Assembly (NCBI GenBank): GCA_021648085.1
Contig: JAKITS010000001.1
Location: 816,064-880,063, forward strand
Direction: 5' to 3'
DNA length: 64,000 nucleotides
Origin: Candidatus Magasanikiibacteriota bacterium
GTDB taxonomy: Bacteria; Patescibacteriota; Patescibacteriia; Magasanikbacterales; UBA922
In this document: positions 1 to 64,000 of the stretch, one piece after another
Layout of the letters: each line of letters begins with the position of its first letter
Numbering within the stretch: the first letter of the stretch is position 1
Position numbers and translations under genes: made by a program
The notes under the pieces: model-generated
The model's input: the letters and a program-made list of their open reading frames with translations, nothing else
Database searches by the model: none
What the model was told of the DNA's origin: nothing

Positions 1-536
1 ATTAGTATCAACTGTCCCACCCTCAACCGAAGTTAAGAGGGGATGCACTTGATACTATCTTGTTCTTGTGGTTCAAGATAGGAATGTCACGAACGAGTCA
101 AAACCGTCTTGCGACAATGTTGTCTACATTTTCTACATCCATTCTATCTGTAGAACCGCTATACAATTTATTTTAGCCCATAATTTATAAAATTTAGCTC
201 CAAACTATTTTTTCTTAAATATCTTAGCTAAAGCTAAAGCTTATTAATAAAAAATTGTTTTCGCTTAAATTTTATTAAATTCTAACTAAAAGCAATTGTA
301 TAACGGATCTACCTCTAGAACATATACAAGAAATATACTAAAATTGTCTATTCCTTGAGTACAAGAATGTGTACTCGGATCGCCCAAAAATCTCTCTCCT
401 TTTACTTGGGCAATACGCGTAATCACAATTTAAATGTTCTTTTGTCGAATATTTCGACAGATTTAGGTGCTAACTGTTTGCCTTGGCGCCATTAATATAT
501 TGCTCCCAAGTATGTAACACCCAAGTCTGTAAAAAT

Positions 537-566
537 AAAACACTCTCTTGGTGGAGAGAGTGTTTT
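537..566. terminator. bidirectional intrinsic terminator
   Basis: aaaacactctcttggtggagagagtgtttt. Confidence 0.7.
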
Positions 567-671
567 ATTGCCTTTATACGGCTTTTATCAGTATGATTCT
601 ACTTTTGGCTCTCTCCTTCCAAATGTAGATAAGTTTTAAAATTTTGTTTATCAACTATTTAATTCATAATA

Positions 672-730
672 AATCATTTAATTGATAAATCAGTATACCA
701 TTCTTTGACTCTTTTGTCAAGTCTTTTGCC
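672..730. repeat. about 58-bp direct repeat (second copy 1166-1228) containing palindrome TTGACTCTTTTGTCAA
   Basis: aaatcatttaattgataaatcagtataccattctttgactcttttgtcaagtctttt vs caatcatttaattgatatataactataccactttttggctcttttgtcaagtcttttt. Confidence 0.75.
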
Positions 731-899
731 TCCATTTTTGTCTTTTCCCTAGGGGAATTAGCTTTTTCCGGTTTCTTTCTTTTTATAAAGGTTTACTGTT
801 TTTTTGTAATTTGCTTCTTCATTTTAATGAAGATAATTCATAAATTCTTGTATTTTTCTTAGAATTTATAAATTATTCTCAATAAATGATGTTTTTTGT

Positions 900-1090
900 G
901 TTTTAGTGATATTTTCACGAGATCCCAGCCTGCCGGCAGGCACGGCTTCGACTTCGCTCAGGATGGCGTGATGGAAAGGTGATGTTGTCCCGAGATCCTT
1001 CGGCTGTCGCTCAGGATGACGTGGTTTTATTCACATCATATTAAGCTGAATATAGTGGAGTCGAAACAAACCAGCCAACAGGCACAGTAT
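900..1090. repeat. MITE-like repeat family copy (X units with cctgccggcagg insertion)
   Basis: cgagatcccagcctgccggcaggcacggcttcgacttcgctcaggatggcgtg ... ccgagatccttcggctgtcgctcaggatgacgtg. Confidence 0.8.
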
Positions 1091-1269
1091 CTCGAAGCTT
1101 TATCACCAGAACTATAAATATTCAATGTTCTTTTGTTTTAAACTTAAAGGTACTTATTTCGGCTTATCAATCATTTAATTGATATATAACTATACCACTT
1201 TTTGGCTCTTTTGTCAAGTCTTTTTAACTCTATTTGGCTTATTTTAGCCAAATTTTATATTGATATTTT

Positions 1270-1490
1270 TTGGTTTTTGTGATATTGTTTCGAGATCCTT
1301 CGACTTCGCTCAGGATGACGTGTGTATGTTTTATGTTTTGTTTAGGACGACATGTGAGTATTTTGTGCTTTGCTCCGTTCGGAATGACGTTTTTTATTCA
1401 CGTCATATTGAGCTTCACCTCGTGGAGTTAAAAATAAAAGCTCACGTCATATTGAGCGGAACGAAGTGGAGTCGAAATATCTCGTGTTTG
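1270..1490. repeat. MITE-like repeat family copy
   Basis: tcgagatccttcgacttcgctcaggatgacgtg (1292-1322), hairpin atgacgt..acgtcat, and acgtcatattgagcggaacgaagtggagtcgaaatatctcg (about 1445-1485). Confidence 0.85.
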
Positions 1491-1530
1491 TTTTATTATT
1501 TTTTACTCCTTAGTTTATAAGACAAAATCC

Positions 1531-1559
1531 TTGACAAAATAGAACAATTCATTTATAAT
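1531..1559 (+). promoter_or_regulatory. sigma70-type promoter (TTGACA-17 bp-TATAAT) for rpsT
   Basis: ttgaca at 1531-1536, 17-nt spacer, tataat at 1554-1559, about 30 nt upstream of rpsT ATG. Confidence 0.7.
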
Positions 1560-1588
1560 GCCTGTGTTTAATAAACTTCAAGAAAATT

Positions 1589-1858
1589 ATGCCAAATAAA
1601 GATAATGCCAAAAAGGCACTAAGACAATCAATTAAAAGAGCTCTCAGAAACAAAAAAGTAAAAATAGCTTACAAAGAAGCTGTGAAAAATGTAGATAAAG
1701 CTATTTTAGCTGGATCAAAAGATCTAACAGCATTAGTTGTGAAAGCTCAAAAGAAATTGGATAAAGCTGCAAAACTAAATGTAATCAGCAAAAATACTGC
1801 TGGAAGAAAAGTAGCAAGATTGATGAGAAAAATGTCAAAAGTTAAGGTCGCAAAGTAA
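1589..1858 (+). CDS. rpsT: 30S ribosomal protein S20
   Basis: 89 aa, basic, N-term MPNKDNAKKALRQSIKRALRNKK matches S20 family; consensus sigma70 promoter 1531-1559 upstream, hairpin terminator downstream. Confidence 0.9.
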   Translation: MPNKDNAKKALRQSIKRALRNKKVKIAYKEAVKNVDKAILAGSKDLTALVVKAQKKLDKAAKLNVISKNTAGRKVARLMRKMSKVKVAK

Positions 1859-1959
1859 AGAAATATTGTTTTAAAAAACCTCGATGTAATAATCAAGGTT
1901 TTTTTGTTTAAATAAAAAAGGGAATTGGCATTTTTTTAATTATTTATATTTTAGTGATA

Positions 1960-2140
1960 TTTCTACGAGATCCCTGCCTGCCGGCAGGAAGCGGAGTCGA
2001 AATGACGTGACTTAATATACGTCATCCTGAGCGGAGTGAAACGAAGTCGAAATATCTCGGGAAAGTATCATTAGAACTTTGAATATTTTATGTTCTAATG
2101 ATCCTGAATCGAGATCCTTCGACTTCGCTCAGGATGACGT
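1960..2140. mobile_element. MITE-like element (complete 122-bp copy 2019-2140 plus adjacent half-unit)
   Basis: ACGTCATCCTGAGCGGAGTGAAACGAAGTCGAAATATCTCGGG - 50-bp palindromic spacer - CGAGATCCTTCGACTTCGCTCAGGATGACGT. Confidence 0.8.
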
Positions 2141-2279
2141 TATGAGATAGCAAACTAAGTAAGAAAAAGAAGAGTGTTCTTTTTATATTTTGTCTTATAT
2201 TGTCTGTGCCATGTCTTATATTGTCTGTGCTATGTCTTTTCTTGTTCTAACCCAAAAGAATTAAGCAAGCATCAGCGAT

Positions 2280-3257
2280 TTATCCTTCTGCAAATTTTCC
2301 AACTAAAACATCTAAAAGTAAAGACTGGTCAACTTGGCCGGTTTTTATTTTTATATCAAAATCCAAAAGTTCTGAGTAGAAATTTTTTAAAGTATCTAGC
2401 GAATAATTATTCGCAGTTGATAAAGATTTTTGTGCCACATACGGATGCATCTTCAAAGTGACGGCAAGAGATTTGCTGTTTACTTGTCCATTTCTTTCTA
2501 CAAAATCTTTGATTTCTAACAAGATCCTACATTGACGCAAAAGCATAGCAAAAATATAAAGCGTATTTTCGCCTTTTTTGTATTGTTGGCGAATCATTGC
2601 ATAAGCATTTTTACTATTTTTATTTAAAATACTATCTATTAAATTGAAAATATTATCATCCGCCTTCTCTGCAACAAACAAATCTACATCTTTGTCTGTG
2701 ATCTCTTCACCATCTTTGTAATCCAAAAGTTGGTCGAGTAGGGAACTAGCTTGCCACATATCTATGGAATTTTTTGCAAGTTTGTTTGAAGCACTCCAAT
2801 TTATAGCACCACCTCTGCTTTGAGCTTCTTTTGCTATCCAACCTCCCAACTCATTTGACTTCAGGACGTCAAATTTGCGCGTGTAGGGCTGTTTGACTAG
2901 CAAAGACATAAGATTCTTCGCAACCTTCTTTTTTACAGTGTCTAAGCCGTCCCAAATCACTACAACATTTTTACTTTCTTTATCAAAAAAACCTTTTTTT
3001 AGGTGTTCTGCAAATAATTCAAAGAGTTTGTCTTGATTTGCAGCAAAAAAATTTTCCAGCACAATCATCTTTTTCTCCGCCAAAAAAGGAACGGTCAAAA
3101 CCTCGTTCCAAATAAACCCAATTTCTTTTGTCTTCTCGCAATCTATTTTTACAGTATTGAACCCTTCTAAATCACGCTTCTCCTTGAAACCTTTTATCAT
3201 TTGATTCAAATATTTTCTACTGCGAAAAGTGTCTTTGCCGTAAATAAAAATTATCAT
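2280..3257 (-). CDS. holA: DNA polymerase III delta subunit
   Basis: 325 aa; length and overall pattern typical of HolA (N-term MIIFIYGKDTF..., C-terminal helical domain); family call from pattern recognition, not a computed alignment. Confidence 0.7.
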   Translation of the reverse strand: MIIFIYGKDTFRSRKYLNQMIKGFKEKRDLEGFNTVKIDCEKTKEIGFIWNEVLTVPFLAEKKMIVLENFFAANQDKLFELFAEHLKKGFFDKESKNVVVIWDGLDTVKKKVAKNLMSLLVKQPYTRKFDVLKSNELGGWIAKEAQSRGGAINWSASNKLAKNSIDMWQASSLLDQLLDYKDGEEITDKDVDLFVAEKADDNIFNLIDSILNKNSKNAYAMIRQQYKKGENTLYIFAMLLRQCRILLEIKDFVERNGQVNSKSLAVTLKMHPYVAQKSLSTANNYSLDTLKNFYSELLDFDIKIKTGQVDQSLLLDVLVGKFAEG

Positions 3258-3295
3258 ATGTACTTATTCTAGTTTAATACCTTGCTATTGACAAG

Positions 3296-3395
3296 TAAAC
3301 AAAAGATGAATCACTTAGTTTGATGAATCGTTATACTTGATAAATCATTTTCGCTTCGCTGGATTTGATAAATCGCTTCGCTTGGATAAGACAGG
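3296..3395. repeat. short repeat family 2 (TTGATGAATCGCTTCGCTTG-like), multiple units
   Basis: gatgaatcacttagtttgatgaatcg...ttgataaatcattttcgcttcgctggatttgataaatcgcttcgcttgg; relatives at 7925-7972, 9105-9215, 20425-20470. Confidence 0.7.
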
Positions 3396-3456
3396 GAATT
3401 GACAAACTTTGTTTTTTATGTTTAAATATTACGACCTCAAATCAAAGGAGTAGGCA

Positions 3457-4023
3457 ATGAGAAAGTTCTTTTCAGCAATATTCGTGTTCTCAATTTTAAC
3501 TTTGTTTTGTTTTCCAATTTTTGGGCAGGGCTATGTTAGTTTGGAAACTGAAGTTTCAGTTCAAAATAATGTGGCCAGTATAAACACACTCGGGTATGCC
3601 GAGGTCGACAACATATTTATATTTGCTTCTGTTAGTGAAAATTTTTCGCAAGTTTATGGAGGACTAACAATCTCCGCCAACGAATTGTCTGCCGGCGCAG
3701 GAATAGGCGTGACAGGTGAAAATAATTTTAGAACTGCTTTATTTACTAGTTGGAGAGAAAAGTACTATTCTTTTTCGGCTGTAGGTGAAATGGATTTGAG
3801 TGAAGACTCAAAAGGAAACTTCTTTTACATTTTAAAATTCTTGACATATTCTCCAGAAAACATACTTAGATACGGATGGGTTTTAAGAAGGTTTAATGGT
3901 TTTGGACCACTTCTCGAATTCAATTTTGGTAGCCATATCACGGTCTGGAGTTCGCCGGTAATGTACGGCATCTTGGAAACAGGAAAAGTCAGCTCCATGT
4001 TTGGACTACGGATAAAAAACTAG
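3457..4023 (+). CDS. hypothetical secreted protein (N-terminal signal peptide)
   Basis: 188 aa, hydrophobic N-term MRKFFSAIFVFSILTLFCFPIFGQG; Gly/Ser/Asn-rich; followed by strong hairpin terminator 4028-4060. Confidence 0.5.
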   Translation: MRKFFSAIFVFSILTLFCFPIFGQGYVSLETEVSVQNNVASINTLGYAEVDNIFIFASVSENFSQVYGGLTISANELSAGAGIGVTGENNFRTALFTSWREKYYSFSAVGEMDLSEDSKGNFFYILKFLTYSPENILRYGWVLRRFNGFGPLLEFNFGSHITVWSSPVMYGILETGKVSSMFGLRIKN

Positions 4024-4027
4024 AAAC

Positions 4028-4060
4028 CAAAACCGTCTCGATACTTCGAGACGGTTTTTT
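4028..4060 (+). terminator. intrinsic terminator
   Basis: aaaaccgtctcgatacttcgagacggttttttt. Confidence 0.8.
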
Positions 4061-4084
4061 TATTTCTTATTTATATTTTAATTG

Positions 4085-4395
4085 TTCTGTGGCGAGATCC
4101 TTCGGCTTCGCTCAGGATGACGTATTTAACTTTTTACTTTATAGACTTTACGAACTTTCTACTCTGTCATCCTAAACTCGATTAGGGATCCAGAGTTTGT
4201 ATCACAATATAATTATTACAGTTTGTGTATTTTTATATAAAAATAATTCTGGTTTGTAGACTCCTAGATTCCCAGTCGAGCTGAGAATGACAGAAAACCC
4301 AACGCACGTCATATGGAGCGGAGTGAAACGGAGTCGAAAATTTAACACACGTCATATTGAGCGGAACGAAGTGGAGTCGAAATATCTCAGTTTAG
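4085..4395. repeat. MITE-like repeat family units plus Z module (ggattcccagtcgagctgagaatgacag)
   Basis: gcgagatccttcggcttcgctcaggatgacgta (about 4092-4124), Z module about 4268-4300, two Y-prime units about 4305-4390. Confidence 0.8.
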
Positions 4396-4439
4396 TATTA
4401 TTAAAATATAAATAATTAAATTAAAACTTTAGCCTTTTT

Positions 4440-7139
4440 TTATTTTAATTCACCCCAATTTTTGGCATGGCACGTATGAATTTCGAGTGGTGCCAACATT
4501 TTTGTGCTGTGATCAAAATGTTGCACAGTTTGCATTACCTCTTCTACAACTTTTGTCACTTTGTTTACCAAACTGCTTTTTACCTCAAAAATCAATTCGT
4601 CGTGAACTTGCAAAACTATTTTTACATCTTCAAGTTTAAAATTTTTCTTTAATCTTTTGTCAATTTCTATCATCGCAAGTTTGAGCATATCAGCTGCTGT
4701 TCCCTGAATTGGCATATTTACTGCCATTCGCTCACCAGAGTTTCTCACCTGAAAATTTGATGCTCTCAATTCTGGAATATATCTGCGTCTTCCAAAAAAA
4801 GTTTCAACATATCCAAGTTTTTTTGCAGAATCCAAAGTTTCGTCTATATATTTTTTGACACCTTCAAATTCCTCAAAATATTTTTTTATAAATTCTTTTG
4901 CTTGTTCGTTGGAAATTCCTGTTCTGCTCGCCAAACCATATGAACCCATTCCATACAAAACACCAAAATTTACCTCTTTGGCACGACTTCGCATTGTTTT
5001 TGTAACCTCATCTTCTGACACACCGTTTATCGCTGCCGCAGTTGCTGTGTGAATGTCTTTTCCTTCGTTAAAAATCTCCAACATCTTTTTATCTTTTGCA
5101 AGCGAAGCCACAATTCTAAGCTCAATCTGCGAATAGTCGGCTGAAACCAGTTCAAAACCACTCGGTGTGCTAAAAGCCGTACGAATTTCTCTGCCAATTT
5201 CCGAACGCGTAGGAATATTCTGCAAATTTGGTTTTGAGCTAGAAAGTCTACCGGTTGTTGTCACGGCTTGATTAAAATCTGTATGAATTCTATTTGTATT
5301 TTTATTTATAATTTTTGGCAAAGCATCTACATAAGTATTTTTCAATTTTGACAATTCACGAAACTCCTCTATAAGTGGAATTATGTTGTGAAAACTTCGC
5401 AATTTATTCAATTCGCTAGAAGCAGTGGAGTAGCCAGTTTTACCTTTTTTAATTCCAGCGGTTGACAAAGCCAAATCTTTGAACAAAATATCGCGAAGCT
5501 GAACAGACGAGGCAATATTAAAATCTTTTCCTGCCAATTTATGTATTTTTTCAGTTGTTTTTTCCAATTTTGCGTTTATTTGTTTTGCCAATTTATTTAA
5601 TTTTTCTTTATCAACAAATATTCCATTTAGTTCTATTTGCGCCAAAACTTTTATCAACGGCATTTCAATTTTATGAAACAAATCATCATTTTTCTGTTCT
5701 TTCAAAAATTTATGATATTCTTCGTAAAGTCTGAAAAAATATTCAACCCCCTCATGTACGACTTCTGTACCATCATCAAACAAACTCGTTTGAACATTTT
5801 CTTTTATTTCTTTTCCAAGTTCTCTTGCAACAATACTTTTCAAATCGTGAGCACGGGTGCTAGAATTTGTTAAATACGAAGCAATCATCAAATCAAAAAG
5901 TTTGTTTTTAATTTCAATTCTATTTACTAACAAAATTTTTGTAAGTTGTTTTAGATTATGCCCAAAAAGCAAATTATCCCCAGAAAACAAAGAATAAAAA
6001 GTTTTCTTTTGATCATTTTCAAAAGCACGAAAATCGAAAAAATAATTTTCATTTTTAATTCCACACGCAAATCCTATCAATTTATTTCCTAAAACATCTT
6101 CATTTCCTAAAATTTCTTTACAAAAAAATTCTTTTTCTTTTTTTAATTTTGAAACTATTTTTTCTACATCTTCTACTGAAACTTTTACAATTTCTCTTTT
6201 TTCTTTTTCGGTAGATTTTGTTGGAAGATCTTTTTCCTCGTCGCCAAACATCGCAGAAGCGCGTTTTACCAAACTATTAAATCCAAAACCATTGAACAAA
6301 GCCACAACTTCTTCCAAATCTATTGTTTGTGTCTCGGCATCTTTTACTTTGAAATTTAGACCTTTTACATCTGTCACAATTGTTGCCAATTTTTTACTCA
6401 AAAAAGCCATTTCCTTGTCTGCTTTTAGCAGTTTTACAGTTCGCGGTTTTATTCCTTTTTCTTCCAAACTATCTATTTGCTCATAAATTTTCTCCAAATT
6501 CCCAATTTTAGAAAGCAGTTCATTTGCGCCTTTATCTCCAATTCCTTTTACTCCTGGAATATTATCAGATGGATCGCCTTTTAAAGATTTAAAATCAACC
6601 ATCATTTCTGGTGCAAAACCAAATTTTTCTTTTACAGCCTTTTCATCGAACATTACCACATCTGTTATTCCTTTGCGGATCAAATATACATGGATATTTT
6701 CATCTACCAACTGCAATAAATCTTTATCGCCACTTGAGATTATAACCTGCCCATCCCACTTTTTACTTAAATCTTTTGCAATTGTTCCTATCACATCATC
6801 AGCCTCAAAACCTGCTTTTTGATAAATTGGAATATCAAAAGCCTTCACAACTTCGTGCACAAGTGGAATTTGATCATATAATTCTTGGTCTGTCTTTACC
6901 CGCTTTACCTTATATTCTTTGTACAGATCATCTCGAAAAGTCTTTTTTGCAACATCAAAACTCACAGCCAAATATTCTGGTTTTATAGTATCCAAAACCT
7001 TCAAAAGCATAGAAGCAAAACCATACACAGCGTTCACCTGCACGCCAGCTTTGGTAGTAAACGGAGGAAGCGCGTGATAAGCTCTGTGGATTATCGCATT
7101 CCCATCTATAATTACAAATTTTTCTTTTTTATTAGTCAT
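4440..7139 (-). CDS. polA: DNA polymerase I
   Basis: 899 aa; N-terminal 5'-3' exonuclease domain, C-terminal family A polymerase motifs (DYSQIELR, QVHDELIFEV); 3'-5' exo motifs appear degenerate. Confidence 0.95.
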   Translation of the reverse strand: MTNKKEKFVIIDGNAIIHRAYHALPPFTTKAGVQVNAVYGFASMLLKVLDTIKPEYLAVSFDVAKKTFRDDLYKEYKVKRVKTDQELYDQIPLVHEVVKAFDIPIYQKAGFEADDVIGTIAKDLSKKWDGQVIISSGDKDLLQLVDENIHVYLIRKGITDVVMFDEKAVKEKFGFAPEMMVDFKSLKGDPSDNIPGVKGIGDKGANELLSKIGNLEKIYEQIDSLEEKGIKPRTVKLLKADKEMAFLSKKLATIVTDVKGLNFKVKDAETQTIDLEEVVALFNGFGFNSLVKRASAMFGDEEKDLPTKSTEKEKREIVKVSVEDVEKIVSKLKKEKEFFCKEILGNEDVLGNKLIGFACGIKNENYFFDFRAFENDQKKTFYSLFSGDNLLFGHNLKQLTKILLVNRIEIKNKLFDLMIASYLTNSSTRAHDLKSIVARELGKEIKENVQTSLFDDGTEVVHEGVEYFFRLYEEYHKFLKEQKNDDLFHKIEMPLIKVLAQIELNGIFVDKEKLNKLAKQINAKLEKTTEKIHKLAGKDFNIASSVQLRDILFKDLALSTAGIKKGKTGYSTASSELNKLRSFHNIIPLIEEFRELSKLKNTYVDALPKIINKNTNRIHTDFNQAVTTTGRLSSSKPNLQNIPTRSEIGREIRTAFSTPSGFELVSADYSQIELRIVASLAKDKKMLEIFNEGKDIHTATAAAINGVSEDEVTKTMRSRAKEVNFGVLYGMGSYGLASRTGISNEQAKEFIKKYFEEFEGVKKYIDETLDSAKKLGYVETFFGRRRYIPELRASNFQVRNSGERMAVNMPIQGTAADMLKLAMIEIDKRLKKNFKLEDVKIVLQVHDELIFEVKSSLVNKVTKVVEEVMQTVQHFDHSTKMLAPLEIHTCHAKNWGELK

Positions 7140-7194
7140 AGACTGTATTGTATCACTTTTACAAACAGTTTCAAGACATAATCTTTTTACTACT

Positions 7195-7760
7195 GTTTAT
7201 CATTTCTAGCTTAACCAGAAATCAACCGATCCCCAAGCTGAGGATGACAAGAAGGATATAATGATAGATGATACAGATTCGTGTGTAAACTCATTCCTTA
7301 CTTAATCTGCTCAATCTACTTTTCTCTCACGTCATCCCGAACGAAGCGAAGCCGAGCTTGAGGGATCTCGAGACAGAATAACAAAAACATTAAATAGTGA
7401 AACAAATACGAGATATTTCGGCTCTACTTCGTTCCGCTCAATATGACGTGAATAAAAAACGTCATCCTAAGCGAAGCTGAAGGATCTCGTGAAAGAATAA
7501 TAAGAACAAAAAATAGTAAAACAAACACGAGATCCTTCGGCTCCACTCCGTTCCGCTCAATATGACGTGAATAAAAAACGTCATCCTGAGCGAAATGGAG
7601 CAAAGCGGAATGAAGTCGAAGGATCTCGAGACAGTATCACAAAAGGAAAAAATATATTAACCCTTGAAAAGATATTAAAAATATGTTATATTTGTGTTGA
7701 GTAAGTGTACTAATGAATTAAAAACGAGATCCTTCGGCTATCGCTCAGGATGACGTGATT
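7195..7760. mobile_element. array of three tandem MITE-like copies plus leader segment (about 565 bp)
   Basis: copies 7329-7449, 7459-7568, 7578-7755 joined by gaataaaaa linkers; 7218-7470 about 85% identical to 19128-19400. Confidence 0.85.
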
Positions 7761-7847
7761 AATTTGTGACTTTCGACTTTATAGACTTTTGACTTTTTTA
7801 CTTAGTCTGCCTAGTCTGCTTAATCGTTAATCTGCTTTTTCTCCAAT

Positions 7848-7922
<75 letters not shown>

Positions 7923-8035
7923 AGATCGTGTAACTTCGTTCGTTTGATCTATCGCTTCGCTTGAAAGAAAAAATATACAAAAATAAAAAAAGCCTTGGAT
8001 GTTTAGTCCGAGGCTTTTGGCTTTTTAGCTTATTT

Positions 8036-8647
8036 TCATTTTGCTAGAAGCCATCTATGTAACTTGGCAAAGGTAATGTATTTCTTCTGGAAACTAACTA
8101 CAATCCTCACTGTAGCTTTTATTAGTTTTTTCAAACCAACCAAAGTAAACACAATAATTTCACCCATTATTGCGAAAAGTACAAAACCTACACAAAGTAA
8201 AAGTCCATAAACCATTCCAAACCAAACACCATAAGCAATTGAACACAAAAATCCAAATCCCAAAATTGCAAATACAGGCTCGTTCTGTTTGTGTTCAAAT
8301 ACTATTCTATAAGTTAATACCAAAATAAAAACACAAATTGGAACAAAAAGTAGATCCCACCATCTACTTTGGAAAGTTTCAATAAATAGACTTGGAACCA
8401 ATTTTAGCAATACTCCATGAATACTATACTCATAATAAACATAATCAACCACCAAATTGCTTTCAGCAAAATACTGAAAGATGCTCAAAACCACAAGAGT
8501 GATGACCGTTGAAATCATGGCAAAACGCCACATCAATTTCACTGTTCTTTTCCACTCCATTTTTTTCTTATTTTCTTCTGCTTTTCTCCACATCTCTTCT
8601 GCTTGCTCTTCACTAGAAACATAAACAACATTGATGTCTTCAGACAT
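8036..8647 (-). CDS. hypothetical polytopic membrane protein
   Basis: 203 aa, 4-5 hydrophobic helices; consensus minus-strand promoter (TTGACA-17-TATACT) at 8727-8755. Confidence 0.5.
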   Translation of the reverse strand: MSEDINVVYVSSEEQAEEMWRKAEENKKKMEWKRTVKLMWRFAMISTVITLVVLSIFQYFAESNLVVDYVYYEYSIHGVLLKLVPSLFIETFQSRWWDLLFVPICVFILVLTYRIVFEHKQNEPVFAILGFGFLCSIAYGVWFGMVYGLLLCVGFVLFAIMGEIIVFTLVGLKKLIKATVRIVVSFQKKYITFAKLHRWLLAK

Positions 8648-8726
8648 GTTCTTCTCCGTGTTTAGGCATTTTCATGCCTATTTAAGTTTAGACTGGGTTA
8701 GACTGGGATTGTAAGGAACTTCGATA

Positions 8727-8755
8727 AGTATAGCACAAAAAAAGGGTTTTGTCAA
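8727..8755 (-). promoter_or_regulatory. sigma70-type promoter (TTGACA-17-TATACT) on minus strand
   Basis: revcomp of 8727-8755 reads ttgacaaaaccctttttttgtgctatact. Confidence 0.65.
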
Positions 8756-8778
8756 GCTAAAAGCAGTGATTTTACAAA

Positions 8779-8808
8779 CAAAAAAGAACTTTTTAAAAAG
8801 TTCTTTTT
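8779..8808. terminator. bidirectional intrinsic terminator
   Basis: aaaaaagaactttttaaaaagttctttttt. Confidence 0.7.
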
Positions 8809-8859
8809 TGTTTTTACACTCAATTTACTACACTTTCCTCTATCATCCTCAACTTAATT

Positions 8860-9081
8860 AAAAATCCAAGGTCTACAAACCAGAACTGTGATTCAAACCC
8901 TGGATTCCCAGTCAAGCTGAGAATGACAAAAAAATCCGTACGTCATATTGAGCGGAGTGAAACGGAGTCGAAATATCTCGTGAAAGTATTATCCAAATTA
9001 TGAATATTTAAAGTCTTATGATTTTATTTCGAGATCCGTTCGACTTCATTCCGCTTTGCTGCATTCCGCTCAGGATGACGT
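8860..9081. mobile_element. Z module + complete MITE-like copy (8940-9081)
   Basis: ggattcccagtcaagctgagaatgacaaaaaaatcc then ACGTCATATTGAGCGGAGTGAAACGGAGTCGAAATATCTCG - spacer - CGAGATCCGTTCGACTTCATTCCGCTTTGCTGCATTCCGCTCAGGATGACGTG. Confidence 0.85.
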
Positions 9082-9104
9082 GTTTATTTTTACTTTTTCT
9101 TTTT

Positions 9105-9215
9105 TATTCTAATCTAAACGAACGAAGTGAGTGATTTATCAAGCAGGCGAAGCCTAGCGATTCACCAAATGGAGCGCAAGCGGAATGATTCATCAAGCGT
9201 AAGCGATCCATCATT
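9105..9215. repeat. short repeat family 2 copy cluster
   Basis: cgaacgaagtgagtgatttatcaagcaggcgaagcctagcgattcacc...gcgcaagcggaatgattcatcaagcgtaagcgatcc. Confidence 0.7.
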
Positions 9216-12200
9216 TCCCAATCTTCACATTTATTAAGTCTCCCTTCCCAGGAATTCCTTTTTTGAGTTTTACCTCTGCTATAAACACATGGTCTCCTTT
9301 TGCCAAAATCTTACTTAAAGTAAAAGTAATTTTCCCATCGAACAAATTGGAAAAATCTGTTATTTCTTCCAAAACAGTTCTTATTCCATCTACATCTTCT
9401 TGGATTATAACAGATTCAATTTGATCAATTTTAAATGGTGTCAAAAAGAAAGTATAAGGAAAATCATTTTTATTAATAATAATATTATTTCCAACCCAAG
9501 TGACGCTCGGTGGTTCAACCCCAGCTATCAATTCAAAAGTTATCTCTTCAATTCGTCTATTTCCCAAATCGTCTTCTGCTGTAATTGTCAAAGTATGTGA
9601 ACCGTCTTGCAAATCGGTAGCATAATAATTCAAATTGAACGGATGAGTTTTTATCACTCCAACATAATTTCCGTTTAGTTGATATGTCACTTTTGCAATT
9701 CCTCTTGGCGAGCTAAAACGAATATCTGTATCAATCTGTCTAGAGCCCAAAGTTGAGCTTGTCGAAGGAAAAATCACTTCAATTGTTGGTGCCATTCCAA
9801 GTGATTCATCTGAATCAAAATCTGCTGGAGGATCTTCAAAACTCACCTCCCAATCTGGATTTGCTTCTTGTTTTCTTTTTATCCAATCTTTAATCGATGC
9901 TTCCCAAATATTATATTGATAATCATTTGCTGGATTTGTTGGGCCCTGCCCACGTGGATTACTTTTTACCAGATAATGCAAAATAGAATGCGGTGGAATA
10001 TAAGTTCGCTCAATTATATTATCTACTGGCGTTGAGCTTGTTGCAATTCTACCTGTTGCCCTGTTTATCATCAGTGTCACACTCCCACCTTTAGACCCTC
10101 TTAAAATAGGTTTTGTAGCAGTATTTGCTGGCGCTCCAGGGAAATATTCCAAAGGAGATCCTTCCAAAGCTTGACTCATAAATGCATTCCAAATTGGACC
10201 AGCAACACGACTTCCGCCATAACCTCTTTTCATTGGAGTATTGTCTGTATTTCCAGCCCAAACTCCTGCAACCAAACTTGGTGTATACCCAATTGTCCAA
10301 GCATCAACATAGCCATTTGTCGTTCCTGTCTTTGCTGCCACCTGCCTCCCAGGAATATTCAAAATACTATTCAATCCAAACGCATAAGCGCGAGCATAAT
10401 TATCACTTAAAACACTAGAAATTGTATTGGTCACCCAGGTTTCTAAAACTCTTTGTGGTCGCTTTCTTTTCCACTCTTCTAAAATCTCTCCTCTATTATC
10501 TATTACTTTCAAAATTGAGACAGATTCTACTTTAGTTCCACCATTTGCAAATACAGAATAAGCAGAAACATGTTCCAACAATTTTACCTCCCCCCCTCCT
10601 AAAACCAAACTAAGTCCAAAATCTCCAGAAGAAAGAGTCGTATATCCTAGACGCTCTGCAAACTCAACACCCTTTTTTGCACCAACCAAATATAAAGTCT
10701 TTACCGCTGGAATATTTAATGAGCCCTGCAAAGCCTGACGCATAGTCACAGGTCCGCGTTCTTGCAAGTCATAATTTCTAGGCATATAAGATCTACCACT
10801 CACGGCAAAATTTGTAAGTACATCAAAAATAATTGTCTCTGGAGTATAGCCCATCTCAAAAGCTGCGGCATAAATAATAGGCTTAAACGACGAACCAGGC
10901 TGACGCTTTCCAAGTGTAGCTACATTAAATTTTCCATCGATATCGTCATTATTAAAATCTTTGGAACCAATCATCGCCAAAATTTGACCAGTTTTTGGAT
11001 CCATCACTACAAGCGAAGTATTGTCCGCATCGGCTTCTGCCAAAACTCTTGTCCCGATATCATTTACAACATTCTCAGCAATCATTTGCTTTTCCCAGTC
11101 GAGTGTTGTTAAAACCCTCAAACCACCCGTGTCCACAAGTTGTTCCCCATATTTTTCTACTAGCTTTTGCTTCACATAAAGTACAAAATGAGGTGATTTT
11201 ATGTCACTATAACGAACTTCCATAAGCAATTCTTCCTCTTGAGCAGAATTCTTTTCTTCTTCAGAAATATAACCCTCGTCGAACATTCTCTGCAATACAA
11301 AATTACGGCGTGTTTTAAGCATTTCTGTATTATTCAAATAAGACGAAGGAGCTTTTGGTATACCGGCCAAAGTCGCAGATTCTGCCAAAGTTAAATCTGT
11401 TACATGTTTTCCAAAATAAGCCTGAGAAGCTGACTCTACACCGTAGTTTGTAGAGCCATAAGGAATTTCATTGAAATAAATTTTTAAAATCTGATCTTTA
11501 CTATATTTCTGCTCCAAACGAAGAGATAATATTATTTCTTTCAGTTTTCTAGTATAAGTCCTCTCGTTGGTCAAAATTGCATTTTTTACCAATTGCTGAG
11601 TCAAAGTAGATGTTCCAGCAATTCTTCTCTCGGTAAATACCCCCATCACCACAGCACGCAAAATACTCAGAGGACGAACTCCATAATGTTCATAAAATTT
11701 TGTATCTTCTGTGGCAATTGCACCATTTATTAAATCTTGTGGAATATCTTCCAATTCTACAATTGTTCTCTTTTTGTCTGCAAAAATCTCATAAAGCAAA
11801 TGTTCGCCTGTTCTATCATAAATTTTTGTACTTTGATCCACATTTCTATCTGTAATCTTATCTGGATCTGGCAAATCTTTGTTTGCCCAAGCTATTAAAA
11901 TAGTCCCAAGAAAAAAACAAAAAACAAAGACTGTTAGCAATGTTAGTCCAATCTTCTTTCTAAATTCACGGCGTTTATACTCTGGAAGTCTAGAATAATA
12001 TTTTTTTACCTTGAATGGCGCAGAAAAAAACTTAGTAAACATCACTAAAGGGATAAAAACAACCCAAACCCAAGACTTGGACTTTTTTAGTCCTTTTTTA
12101 ATCTTTTTTCGGCTATTTTGTATGTATCCGTAAGAACGGTTTTTAAGAGGAGGAATTGGCATATTTTTGCTAAAATTAGCGAAATTTAAAATTATATAAA

Positions 12201-12231
12201 AATAAAATTTTTTACTCAATATACTTGACAA
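9211..12231 (-). CDS. class A penicillin-binding protein (transglycosylase/transpeptidase) with about 300-aa C-terminal extension
   Basis: 1006 aa; N-terminal TM; GT51 motifs (EDTKFYEHYGVRP); transpeptidase SSFKP, SLN, KTGT motifs; extra C-terminal beta-rich region. Confidence 0.9.
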   Translation of the reverse strand: MSSILSKKFYFYIILNFANFSKNMPIPPLKNRSYGYIQNSRKKIKKGLKKSKSWVWVVFIPLVMFTKFFSAPFKVKKYYSRLPEYKRREFRKKIGLTLLTVFVFCFFLGTILIAWANKDLPDPDKITDRNVDQSTKIYDRTGEHLLYEIFADKKRTIVELEDIPQDLINGAIATEDTKFYEHYGVRPLSILRAVVMGVFTERRIAGTSTLTQQLVKNAILTNERTYTRKLKEIILSLRLEQKYSKDQILKIYFNEIPYGSTNYGVESASQAYFGKHVTDLTLAESATLAGIPKAPSSYLNNTEMLKTRRNFVLQRMFDEGYISEEEKNSAQEEELLMEVRYSDIKSPHFVLYVKQKLVEKYGEQLVDTGGLRVLTTLDWEKQMIAENVVNDIGTRVLAEADADNTSLVVMDPKTGQILAMIGSKDFNNDDIDGKFNVATLGKRQPGSSFKPIIYAAAFEMGYTPETIIFDVLTNFAVSGRSYMPRNYDLQERGPVTMRQALQGSLNIPAVKTLYLVGAKKGVEFAERLGYTTLSSGDFGLSLVLGGGEVKLLEHVSAYSVFANGGTKVESVSILKVIDNRGEILEEWKRKRPQRVLETWVTNTISSVLSDNYARAYAFGLNSILNIPGRQVAAKTGTTNGYVDAWTIGYTPSLVAGVWAGNTDNTPMKRGYGGSRVAGPIWNAFMSQALEGSPLEYFPGAPANTATKPILRGSKGGSVTLMINRATGRIATSSTPVDNIIERTYIPPHSILHYLVKSNPRGQGPTNPANDYQYNIWEASIKDWIKRKQEANPDWEVSFEDPPADFDSDESLGMAPTIEVIFPSTSSTLGSRQIDTDIRFSSPRGIAKVTYQLNGNYVGVIKTHPFNLNYYATDLQDGSHTLTITAEDDLGNRRIEEITFELIAGVEPPSVTWVGNNIIINKNDFPYTFFLTPFKIDQIESVIIQEDVDGIRTVLEEITDFSNLFDGKITFTLSKILAKGDHVFIAEVKLKKGIPGKGDLINVKIGK

Positions 12232-12339
12232 AACTTACTATTTATGCTACACTAATAAGGTTAAAATAACAAGAATTAAGTCTGACTATAAGTCAGGCTT
12301 TTTAAATAGACTGCTCTTAAAAGCAATAAGTCTAAATAT

Positions 12340-12867
12340 ATGAAAAATTTTATTAAAACAATTAAATACAGAAATTTCTTCAACGGAACACTGGTTTTTA
12401 TTATTGCTTCTAGTTTGATAGTAAGTAATAACTACCCACAGGTAGTAAGAGCTGAATCTAATTTTATGATTACAGACCCTATTACTTTTACACTTCAGAA
12501 GAATGAAACTATAGCACAAAAACTTCCTAAAAGCAACGACAGAGAAGCTATTAAAACTATGTGGGTGGTTATTACTGCTTATTCTAGTACTGTCGATCAA
12601 ACAGACAGCACACCATGTCACACCGCAAACAACTTTGACTTGTGTACTTATTACGATGAATACAGCGATTACAACTCTATTGCTGGCAACGGATTTATGT
12701 TTAATACAGAGGTTCGTATGCCAGAGATCTTTGGTGACAAAGTATTTGTAGTTCGTGACCGTATGAACAAGAGGTATACTTACGGTCGTATGGATATATG
12801 GTTACCTACACGCGCCGAAGCTATTGAGTTTGGTGTAAAGCGTGTAAAAATGGAAATCTACAATTAA
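12340..12867 (+). CDS. 3D-domain protein (cell-wall associated, MltA/YuiC-like)
   Basis: 175 aa, N-terminal TM/signal; C-terminal 3D-domain-like segment with conserved Asp residues (VITAYSS...GRMDIWLPTRAEAIEFG); promoter TTGACA-17-TACACT at 12225-12253. Confidence 0.65.
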   Translation: MKNFIKTIKYRNFFNGTLVFIIASSLIVSNNYPQVVRAESNFMITDPITFTLQKNETIAQKLPKSNDREAIKTMWVVITAYSSTVDQTDSTPCHTANNFDLCTYYDEYSDYNSIAGNGFMFNTEVRMPEIFGDKVFVVRDRMNKRYTYGRMDIWLPTRAEAIEFGVKRVKMEIYN

Positions 12868-12883
12868 ATATTTCATTTAAACA

Positions 12884-12911
12884 AAAAAGAGCTTTTAAAA
12901 GCTCTTTTTTG
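12884..12911. terminator. bidirectional intrinsic terminator between convergent 3D-domain gene and dnaN
   Basis: aaaaaagagcttttaaaagctctttttt perfect hairpin flanked by A/T runs. Confidence 0.8.
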
Positions 12912-12918
12912 TTTGTTT

Positions 12919-14037
12919 TTATTGCCTAATAGGCATCACAATATAAATATAACTATTGTCATTTTTTGGTTTGAGCAAACAAGGTGTATCGCTAGTATTT
13001 ATATTTAAAATAACTTCACTTCCAGAGATTTGTTGCAATCCGTCCAAAACATATCTATGATTCAATAAAATTTCATTTCCATCACCAACAACTTTTGCAT
13101 CTAAACTAGAAGAGTGTTCTCCGGTTTGTGTACTTGTAGAAGAAACAGTCATTTCTCCGTCGCCAATTTTAAAATTCACTGCGTTTACTCCCAAAGTTGT
13201 AAATAAACTTGCAGCTTTTATCTTTTTTACCAAAGATCCGTTTGAAACAGTCGCACCAGTTTTAAATTCCTTGGGGATAATCTGTGTATAATCTGGATAC
13301 TTACCACCCACAAGCCTAGAAGACATTTCAAAATTCGCAAATCTTACAGAAATCTGGTTTTCACTTACCCACAAACGCACATTATTTTCAGCTTGCTCAC
13401 CTTTTAAAGTACCTATCAATCGAACCAATTCTTGAACACTTTTTGAAGGAACAATACATTCAAAACTTTCGTCTCCTTGCGAAATTTCTATTTTCTTTTC
13501 AGCCAATCTGTATGAATCTGTTCCAGCCAAAGTTAGACCTTTAAAACTTGGATTGAAAAATCCAAAATAAACTCCAGATAATTCTTGTCTTATTTCATTT
13601 TTTGCCACAGCTACAACAACTTTTGCCAACGAATCTTTAAAACCTTCTGCCGAAAGTACATATCCATTTTTTTCTTCTATTTCTGGAATAACGGGATAGT
13701 CATCTGCTTCTACACCTTTTATTTTTGTTTTGGAACTTCCACATTTTACGATAAGTTCATTTTCTTCTAAAGAAATATGAATTTGTTCTTCTGGTAAAAG
13801 ATTTATAAAATCAGTCAATGTTTTTGCTGGAACTGTAAAACTTCCTTCGTTTTCTATTTTAGCTCTTAGGTTTGTTTTTATTGCAATTTCCAAATTTGTA
13901 CTCACAAGTTCAACTTTAGAGCCACCTACCTGAATCAATACATTATTTAGTATTGGTAAATTTGTATGTTTATTTGCTATTCCGCTTACTTGGTGTAATA
14001 CGCTTAATAGGTTTTCTCTTGTACATGTGAATTTCAT
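12919..14037 (-). CDS. dnaN: DNA polymerase III beta sliding clamp
   Basis: 372 aa; N-term MKFTCTRENLLSVLHQVSGIANKHTNLPILNNVLIQ typical DnaN; located directly downstream of dnaA. Confidence 0.85.
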   Translation of the reverse strand: MKFTCTRENLLSVLHQVSGIANKHTNLPILNNVLIQVGGSKVELVSTNLEIAIKTNLRAKIENEGSFTVPAKTLTDFINLLPEEQIHISLEENELIVKCGSSKTKIKGVEADDYPVIPEIEEKNGYVLSAEGFKDSLAKVVVAVAKNEIRQELSGVYFGFFNPSFKGLTLAGTDSYRLAEKKIEISQGDESFECIVPSKSVQELVRLIGTLKGEQAENNVRLWVSENQISVRFANFEMSSRLVGGKYPDYTQIIPKEFKTGATVSNGSLVKKIKAASLFTTLGVNAVNFKIGDGEMTVSSTSTQTGEHSSSLDAKVVGDGNEILLNHRYVLDGLQQISGSEVILNINTSDTPCLLKPKNDNSYIYIVMPIRQ

Positions 14038-14139
14038 ATTTTAAAATATTAGTTGAAATCTGAAAATTTGAGTTTCTAGAATTTTATTTTTGTCCTTTCT
14101 ATTAATATATAAATATAAATAGAAGTAGTAGTAATAAGG

Positions 14140-14365
14140 GCTGTGGACAAAGTGGATAACCCTTATTTTTGTTTTGGTTTAGCTAATTTTTGTTTGTTAG
14201 AAATGTGTATCAAGCTGTTAATTTTCTATTAACAACTTGTGTATAAAACTGTTGATAACATTTTGTATGTGGATAACTTACTTTTTGTACACAGGTTATT
14301 CATCTTCTCTCCACAATTTATTCTACATGTTATACATATTTTATCAACAGTTTATCCACTTTTTG
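14140..14365. promoter_or_regulatory. DnaA-box cluster in dnaA-dnaN intergenic region (candidate oriC part)
   Basis: TTATCCACA-like boxes at about 14152 (agtggataac), 14268 (tgtggataact, perfect), 14355 (tttatccact); AT-rich. Confidence 0.6.
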
Positions 14366-14402
14366 TATATAAAATGAATATAAATATTAAACTTTTTACA
14401 AA

Positions 14403-15833
14403 TTAAGTTATAGTATATAATCTTTGTTTAATTAATTCTATTTCTTGTTGTAGTTTTTCATCCATATCTACTTTTTTGTAAATTTTTTTGTATGCATGCA
14501 TTGCTGTTGTGTGATCTCTTCCTCCCATCTCGTTTCCTATTGCAGGATAGGACATACTCAACTCAATTCGCATTAAATACATTATTATTTGTCTTGGGAA
14601 AGATATGTGTCTCGCTCTACTTTTATTTAATATGTCGGTTGGGCTTATATTATAAAATTCAGTAACGGCGTCAATAAGTCTTCTTGGTGTAAGATTTGTT
14701 TTTACATTAACTTTTTTAAATGTGGATATAATTGAATTAACACTATCAATTGTCGGAAAAATATTTTTTAACTCGTGAAATGCAATAATTTTGTTTAATG
14801 CACCTTCTAGTTCACGGATATTGCTTTGTACAGACTCTGCTACCATTTGTACCACCTCGTCTGTTAGTGAATAATTTTTTTCTAGACATTTTGATTGTAA
14901 AATAGCCACTCTTGTCTCTAAGTCTGGGGCTGAAATATCTGCTATCATTCCCCATTCAAAACGGCTTTTGAGTCTGTCTGCTAAAGACGCAATTTCTTTT
15001 GGTGGTCTATCACTTGTGAGGACTACTTGCCTTCTGTTTTGGTGGAGTTCGTTAAAAGTATGGAAAAACTCTTCTTGAGTTTGCTCTTTACCGCCTATAA
15101 ATTGAATGTCGTCTATTAAAAGTAGGTCTACATTTCTATATTTTTCTTTAAAATTCGTAATTCTCCTTTGTTGTACAGCCGAGACAAAATCATTTGTAAA
15201 TTTTTCAGATGTTACATATAAAAAATTCATATTTGGATTTGTCGCAAGCATGGAGTGTGCTATTGCTTGAAGGAGGTGGGTTTTTCCTAATCCAACTCCA
15301 CCATAAATAAACAAAGGATTGTATGCTTCACCAGGACGATTTGCCACAGCGTTTGCAGCGGCATGAGCAAGTTCATTATTTTTTCCTATTATAAAAGATT
15401 CAAAAGAGTATTTAGAGTTTAAGCTAAAACTGTGCCCACTTATTGGCAACATACTAGGTGTAAACTTTTTTTGTGCTGGCGGAACATTGAAAGTTTGTGG
15501 TTTAGTTTTGGGCAGGCTTTGATGTTTTGGTGCAACATTTCGCTTTAAAGCTTCTGTTGCTATAGGTTCTTTTTGTATTTTTTTTATATTATTAACTGTG
15601 TAAGTAACGCGTCTAATAGGTTTTTGAGTTACTTTTTCTAAAAGTCTGACAAGCTCAGAATGATATTTTTTTTCTAACCAGCTTTTTGTAAATTGATTTG
15701 GAACGCAGACTTCTATCTGACCAGCTTCATAGTTTGAAATTCCAGTATCACCAAACCATGTAATAAAATTAGCCTTTGAGATTTTGAGCTCAAATTCTGC
15801 TAGTATGGCTTGCCAAATTTCGTGATTTGTCAT
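14403..15833 (-). CDS. dnaA: chromosomal replication initiator DnaA
   Basis: 476 aa; AAA+ Walker A GGVGLGKTHLLQA, Walker B LLLIDDIQF, C-terminal DNA-binding domain; flanked by DnaA boxes. Confidence 0.95.
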   Translation of the reverse strand: MTNHEIWQAILAEFELKISKANFITWFGDTGISNYEAGQIEVCVPNQFTKSWLEKKYHSELVRLLEKVTQKPIRRVTYTVNNIKKIQKEPIATEALKRNVAPKHQSLPKTKPQTFNVPPAQKKFTPSMLPISGHSFSLNSKYSFESFIIGKNNELAHAAANAVANRPGEAYNPLFIYGGVGLGKTHLLQAIAHSMLATNPNMNFLYVTSEKFTNDFVSAVQQRRITNFKEKYRNVDLLLIDDIQFIGGKEQTQEEFFHTFNELHQNRRQVVLTSDRPPKEIASLADRLKSRFEWGMIADISAPDLETRVAILQSKCLEKNYSLTDEVVQMVAESVQSNIRELEGALNKIIAFHELKNIFPTIDSVNSIISTFKKVNVKTNLTPRRLIDAVTEFYNISPTDILNKSRARHISFPRQIIMYLMRIELSMSYPAIGNEMGGRDHTTAMHAYKKIYKKVDMDEKLQQEIELIKQRLYTIT

Positions 15834-15974
15834 AATTATTTTATATGGTTGGTTTTGCTAAAGTATTATTTTTTGAAGAAGGTTAATTTGGTAATAATTC
15901 TTTGTAATAATAAATTGATTTCATTGTAGCACATAACTTATAAACAAAAAATTGTTCTTAATTTAGCCAAAAAA

Positions 15975-16022
15975 TAAAATTGTGTGGATAACTTGGGTAT
16001 ATTATACACAGGTTATCCACAT
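15975..16022. promoter_or_regulatory. DnaA boxes upstream of dnaA (candidate oriC part / dnaA autoregulation)
   Basis: two perfect TTATCCACA boxes (gtgtggataactt at about 15980 and ggttatccacatg at about 16012) in AT-rich dnaA-rpmH intergenic region. Confidence 0.65.
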
Positions 16023-16173
16023 GTTAACAAGTCTTTATAAAAAACGCAAACGGTAAAAAAACTCTGTAATGGTTGACAAAATCAAATAATTTGTTTATAA
16101 TGGCTTCATTGAGTCTAATGTGATTCAGTTGCACAATTTTTTATTGGACAGTAAGTCCACTTAGTATATTAAT

Positions 16174-16350
16174 ATGCCGAAAAGAACCTATCAACCCAAA
16201 AAAAGAAAAAGAGCGAGAGCACATGGTTTCATGAAAAGAATGAAAACAAAAGCAGGTAGAAATCTTTTGAAAAGAAGAAGAGATAAAAAAAGAGATAAAT
16301 TATCTGTAAGTGATGAAAAAAAAGGTAAACGCCTTAGAAAAACTCGTTAA
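16174..16350 (+). CDS. rpmH: 50S ribosomal protein L34 (with C-terminal basic extension)
   Basis: [45 protein letters not shown] matches L34 consensus, then about 14 extra basic residues; not in ORF track (<60 aa); canonical position upstream of rnpA. Confidence 0.8.
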
Positions 16351-16546
16351 ATTTTTTTGAAAAAACCGTATTGTAAGACCTGCCTCAAAACATTGTTTTT
16401 ATTAAAACTTATAAATTTTTAATAAAGAAAACATGTTTTGAGGCAGGTCTTTTGGATTTTTTTGGTATAATGAAATAACAATTAGATTGTAGCTTTATTT
16501 CTTAAAATTTGATATTTAAAGTTTGTAATTTGTTTGTATCTTATTT

Positions 16547-16942
16547 TTGTATTTTAATAAAAATATGCTTCAAAAAGAAAATAGATTAAAGAAGATGAAA
16601 GATTTTGAAATACTTTTTAAAGAAGGTAGATATTTTAATTTAGAATTTTTGACATTAAAAGTTTGGAAAATTGATCCAGAAAAATATCCCAGAAAAAAAT
16701 ATTCAAAAGACGATTTAAAAATTGCTTTTACTGTTGGCTTGAAAGTAAACAAAAGTGCAGTAAAAAGAAACAGAGTAAGAAGAAAAATGCGCGAAGTTGT
16801 AAGGCTACTTATAAAATCAGAAAAAATAAAAAAAGGTTTTATGGCGGTTTTAATTGCAAAGCCAGAAACTTTGGAAAAAGATTATGCTGAAATTGAAAAA
16901 GTAATAAATAAACTTTTGTTTAAAGCACATTTAATAAAATAG
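16547..16942 (+). CDS. rnpA: ribonuclease P protein component
   Basis: 131 aa basic protein directly downstream of rpmH; RnpA-like RNR motif region (VKRNRVRRKMREVVR). Confidence 0.8.
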   Translation: MYFNKNMLQKENRLKKMKDFEILFKEGRYFNLEFLTLKVWKIDPEKYPRKKYSKDDLKIAFTVGLKVNKSAVKRNRVRRKMREVVRLLIKSEKIKKGFMAVLIAKPETLEKDYAEIEKVINKLLFKAHLIK

Positions 16943-16974
16943 CAAACTAAATAAATTAAAAGTTCATAAAGTCC

Positions 16975-17240
16975 TTACTTTTCTGTCATTCCTGACTTGA
17001 CCAGGAATTCAGGAGTCTTTGGTAAATAGACAATGATACAAACCCTGCCTGCCCGCCGGCAGACGGGGGTCATCAATCAAGCTGAGGATGACAGAATACC
17101 CATATGTCATCCTGAGCGAAGTCGAAGGATCTCGGGATAAGTATTACAAAACAAAAAACATTCACAATTTTGGTTATACTTTCCCGAGATTCCTCAAGTT
17201 CCACTTCACTTCGTTTCGTTTCGTTTGAGATGATGTGTAG
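16975..17240. mobile_element. composite repeat: gtcattcctgacttgaccaggaattcaggagtc module + cctgcccgccggcag + Z + MITE copy (17104-17237)
   Basis: atgtcatcctgagcgaagtcgaaggatctcggg ... cccgagattcctcaagttccacttcacttcgtttcgtttcgtttgagatgatgtg. Confidence 0.8.
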
Positions 17241-17281
17241 AGTCTTTTGTCATTTTAAACAAAAGTGAAAATACTTTTTAT

Positions 17282-17545
17282 ATGAAAAAAATAATCAAAA
17301 AAATACTTTATATGCCACGCATTCCATTTTTGTGGGCAATAAAACTTTATCAAAAAACACTATCTCCAGATCATGGAGTTTTTAAATCTCAGCATCCGTA
17401 CGGATATTGTAGGTTTTACCCAACTTGTAGCGAATACGGTTACAAAATCATTCAAAAAAAAGGTCTTATAAAAGGAATTCCAAAAACTGCCTGGCGAATT
17501 GCCCGTTGCAATCCTTGGAGTAAAGGTGGTGTGGATTTACCTTAA
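17282..17545 (+). CDS. yidD: membrane protein insertion efficiency factor YidD
   Basis: 87 aa; conserved YQKTLSPDHG...CRFYPTCSEY...RCNPWSKGGVD motifs; canonical position after rnpA. Confidence 0.85.
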   Translation: MKKIIKKILYMPRIPFLWAIKLYQKTLSPDHGVFKSQHPYGYCRFYPTCSEYGYKIIQKKGLIKGIPKTAWRIARCNPWSKGGVDLP

Positions 17546-17734
17546 AAAGGTTGACAAAAATCTAAATTTATAATAATTTTAGAATAGTTCTTTAACTTTT
17601 TAGATCAAAATAAAAAAATATTATAAAAAACTTTAGTTCGTTTTCTCTCTAGCTTGTTTTATTTGGATCTATTGCTATCATTTTGATATTGATTATCATA
17701 AAAATCAAAAACTCGTAATTTAATTACGAGTTTT

Positions 17735-17962
17735 TTATTTTAGAATTTCAATTAGTTTATTTTTTCCGCTTTTACCTTTTTTAATCAAAATTTTGGATTT
17801 TGGAATTTTCCACTCTTTGTTTATTAGTTTTATCAAAGCTTCATTTGCTTTTCCATTAATGGGCGGGGAAGTCAGCTTTATTTTGAAACTTCCATCTTCC
17901 AACTTTTCTATTTTATTTTCCGAAGATTTTGGAATTACTTTTATTTTTATAAATTTTTTCAT
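17735..17962 (-). CDS. DUF167/YggU-family small protein
   Basis: 75 aa; pattern ...KVIPKSSENKIEKLEDGSFKIKLTSPPINGKANEALIKLI... typical of UPF0235. Confidence 0.55.
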   Translation of the reverse strand: MKKFIKIKVIPKSSENKIEKLEDGSFKIKLTSPPINGKANEALIKLINKEWKIPKSKILIKKGKSGKNKLIEILK

Positions 17963-17989
17963 AAATTATAATTAAGAATTAGTAAAAAT

Positions 17990-18125
17990 AAAATCACGTC
18001 ATCCTGAGCGATAGCCGAAGGATCTCGGGACAATATTACCAGAACATAAAATATTCAAAGTTCTAATGATACTAAATCGAGATATTTCGACTTCGTTTCA
18101 CTCCGCTCAATATGTCGTATTTTTA
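17990..18125. mobile_element. complete MITE-like copy (17996-18118)
   Basis: cacgtcatcctgagcgatagccgaaggatctcggg - spacer (inverted relative of the 2060 spacer) - tcgagatatttcgacttcgtttcactccgctcaatatgtcgta. Confidence 0.85.
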
Positions 18126-18250
18126 TTCATAGTAATACACCAAAATTTGCCTCGGTGTGGAAGTAATTATTACAGAAATATCTTGGGTATTGATCTGAGG
18201 ATAATTTATTTATGTTATCCTGAATGAAGTCTGAAGACTATTTTTTTAAT

Positions 18251-19018
18251 TCATAAAAAACCCAATGCTTTTTTATGAAGTTTTCCATTTGTGGCAACTA
18301 TGTTTGTATCACCAATTTGCCAGTCTTCACCTTCAAAATTTGTTGCTTTTCCCCCAGCTTCACGCAAAATAGCGATTCCAGCTATAACATCCCAAGAATG
18401 TACTTCTGTCATTATACACACATCGGCTTTTCCGCTCGCTACACTTGTTAGTTCAACGCCTGCGGCCGCAAATATGCGAACACGGGCGTTTGCCTCGTTT
18501 AGGTTTTTAAAGACCTTATTTAACTCTTTTACACCTTGTTTTGTATGACCGCCACAGATTAGTGCCATCATTTGTGTGTGTTTTGGTTCTGATACAGAAA
18601 TCTTCTTATTATTTACAAAAGCGCCACCACCTTTTTCAGCCCAAAATACTTCGTTTGTGAGAGGACTTCCCACCACACCAAGCTTTATTTTTCCTTTTTC
18701 GGCAAAGCTAATATGAGTTGTAAATTCTTTGAATCCGTATGCAAAATTGCTAGTTCCGTCTAATGGATCTACAAACCAAGTTCGCTCGCTCCCATTTTCT
18801 ATCGCTGGCGACTCTTCACTAATTATGTTATCTGTAGAAAAATATCTTTCTAATTCTTTTATAATAATTATATTTGCTTTTTTGTCCGCTTTTGTGACGA
18901 TTTCTCCATGCTTTTTTGTCTCAATTTCTGTCTGCCCAAGTGAATTAAACTCTTTTTTTAAAAATGTATTTACTTTTCTTGCTATTTTAATTGCAATTTT
19001 TAATTCTTTACTTTTCAT
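18251..19018 (-). CDS. inositol monophosphatase family protein (SuhB-like)
   Basis: 255 aa; IMPase motifs WFVDPLDGTSNFAYGF and downstream WDVIAGIAI. Confidence 0.8.
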   Translation of the reverse strand: MKSKELKIAIKIARKVNTFLKKEFNSLGQTEIETKKHGEIVTKADKKANIIIIKELERYFSTDNIISEESPAIENGSERTWFVDPLDGTSNFAYGFKEFTTHISFAEKGKIKLGVVGSPLTNEVFWAEKGGGAFVNNKKISVSEPKHTQMMALICGGHTKQGVKELNKVFKNLNEANARVRIFAAAGVELTSVASGKADVCIMTEVHSWDVIAGIAILREAGGKATNFEGEDWQIGDTNIVATNGKLHKKALGFL

Positions 19019-19059
19019 ATTTTATGGTTATTTCTTTTATTTTACCATATTTATCATCT

Positions 19060-19660
19060 CTTAGCTTAACCAGGAATCCAGGAGTCTTTAATCACAAAAC
19101 AGTGAAAGAAAAGAAAAAAAGAAAAAAAGAAATAGATCTCCAAGCTAAGGATGACAAGAAGGACATAATGATACATGACACAGATAACATGATACAGATT
19201 CTTATATAAATTCCTTCCTTACTTAATCTACCCAATCTGCTTATTTCTTAATCTACTTTTCTCTCACGTCATCCCGAACGAAGCGAAGCGGAATTTAAAA
19301 AATCTCGAAACAATATCACAAAAACATAAAATAGTGAAACAATCCCGAGATATTTCGACTCCGCTTCGTTCCGCTCAATATGACGTGAACTTTTATTTTC
19401 GACTCCACAAGGTGAAGCTCAATATGACGTGAATAAAAACTTTTCGACTTCACTACACTTTGTTCCGTTTCGTTTGGGATGACGTATAGAGTCTTCTATC
19501 ATTTCTCAGTGAAGCGAGAAATCCCTTAAACATTTTAAAAACACAAAACACATTAATTAAAACACTGAAACGATTTCTCATCCGTATTCTCGGATTCGAA
19601 ATGACAGAAATAAGGTTTAATTATTTATATTTTGGTTATATTGCACCGAGATATTTCGAA
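19060..19660. mobile_element. composite repeat array (paralog of 7195-7760) with extra modules
   Basis: gcttaaccaggaatccaggagtc; leader about 85% identical to 7218-7330; MITE copy 19266-19386; extra Y unit to 19432; module gaagcgagaaatccc...ggattcgaaatgacagaa shared with 28680-28745. Confidence 0.85.
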
Positions 19661-19745
19661 TCTACTTAATATAAAGAAATAATAGTTTTTTAACAATATA
19701 AAAAGCGCCTTCCTTATGGTTAGCGCTTTTGTTTTTTCTTTCTCT

Positions 19746-19955
19746 CTATCTTTTTTTTGTCTCTAACACCTCAATTTTTTTGTGGCAATGACTTTTCCCG
19801 TCTTGCCACTGGTGATGTTTGAGCTTGTGGCAAACCGTCTCCACACGCTCAAATGTTTTTCCATTATACCGACTCACAATTGTGTGTGAGTCGGAAATGG
19901 TGGAAGCACACCCGCTCGCCAAAATGGCGAGCGAGAAGAAAAACAAGTACTTCAT
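19746..19955 (-). CDS. small lipoprotein, paralog 1 (lipobox LASGC)
   Basis: likely start at MKYLFFFSLAILASGCAST; ORF-track N-extension overlaps upstream paralog and is probably not translated. Confidence 0.5.
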   Translation of the reverse strand: MKYLFFFSLAILASGCASTISDSHTIVSRYNGKTFERVETVCHKLKHHQWQDGKSHCHKKIEVLETKKR

Positions 19956-20206
19956 CTTCTCCTCTTTTTTTGTTTCTTTTTTTTGATCGCCCGATACCGT
20001 CGTTGTTGGGCTTTTTCCCAGCTTGTTAGGACGGTACACTGAAATTTGCCGTTTTTAATACGGCAAACTGCGGCTCTCCGCGCTTGATAGCGCGGATTTC
20101 CGTAATACCGCTCACTCGCACTTTGCGAGTCCGCGGTGATCACGATACACCCGCTCGCCAAAATGGCGAGCGAGAAAAAAAGGAGGAAAATTAGCAAATG
20201 TTTCAT
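19952..20206 (-). CDS. small lipoprotein, paralog 2 (lipobox LASGC), poly-Lys/Arg tail
   Basis: likely start MKHLLIFLLFFSLAILASGC; shares signal peptide and nucleotide block cacccgctcgccaaaatggcgagcgagaa with paralog 1; minus-strand promoter TTGACA-17-TATATT at 20343-20371. Confidence 0.5.
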   Translation of the reverse strand: MKHLLIFLLFFSLAILASGCIVITADSQSASERYYGNPRYQARRAAVCRIKNGKFQCTVLTSWEKAQQRRYRAIKKKKQKKRRR

Positions 20207-20474
20207 TTCTTCTCCTTTTTTTTCGTTTCTTTTTTCTTTTCTTTTTTTTCTGTAAGGCATCGCTCCCACGATGCACCAAAAGACACAAGAACCATCACGG
20301 CCCCTCCTTTTTTAGGTTAAAAAATGAAATGAACATCGTTTAAATATACCACAAAAAAGCACTTTTGTCAAGCTTTGTATCTAAAAAAAACAAAAAAGAG
20401 CTAAAAAGCCCTTTTTTGTTCTTATTCTGTCCTAATCCAAGCGAAGAGATTCATCAAATGAAGTGATTCATTAT

Positions 20475-21755
20475 TTACTTTATTATTTGATCTTTCAACC
20501 ATTTCATCACTTTTCTATTTTGAACCATATTCGCAATTGTTCCACGAACTTCTGGTTTTTCTAGGTTTTTCATGTATTCTTCCTCGTGTTTGTACATTTT
20601 TTTCATTGTTGCAATCTCAGCATCAATTTCCTCTTTTTCAGCTTTTATATCATTTTCAATGGCGATTTCTCTAGATAAAAGTGCTGCTTTTGCACGTTTT
20701 TCAGCTTGAGCTTTGAAATCTTTAAACAGTTCTTTCTCTGTTTTTTTGATATCTTGCAAGTATTGTTCTATTGTAATTCCGTTTTTTTCAATATCGCGTT
20801 GCAATTCATAGAAAATTTTCTGTTTTTCATTGTCAATCAACAATTCTGGAATTTCATCAAATTTTGTTTTTTCAATCATTTTATCCAAAATTTCTATCTC
20901 AAAAGATTGATCTGCTTTGTGATCTGCTTCTGTTTGCAGATTCTTTTTAATTGTTGTTTTCAACTCTTCTACAGTTTTTTGTCCAAGTTTTACAGCAAAC
21001 CCTTCGTTTAATTCTGGAAATTGTCTTTCAAAAACTTCATTTACCTTTACTTTGAAACCAACTTTTTTTCCAGCAAGCATTTTTTGGTAGTGATCTTTTG
21101 GAAATTTAAGTGTAAATTCCTTTTTATCACCTTTTTTTAGTCCAACTATTTGTTCGTTGAAACCTTTTATATAGTGAGGTTCGCTTAAGTAAACTTGGTA
21201 GTTTTTGCTTTGTCCTCCGTCAACAGGAACTTTGTCCAAAAACATATCCATATCTATCAAAAGCTTGTCCTCTCCTTTTGCTTTTCCTGTTTTTGACACT
21301 TCTACGGCCTGCGTTTTACGAAGTGAATCGATTGTTTCATCTACTTGTTTGTCTGTAATTTCCTTTTTTTCTAACTTTGCTTTTACAGATTTTGTTTCAG
21401 CTAGCTTAATTTTTGGTAAAAGTGACACTACAGCTTTATATACCAAGTCATTTTTTGGTGCCATTTTTTCTATATTTATTTCAGGTTGCCCTATACTTTC
21501 TAACTCTTCTTTTTTGATAATTTCTACAAAAGTTTCCTGAATTATGTGGTTTACTGCCTCTTGTAAAAGTGCCATTTCACCAACTTCTTTTTTCAAAACA
21601 TCTAAAGGTACATTTCCCTTGCGAAATCCTTTTATATTTACTTTTTTAGAAACTCTTTTTCCAGCTTCTTCAAGCTGTTTTTTGTAATCTTCTGGAGCTA
21701 CAGTCACATTTAATTGAAGCTGAGACTTCGGAAGTTTTTTGGTTGAATAATCCAT
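20475..21755 (-). CDS. tig: trigger factor
   Basis: 426 aa; N-terminal ribosome-binding GFRKGNVP motif, PPIase middle domain, C-terminal arm. Confidence 0.9.
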   Translation of the reverse strand: MDYSTKKLPKSQLQLNVTVAPEDYKKQLEEAGKRVSKKVNIKGFRKGNVPLDVLKKEVGEMALLQEAVNHIIQETFVEIIKKEELESIGQPEINIEKMAPKNDLVYKAVVSLLPKIKLAETKSVKAKLEKKEITDKQVDETIDSLRKTQAVEVSKTGKAKGEDKLLIDMDMFLDKVPVDGGQSKNYQVYLSEPHYIKGFNEQIVGLKKGDKKEFTLKFPKDHYQKMLAGKKVGFKVKVNEVFERQFPELNEGFAVKLGQKTVEELKTTIKKNLQTEADHKADQSFEIEILDKMIEKTKFDEIPELLIDNEKQKIFYELQRDIEKNGITIEQYLQDIKKTEKELFKDFKAQAEKRAKAALLSREIAIENDIKAEKEEIDAEIATMKKMYKHEEEYMKNLEKPEVRGTIANMVQNRKVMKWLKDQIIK

Positions 21756-21901
21756 AATTTATAAAATATATTATTGAGACCATATAATAACCTATTTTTG
21801 CAAAAAAATCAAGTTTTAATGTAGAAAAACATAAAACTTATTTTTTCATTGACTTTTCTTGCTAAAAAAGGCATAATAATAGTGTTTCAGGATAACACCT
21901 G

Positions 21902-23278
21902 ATGGTTATTATGAGGCATAAATTATATAAAATATTTCTTAAATTTTTGCGTACCCTTGTTTTGACAAAGAGGGCTTTTTTTCGTATATTCAAAATATTG
22001 AAACCATTTTTTGAAAAAATTGGTCAACTTTATAGAAGTACACTAGGTTTTTGGGTTTATAAGATACTTTTTGGAGTAAAAAGAAGAACAGGAAAATTCA
22101 ATAACCCAATAAAAGGATCAATAGCACATTTTTTTGGTAAGCGCAATACTCTGCAAGTTGTATTTTTTGTGGTTGCTATTGTGGTTATGATTCCTCATAG
22201 TTCACTTTATACTCAAGACAGTGCGTCTGTGCCTGGTAGAAATTCTGTACTTTATAAAATGGTAGGCTCTGGAGAACAGGATTTTGATATGCAAGAGGTA
22301 ATTATAGATATTTCAGCAATTCAAACACCGCAAGACACTAGGAGTTGGCGTGAGGCATCTATTGTTTTGGAAACAGGTGCAACTCCACAAAAAGTTATTA
22401 TAGAAAAAGAGGGTATTTCTGGAATTACTGCTGGAGGAAGTGCTATTGCAAAACCTTCAATTATTACAGGGGCAGAAATTCCAACAATTGAAGCGGGAAG
22501 AGTAGATTCTCGCACAGAAATTTTAAATTATGAAGTTCAGCCAGGAGATGTTATTGGTTCAATTGCACAGAAATTTGGGTTAAATACTATTACTGTTTTG
22601 TGGGCGAACGGATTAACTTCTCGTTCTTATATTCGCCCAGGCGATAAGTTGAAAATTTTACCAACTGACGGGGTTTTGCATAAGGTTGTAAGTGGAGATA
22701 ATATTTCTAAAATTGCAAGCAAATACAGTGTAAAAGTAGATGAGATAGTAGAGTACAACAAGCTTGCGAATGCATCTGACATAATAGTAGGAGAACAGTT
22801 AATTGTTCCAGGTGGTGTAAAACCAAGAGCAGTTTATATTCCAAGACCTTCAAGCGGGAATTCTGTGTTTAGAAATGTTTCTGCTCCACCACCGTCTGTA
22901 AGCTCACCTGCTGGATCTGAATTTGTATGGCCTGCAGGGGTTCGTAGAATTACTCAATATTATGGTTGGCGTCATACTGCTTTGGATATTGCCGGGCCAA
23001 TTGGAACACCGCTTTATGCATCAAAAAGTGGTACGGTTATAAAATCTAAGTGTGGATGGAATGGTGGTTATGGTTGTTATGTTATTTTGAACCACGGAGG
23101 CGGTGTGCAGACACTTTACGCGCATTCTTCACAACTCCTAGTTTCTTACGGGGAAAAGGTTGTGCAAGGGCAGGTAATTGCACTAATGGGTTCTACCGGT
23201 CGCTCTACTGGATCACATATTCATTATGAGGTTCGTATAAACGGAGTTAGGAAAAACCCACTAAGATATATCAAATAA
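21902..23278 (+). CDS. LysM-domain M23 family peptidoglycan metalloendopeptidase
   Basis: 458 aa; N-terminal TM, two LysM repeats (YEVQPGDVIGSIAQKFG; HKVVSGDNISKIASKYS), C-terminal M23 motifs HTALDIAG...HIHYEV. Confidence 0.85.
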   Translation: MVIMRHKLYKIFLKFLRTLVLTKRAFFRIFKILKPFFEKIGQLYRSTLGFWVYKILFGVKRRTGKFNNPIKGSIAHFFGKRNTLQVVFFVVAIVVMIPHSSLYTQDSASVPGRNSVLYKMVGSGEQDFDMQEVIIDISAIQTPQDTRSWREASIVLETGATPQKVIIEKEGISGITAGGSAIAKPSIITGAEIPTIEAGRVDSRTEILNYEVQPGDVIGSIAQKFGLNTITVLWANGLTSRSYIRPGDKLKILPTDGVLHKVVSGDNISKIASKYSVKVDEIVEYNKLANASDIIVGEQLIVPGGVKPRAVYIPRPSSGNSVFRNVSAPPPSVSSPAGSEFVWPAGVRRITQYYGWRHTALDIAGPIGTPLYASKSGTVIKSKCGWNGGYGCYVILNHGGGVQTLYAHSSQLLVSYGEKVVQGQVIALMGSTGRSTGSHIHYEVRINGVRKNPLRYIK

Positions 23279-23353
23279 AAAATCAGCTAAACAGCTGATT
23301 TTTTATTTGACATTAAGAGTGAAAGTTTATTAAACTTGTATTAAGTTCTTTTT

Positions 23354-23698
23354 ATGGAGGAAAAAATGAAATGTACACAATGTGAAAATGGGCAAATCCG
23401 TGTTTGGGATTATAATGAAAATAAATGTCTTAAAAAAGAAGCTGTATCTTCTATTGGAATTTGTGCTAAGTGTGATAGTTGTTTTGCAAAATTTTTTATT
23501 AAACGGGAAGGTCTTTGTCTTCAATATCTCGATCAAATTTCACAAAATCCTGTTGAGGTTATTTTTGATAAAAGAGGTTTTGAGGTAAGTTGCGGACGGA
23601 GTTGGTTTTTTGAGGGTAAGACTTATAAACCATCAAAAGCTGTTTTGAAAAAATTGGCAAATAGTCCTAAATTGTCTGATTTTATTAAAAAAATATAA
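23354..23698 (+). CDS. hypothetical Cys-rich protein
   Basis: 114 aa with CxxC pairs (CTQCENG...CAKCDSC); bracketed by two hairpin terminators (23275-23306 and 23703-23730); likely true start at MKCTQ (23366) after GGAGG RBS. Confidence 0.4.
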   Translation: MEEKMKCTQCENGQIRVWDYNENKCLKKEAVSSIGICAKCDSCFAKFFIKREGLCLQYLDQISQNPVEVIFDKRGFEVSCGRSWFFEGKTYKPSKAVLKKLANSPKLSDFIKKI

Positions 23699-23758
23699 AA
23701 TCAAAAACCAGCTGAAAAGCTGGTTTTTTGTCTCAGATTATCTGTTTTATGTCTTTTC

Positions 23759-25276
23759 CTATTCAACCCTCGCTCTAAATTGTAATGCTTCTGCAATGTG
23801 CTTAGTCTCAAGATTATCTATATTTTCCAGATCTGCAATAGTTCTAGCAAGTTTCAAAATTCTATAGTAACTTCGTGCAGAAAGATGTAATTTTTCTACG
23901 GCCTGTCTTAGTAATTCTTTGGATTCATCGTTTAATTTACAAAATTCACGGATATCTTTTGTACGCATTTCGCTATTTGTGTGATAAGGCAAATTTTCAA
24001 AACGCTCACTTTGTTTTTTTCTTGCATTTTCAACGCGTACACGAATATTTTTAGATGTTTCTGCTAGATCATTTTTTGATAATTTTTCAAATGCTACTCT
24101 TGGTACTTCTACATGCAAATCTATTCTATCCAAAAGTGGTCCGCTAATTTTCTTTTTGTAATGTGCAATTTGAGAAGGGGAGCAGGTACACATTCTGTCT
24201 GGGTCGCTAAAATATCCACACGGACAAGGATTTTGACTTGCAACAAGTGTAAACTGTGCTGGAAATGTTAGGCTTCCTTGTGCTCTAGAAATGGACACTA
24301 CACCATCTTCGAGTGGTTGGCGTAGATTTTCCAGTACAGACCTCGGAAACTCTGGGAATTCATCCAAAAATAGTACTCCACGATGTGCCATAGAAATTTC
24401 TCCGGGTTTTGGAAAGCGACCTCCACCAACTAGTGCAACTGCACTAGCACTATGATGTGGAGCTCTAAATGGACGCTCTGTAATTAAAGCTTTTTTAAAT
24501 AAATTTCCAGAAACAGAATAAATTTTTGTTACCTCTAAAGCTTCTTCTAAAGTCATTTTTGGTAAAATACTTGGGAAGGTTCTGGCTAAAAGTGTTTTTC
24601 CAGACCCAGGAGGTCCAGAAAGAAGTATGTTGTGAGCACCACTCGCTGCTATTTCTAAAGCTCTTTTTGCAAATTCTTGTCCTTTTACATGAGCCATGTC
24701 GAGCTCGTATAAATTTTCTGTAAACCATTCTTCCGGATTTTGTGGTTGCACAGGCTCCATTTTTTTAATATTTGTAATATGTTCAACCAATTCTTTAAAA
24801 TTTGAAACAGAATAAATTTCAATTCCAGAGACAAGACCAGCCTCTTTTACATTTTGAGCTGGGACAAAAAGTCGTTTAAAATTATTTTTTTTTGCAAACA
24901 ACGCGATAGGAAGTATGCCATTTGCAGAGCGAACACTTCCGTCCAATGCCAATTCCCCCACAAACAAACTATCATCAAAAGTATTTTTCATTTTTTGGCT
25001 TGCCAAAAACATCCCAATCGCCATCGGTAAATCGTAATGAGAACCTTCTTTGCGCACATCTGCTGGCGCCAAATTTACAATTATTTTGTGATTGCTAGGA
25101 AATTGCAACCCAGCATTTTTCCACGCTGTCCTTATCCTTTCTTTTGCCTCCTGAATGGCAGCATCTGGTAAACCAACTATTTGATAACCGGGCCAACTTC
25201 CAGAAACATCCACTTCTACATCAATCTGTGCACATCCTAAACCAAGAACCCCTGCAGAATTAATTTTACAAAACAT
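23759..25276 (-). CDS. comM: Mg-chelatase-like AAA+ protein YifB/ComM
   Basis: 505 aa; N-terminal Lon-protease-like domain, Walker A GPPGSGKT, zinc-ribbon-like CPCGYF...CTC, C-terminal helical domain. Confidence 0.9.
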   Translation of the reverse strand: MFCKINSAGVLGLGCAQIDVEVDVSGSWPGYQIVGLPDAAIQEAKERIRTAWKNAGLQFPSNHKIIVNLAPADVRKEGSHYDLPMAIGMFLASQKMKNTFDDSLFVGELALDGSVRSANGILPIALFAKKNNFKRLFVPAQNVKEAGLVSGIEIYSVSNFKELVEHITNIKKMEPVQPQNPEEWFTENLYELDMAHVKGQEFAKRALEIAASGAHNILLSGPPGSGKTLLARTFPSILPKMTLEEALEVTKIYSVSGNLFKKALITERPFRAPHHSASAVALVGGGRFPKPGEISMAHRGVLFLDEFPEFPRSVLENLRQPLEDGVVSISRAQGSLTFPAQFTLVASQNPCPCGYFSDPDRMCTCSPSQIAHYKKKISGPLLDRIDLHVEVPRVAFEKLSKNDLAETSKNIRVRVENARKKQSERFENLPYHTNSEMRTKDIREFCKLNDESKELLRQAVEKLHLSARSYYRILKLARTIADLENIDNLETKHIAEALQFRARVE

Positions 25277-25277
25277 A

Positions 25278-25781
25278 TTATTGCTTTTTCTTTAAGCTCG
25301 GAACTACAAGTATCAGCCCCCCTACTATTATCATAATATCCGCTATATTTATAACCGATGTGAACACCCTAAAGTAATCTACCACAAAACCAAGAAATAC
25401 ACGATCTATTAAATTTGAGATGGCTCCTGCAATAACAAGAGATGTTCCAAAAATAAGCCAAAACTTTTTTTTCTTGGTTTTCATTAGAAAAATAATTAAA
25501 CTTGCAATTATAATTGGTATAAATGTGATTAGCAAGAATTTTGGCATAGGAAGACTAAAAGCAATGCCATAGTTTTCATAATATTCCCACCCGACTATAT
25601 TTTTAATTAAATAATAGCTTTTAGATGGATTGTTTACAGCCATACTTTTTAGACTCTGATCCAAAAACAAAAAAAACCCAGATAAAAAAGTTGCTCCTAA
25701 AAGCATTTTTGCACAGAGTATTTTTTGCTTGCTTAAAGCCATTTTAAGCTTCTTCTTTGATTGTTTTTTTACAACTAACAC
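25278..25781 (-). CDS. lspA: lipoprotein signal peptidase II
   Basis: 167 aa, 4 TM; conserved NxGxAF-like GIAFSL and NLIDRVFLGFVVDYF motifs. Confidence 0.8.
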   Translation of the reverse strand: MLVVKKQSKKKLKMALSKQKILCAKMLLGATFLSGFFLFLDQSLKSMAVNNPSKSYYLIKNIVGWEYYENYGIAFSLPMPKFLLITFIPIIIASLIIFLMKTKKKKFWLIFGTSLVIAGAISNLIDRVFLGFVVDYFRVFTSVINIADIMIIVGGLILVVPSLKKKQ

Positions 25782-26118
25782 AAGATCCTGAAGTTGGTCG
25801 TGCTCGTAGTCTTCTTTTGTCTATAGGTTTGTCGCAGTATTTACAAATACCATAAGACCTTTTCTCTATTGAAGTTAGTGCTTTGTTTACGTCGCGCAAC
25901 AACTTTTCCAAGTTTATCTCCAAAGGCTTGTTTACAGCATATTGCTCCATTTCTTGCACATTATCATCTTCATCATCTCCATATTCTGGATAGTTTGCCT
26001 CAAAATCTCCTTTTATCTTAGGATTTTTACGAGTAAATTTAGAAAGCTCTCTTTCTAAACGAGTCTTATCTTTTAGTAATTTTTCTTTTATTTCCCCTAC
26101 AAATTTTGGATCATGCAT
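25744..26118 (-). CDS. DksA/TraR-family C4 zinc-finger protein
   Basis: 124 aa; C-terminal CKYCDKPI...CVSCKK four-Cys finger, N-terminal coiled-coil; overlaps lspA start by 38 nt. Confidence 0.7.
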   Translation of the reverse strand: MHDPKFVGEIKEKLLKDKTRLERELSKFTRKNPKIKGDFEANYPEYGDDEDDNVQEMEQYAVNKPLEINLEKLLRDVNKALTSIEKRSYGICKYCDKPIDKRRLRARPTSGSCVSCKKTIKEEA

Positions 26119-26179
26119 ATTGTTCTACTATTTAAAGTGCTTCTATTATATGAAATAATTCGATTTTTTGCAATAGCTC

Positions 26180-26430
26180 GTAAGAAGAACAAGAAATAAA
26201 TACACATCATCCCGAACAAAGCGAAGTACAAAATACTCACATATTATCCCAAACAAAACGCAAAATATACACACGTCATCCTGAGCGAAGCCGAAGGATC
26301 TCGAAACAATATCACCAAAACATAAAAATAGTGAAACAAACACGAGATATTTCGACTCCACTTCGTTTTGTTTAGTATGATGTGAAGTCCTTTTGTCATT
26401 CCCGACCCCGATCGGGAATCCAGGAGTCTT
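26180..26430. mobile_element. MITE-like copy (26273-26383) plus flanking modules (gtcattcccgaccccgatcgggaatccaggagtc)
   Basis: cacgtcatcctgagcgaagccgaaggatctcgaaac ... cacgagatatttcgactccacttcgttttgtttagtatgatgtg. Confidence 0.85.
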
Positions 26431-26454
26431 TATTCACAGATAATAAAAGAAAGA

Positions 26455-26735
26455 ACAGGAAAGTAGTGTGTTTACTTATTTAAACAAACAAAAAAGGCGT
26501 CCGAATGAGCCTAATAGTTATATTTGCTCTGGACGCCTTGTTTATAGTTCGTCTTCTTTAAGTACGATATTTTCGCAATCTCTGCGAAAGGTATTATTAC
26601 TTAAGGAAGACTCTCTTTACCCCACAGAGGTAGAGCCCTCGGTTCGTCATATAAACGACGAACAATAGTGAAGGTTACCAGTCCAGCTTACGGTTGTTGC
26701 GTCTCATAAGTGCCTTAGGAGACTTTTTTATTTTT
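26455..26735. ncRNA. candidate structured small RNA (unclassified), strand uncertain
   Basis: about 280-bp ORF-free, unusually GC-richer segment with long imperfect stem-loops (gtcttctttaagta...tacttaaggaagac; gttcgtc..gacgaac); intrinsic terminators at both edges (26495-26540 facing minus; 26700-26735 facing plus). Confidence 0.35.
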
Positions 26736-27004
26736 GTTTTTGTTTTTTTGTCCGAAGATAATTGGACAGCTTTTTGAAATGAAAGAGCATTAAAACGCAA
26801 CAATTATAAGCTGGAAAGAGTAGAGTGAAAGAGGTCGATGTAACTCGCAAATAGAACTTTGTGAATTACAGCGTTTGTCAATGAACTATGTCTATATTAT
26901 GCCATATTTTTTAGAGTTTGTCAATGTTGGTGGGATTAGTTTAAATTTGGCTAAATTAAGCCAGTTTTTTTGAACACAAAAGTGTGTGTTAGTAAATACA
27001 AAAA

Positions 27005-27216
27005 AAATTGTGGATAAATTTAAAAAGTTATCCACAGATTTACTAAGTTATCCACAAGTTATCCACATTTTATATTTTTTGTGTAGGACTGAATAATTAT
27101 TTTTGGAGAGTTAGCTGTGTACAAAATGTGTACAACCTGTGGATTTTTCGTGGAAAACTTGAAAATAAAGGCTTGTATAAAATATGTGAACAGACATAAA
27201 AGTTTAGTGTGGATAA
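27005..27216. promoter_or_regulatory. cluster of five perfect DnaA boxes (TTATCCACA) in AT-rich intergenic region
   Basis: ttgtggataaatt (27008), gttatccacag (27038), gttatccacaag (27050), ttatccacatt (27060), gtgtggataagtt (27207); about 11 kb from dnaA. Confidence 0.7.
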
Positions 27217-27313
27217 GTTTAAAATTGAAAAATTTATATATTATTTAAAATGATTTAGTATTTTGTTATTTTTCAAATAATAAAATACCCTCAATTTTTC
27301 AATTGAGGGTAAA

Positions 27314-27394
27314 TACCGGAAACGGGAATCGAACCCGTACGCTTTAAGGCGGGAGATTTTAAGTCTCCTGTGTATACCATTTCACCATTCCGGC
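27314..27394 (-). tRNA. tRNA-Leu (UAA), copy 1
   Basis: minus-strand GCCGGAATGGTGAAATGGTATACACAGGAGACTTAAAATCTCC + long variable arm + CGGGTTCGATTCCCG; anticodon loop CUUAAAA; own promoter (TTGACA-17-TAATTT, minus, about 27420-27455). Confidence 0.8.
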
Positions 27395-27667
27395 ACAAGA
27401 AATTAAAAAATAATGAACTATTTATGAAATTATCATATTTTTTGTTTTTTGTCAATCTTTTTGGATTAAATTTTGGATAAATTATAAAAATAAATATATT
27501 TATTCATTCCCACAACAAAAAAACAGCAATACTGCTGTTTTTGTGCCGCGTTCGAGGGTCTCCCTGTGTAGTTTTGGTTTTCACCAAACCTACCCTTCGA
27601 TTCCCGACATGACACAAGACTTTGTGTCATTCCCACAACAAAAAAACAGCAATACTGCTGTTTTTTG

Positions 27668-27752
27668 TGCCGCGGGCGGGAATCGAACCCGCACTCCTTT
27701 AGGGGGAACAGGATTTTAAGTCCTGCGTGTCTACCAATTCCACCACCGCGGC
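27668..27752 (-). tRNA. tRNA-Leu (UAA), copy 2
   Basis: minus-strand GCCGCGGTGGTGGAATTGGTAGACACGCAGGACTTAAAATCCTG + long variable arm + TTCGATTCCCGCCCGCGGCA; immediately followed by hairpin terminator 27640-27667. Confidence 0.85.
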
Positions 27753-27912
27753 AGGGGTTTGTATGTTTGAAGACAGTCCCATTATGTCTTAATTTTTACA
27801 AAAAGTCAAGATTTATCCTTTTTAGCTTGACAAAAGAGGTTGAAGATGGTATTTTATAATGCATCAGTAACATAGTGTTGCTGGTGTTCAGTTTCAACAT
27901 GGAGGAAGGAAA

Positions 27913-28542
27913 ATGGGCGACAGAGGTCTTTATATGAATAATAATTGGTTTGGTGACATCAATAAATCTGATGACACAAAAAATAAAATAAAACAAACAC
28001 AAAAAAGTGTGCGACATCTTGTGATTGATGCAAGAGTTAAAGCACAAAAGTCCGCTAAAAGAATTTTGGAAGAGGTGGAGCTTCGTGTCCGCGTAATGGA
28101 TAGTAGGTTGGTGGAGTTCATTGTATTTGTCATGGCGAATGAGTGGATCCAGCAAAGTTATTTAGGAATTGACGAGGAACTTAAGAACCTATCACTTCGT
28201 CCACTTTCCTTAGCTCTTGCTCTTCAAGCCAGCTTTTGGGATGGTTTGTTGAAAGAAATTGAAGACAATGAAAATTTAGATATTTCAGCTTTTATTCTAG
28301 AGACAAGAGATAAGGCTATTGTCTCTGGTCAGTTGTTTGTGGAGGATATGAAGCCTTGTTATGAGGAACTTCTTCAAAGATTAAAAAATATAAAAGATCT
28401 GATTTTAGAAATGAAAGGTATGAAAGCCGCTTCAGATTTTGGTAAAATTAAGAATTGTTTTACTTTTACTAGCTACACCCCACTTTCTGTTGCTCTTCGT
28501 GAGCAAAAAAGAGTGTGGGATGAGTTGGTTGAAAAGATCTAA
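27913..28542 (+). CDS. hypothetical protein
   Basis: 209 aa, good RBS (GGAGGAAGGAAAATG); no recognisable family; acidic/helical. Confidence 0.45.
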   Translation: MGDRGLYMNNNWFGDINKSDDTKNKIKQTQKSVRHLVIDARVKAQKSAKRILEEVELRVRVMDSRLVEFIVFVMANEWIQQSYLGIDEELKNLSLRPLSLALALQASFWDGLLKEIEDNENLDISAFILETRDKAIVSGQLFVEDMKPCYEELLQRLKNIKDLILEMKGMKAASDFGKIKNCFTFTSYTPLSVALREQKRVWDELVEKI

Positions 28543-28599
28543 AAATAATAAAAAAGATAAGCAGAATAACAAAGCCAGCGGAACAACCGCTGGCTCTTT

Positions 28600-28870
28600 T
28601 TTTATAAAAAATATTGTACATTATGCTTATTCCGGTCATCTCGAGCGAAGTGAGAGAGCGCTTAAGTGTTTTAAAAACAACACACTTTAATAATAAAGCT
28701 TAAGCGATTTCTCACTTACATACTTGGGTTCGGAATGACAGAACAAAAGGAACTAAGGTTTTATTATAATTATTTATATTTTATGAAACTGTATGGGGAT
28801 ATTTCGACTCCACTTCGTTTCGCTCAATATGATGTGAAAGAAAGACCTCTTCGAGGTTAAGATCTAAGAC
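28600..28870. repeat. degenerate composite repeat (shares modules with 19500-19640)
   Basis: ggtcatctcgagcgaagtgagagagcg...ttcggaatgacagaa...gatatttcgactccacttcgtttcgctcaatatgatgtg. Confidence 0.7.
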
Positions 28871-28966
28871 TATTCCGTAGTTAAGCGAAGAAGAAAGTTA
28901 GAAAGCTCTTTCCTGCTTAATTCTTATTTTTTGTATCATGTTATCTGAATCATGTATCATACTCTC

Positions 28967-29962
28967 TTACCAATCTAAACTTCCTGCGTTTTGGTATTCT
29001 GTCACTCTTGTTTCAAAGAAATTTTTTTCTTTTTTTAGGTCAATAATTTCACTCATCCACGGAAATGGATTTTGGTCATTATAAACTTTTGGTAAATTTA
29101 TTCGCTCCAATCTTCGGTCTGCAATGTGGCGAACATATTCTTTGATAATTTCTGGTTGTAATCCTAAAATTCCTCTTGGTAGGCAATCGTCAACATAAGC
29201 TTCTTCTAATTTTACAGCTTCTTGAATTGTATTTGAAACAGAATTTTTAAACGCTTCTGTCCAAATTTCTGGATTTTCAGAAATAATTGTATTTATCAAA
29301 TCCACTCCAAAAGCTAAATGTACAGATTCATCTCGCAAAATATATTGAAACTGCTCACCAACACCAACCATTTTGTTTTGGCGAAGTAGGGAAAGCATCA
29401 TCGCAAAACCAGCGTAAAAGAAAATTCCTTCCATTACAACATAATATCCAATCAAATCGTATACAAATTTTTGCATATTTTCCGTTGTGTTTGTCTCAAA
29501 ATTTGGATCAAAGATCGATGTTGTAATATTTACCACAAAATCATCTTTGGCTTTTATACTTGGAACAGTGATGTACATATTGTAAATTTCTTCTGGATCT
29601 AATCCCAAAGAATCACAACAATATATAAAAGTATCGGTGTGAACGGCTTCCTCGTATGCTTGGCGAAGTAGATATTGACGACATTCTGGATTTGTGACAT
29701 GTCTGTAAACTGCCAAAACGATATTATTTGCAGTCAAACTCTCGGCGGTAGAGAAAAATCCCAAATTCCACATTATCATTCTACGCTCTTCCTTGCTAAG
29801 TCCACCTTGTTTTTTCCAAAGCTCTACATCTTGTTGCATTGGTACCTCTTCTGGAACCCAATTGTTTGCAACACCAGCTTTGTAATGAACTCTTGCCCAA
29901 GGATATTGAAAGGGCAGTATTTTATTTGGATCGGTCGTTGAATTGTTTAATATACTTTTCAT
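28967..29962 (-). CDS. nrdB: ribonucleotide reductase class Ia beta subunit
   Basis: 331 aa; di-iron ligand motifs (EEAVHTDTF, ...EGIFFYAGFA...RDESVHLAFG) and radical tyrosine region. Confidence 0.9.
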   Translation of the reverse strand: MKSILNNSTTDPNKILPFQYPWARVHYKAGVANNWVPEEVPMQQDVELWKKQGGLSKEERRMIMWNLGFFSTAESLTANNIVLAVYRHVTNPECRQYLLRQAYEEAVHTDTFIYCCDSLGLDPEEIYNMYITVPSIKAKDDFVVNITTSIFDPNFETNTTENMQKFVYDLIGYYVVMEGIFFYAGFAMMLSLLRQNKMVGVGEQFQYILRDESVHLAFGVDLINTIISENPEIWTEAFKNSVSNTIQEAVKLEEAYVDDCLPRGILGLQPEIIKEYVRHIADRRLERINLPKVYNDQNPFPWMSEIIDLKKEKNFFETRVTEYQNAGSLDW

Positions 29963-29977
29963 ATTTTTTTATTTAAA

Positions 29978-30108
29978 CACATCATTCTAAACGAAATTGA
30001 AAGATCTCAAAAAAACTTAGAAGAAATACGAATATTTATAATTTTGGTTATATTATTTCGAGATATTTCGACTTCACTTTGTTTTGCTCAATATGATGTG
30101 TGTATTTT
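29978..30108. repeat. degenerate MITE-like copy in nrdA-nrdB intergenic spacer
   Basis: cacatcattctaaacgaaattgaaagatctcaa ... tcgagatatttcgacttcactttgttttgctcaatatgatgtg. Confidence 0.75.
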
Positions 30109-30157
30109 TTGTTTATCTTTTCCAATACTTAGTCTGCCCAATCGTTAGCGTGTTATT

Positions 30158-32917
30158 TTATTGGCATGATTCACATTCCGGATCTTCAATTCTACACAAT
30201 TGTGGCTCTGGAACTGTTGATTCAGTAGGTTTTGGTGTTGTTTCTATTTCTGATTTTGTTAAATCTTGTTTTTTGATATCAAGTGTACTTTTTTCAACAT
30301 GAGTTGCTGCGAGGGAACGCAGATAATAAGTAGTTTTCAACCCCATTTCCCAAGCAAATTGATATGTATCGGATATTTTTTTACCAGAAGTTCCTTTGAT
30401 AAAAATATTCATAGATTGACTTTGGTCTATCCATTTCCCGCGGTGAGCGGCTACTTTTATAAGCCAACTAGAATCAATCTCAAAAACTTCTTTGTATTTT
30501 GCACGAATTTCTTTTGGAATTGCATCTATATTTGAGATATTTCCATCATATCTTTTCAATTCATTTAGCATTTCACTATTCCACAAATTTAGTTTTTTCA
30601 ATTCATCTATCAAATACGAATTCACAATTGTAAACTCGCCACTCATATTTGACTTTACATAAATATTTTTGTAAATAGGTTCAATTGTTGGAGAACATCC
30701 TGCAATATTTGAAATTGTTGCAGTTGGCGCGACTGCCATACAATTTGAATTCCGCATTCCGTTTTCTTTTATCAATTCACGCACTTTATTCCAATCCAAT
30801 TTTGAATCTCTGTTTACATTTATTTTTTCACCACGCTCTTCTTCTAAAAGTGTAATTGTATCAATCGGCATAATTCCTCTATCCCATTTTGAACCACGGA
30901 AAGTAGGGTAAGCTCCTTTTTCTTTTGCCAAAGTTGTTGAGGTAGAAATTGCAAAATATGAGATAAGTTCCATACTTTCATCTGCAAATTTTATATTTTC
31001 TTCGGAATCAAATGAAATATTTAAGTTATAAAGTGCATATTGATAACCCATTACACCCAAACCAATTGGTCTGTGTTTTTTATTTGAATTTTCTCCTTCA
31101 ATTGTTGGGTAAAAGTTTAAATCTATTACATTATCTAGCATTCTCATTGCAGTTTTTACAGTTTTTTCCAAGAGAACTTTGTCTAAAAATCCATTTTCAG
31201 TATGACGTGCCAAATTTACTGAACCTAAATTACAAACTGCAGTTTCATCTTTAGATGTGTTAAGTGTAATTTCTGTACACAAGTTTGATGAGTGAATTAC
31301 ACCAACATGATCTTGCGGAGAACGAACATTGCAAGGATCTTTGAAAGTAATCCAAGGGTGTCCAGTCTCAAAAAGCATTGAAATCATTTTTTTCCACAAA
31401 TCAGACGCTTTCATTGTTTTGAATAGTTTTATTTCACCATTTTTTGCTTTTTGTTCATATTTTCCATAAATTTCTTCGAACTCTTTTCCATAAATTTCAT
31501 GTAATTCTGGAGTTTCGTCTGGTGAAAAAAGTGTCCATTCCATACTGCCCCTTACTCTTTTCATAAATAAATCTGGAATCCAGCTGGCAGTATTCATATC
31601 GTGAGTTCTGCGTCTTTCGTCTCCAGTATTTTTGCGAAGTTCTAGAAAATCCTCAAAATCAATGTGCCAAGCTTCCAAATAAGCACAAGTTGCACCGCGT
31701 CTGCGACCACTTCTATTTATTGCAACTGTTGTGTCGTTTGCAATTTTCAAAAATGGCACTACACCTTGGCTTTCTACGCCAGTTCCGCGGATAAGAGCAC
31801 CCATTCCACGCAGACTTGTCCAGTCGTTTCCAATTCCGCCAGACCATTTGGACATTTGAGCGTTATCAGAGATTGATTTGAAAATATGACTTAAAGAATC
31901 TTCAACTTTTGTAATATAACAAGAGCTAAGTTGTGGGTGAGTTGTGCCAGCGTGAAAAAGAGTGGGAGTAGATGGTACAAAAAGCAGTTGAGACATTATA
32001 TTGTAAAATTCAACAGCTTTTTCATTGTAATTAGTTTCGCTCAAAGCTAGCCCCATTGCCACACGCATCCAAAACATTTGCGGTGTTTCCAAAACTTCTT
32101 TTGTTTCCGGATTTCGCAAAAAATATCTATCGTATAAAGTTTGCATCCCTAGATATTCAATATTTTTATCACGAGATAAATCAATTTGTGAGCTCAAAAA
32201 GCCAAAATCAAATAATAGTAGTTTTGCATTTAATCTTTCTATTTCTACACCTTTTTTAATTTTTTCTTTGAAAGTTTTTGTATGAACATCTTTCAAATTA
32301 TTAAAATCAAAGTTATCTTCCAAAACTTCTTTGTAAACATCTTTCAACAACATTGTTGAAGCCAATTTTGAATACGCTGGATCTCTTTCTATATAAGAGC
32401 GTGCGCACAGAATAAGAGCTTTTGAAATTTCAGAAGTAGGTATGTTTTCATAAATTTCTGATCTACATTGATGAGCTATTCCGTCCACATCTATTAAATT
32501 TTTATCTTCTGCACAGATTTCTATATATTTTTTCAATTTTTCTATTGAAAAAGCTTGTTTTTCGCCACTTTTTTTTGTGACCATCAAGCTATCTGTTTCT
32601 ATTTTTTTTATTACTTCTTCTTTTTCAATTTTTCTATTTTTTGCATGTTCGTACCTATATATAATGTATGATTTTGCAACTGTATAGAAATTATTTTCCA
32701 TTAAAACTTGCTCAACAATATTTTGAACTTGCTCTACAGTCGGCGTGCCTTCTATTTGTTGTAAATTTTGAATTGTAGTTTCAGTTATTTTTTTCAAAAT
32801 TTCTGTGCCAAAAGAAACACGAGAAGCATTGAAAGCTTTGTAAACTGCGCTGTGAATTTTTTCAGGATTAAATTCTTGCATAGATCCGTCGCGCTTTTTT
32901 ATGAGTGGGATATTCAT
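30158..32917 (-). CDS. nrdA: ribonucleotide reductase class Ia alpha subunit with ATP-cone
   Basis: 919 aa; N-terminal ATP-cone (KRDGSMQEFNPEKIHSAV), catalytic motifs (NLCTEI, active-site Cys), C-terminal Cys pair CRIEDPECESCQ. Confidence 0.95.
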   Translation of the reverse strand: MNIPLIKKRDGSMQEFNPEKIHSAVYKAFNASRVSFGTEILKKITETTIQNLQQIEGTPTVEQVQNIVEQVLMENNFYTVAKSYIIYRYEHAKNRKIEKEEVIKKIETDSLMVTKKSGEKQAFSIEKLKKYIEICAEDKNLIDVDGIAHQCRSEIYENIPTSEISKALILCARSYIERDPAYSKLASTMLLKDVYKEVLEDNFDFNNLKDVHTKTFKEKIKKGVEIERLNAKLLLFDFGFLSSQIDLSRDKNIEYLGMQTLYDRYFLRNPETKEVLETPQMFWMRVAMGLALSETNYNEKAVEFYNIMSQLLFVPSTPTLFHAGTTHPQLSSCYITKVEDSLSHIFKSISDNAQMSKWSGGIGNDWTSLRGMGALIRGTGVESQGVVPFLKIANDTTVAINRSGRRRGATCAYLEAWHIDFEDFLELRKNTGDERRRTHDMNTASWIPDLFMKRVRGSMEWTLFSPDETPELHEIYGKEFEEIYGKYEQKAKNGEIKLFKTMKASDLWKKMISMLFETGHPWITFKDPCNVRSPQDHVGVIHSSNLCTEITLNTSKDETAVCNLGSVNLARHTENGFLDKVLLEKTVKTAMRMLDNVIDLNFYPTIEGENSNKKHRPIGLGVMGYQYALYNLNISFDSEENIKFADESMELISYFAISTSTTLAKEKGAYPTFRGSKWDRGIMPIDTITLLEEERGEKINVNRDSKLDWNKVRELIKENGMRNSNCMAVAPTATISNIAGCSPTIEPIYKNIYVKSNMSGEFTIVNSYLIDELKKLNLWNSEMLNELKRYDGNISNIDAIPKEIRAKYKEVFEIDSSWLIKVAAHRGKWIDQSQSMNIFIKGTSGKKISDTYQFAWEMGLKTTYYLRSLAATHVEKSTLDIKKQDLTKSEIETTPKPTESTVPEPQLCRIEDPECESCQ

Positions 32918-33211
32918 AATTTTTTGTTAGTAGACCTATTTCAAAATAAGATTTTGAAATAGGTCTGTTTTATAAATAAAGAACAAAGTAGAAGTTTTTA
33001 GACAATATCTTTGAAGAAGATAAAACACTATATATAGTGTCTATTATTTATTTAACATACTAGATATTGTATTTTGCTGTAAAATTATTATATCACATTT
33101 CAAAAAAATGTTATCCACAACATGTTGATAATGTTTTTTGAAATTGACATACGCTTAATGATATTGCTATAAATAAACCGCTATAAACTCATTAAAAAAT
33201 GGAGGTAATAG

Positions 33212-33913
33212 ATGAATCAAGCATTACTTGCAATTTTCACACCAATAATTGCAGCGATCACAGGTCTTTTTAAAATAATTTCTTCTGTTGGAGAAGGTGA
33301 GCGAGGAATAGTTCTTCGTTTTGGTAAGGCAAGATGCGATGAAAAAGGAAATCCAAGAATTTTTGAACCAGGTATCGTTTGGTTGCTGCCTTTTGCAGAC
33401 ACAATTCACATACGACACATAAAACAGCAAACTATTCATTTCAAAGGTCAGCGAATTATATTGAAAAACCAGCTATCTTTTTATGTAAGTGCTGTTGTAA
33501 TTTTTAGAATAAACGAAGTTTACAAAGCTCTTTTTGAAATTGAAAATGTAGATGCTTCTATTGAGGATCTTTGTATGGGAATTTTGCGGGATGTACTCTC
33601 TAAGCGAGATCACAAGACTATTTCTGAGACGAAAAAAATAGCAGACGAACTTTTAAAAGAAGTAAAATCTAGAGCAGAAGAATGGGGTGTTGAGTTTATT
33701 CAGTTTAACCTCACAAATTGTGATCCAACTCCAGAAACTGCAAATGTAATTATTTTGGAAACAGGCACAAGGATAAGGTTGGACGCTTTGAAAAAGTTTA
33801 CAAAAGAATCCAAAGAAGTTTTAGAAGGTTTAAATCCAAATTTGGCTGCAGTTTTGATCGGTGCACCGCTAGTTGCAACAGTTTCAAAGTCAGACGAAAA
33901 AAATAAGAGCTAG
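33212..33913 (+). CDS. SPFH/band-7 (prohibitin/HflC-like) domain protein
   Basis: 233 aa; N-terminal TM then GERGIVLRFGK...PGIVWLLPF block typical of SPFH; single perfect DnaA box at 33104-33112 upstream. Confidence 0.6.
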   Translation: MNQALLAIFTPIIAAITGLFKIISSVGEGERGIVLRFGKARCDEKGNPRIFEPGIVWLLPFADTIHIRHIKQQTIHFKGQRIILKNQLSFYVSAVVIFRINEVYKALFEIENVDASIEDLCMGILRDVLSKRDHKTISETKKIADELLKEVKSRAEEWGVEFIQFNLTNCDPTPETANVIILETGTRIRLDALKKFTKESKEVLEGLNPNLAAVLIGAPLVATVSKSDEKNKS

Positions 33914-33933
33914 GTAATCCTAGCTCTTTTTAT
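33906..33933. terminator. bidirectional terminator (agagctaggtaatcctagctct); near-copy at 34777-34806
   Basis: perfect hairpins with T/A runs between SPFH gene (+) and Fic-like gene (-); second copy after the 34461-34775 gene. Confidence 0.75.
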
Positions 33934-33935
33934 AT

Positions 33936-34376
33936 CTATTCTTTTTTTGGTGGGAAATGGTGAGGCCACTCCCCAGTATCTCTTTTTACCGCCATTCGCC
34001 AAATGAGATCAGCAACTCTTCCGTTGCCGTCGCAAAAAGGCCATGCGAGCCTAAATTCATTAAAAAGTTCTTCTGGCTTAATCATTGTTAAAAACATCCA
34101 ACAAAAATGTTGGTAAGCTCTTTTTGTGCTAAATTCCGCGCCTTTTGGCTTACGAAAAATTTGTCTATTTTCTTCTGGCTCTATAAGTTTAGCCAGTCTT
34201 ATAATAAAATTTTCTATTTCTCTATTTTTTTCTTTATATCGAGAAGTAGAAAATTTAAACTGCTTTGCTATTCTATAAGCTTTTGTAAAATTTTCTATTT
34301 GATGCAATTCAATAGCACCTCTTTTGGCGCAGCACACCCCAATAATAGCAATATCTTTGTTACTTAGTGCACCCAT
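33936..34376 (-). CDS. Fic/Doc-family-like protein with degenerate active-site motif (WPFCDGNGR instead of HPFx[DE]GNGR)
   Basis: 146 aa; C-terminal LAWPFCDGNGRVADLIWRM matches Fic core but catalytic His is Trp (TGG codon confirmed on DNA). Confidence 0.5.
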   Translation of the reverse strand: MGALSNKDIAIIGVCCAKRGAIELHQIENFTKAYRIAKQFKFSTSRYKEKNREIENFIIRLAKLIEPEENRQIFRKPKGAEFSTKRAYQHFCWMFLTMIKPEELFNEFRLAWPFCDGNGRVADLIWRMAVKRDTGEWPHHFPPKKE

Positions 34377-34460
34377 TTTTCCTCCTTAGGTTTAAGTTAT
34401 TTTTAAAGATTATAATATAATAACCAATTTTATAGATTCTGTCAAGTTTATTGACAGAAA

Positions 34461-34775
34461 ATGGTTTTTGTGTTATTATTTTTTTATTGTTCATTTCAAA
34501 AGGAGGACGAAGGTATGTCTGGTTGTAAAGAATTTGCTTTTAATTTTAATGGAAAACAAGAAGAACGAGTTGGTTTTTCTTCGGAGGACTCTGTTGAGCT
34601 AAAAGAAGGAGAAATATTGCAAAAAGGTGATTTTAGGTTTAGTACAGCCTTTGGTTGGGTTTTGATTGAAGTAAACTTAATTGGGACAGAAGTCCCAAAA
34701 AAACCAAGATATTGGATTAAAGCAAAAAAAAGAGGGACGGGGTATCTTCGTCCAAAGAAAAATGTTCAAAAATAG
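34461..34775 (+). CDS. hypothetical small protein
   Basis: likely start at MSGCKEF (34515) after AAAGGAGG RBS; promoter TTGACA-17-TATTAT at 34452-34480; terminator 34777-34806. Confidence 0.4.
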   Translation: MVFVLLFFYCSFQKEDEGMSGCKEFAFNFNGKQEERVGFSSEDSVELKEGEILQKGDFRFSTAFGWVLIEVNLIGTEVPKKPRYWIKAKKRGTGYLRPKKNVQK

Positions 34776-34846
34776 TAAAAAGCTAGGTAATATACCTAGC
34801 TTTTTTATTTGTATCTTCTATTTTTTTAAAGTATAATATAAATTGT

Positions 34847-35887
34847 ATGGAAGATAAATTTGACGCAATAAATATATCAGACGAACGGCTAGTTTCGGCT
34901 GAGCATTCGGAAGATGAAGAAGAGGAGAGAATAGAGGTAAATTTACGACCGTCTAGTCTTTTTGACTTTGTAGGGCAGGACAACATCAAAAAACAGCTTC
35001 ATATTTCTATGGAGGCTGCCAAGCAAAGAGATGAGCCAATTGAACATGTTTTACTTTATGGAAATCCTGGATTGGGTAAAACCACACTTGCTCACATTAT
35101 TTCGAATGAAATGAACTCAAACATAAAGTTGACGGCTGGCCCAGCGTTAGAGAGAGTTGGGGATTTGGCTGCAATTTTATCAAATTTGGAGCGTGGAGAT
35201 GTTTTGTTTATAGACGAAATTCACAGAATGAATAAGACTATTGAGGAGGTTCTTTATAGCGCTATGGAAGATTATGCACTGGATATTATTGTAGGAAAAG
35301 GTCCAGCAGCGAGAACACTGCGAATGCCGTTAGAGAGGTTTACAATAATTGGTGCAACTACAAAAATGAATTTACTTTCCGGACCGCTTCGCGATAGGTT
35401 TGGACATGTTTTTCATTTAAATTTTTACGAACACAAAGATATAGATAAAATTATAAACAGAAATGCAGAAATTTTAGATGTAACAATGGAACCTGGGATA
35501 AGTATGAAAATTTCAGAGAGATCTCGTAGAACACCTCGTGTTGCAAACAGACTTTTGAAGAGGGTTCGTGATTATGCACAAGTAAAAAATGATGGAAATA
35601 TAGACGAAACAGTAATAAGGTCTGCTTTTGAAATGCTTGGTGTAGACAACTACGGGCTAGATGAAGTAGATAGAAAAATATTGTCTGCAATTATAGAAAA
35701 ATTCAAAGGCGGACCTGTTGGTTTGGGAACCTTGGCAGCATCTGTTGCAGAAGATATAGAAACAATGGAGACAATTTATGAGCCATATTTATTGCAAATA
35801 GGCATGTTAGACAGGACACCGAGAGGTAGAACAGCGACACATATTGCAAAAAAACATATTGGAAATACAGATCCAACACTTTTTTAG
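34847..35887 (+). CDS. ruvB: Holliday junction branch migration helicase RuvB
   Basis: 346 aa; Walker A GNPGLGKTTLA, Walker B LFIDEIHRM, sensor and arginine fingers, winged-helix C-term. Confidence 0.95.
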   Translation: MEDKFDAINISDERLVSAEHSEDEEEERIEVNLRPSSLFDFVGQDNIKKQLHISMEAAKQRDEPIEHVLLYGNPGLGKTTLAHIISNEMNSNIKLTAGPALERVGDLAAILSNLERGDVLFIDEIHRMNKTIEEVLYSAMEDYALDIIVGKGPAARTLRMPLERFTIIGATTKMNLLSGPLRDRFGHVFHLNFYEHKDIDKIINRNAEILDVTMEPGISMKISERSRRTPRVANRLLKRVRDYAQVKNDGNIDETVIRSAFEMLGVDNYGLDEVDRKILSAIIEKFKGGPVGLGTLAASVAEDIETMETIYEPYLLQIGMLDRTPRGRTATHIAKKHIGNTDPTLF

Positions 35888-35915
35888 TAAAACTTAGCTA
35901 GTAAATTTTTAAACT

Positions 35916-36170
35916 ATGATAATTGTTCCACTTTATTTTGCACTTTTTGCCTATCTGTTATTTTTAGTGGGTTTTGTCGTGCTCTTTTTATTAAATGTTT
36001 ATCATATTGTAAGTACTGGAACTTTTTCATTTTGGTCTTTGGCTGTAACATTTTTTACACTTATTTCTATTACTCTAGTTTTGTATCTTACTTGGTTTTT
36101 ACTTCAAGATGTAAATTGGCAAGCACCAATAATTGAGTTTGGAGCAAATTTTTTTAACTTTGAAAAATAA
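35916..36170 (+). CDS. hypothetical small membrane protein (3 TM)
   Basis: 84 aa, almost entirely hydrophobic helices. Confidence 0.4.
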   Translation: MIIVPLYFALFAYLLFLVGFVVLFLLNVYHIVSTGTFSFWSLAVTFFTLISITLVLYLTWFLLQDVNWQAPIIEFGANFFNFEK

Positions 36171-36738
36171 TATGCATATCGCATTTCTAATAAATAAAAA
36201 ACCCAATGAAAAGATTTTATATGTCCTGAAAAGGCATAGTATAACTTTTGTTCCTTTTTTATTTCTATTTTTGATTTTGGTAATTTTGCCAGTTGCGGTT
36301 TATCTTTTGTTTTTAAACTTAGAGCCAAATGTTTTGACTGGTGATATTTTATATCCGTTATTAGTTCTTCTTGGGAGTATTTATTATTTGGGTATCTTCC
36401 TATTTTTCTATAGTAATTTTACAGATTTTTATCTTGATGTTTGGATAATTACAGATGATAGAATTATAGATATAGAACAACATGGACTTCTTGCTCGTAG
36501 TACTTCTGAAACAGAATTACACAGAATTCAAGATGTGACAGACGAGGTAAAAGGAATTTTTCCAACACTTTTTAAATATGGAAATGTAATAGTAAAAACT
36601 GCATCAGACACACAGGACATTGTTTTTAGAAATGTTCCATTTCCTGGTAAAATTCGTGGAGAACTTATCAAACTTGCACGACAAGATAGAAGAAATCACT
36701 TAATGCATAAATCAGAACTTGAAAATAAGGAAAAATAA
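36133..36738 (+). CDS. membrane-anchored bacterial PH-domain (DUF304/YdbT-like) protein
   Basis: two TM helices then ...WIITDDRIIDIEQHGLL...GNVIVKTASDTQDIVFRNVPFP... resembling bPH_2; probable true start ATG at 36172. Confidence 0.45.
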   Translation: MSLEQIFLTLKNNMHIAFLINKKPNEKILYVLKRHSITFVPFLFLFLILVILPVAVYLLFLNLEPNVLTGDILYPLLVLLGSIYYLGIFLFFYSNFTDFYLDVWIITDDRIIDIEQHGLLARSTSETELHRIQDVTDEVKGIFPTLFKYGNVIVKTASDTQDIVFRNVPFPGKIRGELIKLARQDRRNHLMHKSELENKEK

Positions 36739-36740
36739 AT

Positions 36741-37043
36741 ATGGATTTTTTTGTAAAGTGGTTTTTGGACCACACACTTTTGGCGCAAATCTCAATAATT
36801 TATTTGGTAATTATAAATATTGCTACATTTTTTTATTTTGGATTAGACAAAATAAAAGCGAGCTTGGCTCAAAGGCGAATTAGTGAAAAAAAACTTTGGA
36901 CACTTTCGTTAATTGGTGGATCTTTGGGTGGACTTTTGGGAATGTATTTTTTTCGTCATAAAACAAAAAAACTTTCTTTTCAGGTAGTAATAGGAATAAT
37001 TTTAGCAACTCAAGTTTGGTTGGTTGTTTGGTTTTTGAGGTAA
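36741..37043 (+). CDS. DUF1294-family membrane protein
   Basis: 100 aa; YFGLDKIKA...RRISEKKLWTLSLIGGSLGGLLGMYFFRHKTKK pattern typical of DUF1294. Confidence 0.5.
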   Translation: MDFFVKWFLDHTLLAQISIIYLVIINIATFFYFGLDKIKASLAQRRISEKKLWTLSLIGGSLGGLLGMYFFRHKTKKLSFQVVIGIILATQVWLVVWFLR

Positions 37044-37165
37044 AAAATTTAAATATATTAAAAATTAGCATTTTTTTGCTAATTTTTTAGTTTTATAAAA
37101 ATTGACTTTTGGTTATTTTTATTTTAAATTTAAATAGGATCTTTTTATAGACAAAAGGGGTAAAA

Positions 37166-37648
37166 ATGGAAAAACAGAAAATTTTCTACTGTTTTTTGTG
37201 TCAAAAAAAATCTGAACAAAATACCTTATGCACTTCTTGTAATATCATTAGTAAAGGTTTAGGTATTGTTGTATTATTCACTGTATTTTTTTCTGGATGT
37301 TTTGTTAGTAGTCCGCCATCGTGGTTTGGTGGTGCTGTTAGTATTTGTTTTGTTTTGAGTATAGTTTTTTTGTGGCCTATTTTTTTGATAAGCTTTATAA
37401 AAAATATGACAACAAAAGAGGAATTTAATGAAATTAATGTTGGTAAATTTGCTGAAAAATATAACACATTGTTTAGGACATTTTTTATCGCTGTTATATT
37501 TATTTTATTATTGTTAATTGCGGTATTTTTTGCTCCAAATCCATTTTTTAGTATTTTTGTTGGAACAGTCATGGCAATAGTAGTCTTGTTTGTGGGTAGT
37601 ATTTTTTTATTATTAGCTTTGGCAATCCAACACACAAAAAATATATAA
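37166..37648 (+). CDS. hypothetical membrane protein with N-terminal C4 zinc-ribbon-like motif
   Basis: CFLCQKK...CTSC then 4 TM helices. Confidence 0.4.
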   Translation: MEKQKIFYCFLCQKKSEQNTLCTSCNIISKGLGIVVLFTVFFSGCFVSSPPSWFGGAVSICFVLSIVFLWPIFLISFIKNMTTKEEFNEINVGKFAEKYNTLFRTFFIAVIFILLLLIAVFFAPNPFFSIFVGTVMAIVVLFVGSIFLLLALAIQHTKNI

Positions 37649-37748
37649 TTTATAAATCTTTAAGTTTATGTTTTTTGTATTGACTTTTTGCTATTTTTTT
37701 GTTTATATTTAAATTAGATCTTTTCATATTCAAAAAAAGGAGTCAAAA

Positions 37749-38084
37749 ATGAATAAATATAAAACTATTTTTTGGTTTACATCTTTTTTAGTATTTTTTT
37801 TGGGTTTTTTAATTGTTTTAATTTTGTATTTAAATAACACACAGGAAATAACGAAATATAGTGTAGAAATTAGAAATGAGTGTATGAATGATGACCGTCT
37901 TTTGAAAGTTGAAAGTGAAAAAGTTTTTAAAACAAATACTTTGGCTTGTTGTGGGGTTTGCTCATTGAAATATAAGGTTATCTCTAACGGAAAAGAATGT
38001 ATAGCTTTATATTTAAATAATGAAGAAGATGATTATAAATGGTATGAAAAAATAGAATGTCCTTTTGAAATTTTAGAAAACTAA
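37749..38084 (+). CDS. hypothetical membrane-anchored Cys-rich protein
   Basis: 111 aa; N-terminal TM, six Cys in C-terminal half; hairpin terminator 38087-38115. Confidence 0.4.
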   Translation: MNKYKTIFWFTSFLVFFLGFLIVLILYLNNTQEITKYSVEIRNECMNDDRLLKVESEKVFKTNTLACCGVCSLKYKVISNGKECIALYLNNEEDDYKWYEKIECPFEILEN

Positions 38085-38113
38085 AAAAACCGCCAATTTT
38101 GGCGGTTTTATTT

Positions 38114-38359
38114 TTAGCAATACTTTTCTCTTCTTTTTACTAATTGTTCATATGCAATTTCTGGGCTTATTGTTTTAAAAAATGCATCTTCTGACAGTTT
38201 TTTCAACTGTTCGTCTGTAGCGCAACCTATTAACATATTTATGACACTTTCTAGTAAAATATAGCATGGATTTTTTTCACCATCAAACACGGCTGTCAGC
38301 ATTTTTTTGGCCATAAGGTCTAGAGTGTGTTCTACTAATTTGTCTTTTTCTTTACACAT
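38114..38359 (-). CDS. hypothetical small soluble protein
   Basis: 81 aa, helical, no recognisable family. Confidence 0.35.
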   Translation of the reverse strand: MCKEKDKLVEHTLDLMAKKMLTAVFDGEKNPCYILLESVINMLIGCATDEQLKKLSEDAFFKTISPEIAYEQLVKRREKYC

Positions 38360-38449
38360 TTTTTCTCCTTTTTGTTTGTAAGGATCTGCTTATAATTTAA
38401 CTTTAAAATATAAAAAAGTCAACGAAACACTTGACAAACTCCACCTTTT

Positions 38450-38749
38450 TTGTTAATGTTTATCGAAGTTCTTTTTAAAAATACATTTGGAGGTTATATG
38501 ATTTTGGCGTGTGGTGGTGCTGGTCCTGGTATGAATTCACAAAATATGCTGTTGACAGAAATAGAGATTAGACAAATTGCTAGAAAATATGGCTTTAAAA
38601 AATGGCGAACTGCAGAATTAGGTGTGTTGTGTAATTTTGTACAAAATGAAACAGAGTATTTTAAATATTTTGGTTATTTTGAGGTGAGGTCTGGTATGGA
38701 AGAGTTGGTTAATATTTTATTAAAAAATAAAATAAACTTTACTTTTTAA
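38450..38749 (+). CDS. hypothetical small protein
   Basis: probable start at 38498 (MILACGG) after GGAGG RBS. Confidence 0.35.
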   Translation: MLMFIEVLFKNTFGGYMILACGGAGPGMNSQNMLLTEIEIRQIARKYGFKKWRTAELGVLCNFVQNETEYFKYFGYFEVRSGMEELVNILLKNKINFTF

Positions 38750-38778
38750 ATTAAATCAAAACACAAAAGGAGGGAATC

Positions 38779-38997
38779 GTGGCATATATTAATTACAGGG
38801 ATAGAGATGTTGAAGAGGTTCGAAGTGTCCTTCAGGACTTGTGTCACAGGGCAGAGTCTGAGCAAGAGCTTCGAACAGAACTTTATTTATTGTTCGGGAG
38901 CAGAGTAATATCTGTTCAGTGTATTCAAAATAAAAATCGACCAATGTTTATAGCAAAGGTGTGTAGCCCAATTTTGGGCAAGACTATCTCAACTTAA
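38779..38997 (+). CDS. hypothetical small protein (GTG start)
   Basis: 72 aa; RBS AAAGGAGGG 7 nt upstream of GTG. Confidence 0.35.
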   Translation: MAYINYRDRDVEEVRSVLQDLCHRAESEQELRTELYLLFGSRVISVQCIQNKNRPMFIAKVCSPILGKTIST

Positions 38998-39113
38998 AGT
39001 GTAAACAGTCTTTTTTAAAAAGGCTGTTTTTTTATTTCACAAAAAGTTATCAACACTCTCTTTTTTTATTTAAAAATGGTAAAATAATAATGCTAGATAT
39101 AAATCCATAAAGC

Positions 39114-41468
39114 TTGTCGGCTGTTATGAATCATCAGTTTGGAGATGAAACTATAGATTTTGTTTCTCTGGAGGAGGGGGAGATTAGCAAGAAATTAAAG
39201 GACTATAATATTGCCCTTACTTTTGAGGAAGGGAGAAAAATTCAACAAGATTTTTTAGGTAGAGCACCATACATTTCAGAATGCGTGCTTTGGTCTATTC
39301 AAGGTTCAGAACACTGCTCTTACAAGAGCAGTCGTTTATTTTTAAATCAGTATATTACCGATGGGCCAAATGTAATTTTGGGTCCAACTGAAGATGCTGG
39401 GATTATAGAAATTGCAAAAGATAAAAACGGAGGCAAATATGGTTTGGTAATAAGTCATGAGTCACACAACCATCCATCCCAGATTGTGCCTTATGAAGGT
39501 GCAGCAACTGGAATTGGTGGAAATGTCCGTGATGTCTCTTGTATGGGCGCAAAAGTAATTGCTGGAGCAGACGCACTTCGTTTTGGTGAGATAGAAAAAC
39601 AAAAAACAAAATATATTCAAAATGAGGTTGTAAAAGGAATTGCAGGATATGGAAATCCAATTGGTGTGCCAATAATTGCAGGCGATACCTATTTTAATAA
39701 AGGTTATAATGACAATTGTTTGGTAAATGTTGTTCATCTTGGAGTTTTGAAAGAGGATGAAATTATACATTCTAAAGCTCCAAAAAATGCAGACGGTTAT
39801 GATTTGATTTTGGTGGGAAAAGCAACTGATAACACAGGTTTTGGTGGGGCACAGTTTGCATCGCTAGAATTGGAAGAAGATAAAAAAGAACAAAATAAAG
39901 GGGCCGTACAAGAACCGAACGCATTTCTAAAAAAACACTTACTCAAAGCAACTCATACTTTGGTAAAAAAATTAAAAAAATTAAACTTATTGAATAGGGT
40001 TGGGCTCAAAGATTTGGGCGCTGGTGGAATTAGCTGTGCAGCAGTAGAATTGGCCGATAGCGCTGGATATGGAGTAGAAGTGGATATGGACAAAGTTCAG
40101 TTTGGAATGGAGGGTTTACACCCAACTGTGGCGCTTTGTTCGGAAACTCAAGAAAGATATATGTGGGTGGCATGTCCAATTGCGACGCCAATAATTTTGG
40201 AACATTACAACAAGATTTTTGAATTGCCAAAAATGGCAAAAAATGCAAAAGCAACCGTAATAGGGAAAATAAAAAATGGTGGACAATTTGTGGTGAAACA
40301 CAAAGGAAGAGATATAATAAATGCAAAAGCAAGTGATATTACAAAAGGTTTGCTTTATGAGAGAAAATATAAAAAACCAGAATTTACACTTAAAAAACCA
40401 AAAATAAAAAATGAAGGCGGTTTGAATCAGATTTTTTTGAAAATTTTATCGCACGAAAATATAGCTTCAAAAAAAGTAATTTACGAGAGATATGACAAGC
40501 AAGTTCAAGGTGCAACAGTTGTTGAGCCTGGCGAAGCAGATGCTGGCGTGGTCCAGCCATTTTTGGATACTGATTTTCCAGACGAGATAAAAAATGTTGG
40601 TGTAGCACTTTCTGTGGATCATAACCCCAGGTTTGGGCTTATAGATTCGTATTGGGGAGCAGTAAACGCTGTGGCTGAAGCTATGAGAAATGTGACGGCT
40701 GTTGGTGCTGTGCCACAAGCTATTACAAATTGCTTAAATTATGGAAATCCAGAAAAAGAAGAGCAGATGTTTCAATTTGTAGAAGGTATAAAAGGAATTG
40801 CAAGGACTTGTAAAAATATTCATTTAAAAAATCATCCAAATTCACCAATTCCAATTATTTCTGGAAATGTTTCACTTTATAATGAGTCTGATGATGGCGC
40901 TATTCCACCAAGTCCAGTCATTGCTTGCGTTGGAAAAATAGAAGATGTTTCAAAAGTTATAAAAATGAGCTTTAAAAAAACGGGAAGTAAAATTTTTATG
41001 GTTGGGAAGCGAAGAGAAGAGTGTGGTGGAAGTGTTTATTTTGATATTTTTGGTGAGCTTGGTGCGATTGTTCCAAAAGTAAACTTCAAAGAATTGGAAA
41101 ATCAAATTTTTGCAATGACAGACGCTATAGAAGGGCGTTTAATTTTAAGTGCACACGATATAAGCGATGGTGGAATTGCTATAGCACTTGCAGAAATGAC
41201 TTTTCAAAATGAAATTGGATGTGAGGTTGAAATAAAATCAGACTTTTCAAGTGATAGAATTTTGTTTGGTGAAACCGGAGGTTTTGTAATAGAAGTTTCA
41301 GAAGAAAATGAAAAGCAGTTAAAAGAAATTTTTACAGAAAGAAATACAGGTTTGTTTGAAATAGGAAAAACAATAAAAAGAAAGAGGATTTTGATAAATA
41401 AAAAAATTGAAATTGAACTGGAAAGCGCAAAAAATGCTTGGGAAAATGGATTGAGAAGTAAATTGTAA
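39114..41468 (+). CDS. purL: phosphoribosylformylglycinamidine synthase II (large subunit)
   Basis: 784 aa; PurL motifs (ISHESHNHPS, GIGGNVRDVSCMGAKVIA, duplicated AIRS-like domains). Confidence 0.9.
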   Translation: MSAVMNHQFGDETIDFVSLEEGEISKKLKDYNIALTFEEGRKIQQDFLGRAPYISECVLWSIQGSEHCSYKSSRLFLNQYITDGPNVILGPTEDAGIIEIAKDKNGGKYGLVISHESHNHPSQIVPYEGAATGIGGNVRDVSCMGAKVIAGADALRFGEIEKQKTKYIQNEVVKGIAGYGNPIGVPIIAGDTYFNKGYNDNCLVNVVHLGVLKEDEIIHSKAPKNADGYDLILVGKATDNTGFGGAQFASLELEEDKKEQNKGAVQEPNAFLKKHLLKATHTLVKKLKKLNLLNRVGLKDLGAGGISCAAVELADSAGYGVEVDMDKVQFGMEGLHPTVALCSETQERYMWVACPIATPIILEHYNKIFELPKMAKNAKATVIGKIKNGGQFVVKHKGRDIINAKASDITKGLLYERKYKKPEFTLKKPKIKNEGGLNQIFLKILSHENIASKKVIYERYDKQVQGATVVEPGEADAGVVQPFLDTDFPDEIKNVGVALSVDHNPRFGLIDSYWGAVNAVAEAMRNVTAVGAVPQAITNCLNYGNPEKEEQMFQFVEGIKGIARTCKNIHLKNHPNSPIPIISGNVSLYNESDDGAIPPSPVIACVGKIEDVSKVIKMSFKKTGSKIFMVGKRREECGGSVYFDIFGELGAIVPKVNFKELENQIFAMTDAIEGRLILSAHDISDGGIAIALAEMTFQNEIGCEVEIKSDFSSDRILFGETGGFVIEVSEENEKQLKEIFTERNTGLFEIGKTIKRKRILINKKIEIELESAKNAWENGLRSKL

Positions 41469-41782
41469 TTTTTCTTTTTTATCCTAACCTCCCGAACATT
41501 TGAAATTTTTGGACTAATTTATTTTTAAAACTTATGGTTTTCTGAGTATACAAAAAATAATTGAAGTAGCAAATGCGGTCAATTAAATAAGTTTTAAAAA
41601 TAAATTAAGCCTAAAATTGTCAACCGTTCGGCACTTTTATTTACCTTTTGGTGTCAAAAGGTAAGGTGAGAACATTTTTATGTTATCGTTAAAGAAGCTT
41701 TACTTAAATAACATGTTTAAGGGATTTCTCACTTTGTTCGAAATGAAAGAAGTCTAAAGCTTACAAGCTAATTTATAAATTT

Positions 41783-42823
41783 ATGACCATCACTTATGAA
41801 TTTTCCGGTGTAAATATAGATGTCGGAAATGAGGCTGTAAAAAGAATAAAAAATAAAGTTACGAGCACTTTTTCGCAATCTGTTTTGACTGGAATTGGCA
41901 GTTTTGGTGCTATGTATGATTTGAAAAATCTTTGTGAAAAATATAATAATCCAGTTTTGGTGCAAAGTATAGACGGAGTTGGCACAAAACTCATGATCGC
42001 AAAAATGATGAATAAATATGACACAGTTGGAGAAGACATTGTAAATCATTGTTGTGGTGATATTTTGACAATTGGCGCAAAACCACTAACTTTTTTGGAT
42101 TATATTGCCACCGCAAAAATGGATCCACAAATTATAGAAGATATTGTAAGTGGAATGGTGAGGGCTTGCAAAGAAAATGATATTTCACTTGTTGGTGGGG
42201 AAACTGCAGAAATGCCTGGAGTTTATGTAAATGGTGAAACAGATATTGCAGGTTCAATTACTGGAGTGGTAGAAAAAAATAAACAAATTATTGGAAAAAA
42301 CATAGAAGAAGGTGATTGTGTTTTGGGTTTTACCTCGAGCGGACTGCATACAAATGGATACTCATTGGCCAGAAAAATACTTTTTGAAGTTGGAGGTTTG
42401 AGTGTTCATAGTAATTTGTCGGAATTAGACAGAAGTTTGGGGGAAGTTTTGCTTGAGCCTCATAAAAATTATACAAAACCAGTGTTTTTACTTTTGAATT
42501 TTGGAATAAATATAAAAGGAATTGCACATATTACTGGCGGAGGAATGTTGGAAAATATTCCAAGAATTTTGCCAGAAAATTGTGCTGTAAAAATTCAAAA
42601 GGGAAGTTGGCAGGTTTTACCAATTTTTACTTTGATGCAAAAAATTGGAGGTGTTGTCGAGGAAGAAATGTACAGAACATTTAATATGGGTATTGGAATG
42701 GTTTTAATTTTATCAAAAAATGAAGTAGAAAATGCGATAAACTTAATAAATAAAAGTTTTCCTGATTATAAAATTTGTGAAATTGGAAAAGTAGTAAAAA
42801 GGGAAGGGCAAGTAATTTTATGA
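41783..42823 (+). CDS. purM: phosphoribosylformylglycinamidine cyclo-ligase (AIR synthetase)
   Basis: 346 aa; VQSIDGVGTKLMIA, GGETAEMPGVY motifs; stop overlaps next start (ATGA). Confidence 0.9.
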   Translation: MTITYEFSGVNIDVGNEAVKRIKNKVTSTFSQSVLTGIGSFGAMYDLKNLCEKYNNPVLVQSIDGVGTKLMIAKMMNKYDTVGEDIVNHCCGDILTIGAKPLTFLDYIATAKMDPQIIEDIVSGMVRACKENDISLVGGETAEMPGVYVNGETDIAGSITGVVEKNKQIIGKNIEEGDCVLGFTSSGLHTNGYSLARKILFEVGGLSVHSNLSELDRSLGEVLLEPHKNYTKPVFLLLNFGINIKGIAHITGGGMLENIPRILPENCAVKIQKGSWQVLPIFTLMQKIGGVVEEEMYRTFNMGIGMVLILSKNEVENAINLINKSFPDYKICEIGKVVKREGQVIL

Positions 42824-45543
42824 GAATAGCAATAATACAATTTCCTGGAAGTAACTGTGAAGCAGAAACAATAAGAGCAGTGAACAAAGCTGGAATGCAG
42901 GCTGAATCTGTTTTTTGGAATTGTAATTATGAAAAATTAAAAGAATACGATGGTTTTGTAATTGTCGGCGGATTTTCTTATGAAGACAGATCGCGCGCTG
43001 GGATTATTTCTGCACTCGATCCAATTATGAAAGTAATTTTTGAGGAGTCTGCAAAAGGTAAACCAATTTTGGGAATTTGTAATGGCGCCCAAATTTTGGT
43101 GGAAAGTGGTTTGGTGCCCGGAATTGAAAATAAAAAAGTTGCGCTTGCAATAAATCAGCAAATAAAAGAGGGGTATGTGGTGGGAACAGGATTTTTCAAT
43201 GATTGGGTAAATATAAAAGTGTCAGCAAAATGTGCATTTACAACTAATTTGAAAGAAGGAGAAATTTTGAGAATTCCTGTGGCGCACGCAGAAGGTCGTT
43301 TTGTTTTTCCGCTTATTTTTTTGAGTGAGTTGGAAGAGTCTGGATGCACAACTTTTAAATATTGTGATAGTAGTGGGGAAGTTAGAGATGATTTTCCTAT
43401 AAATCCAAACGGATCAATTGCAAATTTGGCAGCCATTTCAAATAAAGATGGAAATGTAATGGCAATAATGCCTCATCCAGAAAGATGTGAGGAAGGTCAG
43501 ATTATTTTTATTTCTATGCGAGAGTATATAAGACAAAATAAACAGAATTTTTTGAAATTTGCGGAGGTAAAAAATAATTTTCAGGAAAAAATTGAATTAA
43601 AAGAATACAAATTGCAAAAAAATAAGTATGAAATAATAGTGGAAGAAATAATTACAGATAACGAATCTTATACTGTGGAGCAAACATTAAAAAATTTGGG
43701 AATAAATGCAAAAATTTCAAAGCAAATTCATTGGGAGATTGAATGTGAAAATATTTCAAAAGAAGATTTAACTCAAACTGGTGAATTTTTTAACACAAAT
43801 AAGGAAAAATTGGCAGAAGAAAATTATGAAGATAATTTTCTGTTGGTTCAGTATAAGGATGATATTTACGGAGTAGAAAAAAAGGAAAATTTAGAGAAAA
43901 ACCATGGAATTATTGGTTTAAAAAAAATCAAAAAAGGAATTCTTTGGAATATCACTTTGGATAATAAAACAGAATTAAAATCAGTTTTGAAAACAGGTAT
44001 ATTTTATAATAAAAATTCACAAAATTGTTATTTATATTCAAAATCTATGAATAATTTTCCAATAAGCGGATACGCTTCAGATTTGTATAGTGAAATAATT
44101 AGTAAAAACATACATAATTATTTGTCAGATACAAACTTAAATCTTCAAAACAAGAAAAAAGGGAAAGTCCGCGATATTTATGATTTGGATAATAATTTAT
44201 TAATTGTAACTACAGATAGGCAAAGTGCTTTTGATAGGGTGTTAACGCATATTCCTTTCAAGGGACAAGTTTTAAATCAGACTAGTCTTTGGTGGTTTGA
44301 CCAAACTCAACATATTATTCCAAATCACATAATTCATAGTCCGGATTCAAATGTGATTTTGGTAAAAAAATGTGAACCGTTTAAAGTGGAGATCATTGTG
44401 AGAGGTTATATAACCGGAACGACGAGTACTTCTGCGTGGACAAATTATGAAAAAGGAATTAGAAATTTTTGTGGAAATTGCTTGCCAGAAGGAATGGTAA
44501 AAAATCAAAAATTTGAAGAGCCAATTGTCACACCAACCACAAAAGATGAGTACGATGAATCTATTTCAGCTAAGCAAATAGTAGAGAGGGGTTTGATGAG
44601 TCAGGAAGATTGGGATTATGTTTACAAAAAAGCATTAGAAATTTTTACTTTTGGACAAAGAATAGCCAAGCAAAATGGATTGATTTTAGTGGATACAAAA
44701 TATGAATTTGGAAAAGCACAAGATGGAACTATAATATTGATAGACGAAGTTCACACGCCGGACTCAAGTAGATATTGGATCGCTAGAACTTATGAGGATA
44801 GATTTGCGAGTGGACAGGAGCCAGAAAATATAGATAAGGAATTTTTGCGTTTGTGGTTTATTGAAAATTGTAATCCGTATGAAGATGAAAATTTACCAGA
44901 AGCACCAAAAGATTTAGTTGTAGAGCTTTCTCGTAGATACATTCGTTTGTACGAGATGATTACAGGAAAAGAATTTAAATTTCCAGATATGACTTTGAAT
45001 TTGCATAATAGAATTCAGGAAAATTTAAAAAAATATACTGCAAAAAAAGTGGAATCTACTTATGCAAATATTGGATTGGAAGAAATAAAAAGTGAAGAAA
45101 TTCATAAAGAAAAAATAAAGCCAGAAATTGAAAAAATAACTATAAAACCAAAAGCAATTTTAATTTTGGGTTCAATTTCAGACGAAGAATTTACAAAAAA
45201 TATTACAGATGAATTGGAAAAATACGGAATTAATTTTGAGCAATTTGTAGCTTCTGCTCATAAACAACCACGAGAAGTTTTACAGATTTTAGATAATAAT
45301 AAAGATAAAAAGCAGATAGTTTATATTACAATTGCGGGGCGTTCCAATGCTTTGTCTGGTTTTGTTGCTGGAAATTCTAGCTTTCCTGTGATAGCGTGTC
45401 CACCACTCAAAGATAAGTTTGATATGATGGTAAACATAAATTCATCTCTTCAAATGCCAAGTAATGTTCCGGTTTTGACAATTTTGGATCCAAAAAATAC
45501 AGCACTTGCGGTAAAAAGAATTTTTGATTTATGTGTGGAATAG
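42820..45543 (+). CDS. four-domain fusion: FGAM synthase glutaminase (PurQ) + PurS-like region + SAICAR synthetase (PurC) + class II AIR carboxylase (PurE)
   Basis: 907 aa single ORF; N-term MRIAIIQFPGSNCE...GICNGAQIL (PurQ triad Cys/His); middle PurS-like ferredoxin-like repeat(s); GKVRDIYDLDNNLLIVTTDRQSAFD (PurC); C-term ILGSISDE...SAHKQPRE...AGRSNALSGFVAGNSSFPVIACPP (class II PurE signature, like animal PAICS). Confidence 0.85.
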   Translation: MRIAIIQFPGSNCEAETIRAVNKAGMQAESVFWNCNYEKLKEYDGFVIVGGFSYEDRSRAGIISALDPIMKVIFEESAKGKPILGICNGAQILVESGLVPGIENKKVALAINQQIKEGYVVGTGFFNDWVNIKVSAKCAFTTNLKEGEILRIPVAHAEGRFVFPLIFLSELEESGCTTFKYCDSSGEVRDDFPINPNGSIANLAAISNKDGNVMAIMPHPERCEEGQIIFISMREYIRQNKQNFLKFAEVKNNFQEKIELKEYKLQKNKYEIIVEEIITDNESYTVEQTLKNLGINAKISKQIHWEIECENISKEDLTQTGEFFNTNKEKLAEENYEDNFLLVQYKDDIYGVEKKENLEKNHGIIGLKKIKKGILWNITLDNKTELKSVLKTGIFYNKNSQNCYLYSKSMNNFPISGYASDLYSEIISKNIHNYLSDTNLNLQNKKKGKVRDIYDLDNNLLIVTTDRQSAFDRVLTHIPFKGQVLNQTSLWWFDQTQHIIPNHIIHSPDSNVILVKKCEPFKVEIIVRGYITGTTSTSAWTNYEKGIRNFCGNCLPEGMVKNQKFEEPIVTPTTKDEYDESISAKQIVERGLMSQEDWDYVYKKALEIFTFGQRIAKQNGLILVDTKYEFGKAQDGTIILIDEVHTPDSSRYWIARTYEDRFASGQEPENIDKEFLRLWFIENCNPYEDENLPEAPKDLVVELSRRYIRLYEMITGKEFKFPDMTLNLHNRIQENLKKYTAKKVESTYANIGLEEIKSEEIHKEKIKPEIEKITIKPKAILILGSISDEEFTKNITDELEKYGINFEQFVASAHKQPREVLQILDNNKDKKQIVYITIAGRSNALSGFVAGNSSFPVIACPPLKDKFDMMVNINSSLQMPSNVPVLTILDPKNTALAVKRIFDLCVE

Positions 45544-48296
45544 TAGGGATTTATTCTCAAAAGTCAGTTTCATTGGATTTGTGTGATGCACTCATCCATC
45601 TTCAGCATAGGGGTACAGATGCTGGCGGTATGCTCACTTATGATTCTAGATTTCATACTAAAAAAGGAATGGGTTTGGTAAGAGATATCTTTAAAGAAAA
45701 TATCTTAAAAAATTTAACAGGAAATTGGGGGATTGCAAATAATAGATATACAACAACAGGATCTTCAAAAAAACTTTTCAATGTTCAGCCATTTAAAACC
45801 AGTTCTCCTTATGGAATTTCTTTGGTGCATAATGGAAATATTACAAATTCACAAGTATTAAAAAAAGAATTGGAAGAGCAAAATAAATATTATTGTAATT
45901 CTGAGTCTGATACAGAAATTATTTTGGGTTTGTTTGCATCTGAATTGCAAAAAAATAACGAAGGATTAGATTTTTTTGATAATTTGTGTAAATCAGTTGA
46001 GGCTGTTTTTGATAAAGCTTATGGAGGGTATTCAATTGTGGGAATTATCGCAGGAAAAGGAATGTTTGCTTTTAGAGATCCAAATGGAATCAGACCTTTT
46101 GTCTGGGGAAAAAGAGAAAATGAAAATGGACAAAGTGATTTCATTTTTTCTTCTGAAAATACAATGTATCATACTTTAAATTTTAAAATGCAGGGAAATG
46201 TTTTGCCTGGAGAAGTAGTTTTTATCAACAAAAAAGGTGAGATGTGCAGAAAACGTTTGCGAAAAGAAATTTTTACACCGTGTGCTTTTGAATATGTTTA
46301 TTTGGCAAGGCCGGATGCGGTGATAAATAGTATAAGTGTTTATAGAGCAAGACTTAGAATGGGAGATAATTTGGCAAAAAAATGGAAAAGATTTTATCCA
46401 GACATAACGCCAGATATTGTGATTCCTGTTCCATTTTGTGCAAATACTATGGCACTTTCTGTGGCACATATTTTGAAAGTTCGATATTCTGAAGGTTTGC
46501 ATAAGAATTCTTTTGTTGGGCGTACTTTCATAATGCCTGGACAAGAAAAGCGTAGAAAGTCTGTTTTACAAAAATTATCACCTCAAGAATTGGAAATTAA
46601 AGGTAAGAATGTAATGCTTGTCGACGATTCAATAGTTCGTGGGACAACAAGTAAAGAGGTAGTTAAAATGGTTCGAGGTGCTGGCGCAAAAAAAGTATAT
46701 TTTGTATCCGCTTCGCCACCTATAAAATATCCAGATTTTTATGGTATTGATATTTCCACCCAACAAGAATTGATTGCTGCAAACAAATCTATGGAAGAAA
46801 TACGCCAATTTATGGATGTAGATGTTTTACTTTATCAAGATATAGAAGATTTGACAGAAGCCATCACGAGAAAAGGAAATCACAGTATAGATAGACTTTC
46901 TATGCCATATTTTGATGGTTGGTATGTGACTGGAGTTGTAAATAAAATCCAAGAAAAAAAAGAAAAAAAAGTAAAAAAAATATTGATAGTTGGTTCTGGA
47001 GCGCGCGAACATGCAATTTTGCGAGCATTTTTGCGTTCAAAACAAAAAATTTCACTATATTGTTTTGGGACCAGTTTAAATATAGGAATAAAAAACTATT
47101 GTGTAGATTATATGGTTGGAAAAATGACTGACATAGGACAAATTTTGGATTTTGCGAAAAATAATAATATAGACCTTATAATTATTGGGCCAGAAATACC
47201 GCTGAATGCTGGACTTGCAGATTTGTTGTGGAAAAATAATATTCCAACTGTTGGTCCTACAAAAAAACTTGCACAACTTGAGACGAGTAAGTCGTTTACA
47301 AGAAAATTGATGGAAAAATATGGAATTAGCGGTCTTCCAAAATATAAAATTTTTAATTCGACAGAAGGAGTTGGGGAATTTCTATATGAATTGGATGGAA
47401 ATTATGTAATAAAAGTAGATGGATTGATGGGTGGAAAAGGAGTAAAAGTTTCTGGCGAACATTTGAAAAATTTTGAGGAAGCTTTGGAATATTGCAGAGA
47501 AATTATAAGTAAAAAAAGTAGTTTTGTAATAGAGGAAAAATTTATTGGTCAGGAATTTTCTTTAATGAGTTTTTCAGATGGGATAAATTTAGCACATATG
47601 CCAGTTGTACAAGATCATAAAAGAGCTTTTGAAAATGACAAAGGGCCAAATACTGGTGGAATGGGAAGTTATTCTTGTGCAGACCATTCACTTCCTTTTT
47701 TGACTGAGAAAAATGTTCAAAAAGCAAAAGGAATTACGCGTTCAATTTTGAATGCATTAAAAAAAGAATTTGGTGAATTGTATAAAGGAATTCTGTATGG
47801 CGGATTTATGGTTACAAAGAATGGTATAAAAGTAATAGAATATAATGTTCGTTTTGGTGATCCAGAATCTCTGAATGTTCTAAGTCTTTTAGAGTCAGAT
47901 TTTGTAGAAATTTGCGAAGGGATAACGAGTGGAAGGTTAGATAAGTGCGATATAAATTTCGCAAAAAAAGCTACTGTTTGTAAATATGCTGTACCAATTG
48001 GATATCCAACAAAACCCGTAAAAGGAGAAAAAATTGACATTTCCGAGGTGAAAAATCAAGAAAATTTATATTTGGCTTCTGTGGATTTGTTAAATGGTGA
48101 TTTAATTGAAATAGGATCGCGTACTACAGCATTTGTGGGAATTGCGAATACAGTTTTTGAGGCTGAAAAAGAAGCAGAAAGTGAAATTCAAAAAATAAAA
48201 GGTCCGCTTTTTCACAGGAAAGACATTGGAAAAGAGGAAACTATAGAAAACAAAATTAAATTTATGGAAAAAATATGCAATCAGAAAAAAAACTAA
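45531..48296 (+). CDS. fusion: amidophosphoribosyltransferase (PurF) + GAR synthetase (PurD)
   Basis: 921 aa; N-term MCGIVGI Ntn-amidotransferase, PRTase motif VMLVDDSIVRGTTS; from about aa 480 KKILIVGSGAREHAIL and ATP-grasp (PurD). Confidence 0.9.
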   Translation: MCGIVGIYSQKSVSLDLCDALIHLQHRGTDAGGMLTYDSRFHTKKGMGLVRDIFKENILKNLTGNWGIANNRYTTTGSSKKLFNVQPFKTSSPYGISLVHNGNITNSQVLKKELEEQNKYYCNSESDTEIILGLFASELQKNNEGLDFFDNLCKSVEAVFDKAYGGYSIVGIIAGKGMFAFRDPNGIRPFVWGKRENENGQSDFIFSSENTMYHTLNFKMQGNVLPGEVVFINKKGEMCRKRLRKEIFTPCAFEYVYLARPDAVINSISVYRARLRMGDNLAKKWKRFYPDITPDIVIPVPFCANTMALSVAHILKVRYSEGLHKNSFVGRTFIMPGQEKRRKSVLQKLSPQELEIKGKNVMLVDDSIVRGTTSKEVVKMVRGAGAKKVYFVSASPPIKYPDFYGIDISTQQELIAANKSMEEIRQFMDVDVLLYQDIEDLTEAITRKGNHSIDRLSMPYFDGWYVTGVVNKIQEKKEKKVKKILIVGSGAREHAILRAFLRSKQKISLYCFGTSLNIGIKNYCVDYMVGKMTDIGQILDFAKNNNIDLIIIGPEIPLNAGLADLLWKNNIPTVGPTKKLAQLETSKSFTRKLMEKYGISGLPKYKIFNSTEGVGEFLYELDGNYVIKVDGLMGGKGVKVSGEHLKNFEEALEYCREIISKKSSFVIEEKFIGQEFSLMSFSDGINLAHMPVVQDHKRAFENDKGPNTGGMGSYSCADHSLPFLTEKNVQKAKGITRSILNALKKEFGELYKGILYGGFMVTKNGIKVIEYNVRFGDPESLNVLSLLESDFVEICEGITSGRLDKCDINFAKKATVCKYAVPIGYPTKPVKGEKIDISEVKNQENLYLASVDLLNGDLIEIGSRTTAFVGIANTVFEAEKEAESEIQKIKGPLFHRKDIGKEETIENKIKFMEKICNQKKN

Positions 48297-50524
48297 AAAT
48301 TGGAGTTTTGGGTTCAACTCGCGGAACGAGTATGCAGCCTATAATAGACGCAATCGAACAGAATTTGTTGAAGGCATCTGTAGAATTGGTTGTTTCTAAT
48401 GTTGAAAATGCTTTTATATTAAAAAGAGCAAGAATGTGTGGAATAGCCGCAACATACATAAATGATTTTGGGAAAAATCGTGAAGATTATGATAAAGAGG
48501 TTTCAAAAATTTTTGAATCTTTTGAGGTTGATTTGGTTTTATTGATTGGATATATGAAGATATTATCCCAATTTTTTGTTCAGAAATGGGCTGGAAAAAT
48601 TATGAATGTCCACCCTTCACTTTTACCAGCTTTTACAGGAAAAATGGATGAACAAGTTCATTACGATGTCTTAGTTTCAGGAGATAAAGAGAGCGGTTGT
48701 ACAATTCACTTTGTAGATGAGGGGGTAGATTCTGGCGACATAATCATACAAAAAAAGTGTTCAGTTTTGTCGCACGATACAGTAATTTCTCTGAAAGACA
48801 AAGTTCAGAAATTGGAGGGCAAAGCTTTCATAGAAGCAATAAAAGAATTTGCGAATGGTAGTATTTTATCTTACAATAGTGAGGTTCAAGATCAAATACA
48901 AAATAGGAGTGTGGAGATGTGTGGAAAAACAGCCCTTTTGTCAGTTTACAATAAAACAGATATAGATATTTTTGCGCGCAAACTTATTTATCTTGGTTGG
49001 AAAATTGTAGCTTCTGGCGGAACAGCAAGATTTCTAAAAGAGCGGGGAATTGAAGTTCAGGATGTTGCAGATTTTGTTGGAGGCGGGGCAATTTTAGGGC
49101 ATAGAGTTGTGACATTGGATAGAAAAATCCACGCAGCACTTTTGTCTAAAGATTTGCCAGAAGATAACGAAGAGCTAAAAAGACTTGGTGTACCAAAAAT
49201 TGATTTGGTTTGTGTGGATCTTTATCCCTTGGAAGATGAGATCTCTTCTGAAGGAAGTACACAAGAATCTGTAATAGAAAAAACTGATATTGGCGGGCCG
49301 ACACTGCTCCGCTCCGCCGCAAAAGGTAGAAGAATTGTTGTTTGTGATTTTGAAGATAGAGACAAAACGTTGAAATGGCTTGCGATGGGTAAACCATACG
49401 AAAATAAGTTCATTACAAATTTGGTTGCAAAAACCGAAGAGATTGTTGCTAGATATTGTCTAATTTCTGCAAATTTTCATAGTGAAGGAAAAATAAAAGG
49501 AATAGTTGGTTTTGAGAGGCAAAAATGTGGTTATGGTGAAAATGCACAACAAAAAACAGCAAGTTTGTTAACTTACAAAAATAACGATCCTTTGAGTTTT
49601 AATAATTTTAAACAGGTTCGTGGTGTGCCAATGAGTTATAATAATTGTTGTGATGTAGATAGAATGGTTCAAACAATAACCCATATCGCAGCTGGTTTTG
49701 ATATAAATTTTGGCGAGGTTCCCTTTATTGCAGTTGCTGTAAAACACGGAAATCCATGTGGTGTAGCAATTGGAGAAGACAAGAAAATAGTTCTACAAAG
49801 AGTAATTGACGGTGATCCACGTGCAATTTTTGGAGGAATGATTATGACAAATTTTTCATTGGGTGTAAATGATACTGAGGTTATTTTAAACTATAAAATG
49901 GAAAAAGGAGGCAATAGACTTTTGGATGGGGTGGTTGCGCCTGCAATAGATGAAAATACAAGAGATTTACTAAAAAGACGAACTGGGCGTTGTAGAATGG
50001 TAGAAAATCCAGCTTTAGCAGAAATGTATTCAGGCAGTTTGGATAAAAATCCTAGGTTTCGTTATGTGAGAGGGGGATTTTTGCTGCAAGATAATTATGA
50101 TTTTGTAATGAATTTTACAAATACAGTAATTGAAAAACAAGGTATTATTTCAGAAGACATTGAAAAAGATTTAATTCTAGCTTGGGCTATTGGTTCAACA
50201 AGTAATAGTAACGCAATAACTTTGGTAAAAAACAGAATGTTGATTGGAAATGGTGTTGGTCAGCAAGATAGAGTTGGGGCTTGTGAACTTGCTATCAAAA
50301 AAGCCACAGACCAAGGACATTTGATTGTGGATTCCGTAGCTTATAGTGATAGCTTTTTCCCATTTTTAGATGGACCAGAAAAACTGTATGAAAGTAGAGT
50401 TAAAGCAATTCTAACTTCTAGTGGGTCTGTGCGAGATAAAGATCTGAAAGATTTTTGTCTAGTAAATGGAATTACACTTTATATGATCCCGGATAAAATA
50501 GGCAGAGGTTTTTTTGGACATTAA
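48275..50524 (+). CDS. fusion: GAR transformylase (PurN) + bifunctional AICAR transformylase/IMP cyclohydrolase (PurH)
   Basis: 749 aa; N-term KIGVLGSTRG...HPSLLPAFTG (PurN), then MGS-like LLSVYNKTDI...ASGGTARFLKERGI and AICARFT domain (PurH). Confidence 0.9.
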   Translation: MQSEKKLKIGVLGSTRGTSMQPIIDAIEQNLLKASVELVVSNVENAFILKRARMCGIAATYINDFGKNREDYDKEVSKIFESFEVDLVLLIGYMKILSQFFVQKWAGKIMNVHPSLLPAFTGKMDEQVHYDVLVSGDKESGCTIHFVDEGVDSGDIIIQKKCSVLSHDTVISLKDKVQKLEGKAFIEAIKEFANGSILSYNSEVQDQIQNRSVEMCGKTALLSVYNKTDIDIFARKLIYLGWKIVASGGTARFLKERGIEVQDVADFVGGGAILGHRVVTLDRKIHAALLSKDLPEDNEELKRLGVPKIDLVCVDLYPLEDEISSEGSTQESVIEKTDIGGPTLLRSAAKGRRIVVCDFEDRDKTLKWLAMGKPYENKFITNLVAKTEEIVARYCLISANFHSEGKIKGIVGFERQKCGYGENAQQKTASLLTYKNNDPLSFNNFKQVRGVPMSYNNCCDVDRMVQTITHIAAGFDINFGEVPFIAVAVKHGNPCGVAIGEDKKIVLQRVIDGDPRAIFGGMIMTNFSLGVNDTEVILNYKMEKGGNRLLDGVVAPAIDENTRDLLKRRTGRCRMVENPALAEMYSGSLDKNPRFRYVRGGFLLQDNYDFVMNFTNTVIEKQGIISEDIEKDLILAWAIGSTSNSNAITLVKNRMLIGNGVGQQDRVGACELAIKKATDQGHLIVDSVAYSDSFFPFLDGPEKLYESRVKAILTSSGSVRDKDLKDFCLVNGITLYMIPDKIGRGFFGH

Positions 50525-50527
50525 AAA

Positions 50528-50556
50528 ATAAAATCGATGTACTAACATCGATTTTT
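50528..50556. terminator. bidirectional intrinsic terminator after pur operon / PAS gene
   Basis: aaaatcgatgtactaacatcgatttttt. Confidence 0.8.
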
Positions 50557-50580
50557 TATTTACAAAAATATAGTTTTATA

Positions 50581-51081
50581 TTATTTTTCTAACTTCTTTA
50601 GTCTTTTCTTCATTTTAGCCATTTTACACTCTCTTCTCACTAATAGTTTATTTATTTTTTCGAGTTTTTCTATCTTGTGTTTCAATTTTTCTTCTATTTT
50701 TTTTTCTTTTGTTATATTTCTAGAGACAAGGAGAATATACGCATTTTTTTCTTTACTACTTTTTACTTGTGAAAAGGTCATATTGCACCAAGTTCTGTTC
50801 GATGCTCCTTTCACTCCTTTTGTAATATGTTTTATTTCTATTGTTGACGGTACTCCATCTAAGGCTTTTTTCATTGCTCTTTTTATTTTTTTCAAATAAA
50901 CCTCTTCTATCGTTTTTAAATAGTCCCAATTTTGAGTTTGAAGCCTGTCTTTGAAGCCGTGCTCAAGTAATCCGCCTCTATTTATATAAAGAATGTCTCC
51001 TTTTAAATCTAAAATTTTTATACAATCCAAAGAGGCATCTAATATACATTTTACCTCTTCAATAAATTTATCTTTTTTCAT
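50581..51081 (-). CDS. PAS-domain protein with C-terminal coiled coil
   Basis: 166 aa; LDCIKILDLKGDILYINRGGLLEHGF PAS-like core, Lys-rich helical tail. Confidence 0.5.
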   Translation of the reverse strand: MKKDKFIEEVKCILDASLDCIKILDLKGDILYINRGGLLEHGFKDRLQTQNWDYLKTIEEVYLKKIKRAMKKALDGVPSTIEIKHITKGVKGASNRTWCNMTFSQVKSSKEKNAYILLVSRNITKEKKIEEKLKHKIEKLEKINKLLVRRECKMAKMKKRLKKLEK

Positions 51082-51161
51082 ATAAAAACTTTTATCTCTC
51101 TTTTTATTTTACCACAAAAATAAAAACACTGCTAAATTGCAGTGTTTTTATTTGTTTATTT

Positions 51162-51725
51162 TTAACTCTCACGCCCCCCATAATCTCCTGTGTCAGTGTT
51201 TACTAAAATTGTCTCTCCTTCTTTTATAAAAATTGGCGCATGAATTAGTAAACCATTTTCTAATCCAATTTCTTTTGTCACATTTCCACTTGCTGTATCA
51301 CCTTTTACGGCTGGTGGAGAATCGACAACTTTATAAGAAATTTTTCTTGGAAGTTGGATTGCAACTGGATTTCCTTCGTGTAAAACAGTGATTACAACCA
51401 AACCTTCTTTTAAGAATTTTCCGTCTGTTCCAATTAAATCTTCGTCCATTTCAACTGTTTCATAAGTTTCATTATTCATAAAAGAATATTTTCCAGAATT
51501 TTTATATAAAAATTGCATATTTTTTCTTTCCACATGTGCAATGTCTATATTTTCTCCACTTTTGTATGTAATTTCAATTGTTTTACCACTTCCAATTCCT
51601 TTCATTTTAGTTTTAGAAAAAGCACACCCTTTTCCAGGATTTACAAATTTAAAATCTACAACAACATAAAGATCATTTGCGTGTTTTATGACAGCACCTT
51701 TTTTGATATCAGTAGTATCACCCAT
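51162..51725 (-). CDS. efp: translation elongation factor P
   Basis: 187 aa; KOW-like N-domain with NPGKG loop (modifiable Lys), OB domains; terminator 51122-51152. Confidence 0.9.
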   Translation of the reverse strand: MGDTTDIKKGAVIKHANDLYVVVDFKFVNPGKGCAFSKTKMKGIGSGKTIEITYKSGENIDIAHVERKNMQFLYKNSGKYSFMNNETYETVEMDEDLIGTDGKFLKEGLVVITVLHEGNPVAIQLPRKISYKVVDSPPAVKGDTASGNVTKEIGLENGLLIHAPIFIKEGETILVNTDTGDYGGRES

Positions 51726-51773
51726 ATTTTTTTATTAATTTCTAAACTCTAAGGTAAGAATACATAAAATAGG

Positions 51774-52766
51774 CTATTTTTTCAAGTTAAATAATTTATT
51801 TGTAGGAAGTAAAAGTATATTTTCTATTTTTTTACAATTTGCAAAAAGCATTATCAATCTATCAACACCAAGTGCAATTCCAGCAGATTTCGGCATTTTT
51901 TCTACAGCATTTATAAATTCTTCATCAATTCCAAAGTGTGGATTATCCTTTTCTATTCTTTTTCTTTGTTCATTTTCGTCTGTTAATTCAGAAAATGCAT
52001 TTGCCAACTCAATTCCGTTTACATAAAGCTCAAAACGCTCTGCATACTTTGGATTTTCTTTTGAAATTTTTGCAAGCGATGCCATTTGTGCTGGATAGTT
52101 ATAAACTATTGTTGGAACTTTTTTTCCTAGATATTCTTCTATTTTATTTAAGAAAATTCTATAAAATAAGTCTTCAAAAGGTTCATTTTTGCCTGCATTA
52201 AAACCTAATTTTTTACAAAGTTTATACATTTTTGAAGTTTCACAGTATTTATCTAAATTTACATTAACATATTTTTGCCATAATTCTTTCATTGAAATTT
52301 TTTCCCATTTTTTTTCAATATTTACTCCATTAATTTTTGTAATTCCAGTTTTTTGAGATATTAATTTAAGTAAATCTTCACAGTCTTTCATTATTTTATA
52401 AAAATCTTCTTCGGCTCTGTACCACTCAAGCATTGTAAATTCTGGATTATGATGTCCGCCAAAAGATTCGCAATTGCGAAAGCAGTGCGTAATTGTAAAA
52501 ATTTTTTTAAATCCGCTAGCTAAAGTTTTCTTCATTGTATATTCTGGAGAAGTATGTAGAAATCCGTTGAAATTTTCTTTTTTTTCATTTTGAATTTCTA
52601 CAGAAATAGGCGAGAGGTTTGGCTCTGAATCTGGATATTTTATTAAAATAGGTGGGTCTAATTCCAAAAAACCTTCATTTTCAAAAAAGTTTCTAATAAT
52701 TTTAATTATTTTTGCACGAAGTACAAAATTTTTTTCATTTTTACTAATGTGTAAGATCTGCTCCAT
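51774..52766 (-). CDS. epmA: EF-P lysine beta-lysyltransferase (class II LysRS paralog)
   Basis: 330 aa; class II aaRS motifs (FRNCESFGGHHNPEFTMLEWY; ERFELYVNGIELANAFSE; GIALGVDRL), no anticodon-binding domain; adjacent to efp. Confidence 0.75.
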   Translation of the reverse strand: MEQILHISKNEKNFVLRAKIIKIIRNFFENEGFLELDPPILIKYPDSEPNLSPISVEIQNEKKENFNGFLHTSPEYTMKKTLASGFKKIFTITHCFRNCESFGGHHNPEFTMLEWYRAEEDFYKIMKDCEDLLKLISQKTGITKINGVNIEKKWEKISMKELWQKYVNVNLDKYCETSKMYKLCKKLGFNAGKNEPFEDLFYRIFLNKIEEYLGKKVPTIVYNYPAQMASLAKISKENPKYAERFELYVNGIELANAFSELTDENEQRKRIEKDNPHFGIDEEFINAVEKMPKSAGIALGVDRLIMLFANCKKIENILLLPTNKLFNLKK

Positions 52767-52900
52767 ATTTTTTTGGATGATATTTGATCACTTTGACACC
52801 TTAACCTAAAATAGCTAAAAATTCAAGCTAAAAGATAGATTTCTATTGACAAAAAATACAAAAAAAGGTAAAATTATTTTGTTAATTGGTAGTTATTTTT

Positions 52901-53034
52901 GCGGGCGTCGTATAATGGTTATTATCGAGCGAGTGAGCGAAATGAGAAAGTTATCTTGTTAAAATAATTTTTTCATTTCCGAACGAGTGACGATAATATG
53001 GAATCTGAAAAGTTCCATATTATCTCGGCCTTCA
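52901..53034 (+). pseudogene. tRNA-Gly(UCC) 5' fragment interrupted by a 92-bp repeat-family insertion with 6-bp duplication (ATTATC)
   Basis: 52901-52926 identical to nt 1-26 of downstream tRNA-Gly; 92-bp insert (direct CGARCGAGTGA repeats plus 12-bp perfect hairpin gataatatggaa/ttccatattatc); tRNA resumes ATTATCTCGGCCTTC (53019-53034) then diverges. Confidence 0.6.
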
Positions 53035-53070
53035 CAATTCTTGTTTGTTTCAAAATTTACAAAATATTAT

Positions 53071-53142
53071 GCGGGCGTCGTATAATGGTTATTATCTCGG
53101 CCTTCCAAGCCGATGATGCCGGTTCGATTCCGGTCGCCCGCT
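53071..53142 (+). tRNA. tRNA-Gly (UCC)
   Basis: GCGGGCG acceptor, anticodon loop CTTCCAA, T-arm GCCGGTTCGATTCCGGT, 3' CGCCCGC-T; no encoded CCA. Confidence 0.85.
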
Positions 53143-53175
53143 CTAGTTGATTATATAAACAGCTAATTTTCTCAA

Positions 53176-54306
53176 ATGTTTGCAAAAAACAAAGCTAATT
53201 TAATAGGTTTGGTTTACAAAAAGGTTTTTAAGCCTGTTTTTTTTCGTCTAGATCCAGAATTTGTACACGATAGATTTATAAAAGTAGGAAACCTTATGGG
53301 TAAATGCAAGGTTGCAAAATTTTTTACAAGAAATCTTTTTGATTATAAAAATTCTGCACTTCAGCAAAATATTTTAGATATTAATTTTGAGAATCCAATT
53401 GGACTTTCTGCAGGTTTTGATAAAAATGGAAAATTGATAGATATTTTAGGTGGTGTTGGTTTTGGTTTTATGCAAGTTGGAACTATTACAAATGAATATT
53501 ACAAAGGAAACCCAAAACCAAGATTGCATAGACTTATAAAATCCAAAGCACTGATTGTTTATTATGGTTTAAAAAATGATGGAGTAGAAAAAATTATAGA
53601 AAGACTAAAAAAATCCAAAAAAACTAATTTTGTAAAAGGAATTTCAATAGGAAAGACAAATTGTACAAGAACAGCAGGACTTGATGCTGGAGTAGAAGAT
53701 TATTTTGAGTGTTATAAAAAGGTTTTGGAAAGCGGGGTTGGAGATTTTTATACTTTAAATATTTCTTGTCCAAACACTTTTGGTGGCGAACCTTTTACAA
53801 AACCAGAAAAATTATTAAAACTTTTAGAGAAAATTTATTCTATTCAAAGCAAAAAACCTATTTTTTTGAAAATGCCAATAAATTTACCGTGGGTTGAGTT
53901 TGAAAAACTTTTGGAAATAATAGTCCAATACAAAATAAACGGAGTAATAATCGGAAATTTAAATAAAAATTTTCAAGATAAAAGCTTGAAAGATAAAATT
54001 TCAGAAAATATGAAAGGAGGAATAAGTGGAAAACCTACAAAAAAACTTTCAAATGAATTAATTTCCAAAACTTATAAAAAATACGGAGATAATTTGGTAA
54101 TTGTGGGTGTTGGTGGAATTTTTTCTGCAGAAGACGCTTATGAAAAAATAAAACTAGGTGCATCTTTGGTACAATTAATAACAGGAATGATTTTTGAAGG
54201 ACCACAATTAATAGGAAAGATAAATATAGAATTGGTTAAGCTTATGAAAAAGGACGGATTTGAGAAAATTTCTCAAGCTGTTGGGGTTTCACATAAAAAG
54301 ACTTGA
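53176..54306 (+). CDS. pyrD: dihydroorotate dehydrogenase (quinone-type/class 2-like)
   Basis: 376 aa; N-terminal extension, NPIGLSAGFDKNG, TIGVGGIFSAEDAYEKI motifs. Confidence 0.85.
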   Translation: MFAKNKANLIGLVYKKVFKPVFFRLDPEFVHDRFIKVGNLMGKCKVAKFFTRNLFDYKNSALQQNILDINFENPIGLSAGFDKNGKLIDILGGVGFGFMQVGTITNEYYKGNPKPRLHRLIKSKALIVYYGLKNDGVEKIIERLKKSKKTNFVKGISIGKTNCTRTAGLDAGVEDYFECYKKVLESGVGDFYTLNISCPNTFGGEPFTKPEKLLKLLEKIYSIQSKKPIFLKMPINLPWVEFEKLLEIIVQYKINGVIIGNLNKNFQDKSLKDKISENMKGGISGKPTKKLSNELISKTYKKYGDNLVIVGVGGIFSAEDAYEKIKLGASLVQLITGMIFEGPQLIGKINIELVKLMKKDGFEKISQAVGVSHKKT

Positions 54307-54403
54307 TTTTTTTATTAAAGTCTGGTATTATTGTTTTGTGAATAAGAAATATAAAAATGGTATTTAGAAATCAAAAAAGGTTGTTTCTAAATGCGCTTTA
54401 TAT

Positions 54404-54479
54404 CGCGGGGTAGAGCAGTTGGCAGCTCGGCGGGCCCATAACCCGCAGGTCGTCGGTTCGAGTCCGACCCCCGCTACCA
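54404..54479 (+). tRNA. tRNA-Met (CAU), initiator-like, CCA encoded
   Basis: CGCGGGG...GGCGGGCCCATAACCCGC (three G-C pairs in anticodon stem as in tRNA-fMet), T-arm GGTTCGAGTCC, 3' ACCA; position 33 is C (unusual), 1:72 is C:U. Confidence 0.8.
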
Positions 54480-54554
54480 AAGAAAGAATTAAGTACTAAG
54501 AAATAAGTAAAATAAAAAACTTAATTCTTGGCTTTTTAGTATGGTTCTCCATAT

Positions 54555-54628
54555 GCGGTAATAGCTCAGTTGGCTAGAGCGCCTCCTTGCCAAGGAGGAG
54601 GTCGCCAGTTCGAATCTGGTTTACCGCT
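54555..54628 (+). tRNA. tRNA-Gly (GCC)
   Basis: GCGGTAATAGCTCAGTTGGCTAGAGCGCCTCCTTGCCAAGGAGGAGGTCGCCAGTTCGAATCTGGTTTACCGCT; anticodon loop TTGCCAA. Confidence 0.85.
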
Positions 54629-54749
54629 CAAATAAAAAACATCGTTTAAATAACGATGTTTTTTATTTTAACCTTGACAAGAGCCTTAGTTTATGGTATT
54701 GTAAGTCGTTCGTTCTTTTCATTTTTCGTTCACAAAAAAGGAGACAGAA

Positions 54750-55463
54750 ATGTCAGTAACAGTAAAGTTTGTTGTTGTAATCTTTTCGCTTTTTCTATTC
54801 ACGGCTTGTGGTAAGGGTTTTTGCTCCACCACAGCTTGTGGTGGACCTGAAGAGGAGGTCACGGTTGTAAATGTTGGAGCGGATGCCTCATACTCAGATA
54901 TTTCTTCTGAGGTGGACGTGGATACAGAAAGGTTCTGTGATTGGACAAATCCAACAGAACTAAATCCAGATTTCGTCCATCTCGATATTCGTTGGACAGG
55001 TGATGAAACTCTGGAAAGAGATTTTTATACAGATAATATTTTATCTGTGAAAGAGTTTGCATTTTCACCGTATATTGTACCGCAAACTTATCTAATTGGT
55101 GTGTGGTGTACAAATTGGATAAGGGTTGGCGGCGATGATTATTGGACTGATTACAGAGAAATTCCGTTTTTAGGGCAAGAGTTTGCAACTTTTTCAATAA
55201 ATATTCCAAAAGAGATTTTTGAGACTTATGACTATTGCCAAACATTTGTAAATGTGTTTTGCGCTTCAAGAGGTGGTGATGGTTGTTGGCATGCTGTCGA
55301 AATGATTAGTGGAAATGAGAAGTATCCAATTGTGCAAGTCAACGGGCATATAGAGTATTGTGTAGATAATAGCAAAGTCATCGATGCTGATATTGATGAT
55401 AAACACTTCTATATGCAAGATCGAGAAGCATACGCACACGGATTCTATTTGAACGAAATATAA
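54750..55463 (+). CDS. hypothetical lipoprotein (lipobox LFTAC), Cys/Trp/Asp-rich
   Basis: 237 aa; signal + LFTACG; promoter TTGACA-17-TATTGT at about 54671-54700; terminator 55477-55509. Confidence 0.5.
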   Translation: MSVTVKFVVVIFSLFLFTACGKGFCSTTACGGPEEEVTVVNVGADASYSDISSEVDVDTERFCDWTNPTELNPDFVHLDIRWTGDETLERDFYTDNILSVKEFAFSPYIVPQTYLIGVWCTNWIRVGGDDYWTDYREIPFLGQEFATFSINIPKEIFETYDYCQTFVNVFCASRGGDGCWHAVEMISGNEKYPIVQVNGHIEYCVDNSKVIDADIDDKHFYMQDREAYAHGFYLNEI

Positions 55464-55576
55464 GATTTCAAAAATCAAAAGCCCACTGTTTTTTACAGCG
55501 GGCTTTTTTAATTTTTATTACTTAATCTCACCAACAAAAGTGTGGTATAATAAGATATACCAACATAAAAAATAGT

Positions 55577-56950
55577 ATGGCAATTCTTAAAAAGAAAAAA
55601 ATGAAACTAAAAAGGCGAAGCCATCATTTTAAATTGGTTAAAAAAATAGACTTAAAAAAACAAAAAGGTAGTAAAAAAAAGAATGTAAATAAAGTATCTG
55701 CAAATAAAAAAATAGTAACAGCAAAAAAAATAAATAAATTGATTGAGAGTGCAAAACACAAACATGTCCAAGATATTATAGTGGAGCTATTCAATGGTTT
55801 GATGGTGTATGCTGCTATCGGTGAGTCTGCCTCAGATTTGCATATAGAACCATGGGAGGAGGAAGCTGTTATTCGTATTCGTGTAGATGGTATTTTATAC
55901 GATAGGTTTAAAGTTAATAAAACTATCTATAGGCATCTTGTAGCACTTTTGAAGATTCTTACAAAAATGAGAACAGACGAGCACAGGTCTCCACAAGATG
56001 GGCGTTTTGAGTTTGATACTCCCACAAACGATGTAGATGTGCGAGCCTCTATTATTCCAACATCAAACGGAGAAAAAGTAGTTTTACGGTTTCTTTCTGG
56101 TAAATCTCATAAATTAACATTAACACAACTCGGATTTTTGAAGCACGATTTAAAAAAAGTTTCCAAAGCAATTCACAAAAATTGGGGAATGATTTTGGCA
56201 ACAGGTCCAACAGGAAGTGGAAAGACAACATCAATTTATGCAATTTTGGAAGAGATAAATAAAAGAGAGGTTAACATAACCACAATTGAAGATCCCGTAG
56301 AGTTTGAAATAGAGGGTGTAAACCAAAGCCAGGTCGACAGAAAGGCAAAGCTAGATTTTGCTACTGGACTTCGCTCTCTTTTGAGGCAAGATCCTGATGT
56401 AATTATGGTTGGTGAGATTCGCGATCACGAAACAGCAAAAATAGCAGTAAATGCAGCTATGACTGGACACAAACTACTCTCAACTCTGCACACAAATAAC
56501 GCCGCTACAACTGTTTTAAGACTTATAGATATGGGAACAGAGCCTTATTTGGTAGCCTCAACACTTATTTGTGCTATTGCTCAGCGGTTGGTTCGCAAGT
56601 TGTGTTCAGAATGTAAAGAAAAAAGAACTTTTACAAAAACTAAGGCTAAAAAAATTCTAAAAAAAGAACATATAGATTTATTATTTGGAAATAAAAAATC
56701 AATCAAAATATCAGCCGCAACTGGGTGCTACGAGTGTGGAAATACAGGATACAAAGGGCGTTTAGGTGTTTATGAGGTTTTGGAGAATACACCTGAAATA
56801 CAGGAGTTAATTTTGAAACATGTAAATAGTACAAAACTACAAGAAATAGCTATTAAAAATGGGATGACAACAATGGCAGAAGATGGATTGAAAAAAGTTG
56901 CTTGCCATGACACCACATTAGAGGAATTTATGAGGGTTATGCAAGAGTAA
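55577..56950 (+). CDS. pilB: type IV pilus / type II secretion assembly ATPase (PilB/GspE family) with Lys-rich N-terminal extension
   Basis: 457 aa; Walker A GPTGSGKTT, Asp box, His box, C-terminal tetra-Cys motif CSECK...CYECGNTG. Confidence 0.9.
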   Translation: MAILKKKKMKLKRRSHHFKLVKKIDLKKQKGSKKKNVNKVSANKKIVTAKKINKLIESAKHKHVQDIIVELFNGLMVYAAIGESASDLHIEPWEEEAVIRIRVDGILYDRFKVNKTIYRHLVALLKILTKMRTDEHRSPQDGRFEFDTPTNDVDVRASIIPTSNGEKVVLRFLSGKSHKLTLTQLGFLKHDLKKVSKAIHKNWGMILATGPTGSGKTTSIYAILEEINKREVNITTIEDPVEFEIEGVNQSQVDRKAKLDFATGLRSLLRQDPDVIMVGEIRDHETAKIAVNAAMTGHKLLSTLHTNNAATTVLRLIDMGTEPYLVASTLICAIAQRLVRKLCSECKEKRTFTKTKAKKILKKEHIDLLFGNKKSIKISAATGCYECGNTGYKGRLGVYEVLENTPEIQELILKHVNSTKLQEIAIKNGMTTMAEDGLKKVACHDTTLEEFMRVMQE

Positions 56951-56961
56951 TATATTTTAAT

Positions 56962-58080
56962 ATGAAGAAGAAGCACCATAAAAAACATAAAATAATAAAA
57001 AAATCTAAAAAAAAGCAGAACCTGCTTTGGAATAGAATATCTGTAAATTTAAAACATACAGAATTGATGCTATTTACAAAATACCTTAATGTTTTGTTGG
57101 GTTCTGGTCTTACTTTAGATGAAGCGTTGGATATTTTGGTGGATCAATCATCTGGTTCTTTAAAAAAGATTTTAAAAAGCCTTCAAGGAAATATAAGAAA
57201 AGGTGGAACTTTATCTGCTGGTTTAGAAAATTATCCTCATATATTTTCTTCTGTATTTATAAATTTAATTAAAGCTGGAGAAAGCTCTGGTACATTGCAA
57301 AATAATTTAGAAAATTTAACGCTTCAAATGGAAAAGGAGTATGAACTTAGAAAAAAGGTTAAAGGTGCACTTGTTTATCCGGTGGTTGTGCTTTCTGTTG
57401 CTGTAATAGTAATGGTTGGAATTATAATCTTTGTAATGCCTGGGCTTGTGGAGCTTTTTTATTCTTTAAAAATAGAATTACCAGCAACAACAAAAGGTTT
57501 GCTTTGGGTATCTGAATTATTTAGAGACGATTATCTTACTGTTATTGCTTTTTCGATAACATTGTTTATTTTTTTATCTGTATTGAAAAAATTAAAATTT
57601 GTAAAACCTATTTTACACTGGATTTTATTGCGTTTACCTGTCGCAGGTAAGCTTTCTAGAGATACAAACTTAGCAAGGTTGACAAGACTAATGGGCACTA
57701 TGCTGAAAAGTGGCATGACTTTAAAAGAAGTCTTGTCTATATCTTCTCAGGTTTTACAAAATGTAAGGTATAAAAAAGTAATGAAAAGAGTTGGGAAAGA
57801 GGTTGCAAGAGGGGGAACTATAAGTGGAGTTCTTGAAAAACATAAAAAAATGTTTCCAATTTTAGCAACAAGGCTTATTAAAGTTGGAGAAGAGACAGGA
57901 ACATTGGATAAAATGTTAGTATATGTTGCCGAATTTTATGAACAAGAAATTGATGGAACAACAAAAAATTTATCTACACTTTTAGAACCTTTTGTTATAC
58001 TTTTGATAGGAGGGGTTGTGGCACTTCTAGCTTCTTCTATTATTACACCAATTTATAAGATAATAGGTTCTGTAGGTTAA
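56962..58080 (+). CDS. pilC: type IV pilus / T2SS platform protein (PilC/GspF family)
   Basis: 372 aa; duplicated GspF domains, 3 TM, LIKAGESSGTL and VGEETGTLD motifs. Confidence 0.85.
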   Translation: MKKKHHKKHKIIKKSKKKQNLLWNRISVNLKHTELMLFTKYLNVLLGSGLTLDEALDILVDQSSGSLKKILKSLQGNIRKGGTLSAGLENYPHIFSSVFINLIKAGESSGTLQNNLENLTLQMEKEYELRKKVKGALVYPVVVLSVAVIVMVGIIIFVMPGLVELFYSLKIELPATTKGLLWVSELFRDDYLTVIAFSITLFIFLSVLKKLKFVKPILHWILLRLPVAGKLSRDTNLARLTRLMGTMLKSGMTLKEVLSISSQVLQNVRYKKVMKRVGKEVARGGTISGVLEKHKKMFPILATRLIKVGEETGTLDKMLVYVAEFYEQEIDGTTKNLSTLLEPFVILLIGGVVALLASSIITPIYKIIGSVG

Positions 58081-58083
58081 TAA

Positions 58084-58572
58084 ATGAAACAAAAAGGTTT
58101 TACAACAATAGAGATTATAGTAGCAATGAGTATATTTTTAATAATTTCCGCTGCTAGTTTTGGTATTTATACAAACTTTCAAAATGTTATTGCAGAAACT
58201 GGATTAAAAGAGGTTGGTTCGGTTATTAATTCTGCTGCAAACAAAGCTAGAAACGGACTTTTTGGCACTTCTTGGGGAATATATTTTCCTTATGATGAAG
58301 TGACTAGAAAAACAGAAACTGCTGTAATTTTTTCTGGCGATAGTTATGGTGCTAGGGACACATCAAAAGATATAAATATAAAATTTACAAAAGCAATAGA
58401 ATTTATAAATATGTCTGTGAGTGGTTCTGGTAGTTCAAGTGGCAATGATCACGAAATTGTATTTTTACCTTTTTCCGCAGATACTAGTCAGTACGGAGAG
58501 ATATTAGTGCAATCTTTTGGTGCAACCTCAACCATTATTGTATCAAAAGATGGGTTTATTACTTGGAAGTAG
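58084..58572 (+). CDS. type IV pilin / pseudopilin (prepilin N-terminal motif GFTTIEIIVAM)
   Basis: 162 aa; class III signal peptide MKQKGFTTIE with Glu+5, hydrophobic alpha1 helix. Confidence 0.7.
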   Translation: MKQKGFTTIEIIVAMSIFLIISAASFGIYTNFQNVIAETGLKEVGSVINSAANKARNGLFGTSWGIYFPYDEVTRKTETAVIFSGDSYGARDTSKDINIKFTKAIEFINMSVSGSGSSSGNDHEIVFLPFSADTSQYGEILVQSFGATSTIIVSKDGFITWK

Positions 58573-58573
58573 T

Positions 58574-59458
58574 ATGATTTTAAAAAATAAAAAAGGATTT
58601 TCAGTTCTAGAGCCTCTTTTAACAATAGGTTTAATGGCTATAATTTTTCTTTCCCTCTCTAGTTTGTTGGTAGTGAGTAGTTTTGATAGTTATAAAAATA
58701 CAGATTTTCAAGAAGGTTTATGGCTTGCACAAGAAGGTGTCTCTGCTATAAAAACTATGACATTTAGTGATTTATTTGAGACTGCGAGTGGTAGTTTACA
58801 TTTTGTGACTAGTTCACAAGAGGTTGGCAGTTGGCAATTACTAGAAAATGGTCCAGAAAATACAGGAAAGTTTACAAGAGAAATTTTGGTAAGTAGTATA
58901 AGACGAAGCGCAAGTTGTGGTATAAGTGAAAATCAAGCAGATACAATAGATCTGGATACTTTTAAAATAGAAAGTAATGTGACTTGGCAAGACACAAATG
59001 GAGAAATGCGAGATGTTTCTCTTGAAAGTTTTAGAACAAATTGGCAAAACCCAAGTGGAAGCTGTTTTGTGGTGAATGATTCTTGTTTGTCTGTAGATAT
59101 TTCATCGGCTTCTTGGTCTGGAGGAAAACAGTTGAGAGATGTGTACTTTACAAATATATGTGAAGACGATTTTGATATTGATAGTATAATTTTTACTTGG
59201 GATTATAATACAGAAATAACACAAGTATTTTTGGATAATCACAAAATTTGGTCTAGCTCTGGCCCAGGCTCTCCTTCCGGCTATCAAACAAGTGGTACAG
59301 AGCTTTTTGTACATCATGCAGAGGTTGATGGTGAAGATACAGTAGAGCTACATAAAACTCAATTTACACAAAATATGGAAGGTTCTACTATCTCAATAAC
59401 TGTTTATTTAGAAGATGGTACTTCTGTGAGTACTGGAATTTTTACTCCTTCTTATTAG
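58574..59458 (+). CDS. pilin-like protein (prepilin-like N-terminus KGFSVLEPLL)
   Basis: start set at ATG 58574 right after previous stop; N-terminal GFSVLE + hydrophobic helix; large Ser/Thr-rich globular part. Confidence 0.55.
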   Translation: MILKNKKGFSVLEPLLTIGLMAIIFLSLSSLLVVSSFDSYKNTDFQEGLWLAQEGVSAIKTMTFSDLFETASGSLHFVTSSQEVGSWQLLENGPENTGKFTREILVSSIRRSASCGISENQADTIDLDTFKIESNVTWQDTNGEMRDVSLESFRTNWQNPSGSCFVVNDSCLSVDISSASWSGGKQLRDVYFTNICEDDFDIDSIIFTWDYNTEITQVFLDNHKIWSSSGPGSPSGYQTSGTELFVHHAEVDGEDTVELHKTQFTQNMEGSTISITVYLEDGTSVSTGIFTPSY

Positions 59459-59459
59459 T

Positions 59460-60020
59460 ATGAGAAAGCAAAACGGAATTACACTCGTGGGAACCCTTGT
59501 TTACATAGCTTTACTGGCTATAATTTTACCTGCTTTAGTTATGTTTTTTTTGGGAACTACTGCAAATTATTCAAAATTAGACACAAAATCTAGAATAATA
59601 AATTCTGCTTCTGTAATTTTCTCCAGAGTTCATTATGAGTTTAATAATGCAACAGCTTTTAGTATAACAAGCTCTACTTTGGGAGTGGATGAGAGTAGAT
59701 TATTTTTTCAAAATAAAAATGGAAATAGTTTTATTTTGGAAAGTGTCTCAACAACAGCATTATTTGCAGATACACAGCAAAATATAAACAGATTGCGTCT
59801 TGTAAACCAAAGCAGTAGCACACAAAGTTGGCTAACAGATCCAGATTTAAATATAGATAAGTGGAACATACACGCAGTTAGAGATAGTGTTGGCACACTA
59901 ACAGGGTTGCGCGTAGAATTGAAAATAGAAGGTCCTACGGTTTCAGAAGAAGGTTTTAATTCAAATAGTTTTAATGTTTCAACTACAATAAATTTTAATT
60001 CTAGTATTTTAGAAATTTAG
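59460..60020 (+). CDS. pilin-like / minor pseudopilin
   Basis: 186 aa; N-term MRKQNGITLVGTLVYIALLAIIL hydrophobic prepilin-like helix. Confidence 0.45.
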   Translation: MRKQNGITLVGTLVYIALLAIILPALVMFFLGTTANYSKLDTKSRIINSASVIFSRVHYEFNNATAFSITSSTLGVDESRLFFQNKNGNSFILESVSTTALFADTQQNINRLRLVNQSSSTQSWLTDPDLNIDKWNIHAVRDSVGTLTGLRVELKIEGPTVSEEGFNSNSFNVSTTINFNSSILEI

Positions 60021-60021
60021 T

Positions 60022-60408
60022 ATGACTATAATAAAAAATGATAAAGGAGTTGTAATGATACTTCTTTTGGTTGTTATAGGCATTACTTCGTTTATTTTTT
60101 TCTTTGGTTTTGCCAGAACTAGTCTTATGACTGTTTTGGATTTAGATGAGCAAATTATAGCAGTACAAACGAAAGAAAGATTAACTGCTTGTGTGGACGA
60201 GGTTTTAATAAGATTGCAAAACGATAGTACATTTAACACAACTACAATAAATATGGTATCATATAATTGTGGAGTAAATATATCTGGAAATGTATCAAAT
60301 ACTACTGTAAATGTATCTACAACTTACAAAAACATAGAAAGGGGGATTGAGCTGAATTTAACATTAGATCCTGTTGTAATCCAAAGCTTAGAAGAGAGGC
60401 TAAATTAG
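60022..60408 (+). CDS. pilin-like / minor pseudopilin
   Basis: 128 aa; N-terminal hydrophobic helix; Asn/Thr-rich; last gene of operon, terminator 60487-60517. Confidence 0.4.
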   Translation: MTIIKNDKGVVMILLLVVIGITSFIFFFGFARTSLMTVLDLDEQIIAVQTKERLTACVDEVLIRLQNDSTFNTTTINMVSYNCGVNISGNVSNTTVNVSTTYKNIERGIELNLTLDPVVIQSLEERLN

Positions 60409-60532
60409 AACTTTTTAGAGTAATAGTTGCCAAACTGTAAAAGGTGAACTGTATATTCTTAGAAGGAATTTCGCTTTTTAGAGCGTAAAAAAATCGTGGG
60501 ATAACCGCGATTTTTTTATTGGTAATATCTTG

Positions 60533-62689
60533 TTATTTTGAAGGTATCTCTAATATAAAAGTGGCACCTTTCCTTTTTTTTGTTTTAGCTTTGCACCACA
60601 GCTGACCTTTATGTTTTTTTGCAAATTTACGACTTATAAATAAATCAACACCTAACCCTTCTGGTTTTATTTTTTTAATTTCATTTCCTCTAAAGAATTT
60701 TTCAAAAATTAATTCTTTGTTTTTTGTAGATACTCCAACACCTTCGTCTTCCACTGAAACAGTAAATTTGTCTGTCCGAACATTTAATGATGGATGTATG
60801 ATAATAGTACTTTTTTTTGGGCTATAATCTACAGCATTGGAAATGAGTGTTTCTAGAATTTGTTGTATTTTTTTTGTATCACAGTTTATGGTAATTTCTT
60901 TTTGACTAGATTTTATTTTAATTTTTATACCTTTTTTCTCTATGTCTTCTTCTACTTTTTCTAATGCTGGTGTCAGTAGATTTTTAAAGAAATCATTTGG
61001 ATCTTTTTTGATAGCTACTTTTTTTTCTGATATTTCGAGTGATGTAAAAAGTGAATTTAAACCATTATTTAAAGATTTTAGTTTGTAGTGAATTCCACTT
61101 GTGTGAGAGCTGATTTTTTTACTTATTTTTCCAACATCTCCATCTAATAAAATTTCCAAATCCCAAAGAGCCGAAGAAAGCGGTGTACGAAGGTGAAGAG
61201 ACAAAACATTTATAAATTCAGTTTTAATTTTATCTGTTTCTTGAAGTTTTCTCAAGGCTTCTGAGTGTTCAATTGGGTAAACAACTTCTTTTGAAATCTG
61301 GTCTATTAGTCGGATATCTTTATCATAAAAAGGATCATCAGACTTCTTTTTTCCTATAATTAATATAGCGATCAATTTTTTGTCTTTGTGAGAATAAATA
61401 GGGGAAATAACTTCAAACTTAGACTTATTCATAGCTTTTTTAAAGTGAATAAGTTTTTTTCTTTGTCCATTTGTAAAAATACGAGTATGGCTTACTAAAT
61501 AGTCCAGATGGTCTTTAAAAATAACACTTGTATTTTTGTCTATAAAAGCCTCTTTGTTTTTGTGGTCTGATATATACTCTACTAAGTCCTTATGTTTTTC
61601 AATTTTTATTTTATTTTTATCTCCAAAAACTTTTGCAGTATGAAATTTCTTGTAAACAGCACTCCCAAGTATAAAGGTGACATCATCTGTTTGGAGTTTG
61701 TCTTTAATTTTTTGTGCAGTATCTGTAAGTAAGTTTTTCAAATTGTGTTTTGATATTAGAAGATTATTAAATTCTTCTAGTGCAGAGCGTAAGTGGTATT
61801 GTCTTTTGAAAAATATCTTGTTTGTAATCCTCTCTAAAGAGTTTTTGAAAGGTGTAAAACCAATTGTAATTATAAAAGCTGCCAAAACAAGTGCATAAGT
61901 TTGCCCAATAAACTCTCCGGCAAAAAGCATGCTTGCAATAAATAGTGTGGCTACAACTACAAAAGTTGCAGAAAATATAAAACCTCTTTTTATAATAACC
62001 TCTATATCCAAAAATCTATGTTTTACAATAGCATAACCAATGATTAAAAGCATTGGGAAAGAGAATAAAGGTCCTATATTATTATAGTGAAAATTATTAA
62101 ATAAAATCGGTAAAAATAGATTTGTTATAAGTATTGGTATTACCAATATGGAAAAACCTATTGTTGTATATGCTAGTTTAATTTTTTCTATTTTTTTAGA
62201 ATTTATAACTTTTATAATTAAAATTATAAGAGTTATTATAATAATTGTTGGGTAATAAAAAGTAAAAAAATTAATTAAAGGCCCCAAGGTTCCATTTATG
62301 GATCCATTAATAATAATAACACTATTTGTAATTAATAGGGGTGTTAATGTTAAAATAAATAAAACTAAACTTACAATAATATAAAATAAATTAAATAATT
62401 TATTTTTTGGTTTTGTTTTTGGATATATTAAAGAAAAATATAAAAAAACATTAACTAAAATTAAAGAAAAAGAAAAAGCGAGCCTACTCCACCAAAGTTG
62501 AAGTGTAGGCCCGCCTATTGCAGTAATTGTAAAAAAAAGAGAAATATTCCAAAACGCTAAACTAAAAGCATAAGTTGCAAATAGTTTATTTAAAATATTT
62601 TTTTTATTATTAAATAGTATTTTTAAACCTAATAATATATTTAAAGAAAAAACAATTAAATATAAAATTGAAAATGAATTATAAATCAT
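60533..62689 (-). CDS. sensor histidine kinase with N-terminal 7-8 TM sensor domain
   Basis: 718 aa; polytopic N-half, H-box LSLHLRTPLSS, HATPase_c motifs (N box LISNAVDYS, G boxes DEGVGV, GLGVDL). Confidence 0.8.
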   Translation of the reverse strand: MIYNSFSILYLIVFSLNILLGLKILFNNKKNILNKLFATYAFSLAFWNISLFFTITAIGGPTLQLWWSRLAFSFSLILVNVFLYFSLIYPKTKPKNKLFNLFYIIVSLVLFILTLTPLLITNSVIIINGSINGTLGPLINFFTFYYPTIIIITLIILIIKVINSKKIEKIKLAYTTIGFSILVIPILITNLFLPILFNNFHYNNIGPLFSFPMLLIIGYAIVKHRFLDIEVIIKRGFIFSATFVVVATLFIASMLFAGEFIGQTYALVLAAFIITIGFTPFKNSLERITNKIFFKRQYHLRSALEEFNNLLISKHNLKNLLTDTAQKIKDKLQTDDVTFILGSAVYKKFHTAKVFGDKNKIKIEKHKDLVEYISDHKNKEAFIDKNTSVIFKDHLDYLVSHTRIFTNGQRKKLIHFKKAMNKSKFEVISPIYSHKDKKLIAILIIGKKKSDDPFYDKDIRLIDQISKEVVYPIEHSEALRKLQETDKIKTEFINVLSLHLRTPLSSALWDLEILLDGDVGKISKKISSHTSGIHYKLKSLNNGLNSLFTSLEISEKKVAIKKDPNDFFKNLLTPALEKVEEDIEKKGIKIKIKSSQKEITINCDTKKIQQILETLISNAVDYSPKKSTIIIHPSLNVRTDKFTVSVEDEGVGVSTKNKELIFEKFFRGNEIKKIKPEGLGVDLFISRKFAKKHKGQLWCKAKTKKRKGATFILEIPSK

Positions 62690-63983
62690 AATTTAAATTA
62701 AAATATATTTTATCTTTAAAAAAAATACTACCAGGAGCAGAAAATGTACCGTGATATTCTTTATATGATTCCCAAATTTTAATATTACAAGTTTTAGATA
62801 TTTCTAACCAATATTTTTTTTGACAAACAGCTATCCAATATTTTGTATAGATTTTCTTTTTTGTGGTTATTAATGAAAATGCTGTTATTAAAATACCTAA
62901 ATTTGTAGTTCTTTTTATTTTTGCGACTGACAATCTAGATAATTCCAGTGTTTTCATTCTTGCTATTTCTTGAAATTTTGGTAATTCAAACTCCTCTTCC
63001 AATAAAAATCCTCTTGGAGTATTTGGAATTAGCCTAATACACCCTATTATACCACAATTATTCTTTGCAAAAAAATGATAAGAATATTGATCAAACCAGT
63101 CTATTTCTATTTTGTCTGGATAATCTTTTGGGTCTAAACTTTTTATTTCTTCACAATATACTTCATATCTTAATTTTTGGGTTTCAATTATTTCTTCTGG
63201 AGTTTGTGCTCTACGAATAAGAATTTCTTCCCCACCTTTTGTAATTATTTGACCCGTGTCTTTTTGGCAACTAAATAAAATACAAGTATCACCATACAAA
63301 ACTTCAAAATTTAAAATTATAAAACCTACATTTTTAAGAATTTCTTCTAGTTTTTTAGGTTCAATAAAGTGTACTGTACTTCCTTTTTTTGCAGCTTTTG
63401 CAATAACTAAGTTTATCATCATAAGTAAGACTGACAAAGGAAAAATACAAAAAAATAATAGTCCTGCTTTCCAATCTCTCTCTTTTTTAATCAATTGTAA
63501 ATGTTCATTTAGAATATTTTGTGGTTTTGGATTAAAAGGATTAACTAATACTAAAATACCACCGTCTTCTAATTTTTTATACCAATTTTCTATGACTTCT
63601 TCTGGATTTTTTGTTGTATAAAGCGAGTTTGAAGATATTATGCGGTCAAAAGATCTTTTATTTTTCGCTTCATTTTCAGTTCTTTTTTTTTCAAAATTTA
63701 CATTACTAAATTTTTTCAATTTTCTCCTTGCTTTTCCAAGCATTATAGAAGAGATATCGATTCCAAAAATTTTTATATTATAAGGTAAATCCTTCGAAGA
63801 AACCACTTCTTTTATTGAGTTTCCTGTTCCACATCCAGAATCTAAAATATCTAAGTGTGGAATAAGTCTCAACTCTTCCAAAATTCTCTTTTGTAAATAT
63901 TTGTAAGGTTTTAAAAATCTCACAATATCATACAAAATTGCATAGAATTGCCAAAAGAACTTTTTCATTACTTTTTCCTCCAA
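62679..63983 (-). CDS. fusion protein: class I SAM-dependent methyltransferase + TM segment + Acetyltransf_5-like N-acyl amino acid synthase (OlsB/FeeM/LuxI-fold GNAT) domain
   Basis: 434 aa; MTase motif I ILDSGCGTGN plus post-I acidic and motif II; central hydrophobic helix; C-term RRAQTPEEIIETQKLRYEVYCEEI...DWFDQYSYHFF...IIGCIRLIP matches Acetyltransf_5 signature; overlaps HK start by 11 nt. Confidence 0.55.
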   Translation of the reverse strand: MEEKVMKKFFWQFYAILYDIVRFLKPYKYLQKRILEELRLIPHLDILDSGCGTGNSIKEVVSSKDLPYNIKIFGIDISSIMLGKARRKLKKFSNVNFEKKRTENEAKNKRSFDRIISSNSLYTTKNPEEVIENWYKKLEDGGILVLVNPFNPKPQNILNEHLQLIKKERDWKAGLLFFCIFPLSVLLMMINLVIAKAAKKGSTVHFIEPKKLEEILKNVGFIILNFEVLYGDTCILFSCQKDTGQIITKGGEEILIRRAQTPEEIIETQKLRYEVYCEEIKSLDPKDYPDKIEIDWFDQYSYHFFAKNNCGIIGCIRLIPNTPRGFLLEEEFELPKFQEIARMKTLELSRLSVAKIKRTTNLGILITAFSLITTKKKIYTKYWIAVCQKKYWLEISKTCNIKIWESYKEYHGTFSAPGSIFFKDKIYFNLNYDL

Positions 63984-64000
63984 ATTACCCCCACGTTAAT

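Follow-up and report, generated by a model that had tools for sequence, protein, structure and literature searches.

Repeats in the dnaA region

The window analysed here, a 64-kb stretch of DNA, is the dnaA region of a Candidatus Magasanikbacteria (CPR) metagenome-assembled genome. Short inverted-repeat units recur in its spacers, and the question is what these units are and what may have multiplied them. A preliminary description had taken them for a lineage-specific, possibly undescribed family, either MITE-like or REP/BIME-like.

The family is present at the places first described. Within the window, ACGTCATNNTGAGCG was matched 24 times with at most one mismatch, compared to 0.03 expected, and TCGAANNATCTCG 20 times, compared to 0.58. 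All ACGTCATNNTGAGCG copies are intergenic and confined to 0.9-30.1 kb; the words ACGTCAT/ATGACGT all lie, except one, inside repeat blocks of that same interval, and are absent from 32-64 kb. Self-BLAST gave 14 repeat blocks from 901 to 30103, the number of loci initially counted in the first 30 kb. They total at least 2.0 kb at E<=1e-3, and we estimate about 3 kb when decayed copies are counted, so that the proposed 'about 4 kb' was somewhat high. As had been claimed, no copy lies inside a real gene; at 1260-1520 and 26146-26361, the apparent ORFs are pseudo-ORFs that read through modules. Two arms (1291-1321 and 2110-2140) are identical over 31 nt, and further arms are one base apart. In a relative with 82% DnaA identity, represented by independent metagenome contigs, syntenic spacers contain modules of the same types, which excludes an assembly artefact of one locus. 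We conclude that the repeats are real, non-coding and intergenic.

Module anatomy and folding

Each terminus of a unit is an oriented hairpin module, consisting of a (C/T)GTC tag, AT-NNN, the interior GAGCGAAGYCGA, N'N'N'-AT and a tail. The tag is unpaired, and in the window it always reads ACGTC, mostly with a C before it. The stem has 5 bp, A-T, T-A and then three freely covarying pairs. The interior is the conserved GAGCGAAGYCGA in M1 modules and a 22-nt expansion of it in M2 modules, and it may prolong the helix by tandem G.A pairs, one G-C pair and a small loop; the tail of M-type modules is CTCG. A doublet is made of two modules, tags outward and tails inward, with a spacer of about 50 nt between them, as in REPINs. 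Its termini are indeed inverted, as first noted, but they are mostly not copies of the same module: the arms are usually unlike, M1 (31 nt) against M2 (41 nt), and each is itself a hairpin that also occurs singly, outside doublets. Doublets, lone modules and canonical relatives with 8-bp stems (Z and Q) are heaped in intergenic DNA as BIME/NIME-like mosaics, which upholds the reading as a REP/BIME-like structured repeat.

The whole of doublet U1 folds as one long hairpin (-61.8 kcal/mol, z = -10). With nearest-neighbour energies, lone M modules are no more stable than shuffled sequence (-2.5 kcal/mol, z = +0.5). Wobble pairs outnumber A.C mismatches on the tag strand by 10 to 2, an excess consistent with the use of one strand only. 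A search for target-site duplications found none at any of 9 units.

Organization of the repeat blocks

Upstream of rpsT, the cluster 918..1066 contains an M1 with an inserted 12-nt palindrome, CCTGCCGGCAGG (918-969, minus strand), an M1 module (991-1022, minus) and a decayed M2 head (1030-1066, plus). Block 1291..1484, inside pseudo-ORF 1260-1520, has an M1 (1291-1321, minus), decayed modules (about 1340-1433) and an M2 (1444-1484, plus). Between the convergent rpsT and holA genes (block 1966..2140), a chimeric module with the CCTGCCGGCAGG palindrome (1966-2008, minus) precedes doublet U1 (2019-2140), in which an M2-type arm (plus) and an M1 arm (minus) enclose a 50-nt palindromic class-A spacer. 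Between ORF188 and the polA 3' end (block 4093..4389), an M1 (4093-4123, minus) is followed by the 'Z' pair, two tails-facing canonical CGTC-type hairpins with an 8-bp stem and a 5-6-nt loop (4164-4191, plus; 4266-4293, minus), then by a partial M2 (4306-4346, plus) and an M2 (4349-4389, plus).

The spacer between the polA start and tRNA-Cys holds a BIME-like array (7329..7756). Its doublets U5 (7329-7449) and U6 (7459-7568) have class-B spacers and a 119-bp period, and their tags face each other across GAATAAAAA linkers, in agreement with the array first described at 7329-7755. A long-interior M1 lies 3' of U6 (7578-7628, plus), and the last module is an M1 (7725-7756, minus). Downstream of the PBP1 gene (block 8902..9081) are a canonical hairpin Z (8902-8929, minus) and doublet U2 (8940-9081; M2 arm, class-A spacer, long M1 arm). 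In the rnpA-yidD spacer (block 16984..17240), a canonical CGTC-type hairpin, TGTC-ATTCCTG..CAGGAAT (16984-17011, plus), is accompanied by an M1 (17104-17134, plus) and an expanded, decayed inverted partner (17185-17240, minus). Doublet U3 (17996-18118; M1 arm plus, class-A spacer, M2 arm minus) separates a DUF167 gene from an inositol-monophosphatase gene.

Block 19050..19677 comprises a decayed Q-like hairpin (19050-19096), doublet U8 (19266-19386), decayed M2-type modules (19397-19430 and 19443-19485, both minus), other hairpins (19497-19525, 19570-19606) and a decayed tail (19647-19677). U8 is 87% identical to U5 across 143 nt, 19 nt of left flank included. Upstream of a dksA-like gene (block 26205..26425) lie decayed module heads (26205-26260), doublet U4 (26273-26383, class-B spacer) and the canonical hairpin Q (26394-26422, plus), TGTC-ATTCCCGA-CCCCGA-TCGGGAAT-CCAG. 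Lone M2-type modules are found downstream of nrdB (28795..28835, minus) and in the nrdA-nrdB spacer (30059..30099, minus), in both cases with the tag strand as the mRNA-sense strand.

The composite units U1 to U4 were thus correctly delimited from the start, and the extra modules (Z, CCAGGAATCCAGGAGTC, CCTGCCGGCAGG) are where they had been placed. The role of 'leader' does not hold for Z and Q, which are canonical hairpin repeats in their own right, of the same superfamily.

Variation among relatives and spread across phyla

Syntenic spacers of the window and of a contig with about 80% genic identity (L122) differ in element content. The orthologous L122 spacer is without the 7329..7756 array, region 8036-9210 has no counterpart there, and in place of U3 the orthologous spacer has two canonical CGTC hairpins with facing tails. 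A clean filled-versus-empty site was not found among near-identical contigs. Most relatives with about 60% DnaA identity are without M-type modules near dnaA.

M-type doublets with these particular spacers occur only in the lineage of the window and its close relative. The module itself is not lineage-specific, as had been supposed: at least 120 stretches with unrelated flanks contain an exact copy of the 26-mer GATCCTTCGRCTTCGCTCAGGATGAC. Their hosts span about a dozen phyla, among them Patescibacteria, Bacteroidota, Verrucomicrobiota, Acidobacteriota, Chloroflexota, Bacillota, Pseudomonadota, Fibrobacterota, Nitrospirota, Gemmatimonadota, Planctomycetota, Armatimonadota and Nitrospinota. All three variable pairs were Watson-Crick in 214 of 227 harvested modules, with more than 11 different triplets. 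For the 33 non-ascertained modules, 98% of cells were paired, compared to 14-62% in slid controls, and double-sided changes affected 30 cells, compared to 8.8 in shuffles (0 of 500 shuffles reached 30). The tails-facing dimer was found in 47 of 136 instances across phyla, compared to 5 tags-facing; no transposase lay within 700 nt of any of the 136.

Small GIY-YIG genes between modules

In CPR, Verrucomicrobia and Phycisphaerae loci, small GIY-YIG genes are framed exactly by inverted modules with their tags outward; these genes are members of the Ssn family. This is the arrangement at L168 (gene at 2396-2686), L024, L201 and L207, while L217 has the downstream module only. A doublet adjoins the L168 cassette, and the right arms of doublet and cassette are identical at 47 of 48 positions. 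In over-long GIY-YIG homologues, peptides translated from modules are present at both the N and the C terminus. In at least 9 of 11 close homologues (viral_contigs), GTCAT hairpins lie within 130 nt of the gene; their density falls from 3.3 per kb close to the gene to 0.085 per kb far away, and 36 controls, distant GIY-YIG genes, have 0.066 per kb in their surroundings. Magasanikbacteria themselves carry ssn genes with M-type modules on their flanks, and one of their proteins (P0121) is 49% identical to the SsnA orthologue of N. gonorrhoeae, whose gene is bordered by NTS repeats. A tblastn search of the 64-kb window revealed no ssn homologue.

Origin of the elements

In their tag, their AT-first stem and their tendency to form dimers, the elements agree with the published definition of CGTC-tagged REPs (PMC3733652); canonical members (8-bp stem, CCA tail) are present in the window and in relatives. 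The published search string for Ssn-related motifs (SRMs) has 0 matches in the window and does not accept M1, Q or Z; it likewise overlooks the majority of the evident GTCAT hairpins beside ssn homologues in L222-L230. In Rfam, no family reached threshold for the window repeats. Novelty thus failed at the level of the family, known as CGTC-tagged REPs (PMC3733652) and SRMs (PMC11893778), and stood for the module class, which is outside both the SRM string and Rfam. Also new are REPIN-like doublets of this module class in a CPR genome.

We think it probable that the elements form a divergent 'M-type' class of this SRM/CGTC-tagged REP superfamily, serviced by Ssn. By homology with the characterized system of Neisseria, the tag strand would be recognized as an ssDNA hairpin by a single-domain GIY-YIG nuclease of about 95 aa, of the Ssn family, which would nick directly 5' of the tag. 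The module-ssn-module cassette is likely the autonomous form, and doublets may be its internal-deletion derivatives, serviced in trans by a cognate Ssn presumably encoded by the Magasanikbacteria genome. Ssn cleavage might drive copying, and effects on transformation, recombination or transcripts may follow. We know of no demonstration of repeat copying by Ssn, even in Neisseria.

Alternatively, the modules could be fossils in a lineage without a working Ssn, inert relics subject only to drift and to reshuffling by recombination or slippage. No ssn gene is found in the window, many copies have decayed toward AT (1030-1066, 17185-17240, 19397-19677, 26205-26260), and CGTC families may, as Di Nocera et al. 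suggested, be on their way to extinction (PMC3733652). This is nonetheless unlikely, given the identical or nearly identical 31-nt arms, the U5/U8 similarity, the spacer content that differs from a close relative, and the module-flanked ssn genes of Magasanikbacteria. RNA elements selected at the transcript level (terminators, mRNA stabilizers, small RNAs) would account for the very stable predicted RNA fold of doublets and for the sense orientation of the two singletons within and after the nrdAB operon. REPs do affect mRNA stability (PMC3733652), and the Z pair weakly resembles Wolbachia WsnRNA46 in Rfam (23.7 bits, E = 1.4). As a primary explanation it is scarcely credible: this score is below threshold, as for every Rfam family, both orientations are used, modules also occur in divergent promoter regions, and neither the cross-phylum identity of the interior nor the link to an ssDNA nuclease that ignores RNA is explained. 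An RNA role may be a side effect of the modules.

The remaining alternatives invoke a transposase. A classical MITE, derived by internal deletion from a DDE-type IS and moved by cut-and-paste through its terminal inverted repeats, would match the multicopy, intergenic units of 110-140 bp with inverted ends, folding as a single long hairpin. It is very improbable: target-site duplications, which the preliminary description had proposed to look for, are absent from all 9 units, the arms are usually unequal, self-complementary, covarying and also found alone, the 26-mer is common to about a dozen phyla, and the expected cognate transposase was detected neither beside the 136 instances nor among the window ORFs scanned (1-32 kb), the partner gene found elsewhere being a GIY-YIG. 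A GTAG-type REP/REPIN family moved by a RAYT (IS200/IS605-like Y1 transposase) would share the doublet architecture, the lack of target duplications and the BIME-like clusters. We give it hardly any credence, as the tag is CGTC, the flanked gene is a GIY-YIG, no Y1 transposase was seen among the ORFs scanned in the window's first half or beside instances elsewhere, and a published survey found no RAYT with CGTC repeats on its flanks (PMC3733652).

Comparison with known systems

Neisseria Correia/NEMIS MITEs are likewise intergenic, multicopy, 110-180 bp long and with inverted ends; the M-type units differ by the lack of target-site duplication, by ends that are autonomous hairpin modules, and by having no known parent IS. 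With the REP/REPIN-RAYT system and the BIMEs of Proteobacteria they share inverted-hairpin doublets around a spacer, the lack of target duplications, clusters in which orientations alternate, a probable recognition as ssDNA, and a single-copy gene between its own repeats as the likely servicing enzyme. The tag is CGTC here and GTAG there, the enzyme a GIY-YIG nuclease here and an HUH/Y1 transposase there, and copying by the CGTC/GIY-YIG system is a hypothesis.

In Neisseria, the nuclease SsnA is guided by a hairpin, its activity is restricted to ssDNA and to a single strand, and the NTS-ssnA-NTS arrangement is reminiscent of an IS (PMC11893778). The SRM/NTS-SsnA system (Chenal et al. 2025, PMC11893778) has in common with ours an oriented hairpin whose 5' tag, HGTC, is conserved and unpaired, intergenic copies in the hundreds, modules on both sides of a single-domain GIY-YIG gene of about 95 aa with tags outward, and the nuclease itself, the CPR protein sharing 49% identity with the gonococcal orthologue. 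The NTS hairpin is built of an 8-bp stem with a 4-nt loop, whereas M-type modules have 5 Watson-Crick pairs, a conserved interior of 12-22 nt and a CTCG tail, and are missed by the published SRM string; their host is patescibacterial, the 64-kb window is without ssn, and they form heterodimeric doublets with conserved spacers.

The CGTC-tagged REPs (Di Nocera et al. 2013), classes CGTC-1 to CGTC-4, include Neisseria dRS3/NIME, Rickettsia RPE-4/-6 and Wolbachia repeats (PMC3733652). They share the (C/T)GTC tag, a stem opening with A-T then T-A, a short tail, an intergenic location without adjacent transposase, and a predominance of inverted dimers with occasional mosaic clusters. Z and Q of the window fit fully (8-bp stem, 5-6-nt loop, CCAG tail), whereas M1 and M2 fall outside the definition of an 8-9-bp stem and 4-5-nt loop, and the M-type distribution extends well past the five phyla reported (PMC3733652).

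A family of hairpin modules in the window

With 33% GC the window is rich in AT. The DnaA it encodes is 100% identical to a protein annotated in a Candidatus Magasanikbacteria MAG, and its host is therefore a small-genome CPR/Patescibacteria bacterium; genes of the first 33 kb include holA, polA, a class A PBP gene, dnaN, dnaA, rpmH/rnpA, yidD, trigger factor, lspA and nrdBA. The sequence ACGTCATNNTGAGCG, with at most one mismatch, was found 24 times in the window, compared to 0.03 matches expected, and the tail motif TCGAANNATCTCG 20 times, compared to 0.58 expected. Self-BLAST grouped the repeats into 14 blocks, all within 901-30103 and totalling at least 2.0 kb at the strict threshold. The repeat family reported in the preliminary description is thus real, its coordinates for single units, for the array of 119-bp period and for accessory motifs were correct, and the reading frames at 1260-1520 and 26146-26361 result, as it stated, from read-through of modules. 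The core words were absent from 32-64 kb; intergenic DNA amounts to 2.6 kb in the second half of the window, compared to 9.3 kb in the first.

Two types of module make up most copies: M1 (31 nt), which reads ACGTC-AT-CCT-GAGCGAAGTCGA-AGG-AT-CTCG, and M2 (41 nt), which reads ACGTC-AT-ATT-GAGCGGAACGAAGTGGAGTCGA-AAT-AT-CTCG. Each is self-complementary (ATCCT with AGGAT in M1, ATATT with AATAT in M2), with five Watson-Crick pairs around 12 or 22 nt. They begin with an unpaired 5' 'tag', and all 24 heads in the window read A(C/T)GTC or a one-mismatch variant of it. The typical unit, or 'doublet', is an M1/M2 heterodimer with tags outward, tails inward and a spacer of about 50 nt. Spacers fall into two sequence classes, A in units U1, U2 and U3 and B in units U4, U5, U6 and U8. 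As a single strand, the unit is predicted to fold into a long and very stable hairpin (-61.8 kcal/mol, z = -10); isolated M modules fold weakly by nearest-neighbour rules. Among harvested modules the interior GAGCGAAGYCGA is almost invariant, and it grows by short tandem units. Sheared G.A pairs and GNA loops are established structural elements, and we infer that this interior may extend the helix by tandem G.A pairs and a G-C pair closed by a small loop. At 929-940 and 1977-1988, a perfect 12-nt palindrome, CCTGCCGGCAGG, is inserted into the interiors of two modules that can otherwise be recognised; the segments around it, 892-940 and 1940-1988, are 88% identical, and therefore this palindrome-bearing sub-variant has itself been copied.

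The Z and Q repeats, initially taken for 'leader' motifs, turned out to be independent hairpins with their own tag (TGTC), stem (starting with AT), loop and tail (CCAG or CTAG). Modules of this type, at 4164, 4266, 8902, 16984 and 26394, have an 8-bp stem (7 bp at 16984) and a loop of 5 to 7 nt.

Occurrence across phyla and covariation of the stem

The exact 26-mer of M1, GATCCTTCGRCTTCGCTCAGGATGAC, was present in at least 120 stretches of the genome collection, belonging to about a dozen phyla, which contradicts the proposal that the family is lineage-specific. Hosts among the matches listed were Saccharimonadales, Peribacteria, Flavobacterium, Sphingobacterium, Rhodothermales, Verrucomicrobia, Acidobacteria, Thermomicrobiales, Dehalococcoidia, Clostridia, Fibrobacter, Gamma-, Alpha- and Betaproteobacteria, Nitrospirota, Gemmatimonadota, Pirellulales, Armatimonadota and Nitrospinales. 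Beyond the module, flanks were unrelated between instances. For 47 of 136 instances an inverted second module was found 20 to 54 nt past the tail, that is, the doublet of the window; the tags faced each other in only 5. Tag counts across phyla were 163 for TGTC, 41 for CGTC, 13 for GGTC and 10 for AGTC.

The three variable stem pairs covary. All three were Watson-Crick in 214 of the 227 harvested modules, with more than 11 different triplets. For 33 modules free of search-pattern selection, 98% of cells were paired, compared to 14 to 62% in slid controls, and double-sided changes affected 30 cells, compared to 8.8 in shuffles (none of 500 reached the observed value). Columns 5/26 were AU and 6/25 UA in all 33, the harvest having required AT at both ends; a stem opening with A-T then T-A was also seen in all window modules. 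On the tag strand, wobble pairs outnumbered A.C mismatches by 10 to 2, an excess consistent with use of this strand in single-stranded form.

Variation between relatives

A comparison was provided by L122, a relative syntenic with the window (about 80% genic identity, 82% DnaA identity). It lacks the polA/tRNA-Cys array as well as any counterpart of window positions 8036-9210, and has a canonical CGTC pair at the site of doublet U3; a class-B doublet near polA is common to both. Among relatives whose DnaA identity is about 60%, most lacked M-type modules near dnaA. The repeat family is dynamic within the lineage. When aligned, the syntenic spacers of L122 proved too diverged for empty sites or the limits of insertions to be placed. 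A megablast of all fetched loci revealed no 50-600 bp insertion involving modules between near-identical contigs, and there was no clean filled-versus-empty site among these loci. The segment 8036-9210 itself holds a 203-aa predicted membrane ORF without Pfam match, a Z hairpin and doublet U2; the PBP gene of L122 has a terminator-like palindrome and tRNA-Cys directly after it.

Other features of the window

Several neighbouring features were recorded. Between rpmH and rnpA, at 16374-16452, a perfect hairpin with a stem of about 30 bp precedes a T run; it gave weak scores with several miRNA-precursor models on both strands. It has no relation to the repeat family and is probably an intrinsic terminator or attenuator with a long stem. 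Three similar A/T-flanked palindromes (AAACAAAAAAGARCTTTT..AAAAGYTCTTTTTTGTTT) at gene ends, at 8774-8815, 12879-12918 and 20384-20423, are likely bidirectional intrinsic terminators, and one of them is conserved in L122. At 19746-20269, two adjacent small ORFs in overlapping frames code for similar proteins of 97 and 105 aa, both rich in Lys/Arg and with a lipobox (LAILASGC); these ORFs appear to be a local duplication adjoining the repeat cluster at 19050-19677. Lastly, the segment 27313-27752 contains two tRNA-Leu(UAA) genes separated by 270 nt; their flanks include a short repeat (27504-27550 and 27627-27674), and a CGAC-tagged 9-bp hairpin occupies 27605-27633.

Modules flank genes of small GIY-YIG nucleases

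ORF clustering within 700 nt of the 136 cross-phylum instances yielded no common neighbour gene. A partner present in a single copy has to be sought from the other direction, and a search that set out from GIY-YIG genes succeeded. In the fetched loci, small GIY-YIG ORFs were found exactly between inverted, tag-outward M-type modules. On a Magasanikbacteria contig (L168), TGTCATCCCGAGCGTAGCCGAGGGATCCCTTA precedes the gene (2396-2686), which is followed by TAAGGGATTCC...GGAATGACA. A geneless doublet lies directly upstream of this cassette, and the right arms of the two are identical at 47 of 48 positions. Exact M1 modules bound the GIY-YIG gene of a verrucomicrobial locus (L024) on both sides, as do modules in two Phycisphaerae loci (L201 and L207); in a third (L217), a module is present only after the stop codon.

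Homologues of P0121, the L168 protein, number more than 6,600. Those with over-long gene calls include module-derived peptides, VILSEAKNP and EVEES at the N end, DPSLRSG and RDSS..ARND at the C end. In a separate collection, of 11 close homologues at least 9 had GTCAT hairpins no more than 130 nt away. With a strict detector, module density was 3.3 per kb near close homologues, compared to 0.085 far from the same genes and 0.066 around 36 distant GIY-YIG controls. No informative NCBIfam family was obtained for the nuclease, and a PDB sequence search returned only UPF0213 structural-genomics entries.

The association of such genes with repeats is already published (PMC11893778). SsnA of N. meningitidis, a 94-aa single-domain GIY-YIG protein, binds NTS (CGTCATTCCCGCGMAVGCGGGAATCYRG), an oriented variant of the dRS3 repeat, as ssDNA and cuts just upstream; it is inactive on dsDNA, RNA and the opposite strand (PMC11893778). 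Ssn-related motifs (SRMs) flank ssn genes across phyla, the NTS-ssnA-NTS arrangement resembles an insertion sequence, and the system modulates natural transformation (PMC11893778). P0121 shares 49% identity with the gonococcal SsnA orthologue, which in the fetched locus lies amid six NTS copies; M-type modules are therefore probably the SRMs of one Ssn clade. The ssn gene is carried by other Magasanikbacteria MAGs, and tblastn detected none in the 64-kb window.

The published SRM string, HGTCWYN(0-2)YYVSBRHN(0-5)WNVSBRGN(0-2)RNCYNB (PMC11893778), had 0 matches in the window, and M1, Q and Z were all rejected by it. It did match the N. meningitidis NTS and the six gonococcal copies, so our regex implementation is sound. 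The string is narrow: most hairpins flanking ssn homologues in loci L222-L230 were also missed. The M-type class and its hosts were probably uncounted in the published survey.

Two further arrangements of small GIY-YIG genes were observed. In a Phycisphaerae population (L207-L215), a tandem array of direct GTCACCCCGACCGGAGCGGAGGGGTCTC modules (period about 47 nt) lies 30 to 300 nt past the ssn stop, with sequence variants between samples. Compared to these loci, L216 has a wholly different downstream context from 1 nt past the tag (GTGAC) of the module that overlaps the stop codon, which suggests breakpoints at the tag. A second subfamily of small GIY-YIG genes (MYYVYCLQS.. and MYYTYILKS..) is represented on the reverse strand of L136 (about 3700-4200) and of L155 (about 3470-4000). 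These genes are placed between tRNA-Cys-like genes, or fragments of tRNAs, that are repeated, and the anticodon/variable region of some of the repeated copies has a GC-rich insert; CPR genomes seem here to have a distinct mobile GIY-YIG arrangement associated with tRNAs.

Identity of the elements and possible mechanism

The inverted termini could have indicated a MITE with terminal inverted repeats, as the preliminary description suggested. Its reading of the elements as REP/BIME-like and non-autonomous is right, and that of MITE mechanics is not: none of the nine units had a target-site duplication or any direct repeats at its flanks, and no IS-like gene was associated, either among the window ORFs scanned (1-32 kb) or near the 136 instances. 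Inverted units lacking unique spacers do not form a CRISPR array, the same modules on independent contigs argue against an assembly artefact, and a tRNA or ribozyme origin found no matches. No relevant Rfam family emerged at gathering thresholds, where only tRNAs were returned, or at E <= 5, where weak generic long-hairpin miRNA-precursor matches and WsnRNA46 were added (23.7 bits, compared to a gathering score of 65.3). The latter, a Wolbachia sRNA, weakly matched a tails-facing canonical Z pair at 4165-4292 (E = 1.4), and CGTC-type repeats inside that RNA family may account for this. A full-text literature search gave no mention of the module sequence or its pseudo-peptides. At family level, the suggestion that the elements are undescribed was nonetheless mistaken, since both CGTC REPs (PMC3733652) and SRMs (PMC11893778) have been described.

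We consider it likely that the elements are hairpin modules of the Ssn/SRM type, and we hold with less confidence that an active partner may exist in the genome of the window. The most likely mechanism would be recognition of the modules, as ssDNA hairpins, by a nuclease of the Ssn family, the doublets being putative deletion derivatives of a module-ssn-module cassette. A bolder and rather doubtful proposal is that M-type doublets are active non-autonomous elements of a mobile class lacking target-site duplications. Module-ssn-module would be the autonomous form and the GIY-YIG protein of about 95 aa its 'transposase', with horizontal spread over more than a dozen phyla, ultra-small CPR included, and GAGCGAAGYCGA as recognition determinant of one Ssn clade. 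If true, this mobile-element class was previously unrecognised. Ssn is not known to copy its repeats, in Neisseria or elsewhere.

The elements are no private MITE of one lineage but part of a small-repeat system that is among the most widespread in bacteria. They also extend it, as the modules on the flanks of Ssn-family genes from Patescibacteria, Verrucomicrobia and Phycisphaerae include a class invisible to the published SRM string. Given this invisibility and a 26-nt core found in about a dozen phyla, the counts of Ssn/SRM pairs and their host range are probably too low. M-type modules, with a stem free to covary and a fixed interior, offer a natural specificity variant for Ssn-based ssDNA-cutting tools. 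The CPR genome of the window, of about 1 Mb and with an estimated 3 kb of such repeats in 30 kb, is a compact setting that may help in understanding how CGTC repeats multiply; the L168 cassette beside its apparently deletion-derived doublet is part of this setting.

Comparison with known repeat systems

REP/REPIN-RAYT repeats carry a GTAG tag and flank a gene for an IS200/IS605-type Y1 transposase. The window repeats differ in both respects: their tag is CGTC, and a scan of window ORFs over 1-32 kb detected no Y1_Tnp domain, and none was detected near the 136 instances elsewhere.

The CGTC-tagged REP superfamily, which includes Neisseria dRS3 and Rickettsia RPE-4/-6, is defined by an unpaired CGTC/TGTC tag (also CCTC), AT-first stems of 8-9 bp, loops of 4-5 nt and a CCA-like tail; its members are chiefly inverted dimers, intergenic and without dedicated transposase (PMC3733652). 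The Z and Q modules of the window fit it in full. M1 and M2 agree with it in the tag, in a stem that opens with AT and in their preference for dimers; stems and loops close to its dimensions are seen only in Z/Q modules. M modules have a tail too, of sequence CTCG or CCCG, which differs from CCA; the latter ends 20 of the 40 canonical modules of our data set. Like CGTC REPs, the repeats of the window and the instances elsewhere are mostly inverted dimers, intergenic and without flanking transposase. With the Ssn/SRM system, M-type modules have in common that, in related loci, they flank a gene for a single-domain GIY-YIG protein of about 95 aa.

Follow-up and report, generated by a model that had tools for sequence, protein, structure and literature searches.

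Long-loop hairpin units in a CPR genome, probable members of the CGTC-tagged REPs and Ssn-related motifs

The repeated units X and Y are probably (at a probability of about 0.72) Ssn-related motifs, that is, CGTC-tagged REPs: short interspersed DNA hairpins putatively bound by a nuclease of the Ssn family. Around 30 units of the form CGAGAT-NNN-loop-N'N'N'-ATGACGT lie in intergenic positions at 0.9-30 kb of the window, the 64-kb stretch of DNA analysed here. As originally predicted, X and Y are present in exact or near-exact copies, and their stems differ in a complementary manner (ATCCT/AGGAT in X, ATATT/AATAT in Y). A pattern scan of the window locates exact X matches at 1291-1321, 2110-2140, 4093-4123, and 26273-26303, an exact Y match at 1444-1484 on the minus strand, and Y matches with one or two mismatches at 4349-4389(-), 7409-7449(+), and 19346-19386(+); neither pattern matches any shuffle of the window sequence. 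The Y unit placed by the original prediction at 7420 was cut by that boundary and starts at 7409, and the Y sequence it quoted departs at two bases from the 7409-7449 copy.

The loops follow the formula TCGR-(CTNCG)n-CTC, with n=1 in X, n=3 in Y, and n=5 at 7578-7628. The loop indel between X and Y, already recognised, measures 10 nt and corresponds to two additional 5-nt CTNCG-like units. Tag-to-tag junctions (ATGACGT-N9-ACGTCAT) are found at 7443-7465, 7562-7584, and 1384-1406; they had been described before as a second hairpin, the last one ~13 nt away from its real position, at 1397-1420. The units are arranged in the window as follows.

918..969, plus strand: long-loop unit with the GC-rich palindrome CTGCCGGCAGG nested in its loop; arms CCC/AGG; decayed tag ATGGCGT.
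991..1022, plus strand: X-type unit with arms CCT/AGG and a loop of 13 nt, joined tag to tag across N9 to the decayed unit 1033-1094(-).
1291..1321, plus strand: X unit CGAGAT-CCT-TCGACTTCGCTC-AGG-ATGACGT, an example of the original prediction.
1384..1406: tag-to-tag junction ATGACGT-TTTTTATTC-ACGTCAT joining two decayed units.
1444..1484, minus strand: Y unit CGAGAT-ATT-TCGACTCCACTTCGTTCCGCTC-AAT-ATGACGT, exact copy.
1966..2008, plus strand: rearranged unit containing CTGCCGGCAGG as a nested palindrome; its tag faces that of 2019-2059 across N10.
2019..2140, minus strand: head-to-head doublet; Y-loop chimera 2019-2059(-), ATT/AGG, stem broken; 50-nt spacer; X 2110-2140(+).
4093..4123, plus strand: X unit downstream of the canonical terminator 4029-4058.
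4165..4292: pair of classical TGTC-tagged Z-type units, as compared with PMC3733652 and PMC11893778; TGTCAT-CCTAAACTCGATTAGGG-AT-CCAG at 4165-4193, inverted partner at 4264-4292 (…ATTCCCAGTCGAGCTGAGAATGACA).
4306..4389, minus strand: two tandem Y-type units; 4306-4341 without head; 4349-4389 ATT/AAT with head TGAGAT.
7226..7249, plus strand: Z-type unit GATCCCCAAGCTGAGGATGACA.
7329..7628: mosaic array of five units alternating in orientation, with alternating 38-nt and 9-nt spacers and a tandem period of 119; 7329-7370(-) CCC/GGG; 7409-7449(+) Y; 7459-7489(-) X; 7528-7568(+) chimera CCT/AAT; 7578-7628(-) X stem with n=5 loop.
7725..7756, plus strand: X-type unit standing alone upstream of tRNA-Cys, with a loop of 13 nt.
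8900..9081: Z unit 8900-8928(+), 11 nt, then a head-to-head doublet; Y 8940-8980(-); 49-nt spacer; long-loop X 9030-9081(+).
17080-17093: partial Z unit preceding the next doublet.
17104..17236: head-to-head doublet in the rnpA-yidD interval; X 17104-17134(-), tag ATGACAT; decayed long-loop unit 17185-17236(+).
17996..18118: head-to-head doublet; X 17996-18027(-); 50-nt spacer; Y 18078-18118(+).
19130..19485: cluster; Z 19130-19156(+); doublet made up of 19266-19306(-), with a GGG arm and a decayed left arm, and Y 19346-19386(+); two units without head, which end at 19431 and 19485.
26273..26383: head-to-head doublet; X 26273-26303(-); 39-nt spacer; Y 26343-26383(+), ATT/AGT, decaying.
28796..28836, plus strand: Y-type unit with decayed head (GGGGAT) and tag ATGATGT.
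29979..30099: head-to-head doublet within the nrdA-nrdB spacer; decayed X 29979-30009(-); Y 30059-30099(+).

Nine head-to-head X/Y doublets are observed, ~110-135 bp long (measured 111-133 bp), with conserved spacers of 38-39 nt or ~50 nt. Each doublet of the window associates an X-type arm, possessing a short loop and a G-C-containing stem, with a Y-type arm having an n=3 loop and an all-A-T stem; owing to this difference, each arm can form its own hairpin, while the long palindrome between the two arms remains imperfect. The CCT+ATT heterodimer is also present in other AT-rich contigs (L127 and L130). Rather than drifting variants, X and Y constitute the two arms of a single recurrent inverted doublet, a relationship missed by the original prediction. 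The units turn over between related genomes: the S20 and holA genes, overlapping in the close relative L121, are 420 bp apart in the window with three units, and the site orthologous to 17996..18118 carries a Z/Z doublet in L121, different unit types thus occupying orthologous spacers.

Full pairing at the three variable stem positions is seen in 16 of the 20 clean units of the window, and the changes are not "strictly compensatory" as had been claimed: the X/Y chimeras at 7528-7568 (CCT/AAT) and 2019-2059 (ATT/AGG) have broken stems. Units 26343-26383 and 29979-30009 are decayed, and 7329-7370 displays a third compensated state, CCC/GGG. Units were also collected from other genomes without constraint on the three inner stem positions; 141 of these 157 possess complementary inner stems, in seven states. 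A scan by the Y loop alone returned 8 paired units out of 9, with the four stems CCT/AGG, ATT/AAT, CCC/GGG, and GCT/AGC. Fully paired units amount to 82 of 104 distinct ones, against 19.6 in shuffles (maximum 33). All three variable pairs have changed on both sides, and 97.6% of the cells are paired against 85.2% when shuffled, a level reached by 0 of 500 shuffles; slid controls remain at 19-40%. The earlier proposal of a selected hairpin with protein recognition is upheld and strengthened by these counts, and the states extend beyond the two first described. Doublets folded as RNA outperform shuffled sequences by a wide margin (z -3.5 to -5.4). Single hairpins, folded as isolated strands, show no advantage over shuffled sequences (z +0.05 to +1.1), and the case for pairing thus rests on comparison rather than on thermodynamics.

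The stability of the doublets as RNA would suit RNA-level elements, i.e. transcribed hairpins that stabilise mRNA 3' ends, mark processing sites, terminate transcription, or act as small RNAs, roles demonstrated for some E. coli REPs. Several doublets located between co-directional genes of likely operons (nrdA-nrdB, 29979-30099; rnpA-yidD, 17104-17236) are, moreover, probably transcribed. Such a role is nevertheless unlikely, since the long RNA hairpin of the doublet leaves precisely the covarying positions mismatched, and G-T and A-C stem mismatches are about equally frequent, favouring no strand. Furthermore, the units occur in both orientations relative to their neighbour genes, including in the divergent promoter region 7226-7756, and Rfam returns no match. 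They are also devoid of T-runs, separate canonical terminators adjoin them (4029-4058, 7988-8018, 17707-17735), and SsnA does not bind RNA (PMC11893778), which makes the RNA function and the Term-seq experiment suggested earlier less apt.

Selection on a hairpin might also be dispensed with altogether, X and Y being two repeat lineages in which changes in one arm are matched mechanically in the other by templated (quasi-palindrome) mutation or arm-to-arm gene conversion. The persistence of chimeric and decayed copies does indicate the lack of a strong constraint on each individual copy, the thermodynamic stability of single hairpins is low, and many same-genome copies are recent duplicates that inflate the counts. 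This explanation appears quite improbable in view of the nine distinct Watson-Crick states observed over six phyla atop invariant flanks and a near-invariant loop, of unpaired states that are nearly all singletons one step from a paired state, of the single loop associated with four compensated stems, and of the existence of a protein that binds such hairpins (PMC11893778).

The units bear the marks of the Ssn-motif family: a CGTC or TGTC tag with GTC unpaired, A-T pairs in stem positions 1 and 2, and a conserved C directly after the palindrome. Ssn proteins are small GIY-YIG nucleases binding such hairpins solely as single-stranded DNA, and mutagenesis of SsnA showed that cutting depends critically on the three bases 5' of the palindrome, and binding on the C at its 3' side (PMC11893778). 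The conserved positions of the units coincide with these, which supports membership of the family. X and Y further resemble the NTS/SRM system (Chenal et al. 2025, Nat Commun 16:2388, PMC11893778) in being oriented hairpins with numerous intergenic copies, in tolerating changes of loop length, and in the unit-ssn-unit layout, found here in several phyla, the long-loop type occurring in Hymenobacter and Solirubrum. Loop identity is dispensable and loops are extendable in the published system (PMC11893778); the loops of the units collected here range in length from 12 to 41 nt. In contrast, the stem of X and Y has 5 bp, their pyrimidine loop, conserved in sequence and made of 5-nt units, spans 12-32 nt, and their tail is CTCG instead of CYRG; the published SRM search string has 0 matches in the window, for X, Y, and Z units alike, and no ssn gene is found in these 64 kb. 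Their inner stem varies freely, whereas N. meningitidis SsnA loses its activity when the stem sequence is changed with pairing kept (PMC11893778), so that freely drifting stems require a more tolerant enzyme or several enzymes. The conservation of the loop sequence across phyla is not explained by the Ssn model.

The CGTC-tagged REPs surveyed by Di Nocera, De Gregorio, and Rocco (2013, PMC3733652) form the families CGTC-1 to -4, to which Neisseria dRS3 and Rickettsia RPE-4/-6 belong. Like X and Y, they have an unpaired CGTC/TGTC tag at one terminus, complementary A-T in the first two positions of the stem, and a tail that is short and unpaired; they are likewise organised mainly in head-to-head dimers, often heterodimers, with occasional clusters, and distributed over several phyla. 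The Z units of the window fit the classical form, with a ~8-bp stem, a 4-5-nt loop, and a CCA/CTA tail, whereas X and Y fall outside its ranges (stem 8-9 bp, loop 4-5 nt) and its CCA tail. The survey of these REPs threw out repeats with unusual loops, and Patescibacteria lay outside its coverage (PMC3733652).

In layout, the units also recall the E. coli BIMEs/REPINs with RAYT (TnpA-REP): mosaic arrays, two unit types alternating in orientation, two alternating spacers, a doublet as the repeated unit, and a small nuclease with a repeat-flanked gene that recognises a single-strand hairpin with an unpaired tag. X and Y do not belong to that group, in which the tag is GTAG and the enzyme has an HUH Y1 fold, unrelated to GIY-YIG. 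Mobilisation of the doublets as REPINs by a REP-associated tyrosine (HUH Y1) transposase is very doubtful, even with many intergenic copies and some Hymenobacter insertions adjoining orthologous genes: the tag is CGTC and not GT[AG]G, a Y1 transposase was not found among the window ORFs at 1-34 kb nor beside units in 120 loci, the unit sequences are not in the RAYT-REP table of PMC6006769, CGTC REPs are reported without transposase (PMC3733652), and the gene nested between such units is a GIY-YIG gene. A double-stranded palindromic operator, whose half-sites would shift jointly with the specificity of a dimeric protein, accommodates co-varying inverted half-sites with conserved flanks but is scarcely credible with half-sites 12 to 41 nt apart, incompatible with a fixed dimer geometry, asymmetric flanks (CGAG vs GACGT), and dozens of copies inconsistently positioned relative to promoters.

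Units adjoin an ssn-like gene in every context fetched, usually on both sides. Such genes nested between units are found in Bacteroidota, Patescibacteria, Nitrospinae, and Thermodesulfobacteriota, and in two further contigs. Classical units accompany the gene in Nitrospinae L157, Patescibacteria L147/L149, Thermodesulfobacteriota L139, and contigs L158 and L161, and long-loop units in Hymenobacter (L008, L136/L137, L138, L162, L163/L167) and Solirubrum L135. A pseudogene version of the arrangement with classical units is present in L121, the close relative of the window. The left unit of L161 agrees with the published NTS consensus in all but one of its 28 positions (27 of 28). The protein of this NTS-flanked L161 gene shares 49% identity with the Hymenobacter-type one.

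As a single-stranded DNA hairpin of the Ssn type, a unit would read, on its tag-first strand, 5'-(A)CGTC | AT-NNN | loop | N'N'N'-AT | CTCG. The AT-NNN arms would pair in single-stranded DNA, with fixed contact points in the unpaired GTC that precedes the stem and in the C that follows, while the three inner pairs, for which pairing would be the sole requirement, could drift by compensatory change. By analogy with the published system, a small single-domain GIY-YIG Ssn nuclease may bind the folded unit and nick a few bases 5' of the tag. Units would be copied and maintained as inverted doublets of ~110-135 bp, possibly derived from unit-ssn-unit elements, and individual copies would later decay or recombine, which would explain the chimeras. 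We infer the action of an Ssn enzyme on X and Y in this genome, and its effect on the cell. Given the window devoid of ssn and the ssn-like pseudogene of its closest relative, L121, X and Y may be orphans here; they represent a long-loop version of the CGTC-tagged REP/Ssn-related motif, undescribed so far, in a tiny CPR genome.

The repeats of the window, whose G+C content is 32.5%, lie only in intergenic spacers, from 0.9 to 30 kb, and the window scan finds none in the densely packed half from 33 to 64 kb. The first 34 kb carry housekeeping genes around dnaA/dnaN, namely those for S20 and a PBP together with holA, polA, rnpA, yidD, tig, and nrdAB. About 30 units are recognisable. Two of the types, X and Y, carry the tag end ATGACGT and are accompanied by a second, classical type of TGTC-tagged hairpin, here called Z.

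Repeat units of the window
X, short-loop unit: CGAGAT-CCT-TCGACTTCGCTC-AGG-ATGACGT
Y, longer-loop unit: CGAGAT-ATT-TCGACTCCACTTCGTTCCGCTC-AAT-ATGACGT
4165-4193, example of a Z unit: TGTCAT-CCTAAACTCGATTAGGG-AT-CCAG
2019-2059, X/Y chimera with a broken stem, ATT/AGG
7329-7370, third compensated stem state, CCC/GGG
7528-7568, X/Y chimera with a broken stem, CCT/AAT

X and Y are present within a few bases of the sites named by the original prediction, and a shuffled window yields no matches. The loop indel it had noticed is 10 nt long, corresponding to two 5-nt units of a modular loop, TCGR-(CTNCG)n-CTC, in which X has n = 1, Y has n = 3, and the unit at 7578-7628 has n = 5. The X and Y stems do differ by compensatory changes, but to call these strictly compensatory was an overstatement, since only 16 of the 20 clean units are fully paired at all three variable positions, two are chimeras with broken stems, and a third state, CCC/GGG, exists. 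The stem-base pairs A5-T26 and T6-A25 are invariant. Nearly all clean units can be read tag first, as ..CGTC-AT..AT-C.., with GTC before the palindrome and a C right after it; the tag and flank columns are invariant in alignment A1, although the collecting pattern had partly fixed those columns.

The stem was followed across genomes with a pattern in which the flanks and loop ends are fixed and the three inner stem positions are free on both sides, taking one genome per species. At least 120 loci match. Among the matches listed, 141 of 157 units have complementary stems, which fall into seven states (GCT, GCC, TCC, GTC, CCT, TCT, and CTC). A looser pattern gives full pairing in 82 of 104 distinct units, against a mean of 19.6 and a maximum of 33 when the right arms are shuffled. 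In 90 distinct 31-nt units, 97.6% of the cells are paired versus 85.2% after shuffling (none of 500 shuffles reaches the observed value), and two-sided changes are seen at all three variable pairs. Slid controls are 19-40% paired. Furthermore, a metagenome scan with the Y-type loop fixed and the stems free returns nine units, eight of them paired (CCT/AGG, ATT/AAT, CCC/GGG, GCT/AGC), one unit combining an X stem with the exact Y loop. The taxa among the matches listed include Hymenobacter and other Bacteroidota, Thermomicrobiales, Dehalococcoidia, Nitrospinales, two Gammaproteobacteria MAGs, one Christensenellaceae MAG, and another Magasanikbacteria; the free-stem pattern has no match in 2.9 million viral contigs. 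Two further pairs were considered and rejected: the outer CG/CG shows no covariation and an A at column 1 is uncompensated, and changes at the inner-loop CG/CG are only unpaired or wobble. Covariation is supported at three pairs and many stem states are found rather than just two, so neither of the outcomes named beforehand as refuting the original prediction occurs; the hairpin is real, and the selection on it that had been proposed stands. The X/Y observation is a correct sighting of a selected hairpin in an already known family.

X and Y are paired partners in doublets, not free variants. Nine head-to-head heterodimers of an X-type and a Y-type unit, with tags outward, occur in the window; the spacer between the two has a conserved length of either 38-39 nt or ~50 nt, for a doublet size of ~110-135 bp (111-133 bp measured). 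In the five-unit array at 7329-7628, the orientation alternates with spacers of 38 nt and 9 nt and a period of 119. The junction that had been taken for a second hairpin exists: it is where units of this array meet tag to tag. The CCT+ATT heterodimer is also found in other AT-rich contigs. Among the matches listed, the doublets of Hymenobacter are mostly homodimers (62 of 75), and the dimers of other genomes number 75 head to head versus 6 head to tail.

Folding, which had been suggested as a check, does not distinguish single units from shuffled sequences (z +0.05 to +1.1). Doublets fold far better than their shuffles, with z down to -5.4 as RNA. The positions that covary are precisely those left mismatched in this long hairpin of the doublet; the heterodimers have therefore kept within-unit pairing at the cost of arm-to-arm pairing. 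A double-stranded dimer site is unlikely, since the distance between arms varies from 12 to 41 nt. In Hymenobacter (e.g., L034, L044, and L011, L numbers denoting contigs or loci fetched from other genomes), head-to-head doublets have spacers of 36-43 nt that are palindromic in turn (e.g., GCGGGTGGTAGTAAACCAATCGATTGAGTTACTACCACCCGC), which makes the entire doublet a single long hairpin, the units being side features of it. A nested second hairpin is seen in the loops of long-loop (X/Y-type) units of L050 (3292-3351) and L086 (19-78 and 105-164; Gammaproteobacteria MAG). It has a constant AGTA loop on a stem that is wholly different in each copy and always paired (ATCGCTG/CAGCGAT, ACCAATA/TATTGGT, CGACG/CGTCG).

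Among the closest known systems is that of the Ssn nucleases. Chenal et al. (2025, PMC11893778) defined the Neisseria motif NTS as CGTCATTCCCGCGMAVGCGGGAATCYRG, as well as Ssn-related motifs (SRMs), inverted repeats forming hairpins of 20-50 nt. These motifs lie near 71% of ssnA homologues, the ssn gene encoding a single-domain GIY-YIG protein of ~95 aa assigned to cd10448 (PMC11893778). SsnA binds the hairpin as single-stranded DNA only, neither as dsDNA nor as RNA, and its cut falls a few bases 5' of the motif. Of the flanking bases, the three preceding the palindrome are important for cutting and the C following it for binding, while the loop can be dispensed with (PMC11893778). The link between GIY-YIG enzymes and hairpins is thus already published. 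X and Y share the GTC 5' of the palindrome and the C 3' of it, the very positions critical for SsnA, and they are hairpins of 31-51 nt with covariation at the three variable pairs. Units flanking an ssn-like gene are found in other taxa, but not within the window. The SRM search string HGTCWYN(0-2)YYVSBRHN(0-5)WNVSBRGN(0-2)RNCYNB, a heuristic tuned to G+C-rich stems of 6-7 bp and loops of at most 5 nt, has no match in the window, where X, Y, and Z all fail it, and one match in L121, a contig of a close relative. In addition, the behaviour of the Neisseria SsnA accounts for neither the conservation of X/Y loops across phyla nor the free drift of their stems.

The ssn-like homologues are single-domain proteins of 94-108 aa that carry PF01541 (GIY-YIG) in precomputed Pfam annotation; NCBIfam gives sub-threshold matches only, and the PDB holds no SsnA structure, with only distant UPF0213 chains matching. 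The gene has long-loop units on its flanks in L135, L136/137, L138, L162, and L163/167, and an intact homologue lies among such units in Hymenobacter L008. The typical 3' layout at long-loop loci is a stop codon, 12-16 nt (AACGAAGCGGTA), and then a unit; the gene of L138 is bracketed by a 39-nt inverted repeat. In Nitrospinae, Patescibacteria, Thermodesulfobacteriota, and two unlabelled metagenome contigs, the units enclosing the gene are classical (classical-type loci: L121, as a pseudogene, L139, L147/149, L157, L158, and L161). The protein from L161, where a near-consensus NTS flanks the gene, shares 49% identity with the Hymenobacter type. Many Hymenobacter genomes carry the gene between carA and carB (L136, L137, L162-L172), and it is placed elsewhere in L008, L135, and L138, with varied neighbourhoods across Hymenobacter and Solirubrum; vertical retention is mixed with mobility. 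In L121, reading of the polA spacer reveals a small GIY-YIG pseudogene between two inverted Z units (12922-13190, between polA and the next gene), of which L158 has an intact 108-aa homologue. The same two in-frame TAA codons occur in five contigs from different samples (L121-L125): the gene is a fixed pseudogene there, with repeats still flanking it. No ssn gene lies within the 64-kb window, a Pfam scan of 20 window ORFs (2.3-34 kb) finds no transposase or nuclease, and clustering of the ORFs within 400 nt of units at the 120 loci listed returns only housekeeping genes and no common partner. The doublet spacers were also considered as internally deleted ssn genes, and this was rejected, as only 7 of 75 Hymenobacter spacers fit and most are palindromic.

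A second likeness is to the CGTC-tagged REPs, which have an unpaired CGTC or TGTC tag, A-T at stem positions 1-2, a short tail of consensus CCA, a stem of 8-9 bp, and a loop of 4-5 nt, and which form head-to-head dimers, often heterodimers, with no known transposase (Di Nocera et al. 2013, PMC3733652). X and Y match the tag and the A-T pairs, and the nine window doublets match the heterodimer layout. Their 5-bp stem and loops of 12, 13, 22, or 32 nt, however, fall outside these ranges, whereas Z units are within them; X and Y have the tail CTCG in place of CCA, and Z units have CCA(G) or CTA(G). Membership of the REP/REPIN-RAYT system was rejected because the tag is CGTC or TGTC, not GT[AG]G; the RAYT-REP table does not list the X/Y unit, and no Y1 (HUH) transposase was found among the window ORFs scanned or beside units in the 120 loci listed. 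Intrinsic terminators are rejected, since X and Y lack T-runs and separate canonical terminators adjoin them; a terminator scan does not call the X/Y hairpins themselves, giving one incidental call (1440-1457) over a Y tag, one on a Z stem (7229-7245), and one on a nested GC palindrome (17044-17063). Rfam, whether thresholded by gathering score or by E-value, returns only tRNAs and spurious microRNA-like matches on long palindromes, and the unit sequence retrieves only unrelated primers from paper texts.

Comparison with L121 (PolA 83% identical, ~80% nucleotide identity, 15 kb syntenic) reveals turnover of the spacers. The S20 and holA genes overlap in L121 and are separated in the window by a 420-bp spacer with three units, and several orthologous spacers hold different unit types. 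Other elements are found around the repeats.

Neighbouring features in the window
8036-8647, 203-aa hydrophobic ORF between repeat clusters, with no Pfam match
926-945, 1975-1990, and 17044-17063, G+C-rich palindrome CCTGCCGGCAGG and variants
7296-7328, 7797-7845, and 19217-19265, octamer module (TAATCTGC-like repeats, e.g., CTTACTTAATCTGCCTAATCTGCTTATTTCTTAATCTGCT)
692-720, 1189-1217, and 8727-8755, minus strand, near-consensus promoter-like sites (TTGACA-17-TATAsT with TG)
14291-14355, 34-nt tandem repeat in the dnaA-dnaN spacer

The 203-aa ORF is missing from the syntenic PBP-tRNA-Cys-polA region of L121. The G+C-rich palindrome, also present in L147 ~100 nt upstream of the first TGTCAT, is twice nested in or fused to long-loop units and looks like a separate small module inserting into the repeats. 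The octamer module, found at 2075-2120 in L121, adjoins the tag end of units in both genomes. Promoter-like copies at 650-720 and 1150-1217 lie within similar-looking segments. The window spans the dnaN-dnaA-rpmH/rnpA region (12.9-16.5 kb), and the dnaA-dnaN spacer with its 34-nt tandem repeat is probably part of the replication origin; GC skew tracks the strand of the genes and fails to locate the origin within 14-34 kb.

What is new here is the variant with long loops and short stems, along with its link to the ssn gene of the Hymenobacter type and the fact that it is abundant in a CPR genome. One reading, tentative and given roughly one chance in five as a whole, is that the long-loop units form a separate class of SRM spanning phyla, of which the nuclease would read only the GTC and C flanks and the pairing. 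This nuclease may belong to the Hymenobacter-type Ssn clade or be an unseen CPR enzyme. The pentamer loop TCGR(CTNCG)nCTC would have another reader or act as a slippage-prone length switch, and the fixed pairing of X with Y in a heterodimer would encode a pair of specificities. CPR cells are thought to depend on DNA uptake, and in such a cell the units could serve as a single-strand restriction and recombination barrier.

A reading of sequence alone can detect a real, selected DNA hairpin. The biology behind it was already in print, with the CGTC-tagged REPs in 2013 and the Ssn nucleases and their motifs in 2025, and the additions are modest. The long-loop version spans Patescibacteria, Bacteroidota, Chloroflexota, Nitrospinota, Gammaproteobacteria, and Bacillota, flanks an ssn-like gene in Hymenobacter and Solirubrum, and reaches a high density within a genome of ~1 Mb. 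As the published search motif misses it, current SRM counts are probably too low. The natural stem variants, in which loop and flanks are constant, are ready substrates for mapping what Ssn enzymes read, which bears on the proposal to use these enzymes as tools for single-strand DNA.

Follow-up and report, generated by a model that had tools for sequence, protein, structure and literature searches.

How are two repeat clusters near dnaA and dnaN in the genome of a Patescibacteria (CPR) bacterium related to each other, and to what kind of repeat do they belong? We compared locus A (7195-7760) with locus B (19060-19660) in a 64-kb window, which is the whole stretch of DNA that was analyzed. A sequence-only reading had taken the whole 565 bp of locus A for a near-identical (about 85%) paralog of the whole 600 bp of locus B. 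The existence of the array was confirmed, but sharing is confined to its first part (7186-7452 vs. 19037-19389). A blastn search of locus A against the window matched 7228-7452 to 19135-19389 (E=5.5e-57), and in a local alignment of 7217-7452 with 19128-19389, 206 of the 232 aligned bases were identical (89%; 77% with gap columns included). When the left arm of the first element was included (7186-7452 vs. 19037-19389), identity was 235/266 (88%), with six indels, one of them 54 nt long, that account for 88 gap columns. "Near-identical" was an overstatement; the 88% applies to aligned bases of the shared block, gaps aside. The leader strings named in that reading were found at both loci, and one 24-mer, GGATGACAAGAAGGAYATAATGAT, has exactly two occurrences in the window, with 0 expected, supporting the view that a block longer than the core unit is common to the two loci. 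Past 7452/19389 colinearity is lost, and what remains is only a family-level similarity of arms whose matches extend to about 10 further sites in the window.

The two copies lie 11.9 kb apart in direct orientation, bracketing dnaA, dnaN, PBP1A, rnpA, and yidD. Since direct repeats cannot give rise to an inversion, that part of the proposed rearrangement is impossible, and the proposed deletion polymorphism is unlikely because loss of the bracketed genes would be lethal. Further long mosaic matches of 84-92% connect other pairs of loci in the window, so the A/B pair is not special, and one block common to two clusters is of little consequence by itself.

The description of the clusters as MITE-like and palindromic was borne out. 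The first 30 kb of the window contain about 25 arms of a type that we call T1, several T2 arms, and hairpin modules of other kinds, arranged for the most part as inverted doublets. All arms are oriented and follow one plan: 5' (C/T)GTCAT, whose AT opens the stem, then a loop, the returning strand of the stem, and ATC(Y). The T1 arm consists of (C/T)AC-GTCAT, a 5-bp covarying stem, a GAGCG-rich loop of 12-33 nt, and ATCTCG, and the T2 arm reads TGTCAT-ATTCCnGn-CTTGA-stem-ATCCAG. Arms are mostly paired into inverted doublets of ~90-130 nt about an A-rich loop, and doublets and solo arms stand back to back in mosaics. We found 28 matches to CGTCATMYTGAGCG in the window with up to 2 mismatches (0.35 expected), and a generic detector of GTCAT plus hairpin returned 29 hits vs. 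8.4±2.7. GTCAT is present in 20 of the 25 T1 arms, preceded by C (by T in one, at 17106), and the other five carry ATCAT or GACAT. At the 3' side, 23 T1 arms end in ATCTCG and 2 in ATCTCA. Intact T2 arms begin with TGTCAT and have stems of 8-9 bp, and those at 19052 and 26395 end in ATCCAG.

A perfect 5-bp basal stem was present in 18/25 T1 arms, compared to 8.2±2.1 under permutation (maximum 16 in 20,000). The stems occur in covarying versions (CCT/AGG ten times, ATT/AAT seven times, and CCC/GGG once), although this covariation reflects few independent events, as T1S and T1L are two subfamilies. Folded as single-stranded DNA, doublets reached z values of -3 to -7. A lone T1S arm folded at -5.8 kcal/mol (z -2.5), and a lone T1L arm gave no stable fold, which counts against a reading of Ssn type (see below). 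No consistent target-site duplication was found across nine doublets.

Searches with T1 strings returned little. In viral contigs, a T1 30-mer and the T1L pattern had no match, and a T1 26-mer matched a single contig of 64% G+C, as solo copies with no GIY-YIG gene nearby. T1 arm strings had no match in the literature, where an NTS-like string matched one Neisseria construct only. A protein database search with a spurious ORF that spans three T1 arms yielded no T1-rich relatives or arm-fused genes. A plasmid search with the T1S arm recovered only the core CCTGAGCGAAGTCGAAGG in Sphingomonas repeats, whose 5' motif differs and whose membership in the same family is therefore not supported. We also rejected an RNA-gene reading, as Rfam searches at gathering and at E-value thresholds returned nothing beyond tRNAs and miRNA-like hairpins below threshold, and an array of the TIGR-Tas/CRISPR type, on the grounds of anatomy: apart from two 119-nt copies, repeats and spacers keep no regular register, and no ORF resembling Tas or Cas was found near the arrays.

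Locus A had been placed downstream of convergent genes; it instead occupies the space between the divergent starts of polA (minus strand, ATG at 7139) and tRNA-Cys (GCA; 7848..7922, plus strand). The polA promoter-like site (TTGAAA-16-TACAAT with TG; 7147..7174, minus strand) is retained ancestral DNA, conserved in a related contig, L001, as TTAAAACACTTTTTATAAATGATACAATA. Next to it is a decayed T2 doublet (7198-7249) made up of a left arm that forms a weak hairpin (TATCAT-TTCTAG-CTTAA-CCAGAAAT-C; 7198..7223, plus strand) and aligns to 19052-19086, and a shortened right arm (reverse complement TGTCATCCTCAGCTTGGGGATC; 7228..7249, minus strand), with the loop deleted. A 78-nt composite spacer follows (7250..7327, plus strand), with TATAAT, ATGATACAG, and TTAATCTGC motifs. 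The shared block ends with T1 doublet A1 (7328..7450, plus strand), in which a left-arm variant with an 11-nt insertion (stem ATCCC/GGGAT) is joined by a 38-nt A-rich loop to an inverted T1L arm, and which folds at -18.9 kcal/mol (z -2.95); the homology stops at 7452. The leader that had been proposed as a new extension of the MITE is actually this decayed T2 doublet plus a spacer of 78 nt in A and 108 nt in B, followed by a T1 doublet, and the T2-spacer-T1 junction is marked by CTACTTTTCTCTCACGTCATCC and the leader 24-mer.

Beyond the shared block, doublet A2 (7458..7569, plus strand; z -7.1) has a left arm of the T1S type and a hybrid right arm, the latter with a broken basal stem (ATT..AGG). 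Together, A1 and A2 make up the 119-nt tandem period that TRF reported at 7359-7594 (2.0 copies, 88% matches). A T1 arm with a 33-nt loop (7577..7628, plus strand) is 94% complementary to 9039-9085, and a T1S arm in the opposite orientation (7725..7757, minus strand) is an insertion that separates the tRNA from the tRNA-Cys promoter. Between these opposed arms lies ancestral intergenic DNA (7659..7699, plus strand) with the tRNA-Cys promoter (TTGAAA-17-TATATT, 7664-7692), so 7577-7757, which we had considered as a third unit, a single long-loop MITE, is not one element.

At locus B, the decayed T2 doublet (19052..19156, plus strand) retains its loop: the left arm (19052-19086) and right arm (19135-19156) flank an A-rich loop whose start, AGTCTTTAATCACAAAACAG, resembles the T2 doublet loops of another related contig, L094. 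The composite spacer (19157..19264, plus strand) is 108 nt long, the excess over locus A being due to local duplications of ATGATACA and TTAATCT motifs. Doublet B1 (19265..19387, plus strand; z -5.4) has the same left-arm variant with the 11-nt insertion as A1, its stem broken (CCC..AAA), and the shared block stops at 19389. Two solo T1-like arms follow at 19397-19431 and 19442-19486 (19397..19486, minus strand), with no counterpart in locus A and with best matches at 1391-1433 (92%) and 17202-17255 (85%). The remainder consists of a hairpin doublet of a type that we call T4 (TC-ATTTCTC..GAGAAAT-CCC / reverse complement TGTC-ATTTC..GAAAT-C; 19497..19607, plus strand), similar to one at 28632-28742, and a truncated T1 arm with half of a long-type T1 loop in front of it (19647..19670, minus strand).

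The history of locus A could be read from L001, whose PolA is 83% identical to that of the window. The gap between polA and tRNA-Cys is ~118 nt in L001 vs. 708 nt in the window, and window positions 7659..7699 match L001 125-165 at 37 of 41 positions (score 62 vs. 21±2.7 for shuffles). The short gap in L001, together with the survival of both promoters in the window, identifies locus A as a pile-up of insertions. The comparison shows that the inserts separated the back-to-back polA and tRNA-Cys promoters, both of which are intact and now 480 nt apart. The regions downstream of polA are orthologous as well: a T2 doublet is common to both (window 4166..4292, minus strand; L001 2944-3078) and is thus inherited from the common ancestor, T1 arms are present in the window only, and an ssnA element in L001 only.

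We asked how these arms relate to the targets of SsnA, a family of GIY-YIG single-stranded DNA nucleases whose association with NTS and SRM repeats has been published (Chenal et al., 2025, Nat Commun 16:2388, PMC11893778). In that study, the NTS is defined as CGTCATTCCCGCGMAVGCGGGAATCYRG, dRS3 is its core, and cleavage by Ssn is specific for single-stranded DNA, strand specific, and located upstream of the motif. SRMs were searched with the pattern HGTCWYN(0-2)YYVSBRHN(0-5)WNVSBRGN(0-2)RNCYNB, so that the flanks are 5' HGTCWY (CGTCAT in the NTS) and 3' RNCYNB (ATCYRG in the NTS), and the authors note that NTS-ssnA-NTS resembles an insertion sequence (PMC11893778). The arms of the window have the 5' flank, a hairpin with a covarying stem directly 3' of GTC, and the 3' flank. 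The SRM pattern itself, which is geared toward stems rich in G+C and loops no longer than 5 nt, had no match in the window on either strand, and one T2 arm of L001 matches it.

The ssnA gene encodes a cd10448-type, single-domain GIY-YIG protein of ~95 aa. We found neither ssnA nor any other GIY-YIG gene in the 64-kb window by tblastn or by Pfam searches of ~40 ORFs. In L001, a GIY-YIG pseudogene (PF01541, E=1.2e-15) lies between a T2 arm and an inverted T2 arm (3093-3450), and this element adjoins a gene-less doublet bearing identical arms. In L094, an intact homolog is located between T2 arms, amid T2 doublets whose loop matches window 8846-8931. The loops of T2 doublets had no similarity by eye to the ends of the ssnA elements of L094 and L001. 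Among 80 metagenomic loci with ssnA homologs, an oriented arm lay no farther than 150 nt from the gene on the upstream side in 59/74 and on the downstream side in 63/73; arms had a density of 6.5/kb near the gene vs. 0.51/kb farther off, and the published SRM pattern was enriched 21-fold (2.15/kb near ssnA vs. 0.10/kb away). T1, the main component of the array, did not flank ssnA in any of these 80 loci or of six viral loci; a loosely T1-like arm, with a 5-bp basal stem and a loop starting with GAG, stands beside ssnA in only two of the 80 (L017 and L081) and in none of the six. The repeats of the window appear to belong to the Ssn-related motif class (NTS/SRM) described in 2025.

The shared block carries its own evidence on the order of events. 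Copies A and B have derived defects in common (ATCAT for GTCAT, CTTAA for CTTGA, and a shortened right arm), indicating that the block was copied after the T2 part had decayed, and copying after decay is better explained by block duplication or gene conversion than by transposition through the block's own ends. The copying was not recent, as had been suggested, given that substitutions amount to 11-12% and that six indels separate the copies. Across its T1 part, A is 86% identical to B vs. 83-85% to other copies, so that B is no closer.

Taken as a whole, the explanation that we consider probable is that the clusters are pile-ups of hairpins of an Ssn-related type and that the A/B block was copied as a unit between intergenic regions. 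A small single-domain GIY-YIG nuclease of the SsnA type, whose gene would lie in another part of the genome or have been lost, would recognize the arm hairpin in single-stranded DNA and cut just 5' of it. A compact arm-ssnA-arm element may have the arms as its ends and the doublets as its gene-less relatives. To judge from the shared defects, the block (decayed T2 doublet, spacer, and T1 doublet) would have been copied whole once its T2 part had degenerated. Recombination or gene conversion between the clusters is the simplest route for this, and the two copies would have accumulated their differences thereafter. Counting against the Ssn-related explanation are the lack of a GIY-YIG gene and of SRM-pattern matches in the window and the lack of T1 arms beside ssnA in the loci covered; moreover, GIY-YIG nucleases only hydrolyze DNA and Ssn is not known to have transposition chemistry.

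Alternatively, the T2-spacer-T1 block may be a composite mobile element that transposed as a unit, with the outward-facing T2 left arm and T1 right arm as its ends. The outer end of the T1 right arm coincides exactly with the limit of the homology, and that of the T2 left arm nearly does; the block is also oriented alike at the two loci with respect to an adjacent minus-strand gene start (polA and a suhB-like gene). We nevertheless regard such an element as unlikely, because it would have only two copies in 64 kb, its leader 24-mer has no exact match in the genome contig collection, its spacer is absent from all fetched loci, its ends belong to different arm classes, and there is no target-site duplication. 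In addition, its left end is decayed in both copies (ATCAT and a broken or weak stem) and would thus be a poor substrate. That one locus was assembled twice is hardly credible: repeat-rich intergenic DNA is error-prone in assembly, and L001 stops ~30 nt past tRNA-Cys, but the diverged copies lie between different unique genes.

The repeats themselves might have another origin. Inverted hairpin doublets, mosaic clusters, single-stranded DNA hairpin logic, and the lack of a target-site duplication would all fit REP/REPIN-type elements moved by a RAYT, an HUH Y1 transposase related to that of IS200/IS605, with no relation to Ssn. We think this quite unlikely, as the 5' (C/T)GTCAT and 3' ATCYNG motifs are those of NTS/SRM and unlike the GTAG of REPs, no Y1_Tnp match was found among ~40 window ORFs, and in related contigs T2 arms enclose a GIY-YIG gene. 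The doublets, 90-130 nt long and A-rich between their inverted ends, also look like classical cut-and-paste MITEs with terminal inverted repeats, mobilized in trans by a DDE transposase. Such an origin is very improbable in view of the numerous solo arms and half-units, the covarying hairpin within each arm, the lack of a transposase in the window, and the lack of a consistent target-site duplication in nine doublets despite their inverted ends. The least probable source of the repeats, in our estimation, is host selection for regulatory or RNA hairpins (terminators, mRNA stabilizers, or portable promoters), as opposed to selfish or nuclease-linked repeats. All of the elements are intergenic, the spacer has promoter-like hexamers toward polA (TTTACA-17-TATCAT), and one T2 arm scores as terminator-like; against this, arms face either way with respect to genes, matches of the repeats in Rfam went no further than the generic sub-threshold hairpins, promoter-like counts at locus B were not above those of shuffles, and the polA/tRNA-Cys gap of L001 does without these elements.

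We also entertain, as a tentative and rather doubtful extension of the Ssn-related explanation, that T1 constitutes a distinct, widespread class of nuclease-recognized hairpin ((C/T)GTCAT, 5-bp stem, GAGCGAAGYCGA-type loop, return stem, ATCTCG) that the SRM definition misses and that has an Ssn-like partner of its own, its doublets being actively spreading non-autonomous derivatives. T1 doublets are present in the window genome and absent from the orthologous sites of the L001 relative. If true, this would be the first direct sign of mobility of Ssn-type elements, in a CPR genome.

CPR/Patescibacteria genomes are usually called small and streamlined. About one-third of the 30-kb origin-proximal stretch lies outside the counted ORFs (at least 90 aa) and tRNAs, and much of it is hairpin repeats, which drove two promoters apart without destroying either and which account for contig breaks and spurious small ORFs in assembly and annotation. 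The results add an AT-rich CPR bacterium to the hosts of the recently described Ssn/NTS repeat class and indicate that the published SRM pattern misses AT-shifted and long-loop variants. The window and L001 provide filled and empty sites that can be used to ask about repeat movement. The source genome also carries type IV pilus genes of the DNA-uptake type.

Several known repeat families resemble the arrays in part. Correia elements and Rickettsia palindromic elements are palindromic MITEs of ~100-150 nt, present in high copy number next to promoters, and the window repeats share their size, their palindromic form, their abundance in a small genome, and insertion adjacent to promoters; however, the window repeats have no TA or other target duplication, solo arms are common, and each arm has its own hairpin. 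REP/BIME/REPIN elements, which have a conserved GTAG at the REP 5' end, likewise form inverted hairpin doublets and mosaic clusters, lack target-site duplications, and are presumably recognized as single-stranded hairpins. In contrast, the window motif is GTCAT, no RAYT was found, and the gene of the relatives encodes a GIY-YIG hydrolase rather than an HUH transposase. The NIMEs of Neisseria are intergenic mosaic arrays of 50-150-nt modules bounded by short dRS3 hairpin inverted repeats. Like them, the window has intergenic mosaics whose module combinations differ by locus, and both NIMEs and enterobacterial BIMEs show the back-to-back arrangement of the window arrays, although the phylum of the NIMEs differs and their module sequences are unrelated. 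A strict dRS3 (ATTCCC-N8-GGGAAT) does not occur in the window, and a relaxed version (ATTCC-N6..14-GGAAT) was found among the arms only at 16988 and 26398.

The closest resemblance is to the NTS/SRM repeats, for which a parallel with REP/BIME/REPIN elements has also been drawn (PMC11893778). The window arms share with them the oriented 5' CGTCAT or TGTCAT, the stem starting from AT, the 3' ATCYNG, and an intergenic location in clusters around genes, and T2 arms flank an ssnA homolog in L001 and L094, with similar arms at most of the 80 metagenomic homologs. They differ in that the T1 arms of the window have only a 5-bp basal stem with a GAGCG-rich loop of 12-33 nt, and in that the window contains no ssnA. 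The host is an AT-rich CPR bacterium, and neither CPR bacteria nor the MITE-like layout of inverted doublets seen in the window is discussed in the main text of PMC11893778. What we describe appears to be one more ordinary instance of an established type of repeat, with an association with Ssn that is already published, rather than a new system.

The hairpin repeats of the window form clusters that are real and non-random. All copies of the modules lie in the first 30 kb (900-30100), with none in the rest of the window (30200-64000). Searching with CGTCATMYTGAGCG at up to two mismatches gave 28 matches, compared to 0.35 expected, and a generic detector for GTCAT followed by a hairpin gave 29 vs. 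8.4 ± 2.7. Counted as runs of 120 nt or more free of tRNAs and of ORFs of at least 90 aa, DNA outside such features makes up ~10.1 kb of the first 30.2 kb vs. 2.25 kb of the other 33.8 kb.

The clusters are built from arms and doublets, and their hairpins are under constraint. T1 arms follow the pattern (C/T)AC-GTCAT-NNN-loop-NNN-ATCTCG and occur in a short form (T1S, CGTCATCCTGAGCGAAGYCGAAGGATCTCG) and a long form (T1L, CGTCATATTGAGCGGAACGAAGTGGAGTCGAAATATCTCG); T2 arms comprise TGTCATTCCTGACTTGACCAGGAATCCAGGAGTC and relatives, and the rarer modules are a CCTGCCGGCAGG type and a "T4" type. Arms are usually arranged as inverted doublets with A-rich loops between them. The 5-bp basal stem was perfectly complementary in 18 of 25 T1 arms, vs. 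8.2 ± 2.1 under permutation (maximum 16 in 20,000 trials), and three covarying versions were present: ATCCT/AGGAT (10 arms), ATATT/AATAT (seven), and ATCCC/GGGAT (one). This covariation reflects few independent events, as T1S and T1L each form a subfamily. Folded as ssDNA, doublets reached z-scores from -3 to -7; a single T1S arm also folds (-5.8 kcal/mol, z -2.5), and a single T1L arm gave no stable fold. Other short repeats, distinct from the hairpin arms (7758-7847, 4124-4165, and 30120-30158; ACTTTATAGACTTT and TACTTAGTCTGCC / TTAATCTGC motifs) sit directly upstream of tRNA-Cys, within the composite spacer, and near 30.1 kb. Another degenerate repeat, made of GATTCATCAAGCG / GAATCGCTTCGCTTG-type units, is found downstream of the PBP1A gene (9100-9211) and also occurs in a related groundwater contig, L094 (2330-2420).

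The window spans the replication-origin neighborhood (12919-17545), as it carries dnaN (12919-14037, minus), dnaA (14403-15833, minus), rnpA (16547-16942, plus), and yidD (17282-17545, plus). No hairpin arm occurs in the AT-rich gaps (23-26% G+C) at 14038-14402 and 15834-16546, in contrast to every other large gap of the first 30 kb. A pair of minus-strand tRNA-Leu(UAA) genes (27313-27395 and 27667-27752), separated by ~270 nt that contain GTCAT/ATGAC motifs, may reflect a local duplication. The window PolA, identified by Pfam at 4440-7139 on the minus strand, has its closest relatives in Patescibacteria/CPR metagenome-assembled genomes (MAGs). The best is 83% identical and lies on L001 (contig CAZHUL010000056.1), a record labeled "uncultured Gammaproteobacteria"; the next-best (42-50%) are from Patescibacteria, Falkowbacteria, and Portnoybacteria MAGs. 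Given these identities, the bin label of L001 is probably wrong.

Locus A separates the divergent starts of polA (minus) and tRNA-Cys (plus, 7848-7922). From the polA promoter (TTGAAA-16-TACAAT, 7174-7147, minus), which is also conserved in L001, it runs through a T2 left arm (7198-7223) and right arm (7228-7249) whose loop is deleted, a spacer (7250-7327), the T1 doublets A1 (7328-7450) and A2 (7458-7569), a T1 arm (7577-7628), a segment with a TTGAAA-17-TATATT promoter facing the tRNA (7659-7699), another T1 arm (7725-7757), and 90 nt of other short repeats ending at tRNA-Cys. TRF reported a 119-nt period (2.0 copies) at 7359-7594. The entire polA/tRNA-Cys gap of L001 is ~118 nt, and its positions 125-165 match 7659-7699 at 37 of 41 bases (score 62, vs. 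21 ± 2.7 and a maximum of 31 for shuffles). With the promoter DNA of this short gap retained inside it, locus A is an insertion pile-up relative to the related genome; two back-to-back promoters were moved apart by ~480 nt, and ~125 nt were added between the tRNA promoter and the tRNA. A third "unit" of locus A was rejected as a single element, because it is ancestral DNA enclosed by two arms in opposed orientation.

Locus B lies upstream of the suhB-like (inositol-monophosphatase-family) gene (18251-19018, minus) and downstream of two small lipoprotein-like ORFs. It consists of a T2 doublet with intact loop (19052-19156), a spacer lengthened by local duplications (19157-19264), T1 doublet B1 (19265-19387), two solo T1-like arms (19397-19486) with their best matches elsewhere in the window (92% to 1391-1502), a T4 doublet (19497-19607), and a truncated T1 half. 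At 19746-20269, two adjacent small ORFs that overlap as called have near-identical lipoprotein signal peptides (..FFSLAILASGC..), and a 12-nt tandem repeat lies at 20218-20247. A 29-nt part of the spacer (19168-19196, ATGATACA-type motif) matches 28932-28960 at 93% in inverse orientation, just 3' of the ribonucleotide reductase beta gene.

A sequence-only reading had described locus A as a 565-bp array with a near-identical (~85%) paralogous composite at locus B. The strings it quoted are present at both places, and pairwise alignment upheld the homology over a shorter stretch than claimed: 7217-7452 and 19128-19389 are identical at 206 of 232 aligned bases (89%, 34 gap columns) by local alignment, and blastn of locus A against the whole window paired 7228-7452 with 19135-19389 (E = 5.5e-57). 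The window holds exactly two copies of the leader 24-mer. Past 7452/19389, colinearity stops. The shared block is a T2 doublet, spacer, and T1 doublet, and its limits are element ends. Compared to intact family members, both copies carry an 11-nt insertion in their T1 left arm, have a right arm shorter by 4-5 nt, and read ATCAT for GTCAT and CTTAA for CTTGA, indicating that the block was copied after its T2 part had decayed. Contrary to what had been proposed, the copying was not recent, since the T1 parts (86% identical) are no closer than other pairs (A1-A2, 84%; B1-26k, 85%; A1-26k, 83%). The loci are in direct rather than inverted configuration, 11.9 kb apart, and the suggested deletion polymorphism between them is unlikely because dnaA and dnaN would be lost.

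Sharing of blocks is a general property of these clusters, and the A/B similarity is a minor consequence of their mosaic evolution. Mosaic matches also join 1264-1395 with 26199-26330 (86%) and 2008-2124 with 18013-18129 (84%), and the back-to-back junction of T2(-), 13-15 nt, and T1(+) recurs at 4292/4307, 8927/8942, and 17093/17106. We do not favor transposition of the A/B block as a composite; the block probably arose through recombination or gene conversion. An assembly artefact is likewise not favored: with the first element's left arm included, the copies (7186-7452 and 19037-19389) match at 235 of 266 bases (88%), with 88 gap columns and six indels. Nor do we favor DDE-type MITEs or regulatory RNA elements; no target-site duplication was consistent across nine doublets, and an Rfam search returned tRNAs and sub-threshold generic hairpins, nothing more. 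REPIN/RAYT elements are also not favored, and the gene that accompanies T2-type arms in relatives encodes a GIY-YIG protein.

Downstream of polA, L001 is orthologous to window 4020-4445, with a terminator and a T2 doublet common to both (gene-less, 2944-3078 in L001); T1 arms are present there only in the window, and an element found there only in L001 (3093-3450) has a GIY-YIG pseudogene (PF01541, E = 1.2e-15) between a T2 arm and an inverted one. At E < 1e-5, 6822 database proteins are related to the repaired protein; the top 120 are ~95 aa (93-154 aa as called), 66-80% identical, and from many phyla; some ORF calls include arm-encoded extensions (e.g., HSRESGNPE, DWMPDQVGHDK). Across 80 metagenomic loci, the gene had an oriented GTCAT-hairpin arm in the 150 nt upstream in 59/74, an inverted arm just downstream in 63/73, and arms on both sides in 49/67, with 6.5 arms/kb within 200 nt of the gene vs. 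0.51/kb farther off. L094 carries an intact homologue (P0002) with T2 arms on either side and T2 doublets all around, whose loop shows homology with both window doublet 8846-8931 and the beginning of the locus B loop. Another homologue (P0067, 96 aa) occupies an intergenic gap in eight contigs (L097-L104), at least one from a Patescibacteria assembly; TGTCATCCTCGCGAATGCGGGGATCCAG-type arms lie on both sides of it, several truncated copies of TTGTCATCCTC precede it, and wherever both flanks were fetched its neighbors are TraC-like and PrgI-like genes of a type IV secretion-like cluster.

A sequence search led through Neisseria dRS3 to Chenal et al. 2025 (PMC11893778), whose result the arm-ssnA association reproduces. 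They describe SsnA as a 94-aa single-domain GIY-YIG protein that binds its hairpin, NTS (CGTCATTCCCGCGMAVGCGGGAATCYRG), in ssDNA only and cleaves strand-specifically upstream of it, define a degenerate SRM search pattern, find an SRM near 71% of homologues (on both sides in 42%), and liken NTS-ssnA-NTS to an insertion sequence, cf. IS200/IS605 with REP/BIME (PMC11893778). Patescibacteria, MITEs, and NIMEs go unmentioned in the main text of that paper, and a search for SsnA with GIY-YIG among the PMC open-access and bioRxiv papers covered, from 2024 onward, returned nothing besides it. The published SRM pattern occurred at 2.15/kb near the gene vs. 0.10/kb farther off in the 80 loci and matched one T2 arm in L001; it had no matches in the window. 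A type IV pilus-like cluster at 55577-60408 (PilB-type T2SSE ATPase, PilC-type T2SSF, and at least two N_methyl prepilins) may be relevant to the repeats because Ssn/NTS is linked to natural transformation in Neisseria.

The assignment of T1 to the Ssn-related class rests on architecture and co-occurrence with T2, not on a partner gene. No T1 arms were present in L001-L011 or any other fetched locus, and only in L017 and L081 was ssnA bordered by arms whose basal stem is 5 bp and whose loop starts with GAG. The exact 26-nt T1S core GTCATCCTGAGCGAAGTCGAAGGATC has three solo copies in an IMG/VR viral contig (L092 2189-2214 and 6542-6567; L093 6982-7007), with CCCCCGTC preceding each of the two copies read, a striking identity between a 33% G+C window and a 64% G+C contig. 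The core CCTGAGCGAAGTCGAAGG recurs in Sphingomonas repeats with a different 5' motif: an outward-facing doublet of Sphingomonas parapaucimobilis NZ_CP155752.1 (L111 9940-10025, GGCCTTCGACTACGCTCAGGCTGAAC...GTTCAGCCTGAGCGAAGTCGAAGGCC) shares this loop core with T1 and has GTTCAG where T1 has CGTCAT. It occurs in 7-22 places in most replicons of the strain and in a single place in one.

The repeats appear to be a fresh case of the known Ssn/NTS-like hairpin repeats. An Ssn nuclease encoded outside the window probably recognizes and cuts the arms as ssDNA hairpins, and the doublets probably spread as gene-less derivatives. What remains of interest is the partner of T1, along with the CPR origin of the repeats and the inability of the published SRM pattern to match AT-shifted and long-loop variants. 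Like NTS/SRM, T1 has 5' CGTCAT and 3' ATCYNG flanks, but its stem is short and its loop is long. In their organization, the window repeats resemble NIME, BIME, or REPIN clusters.
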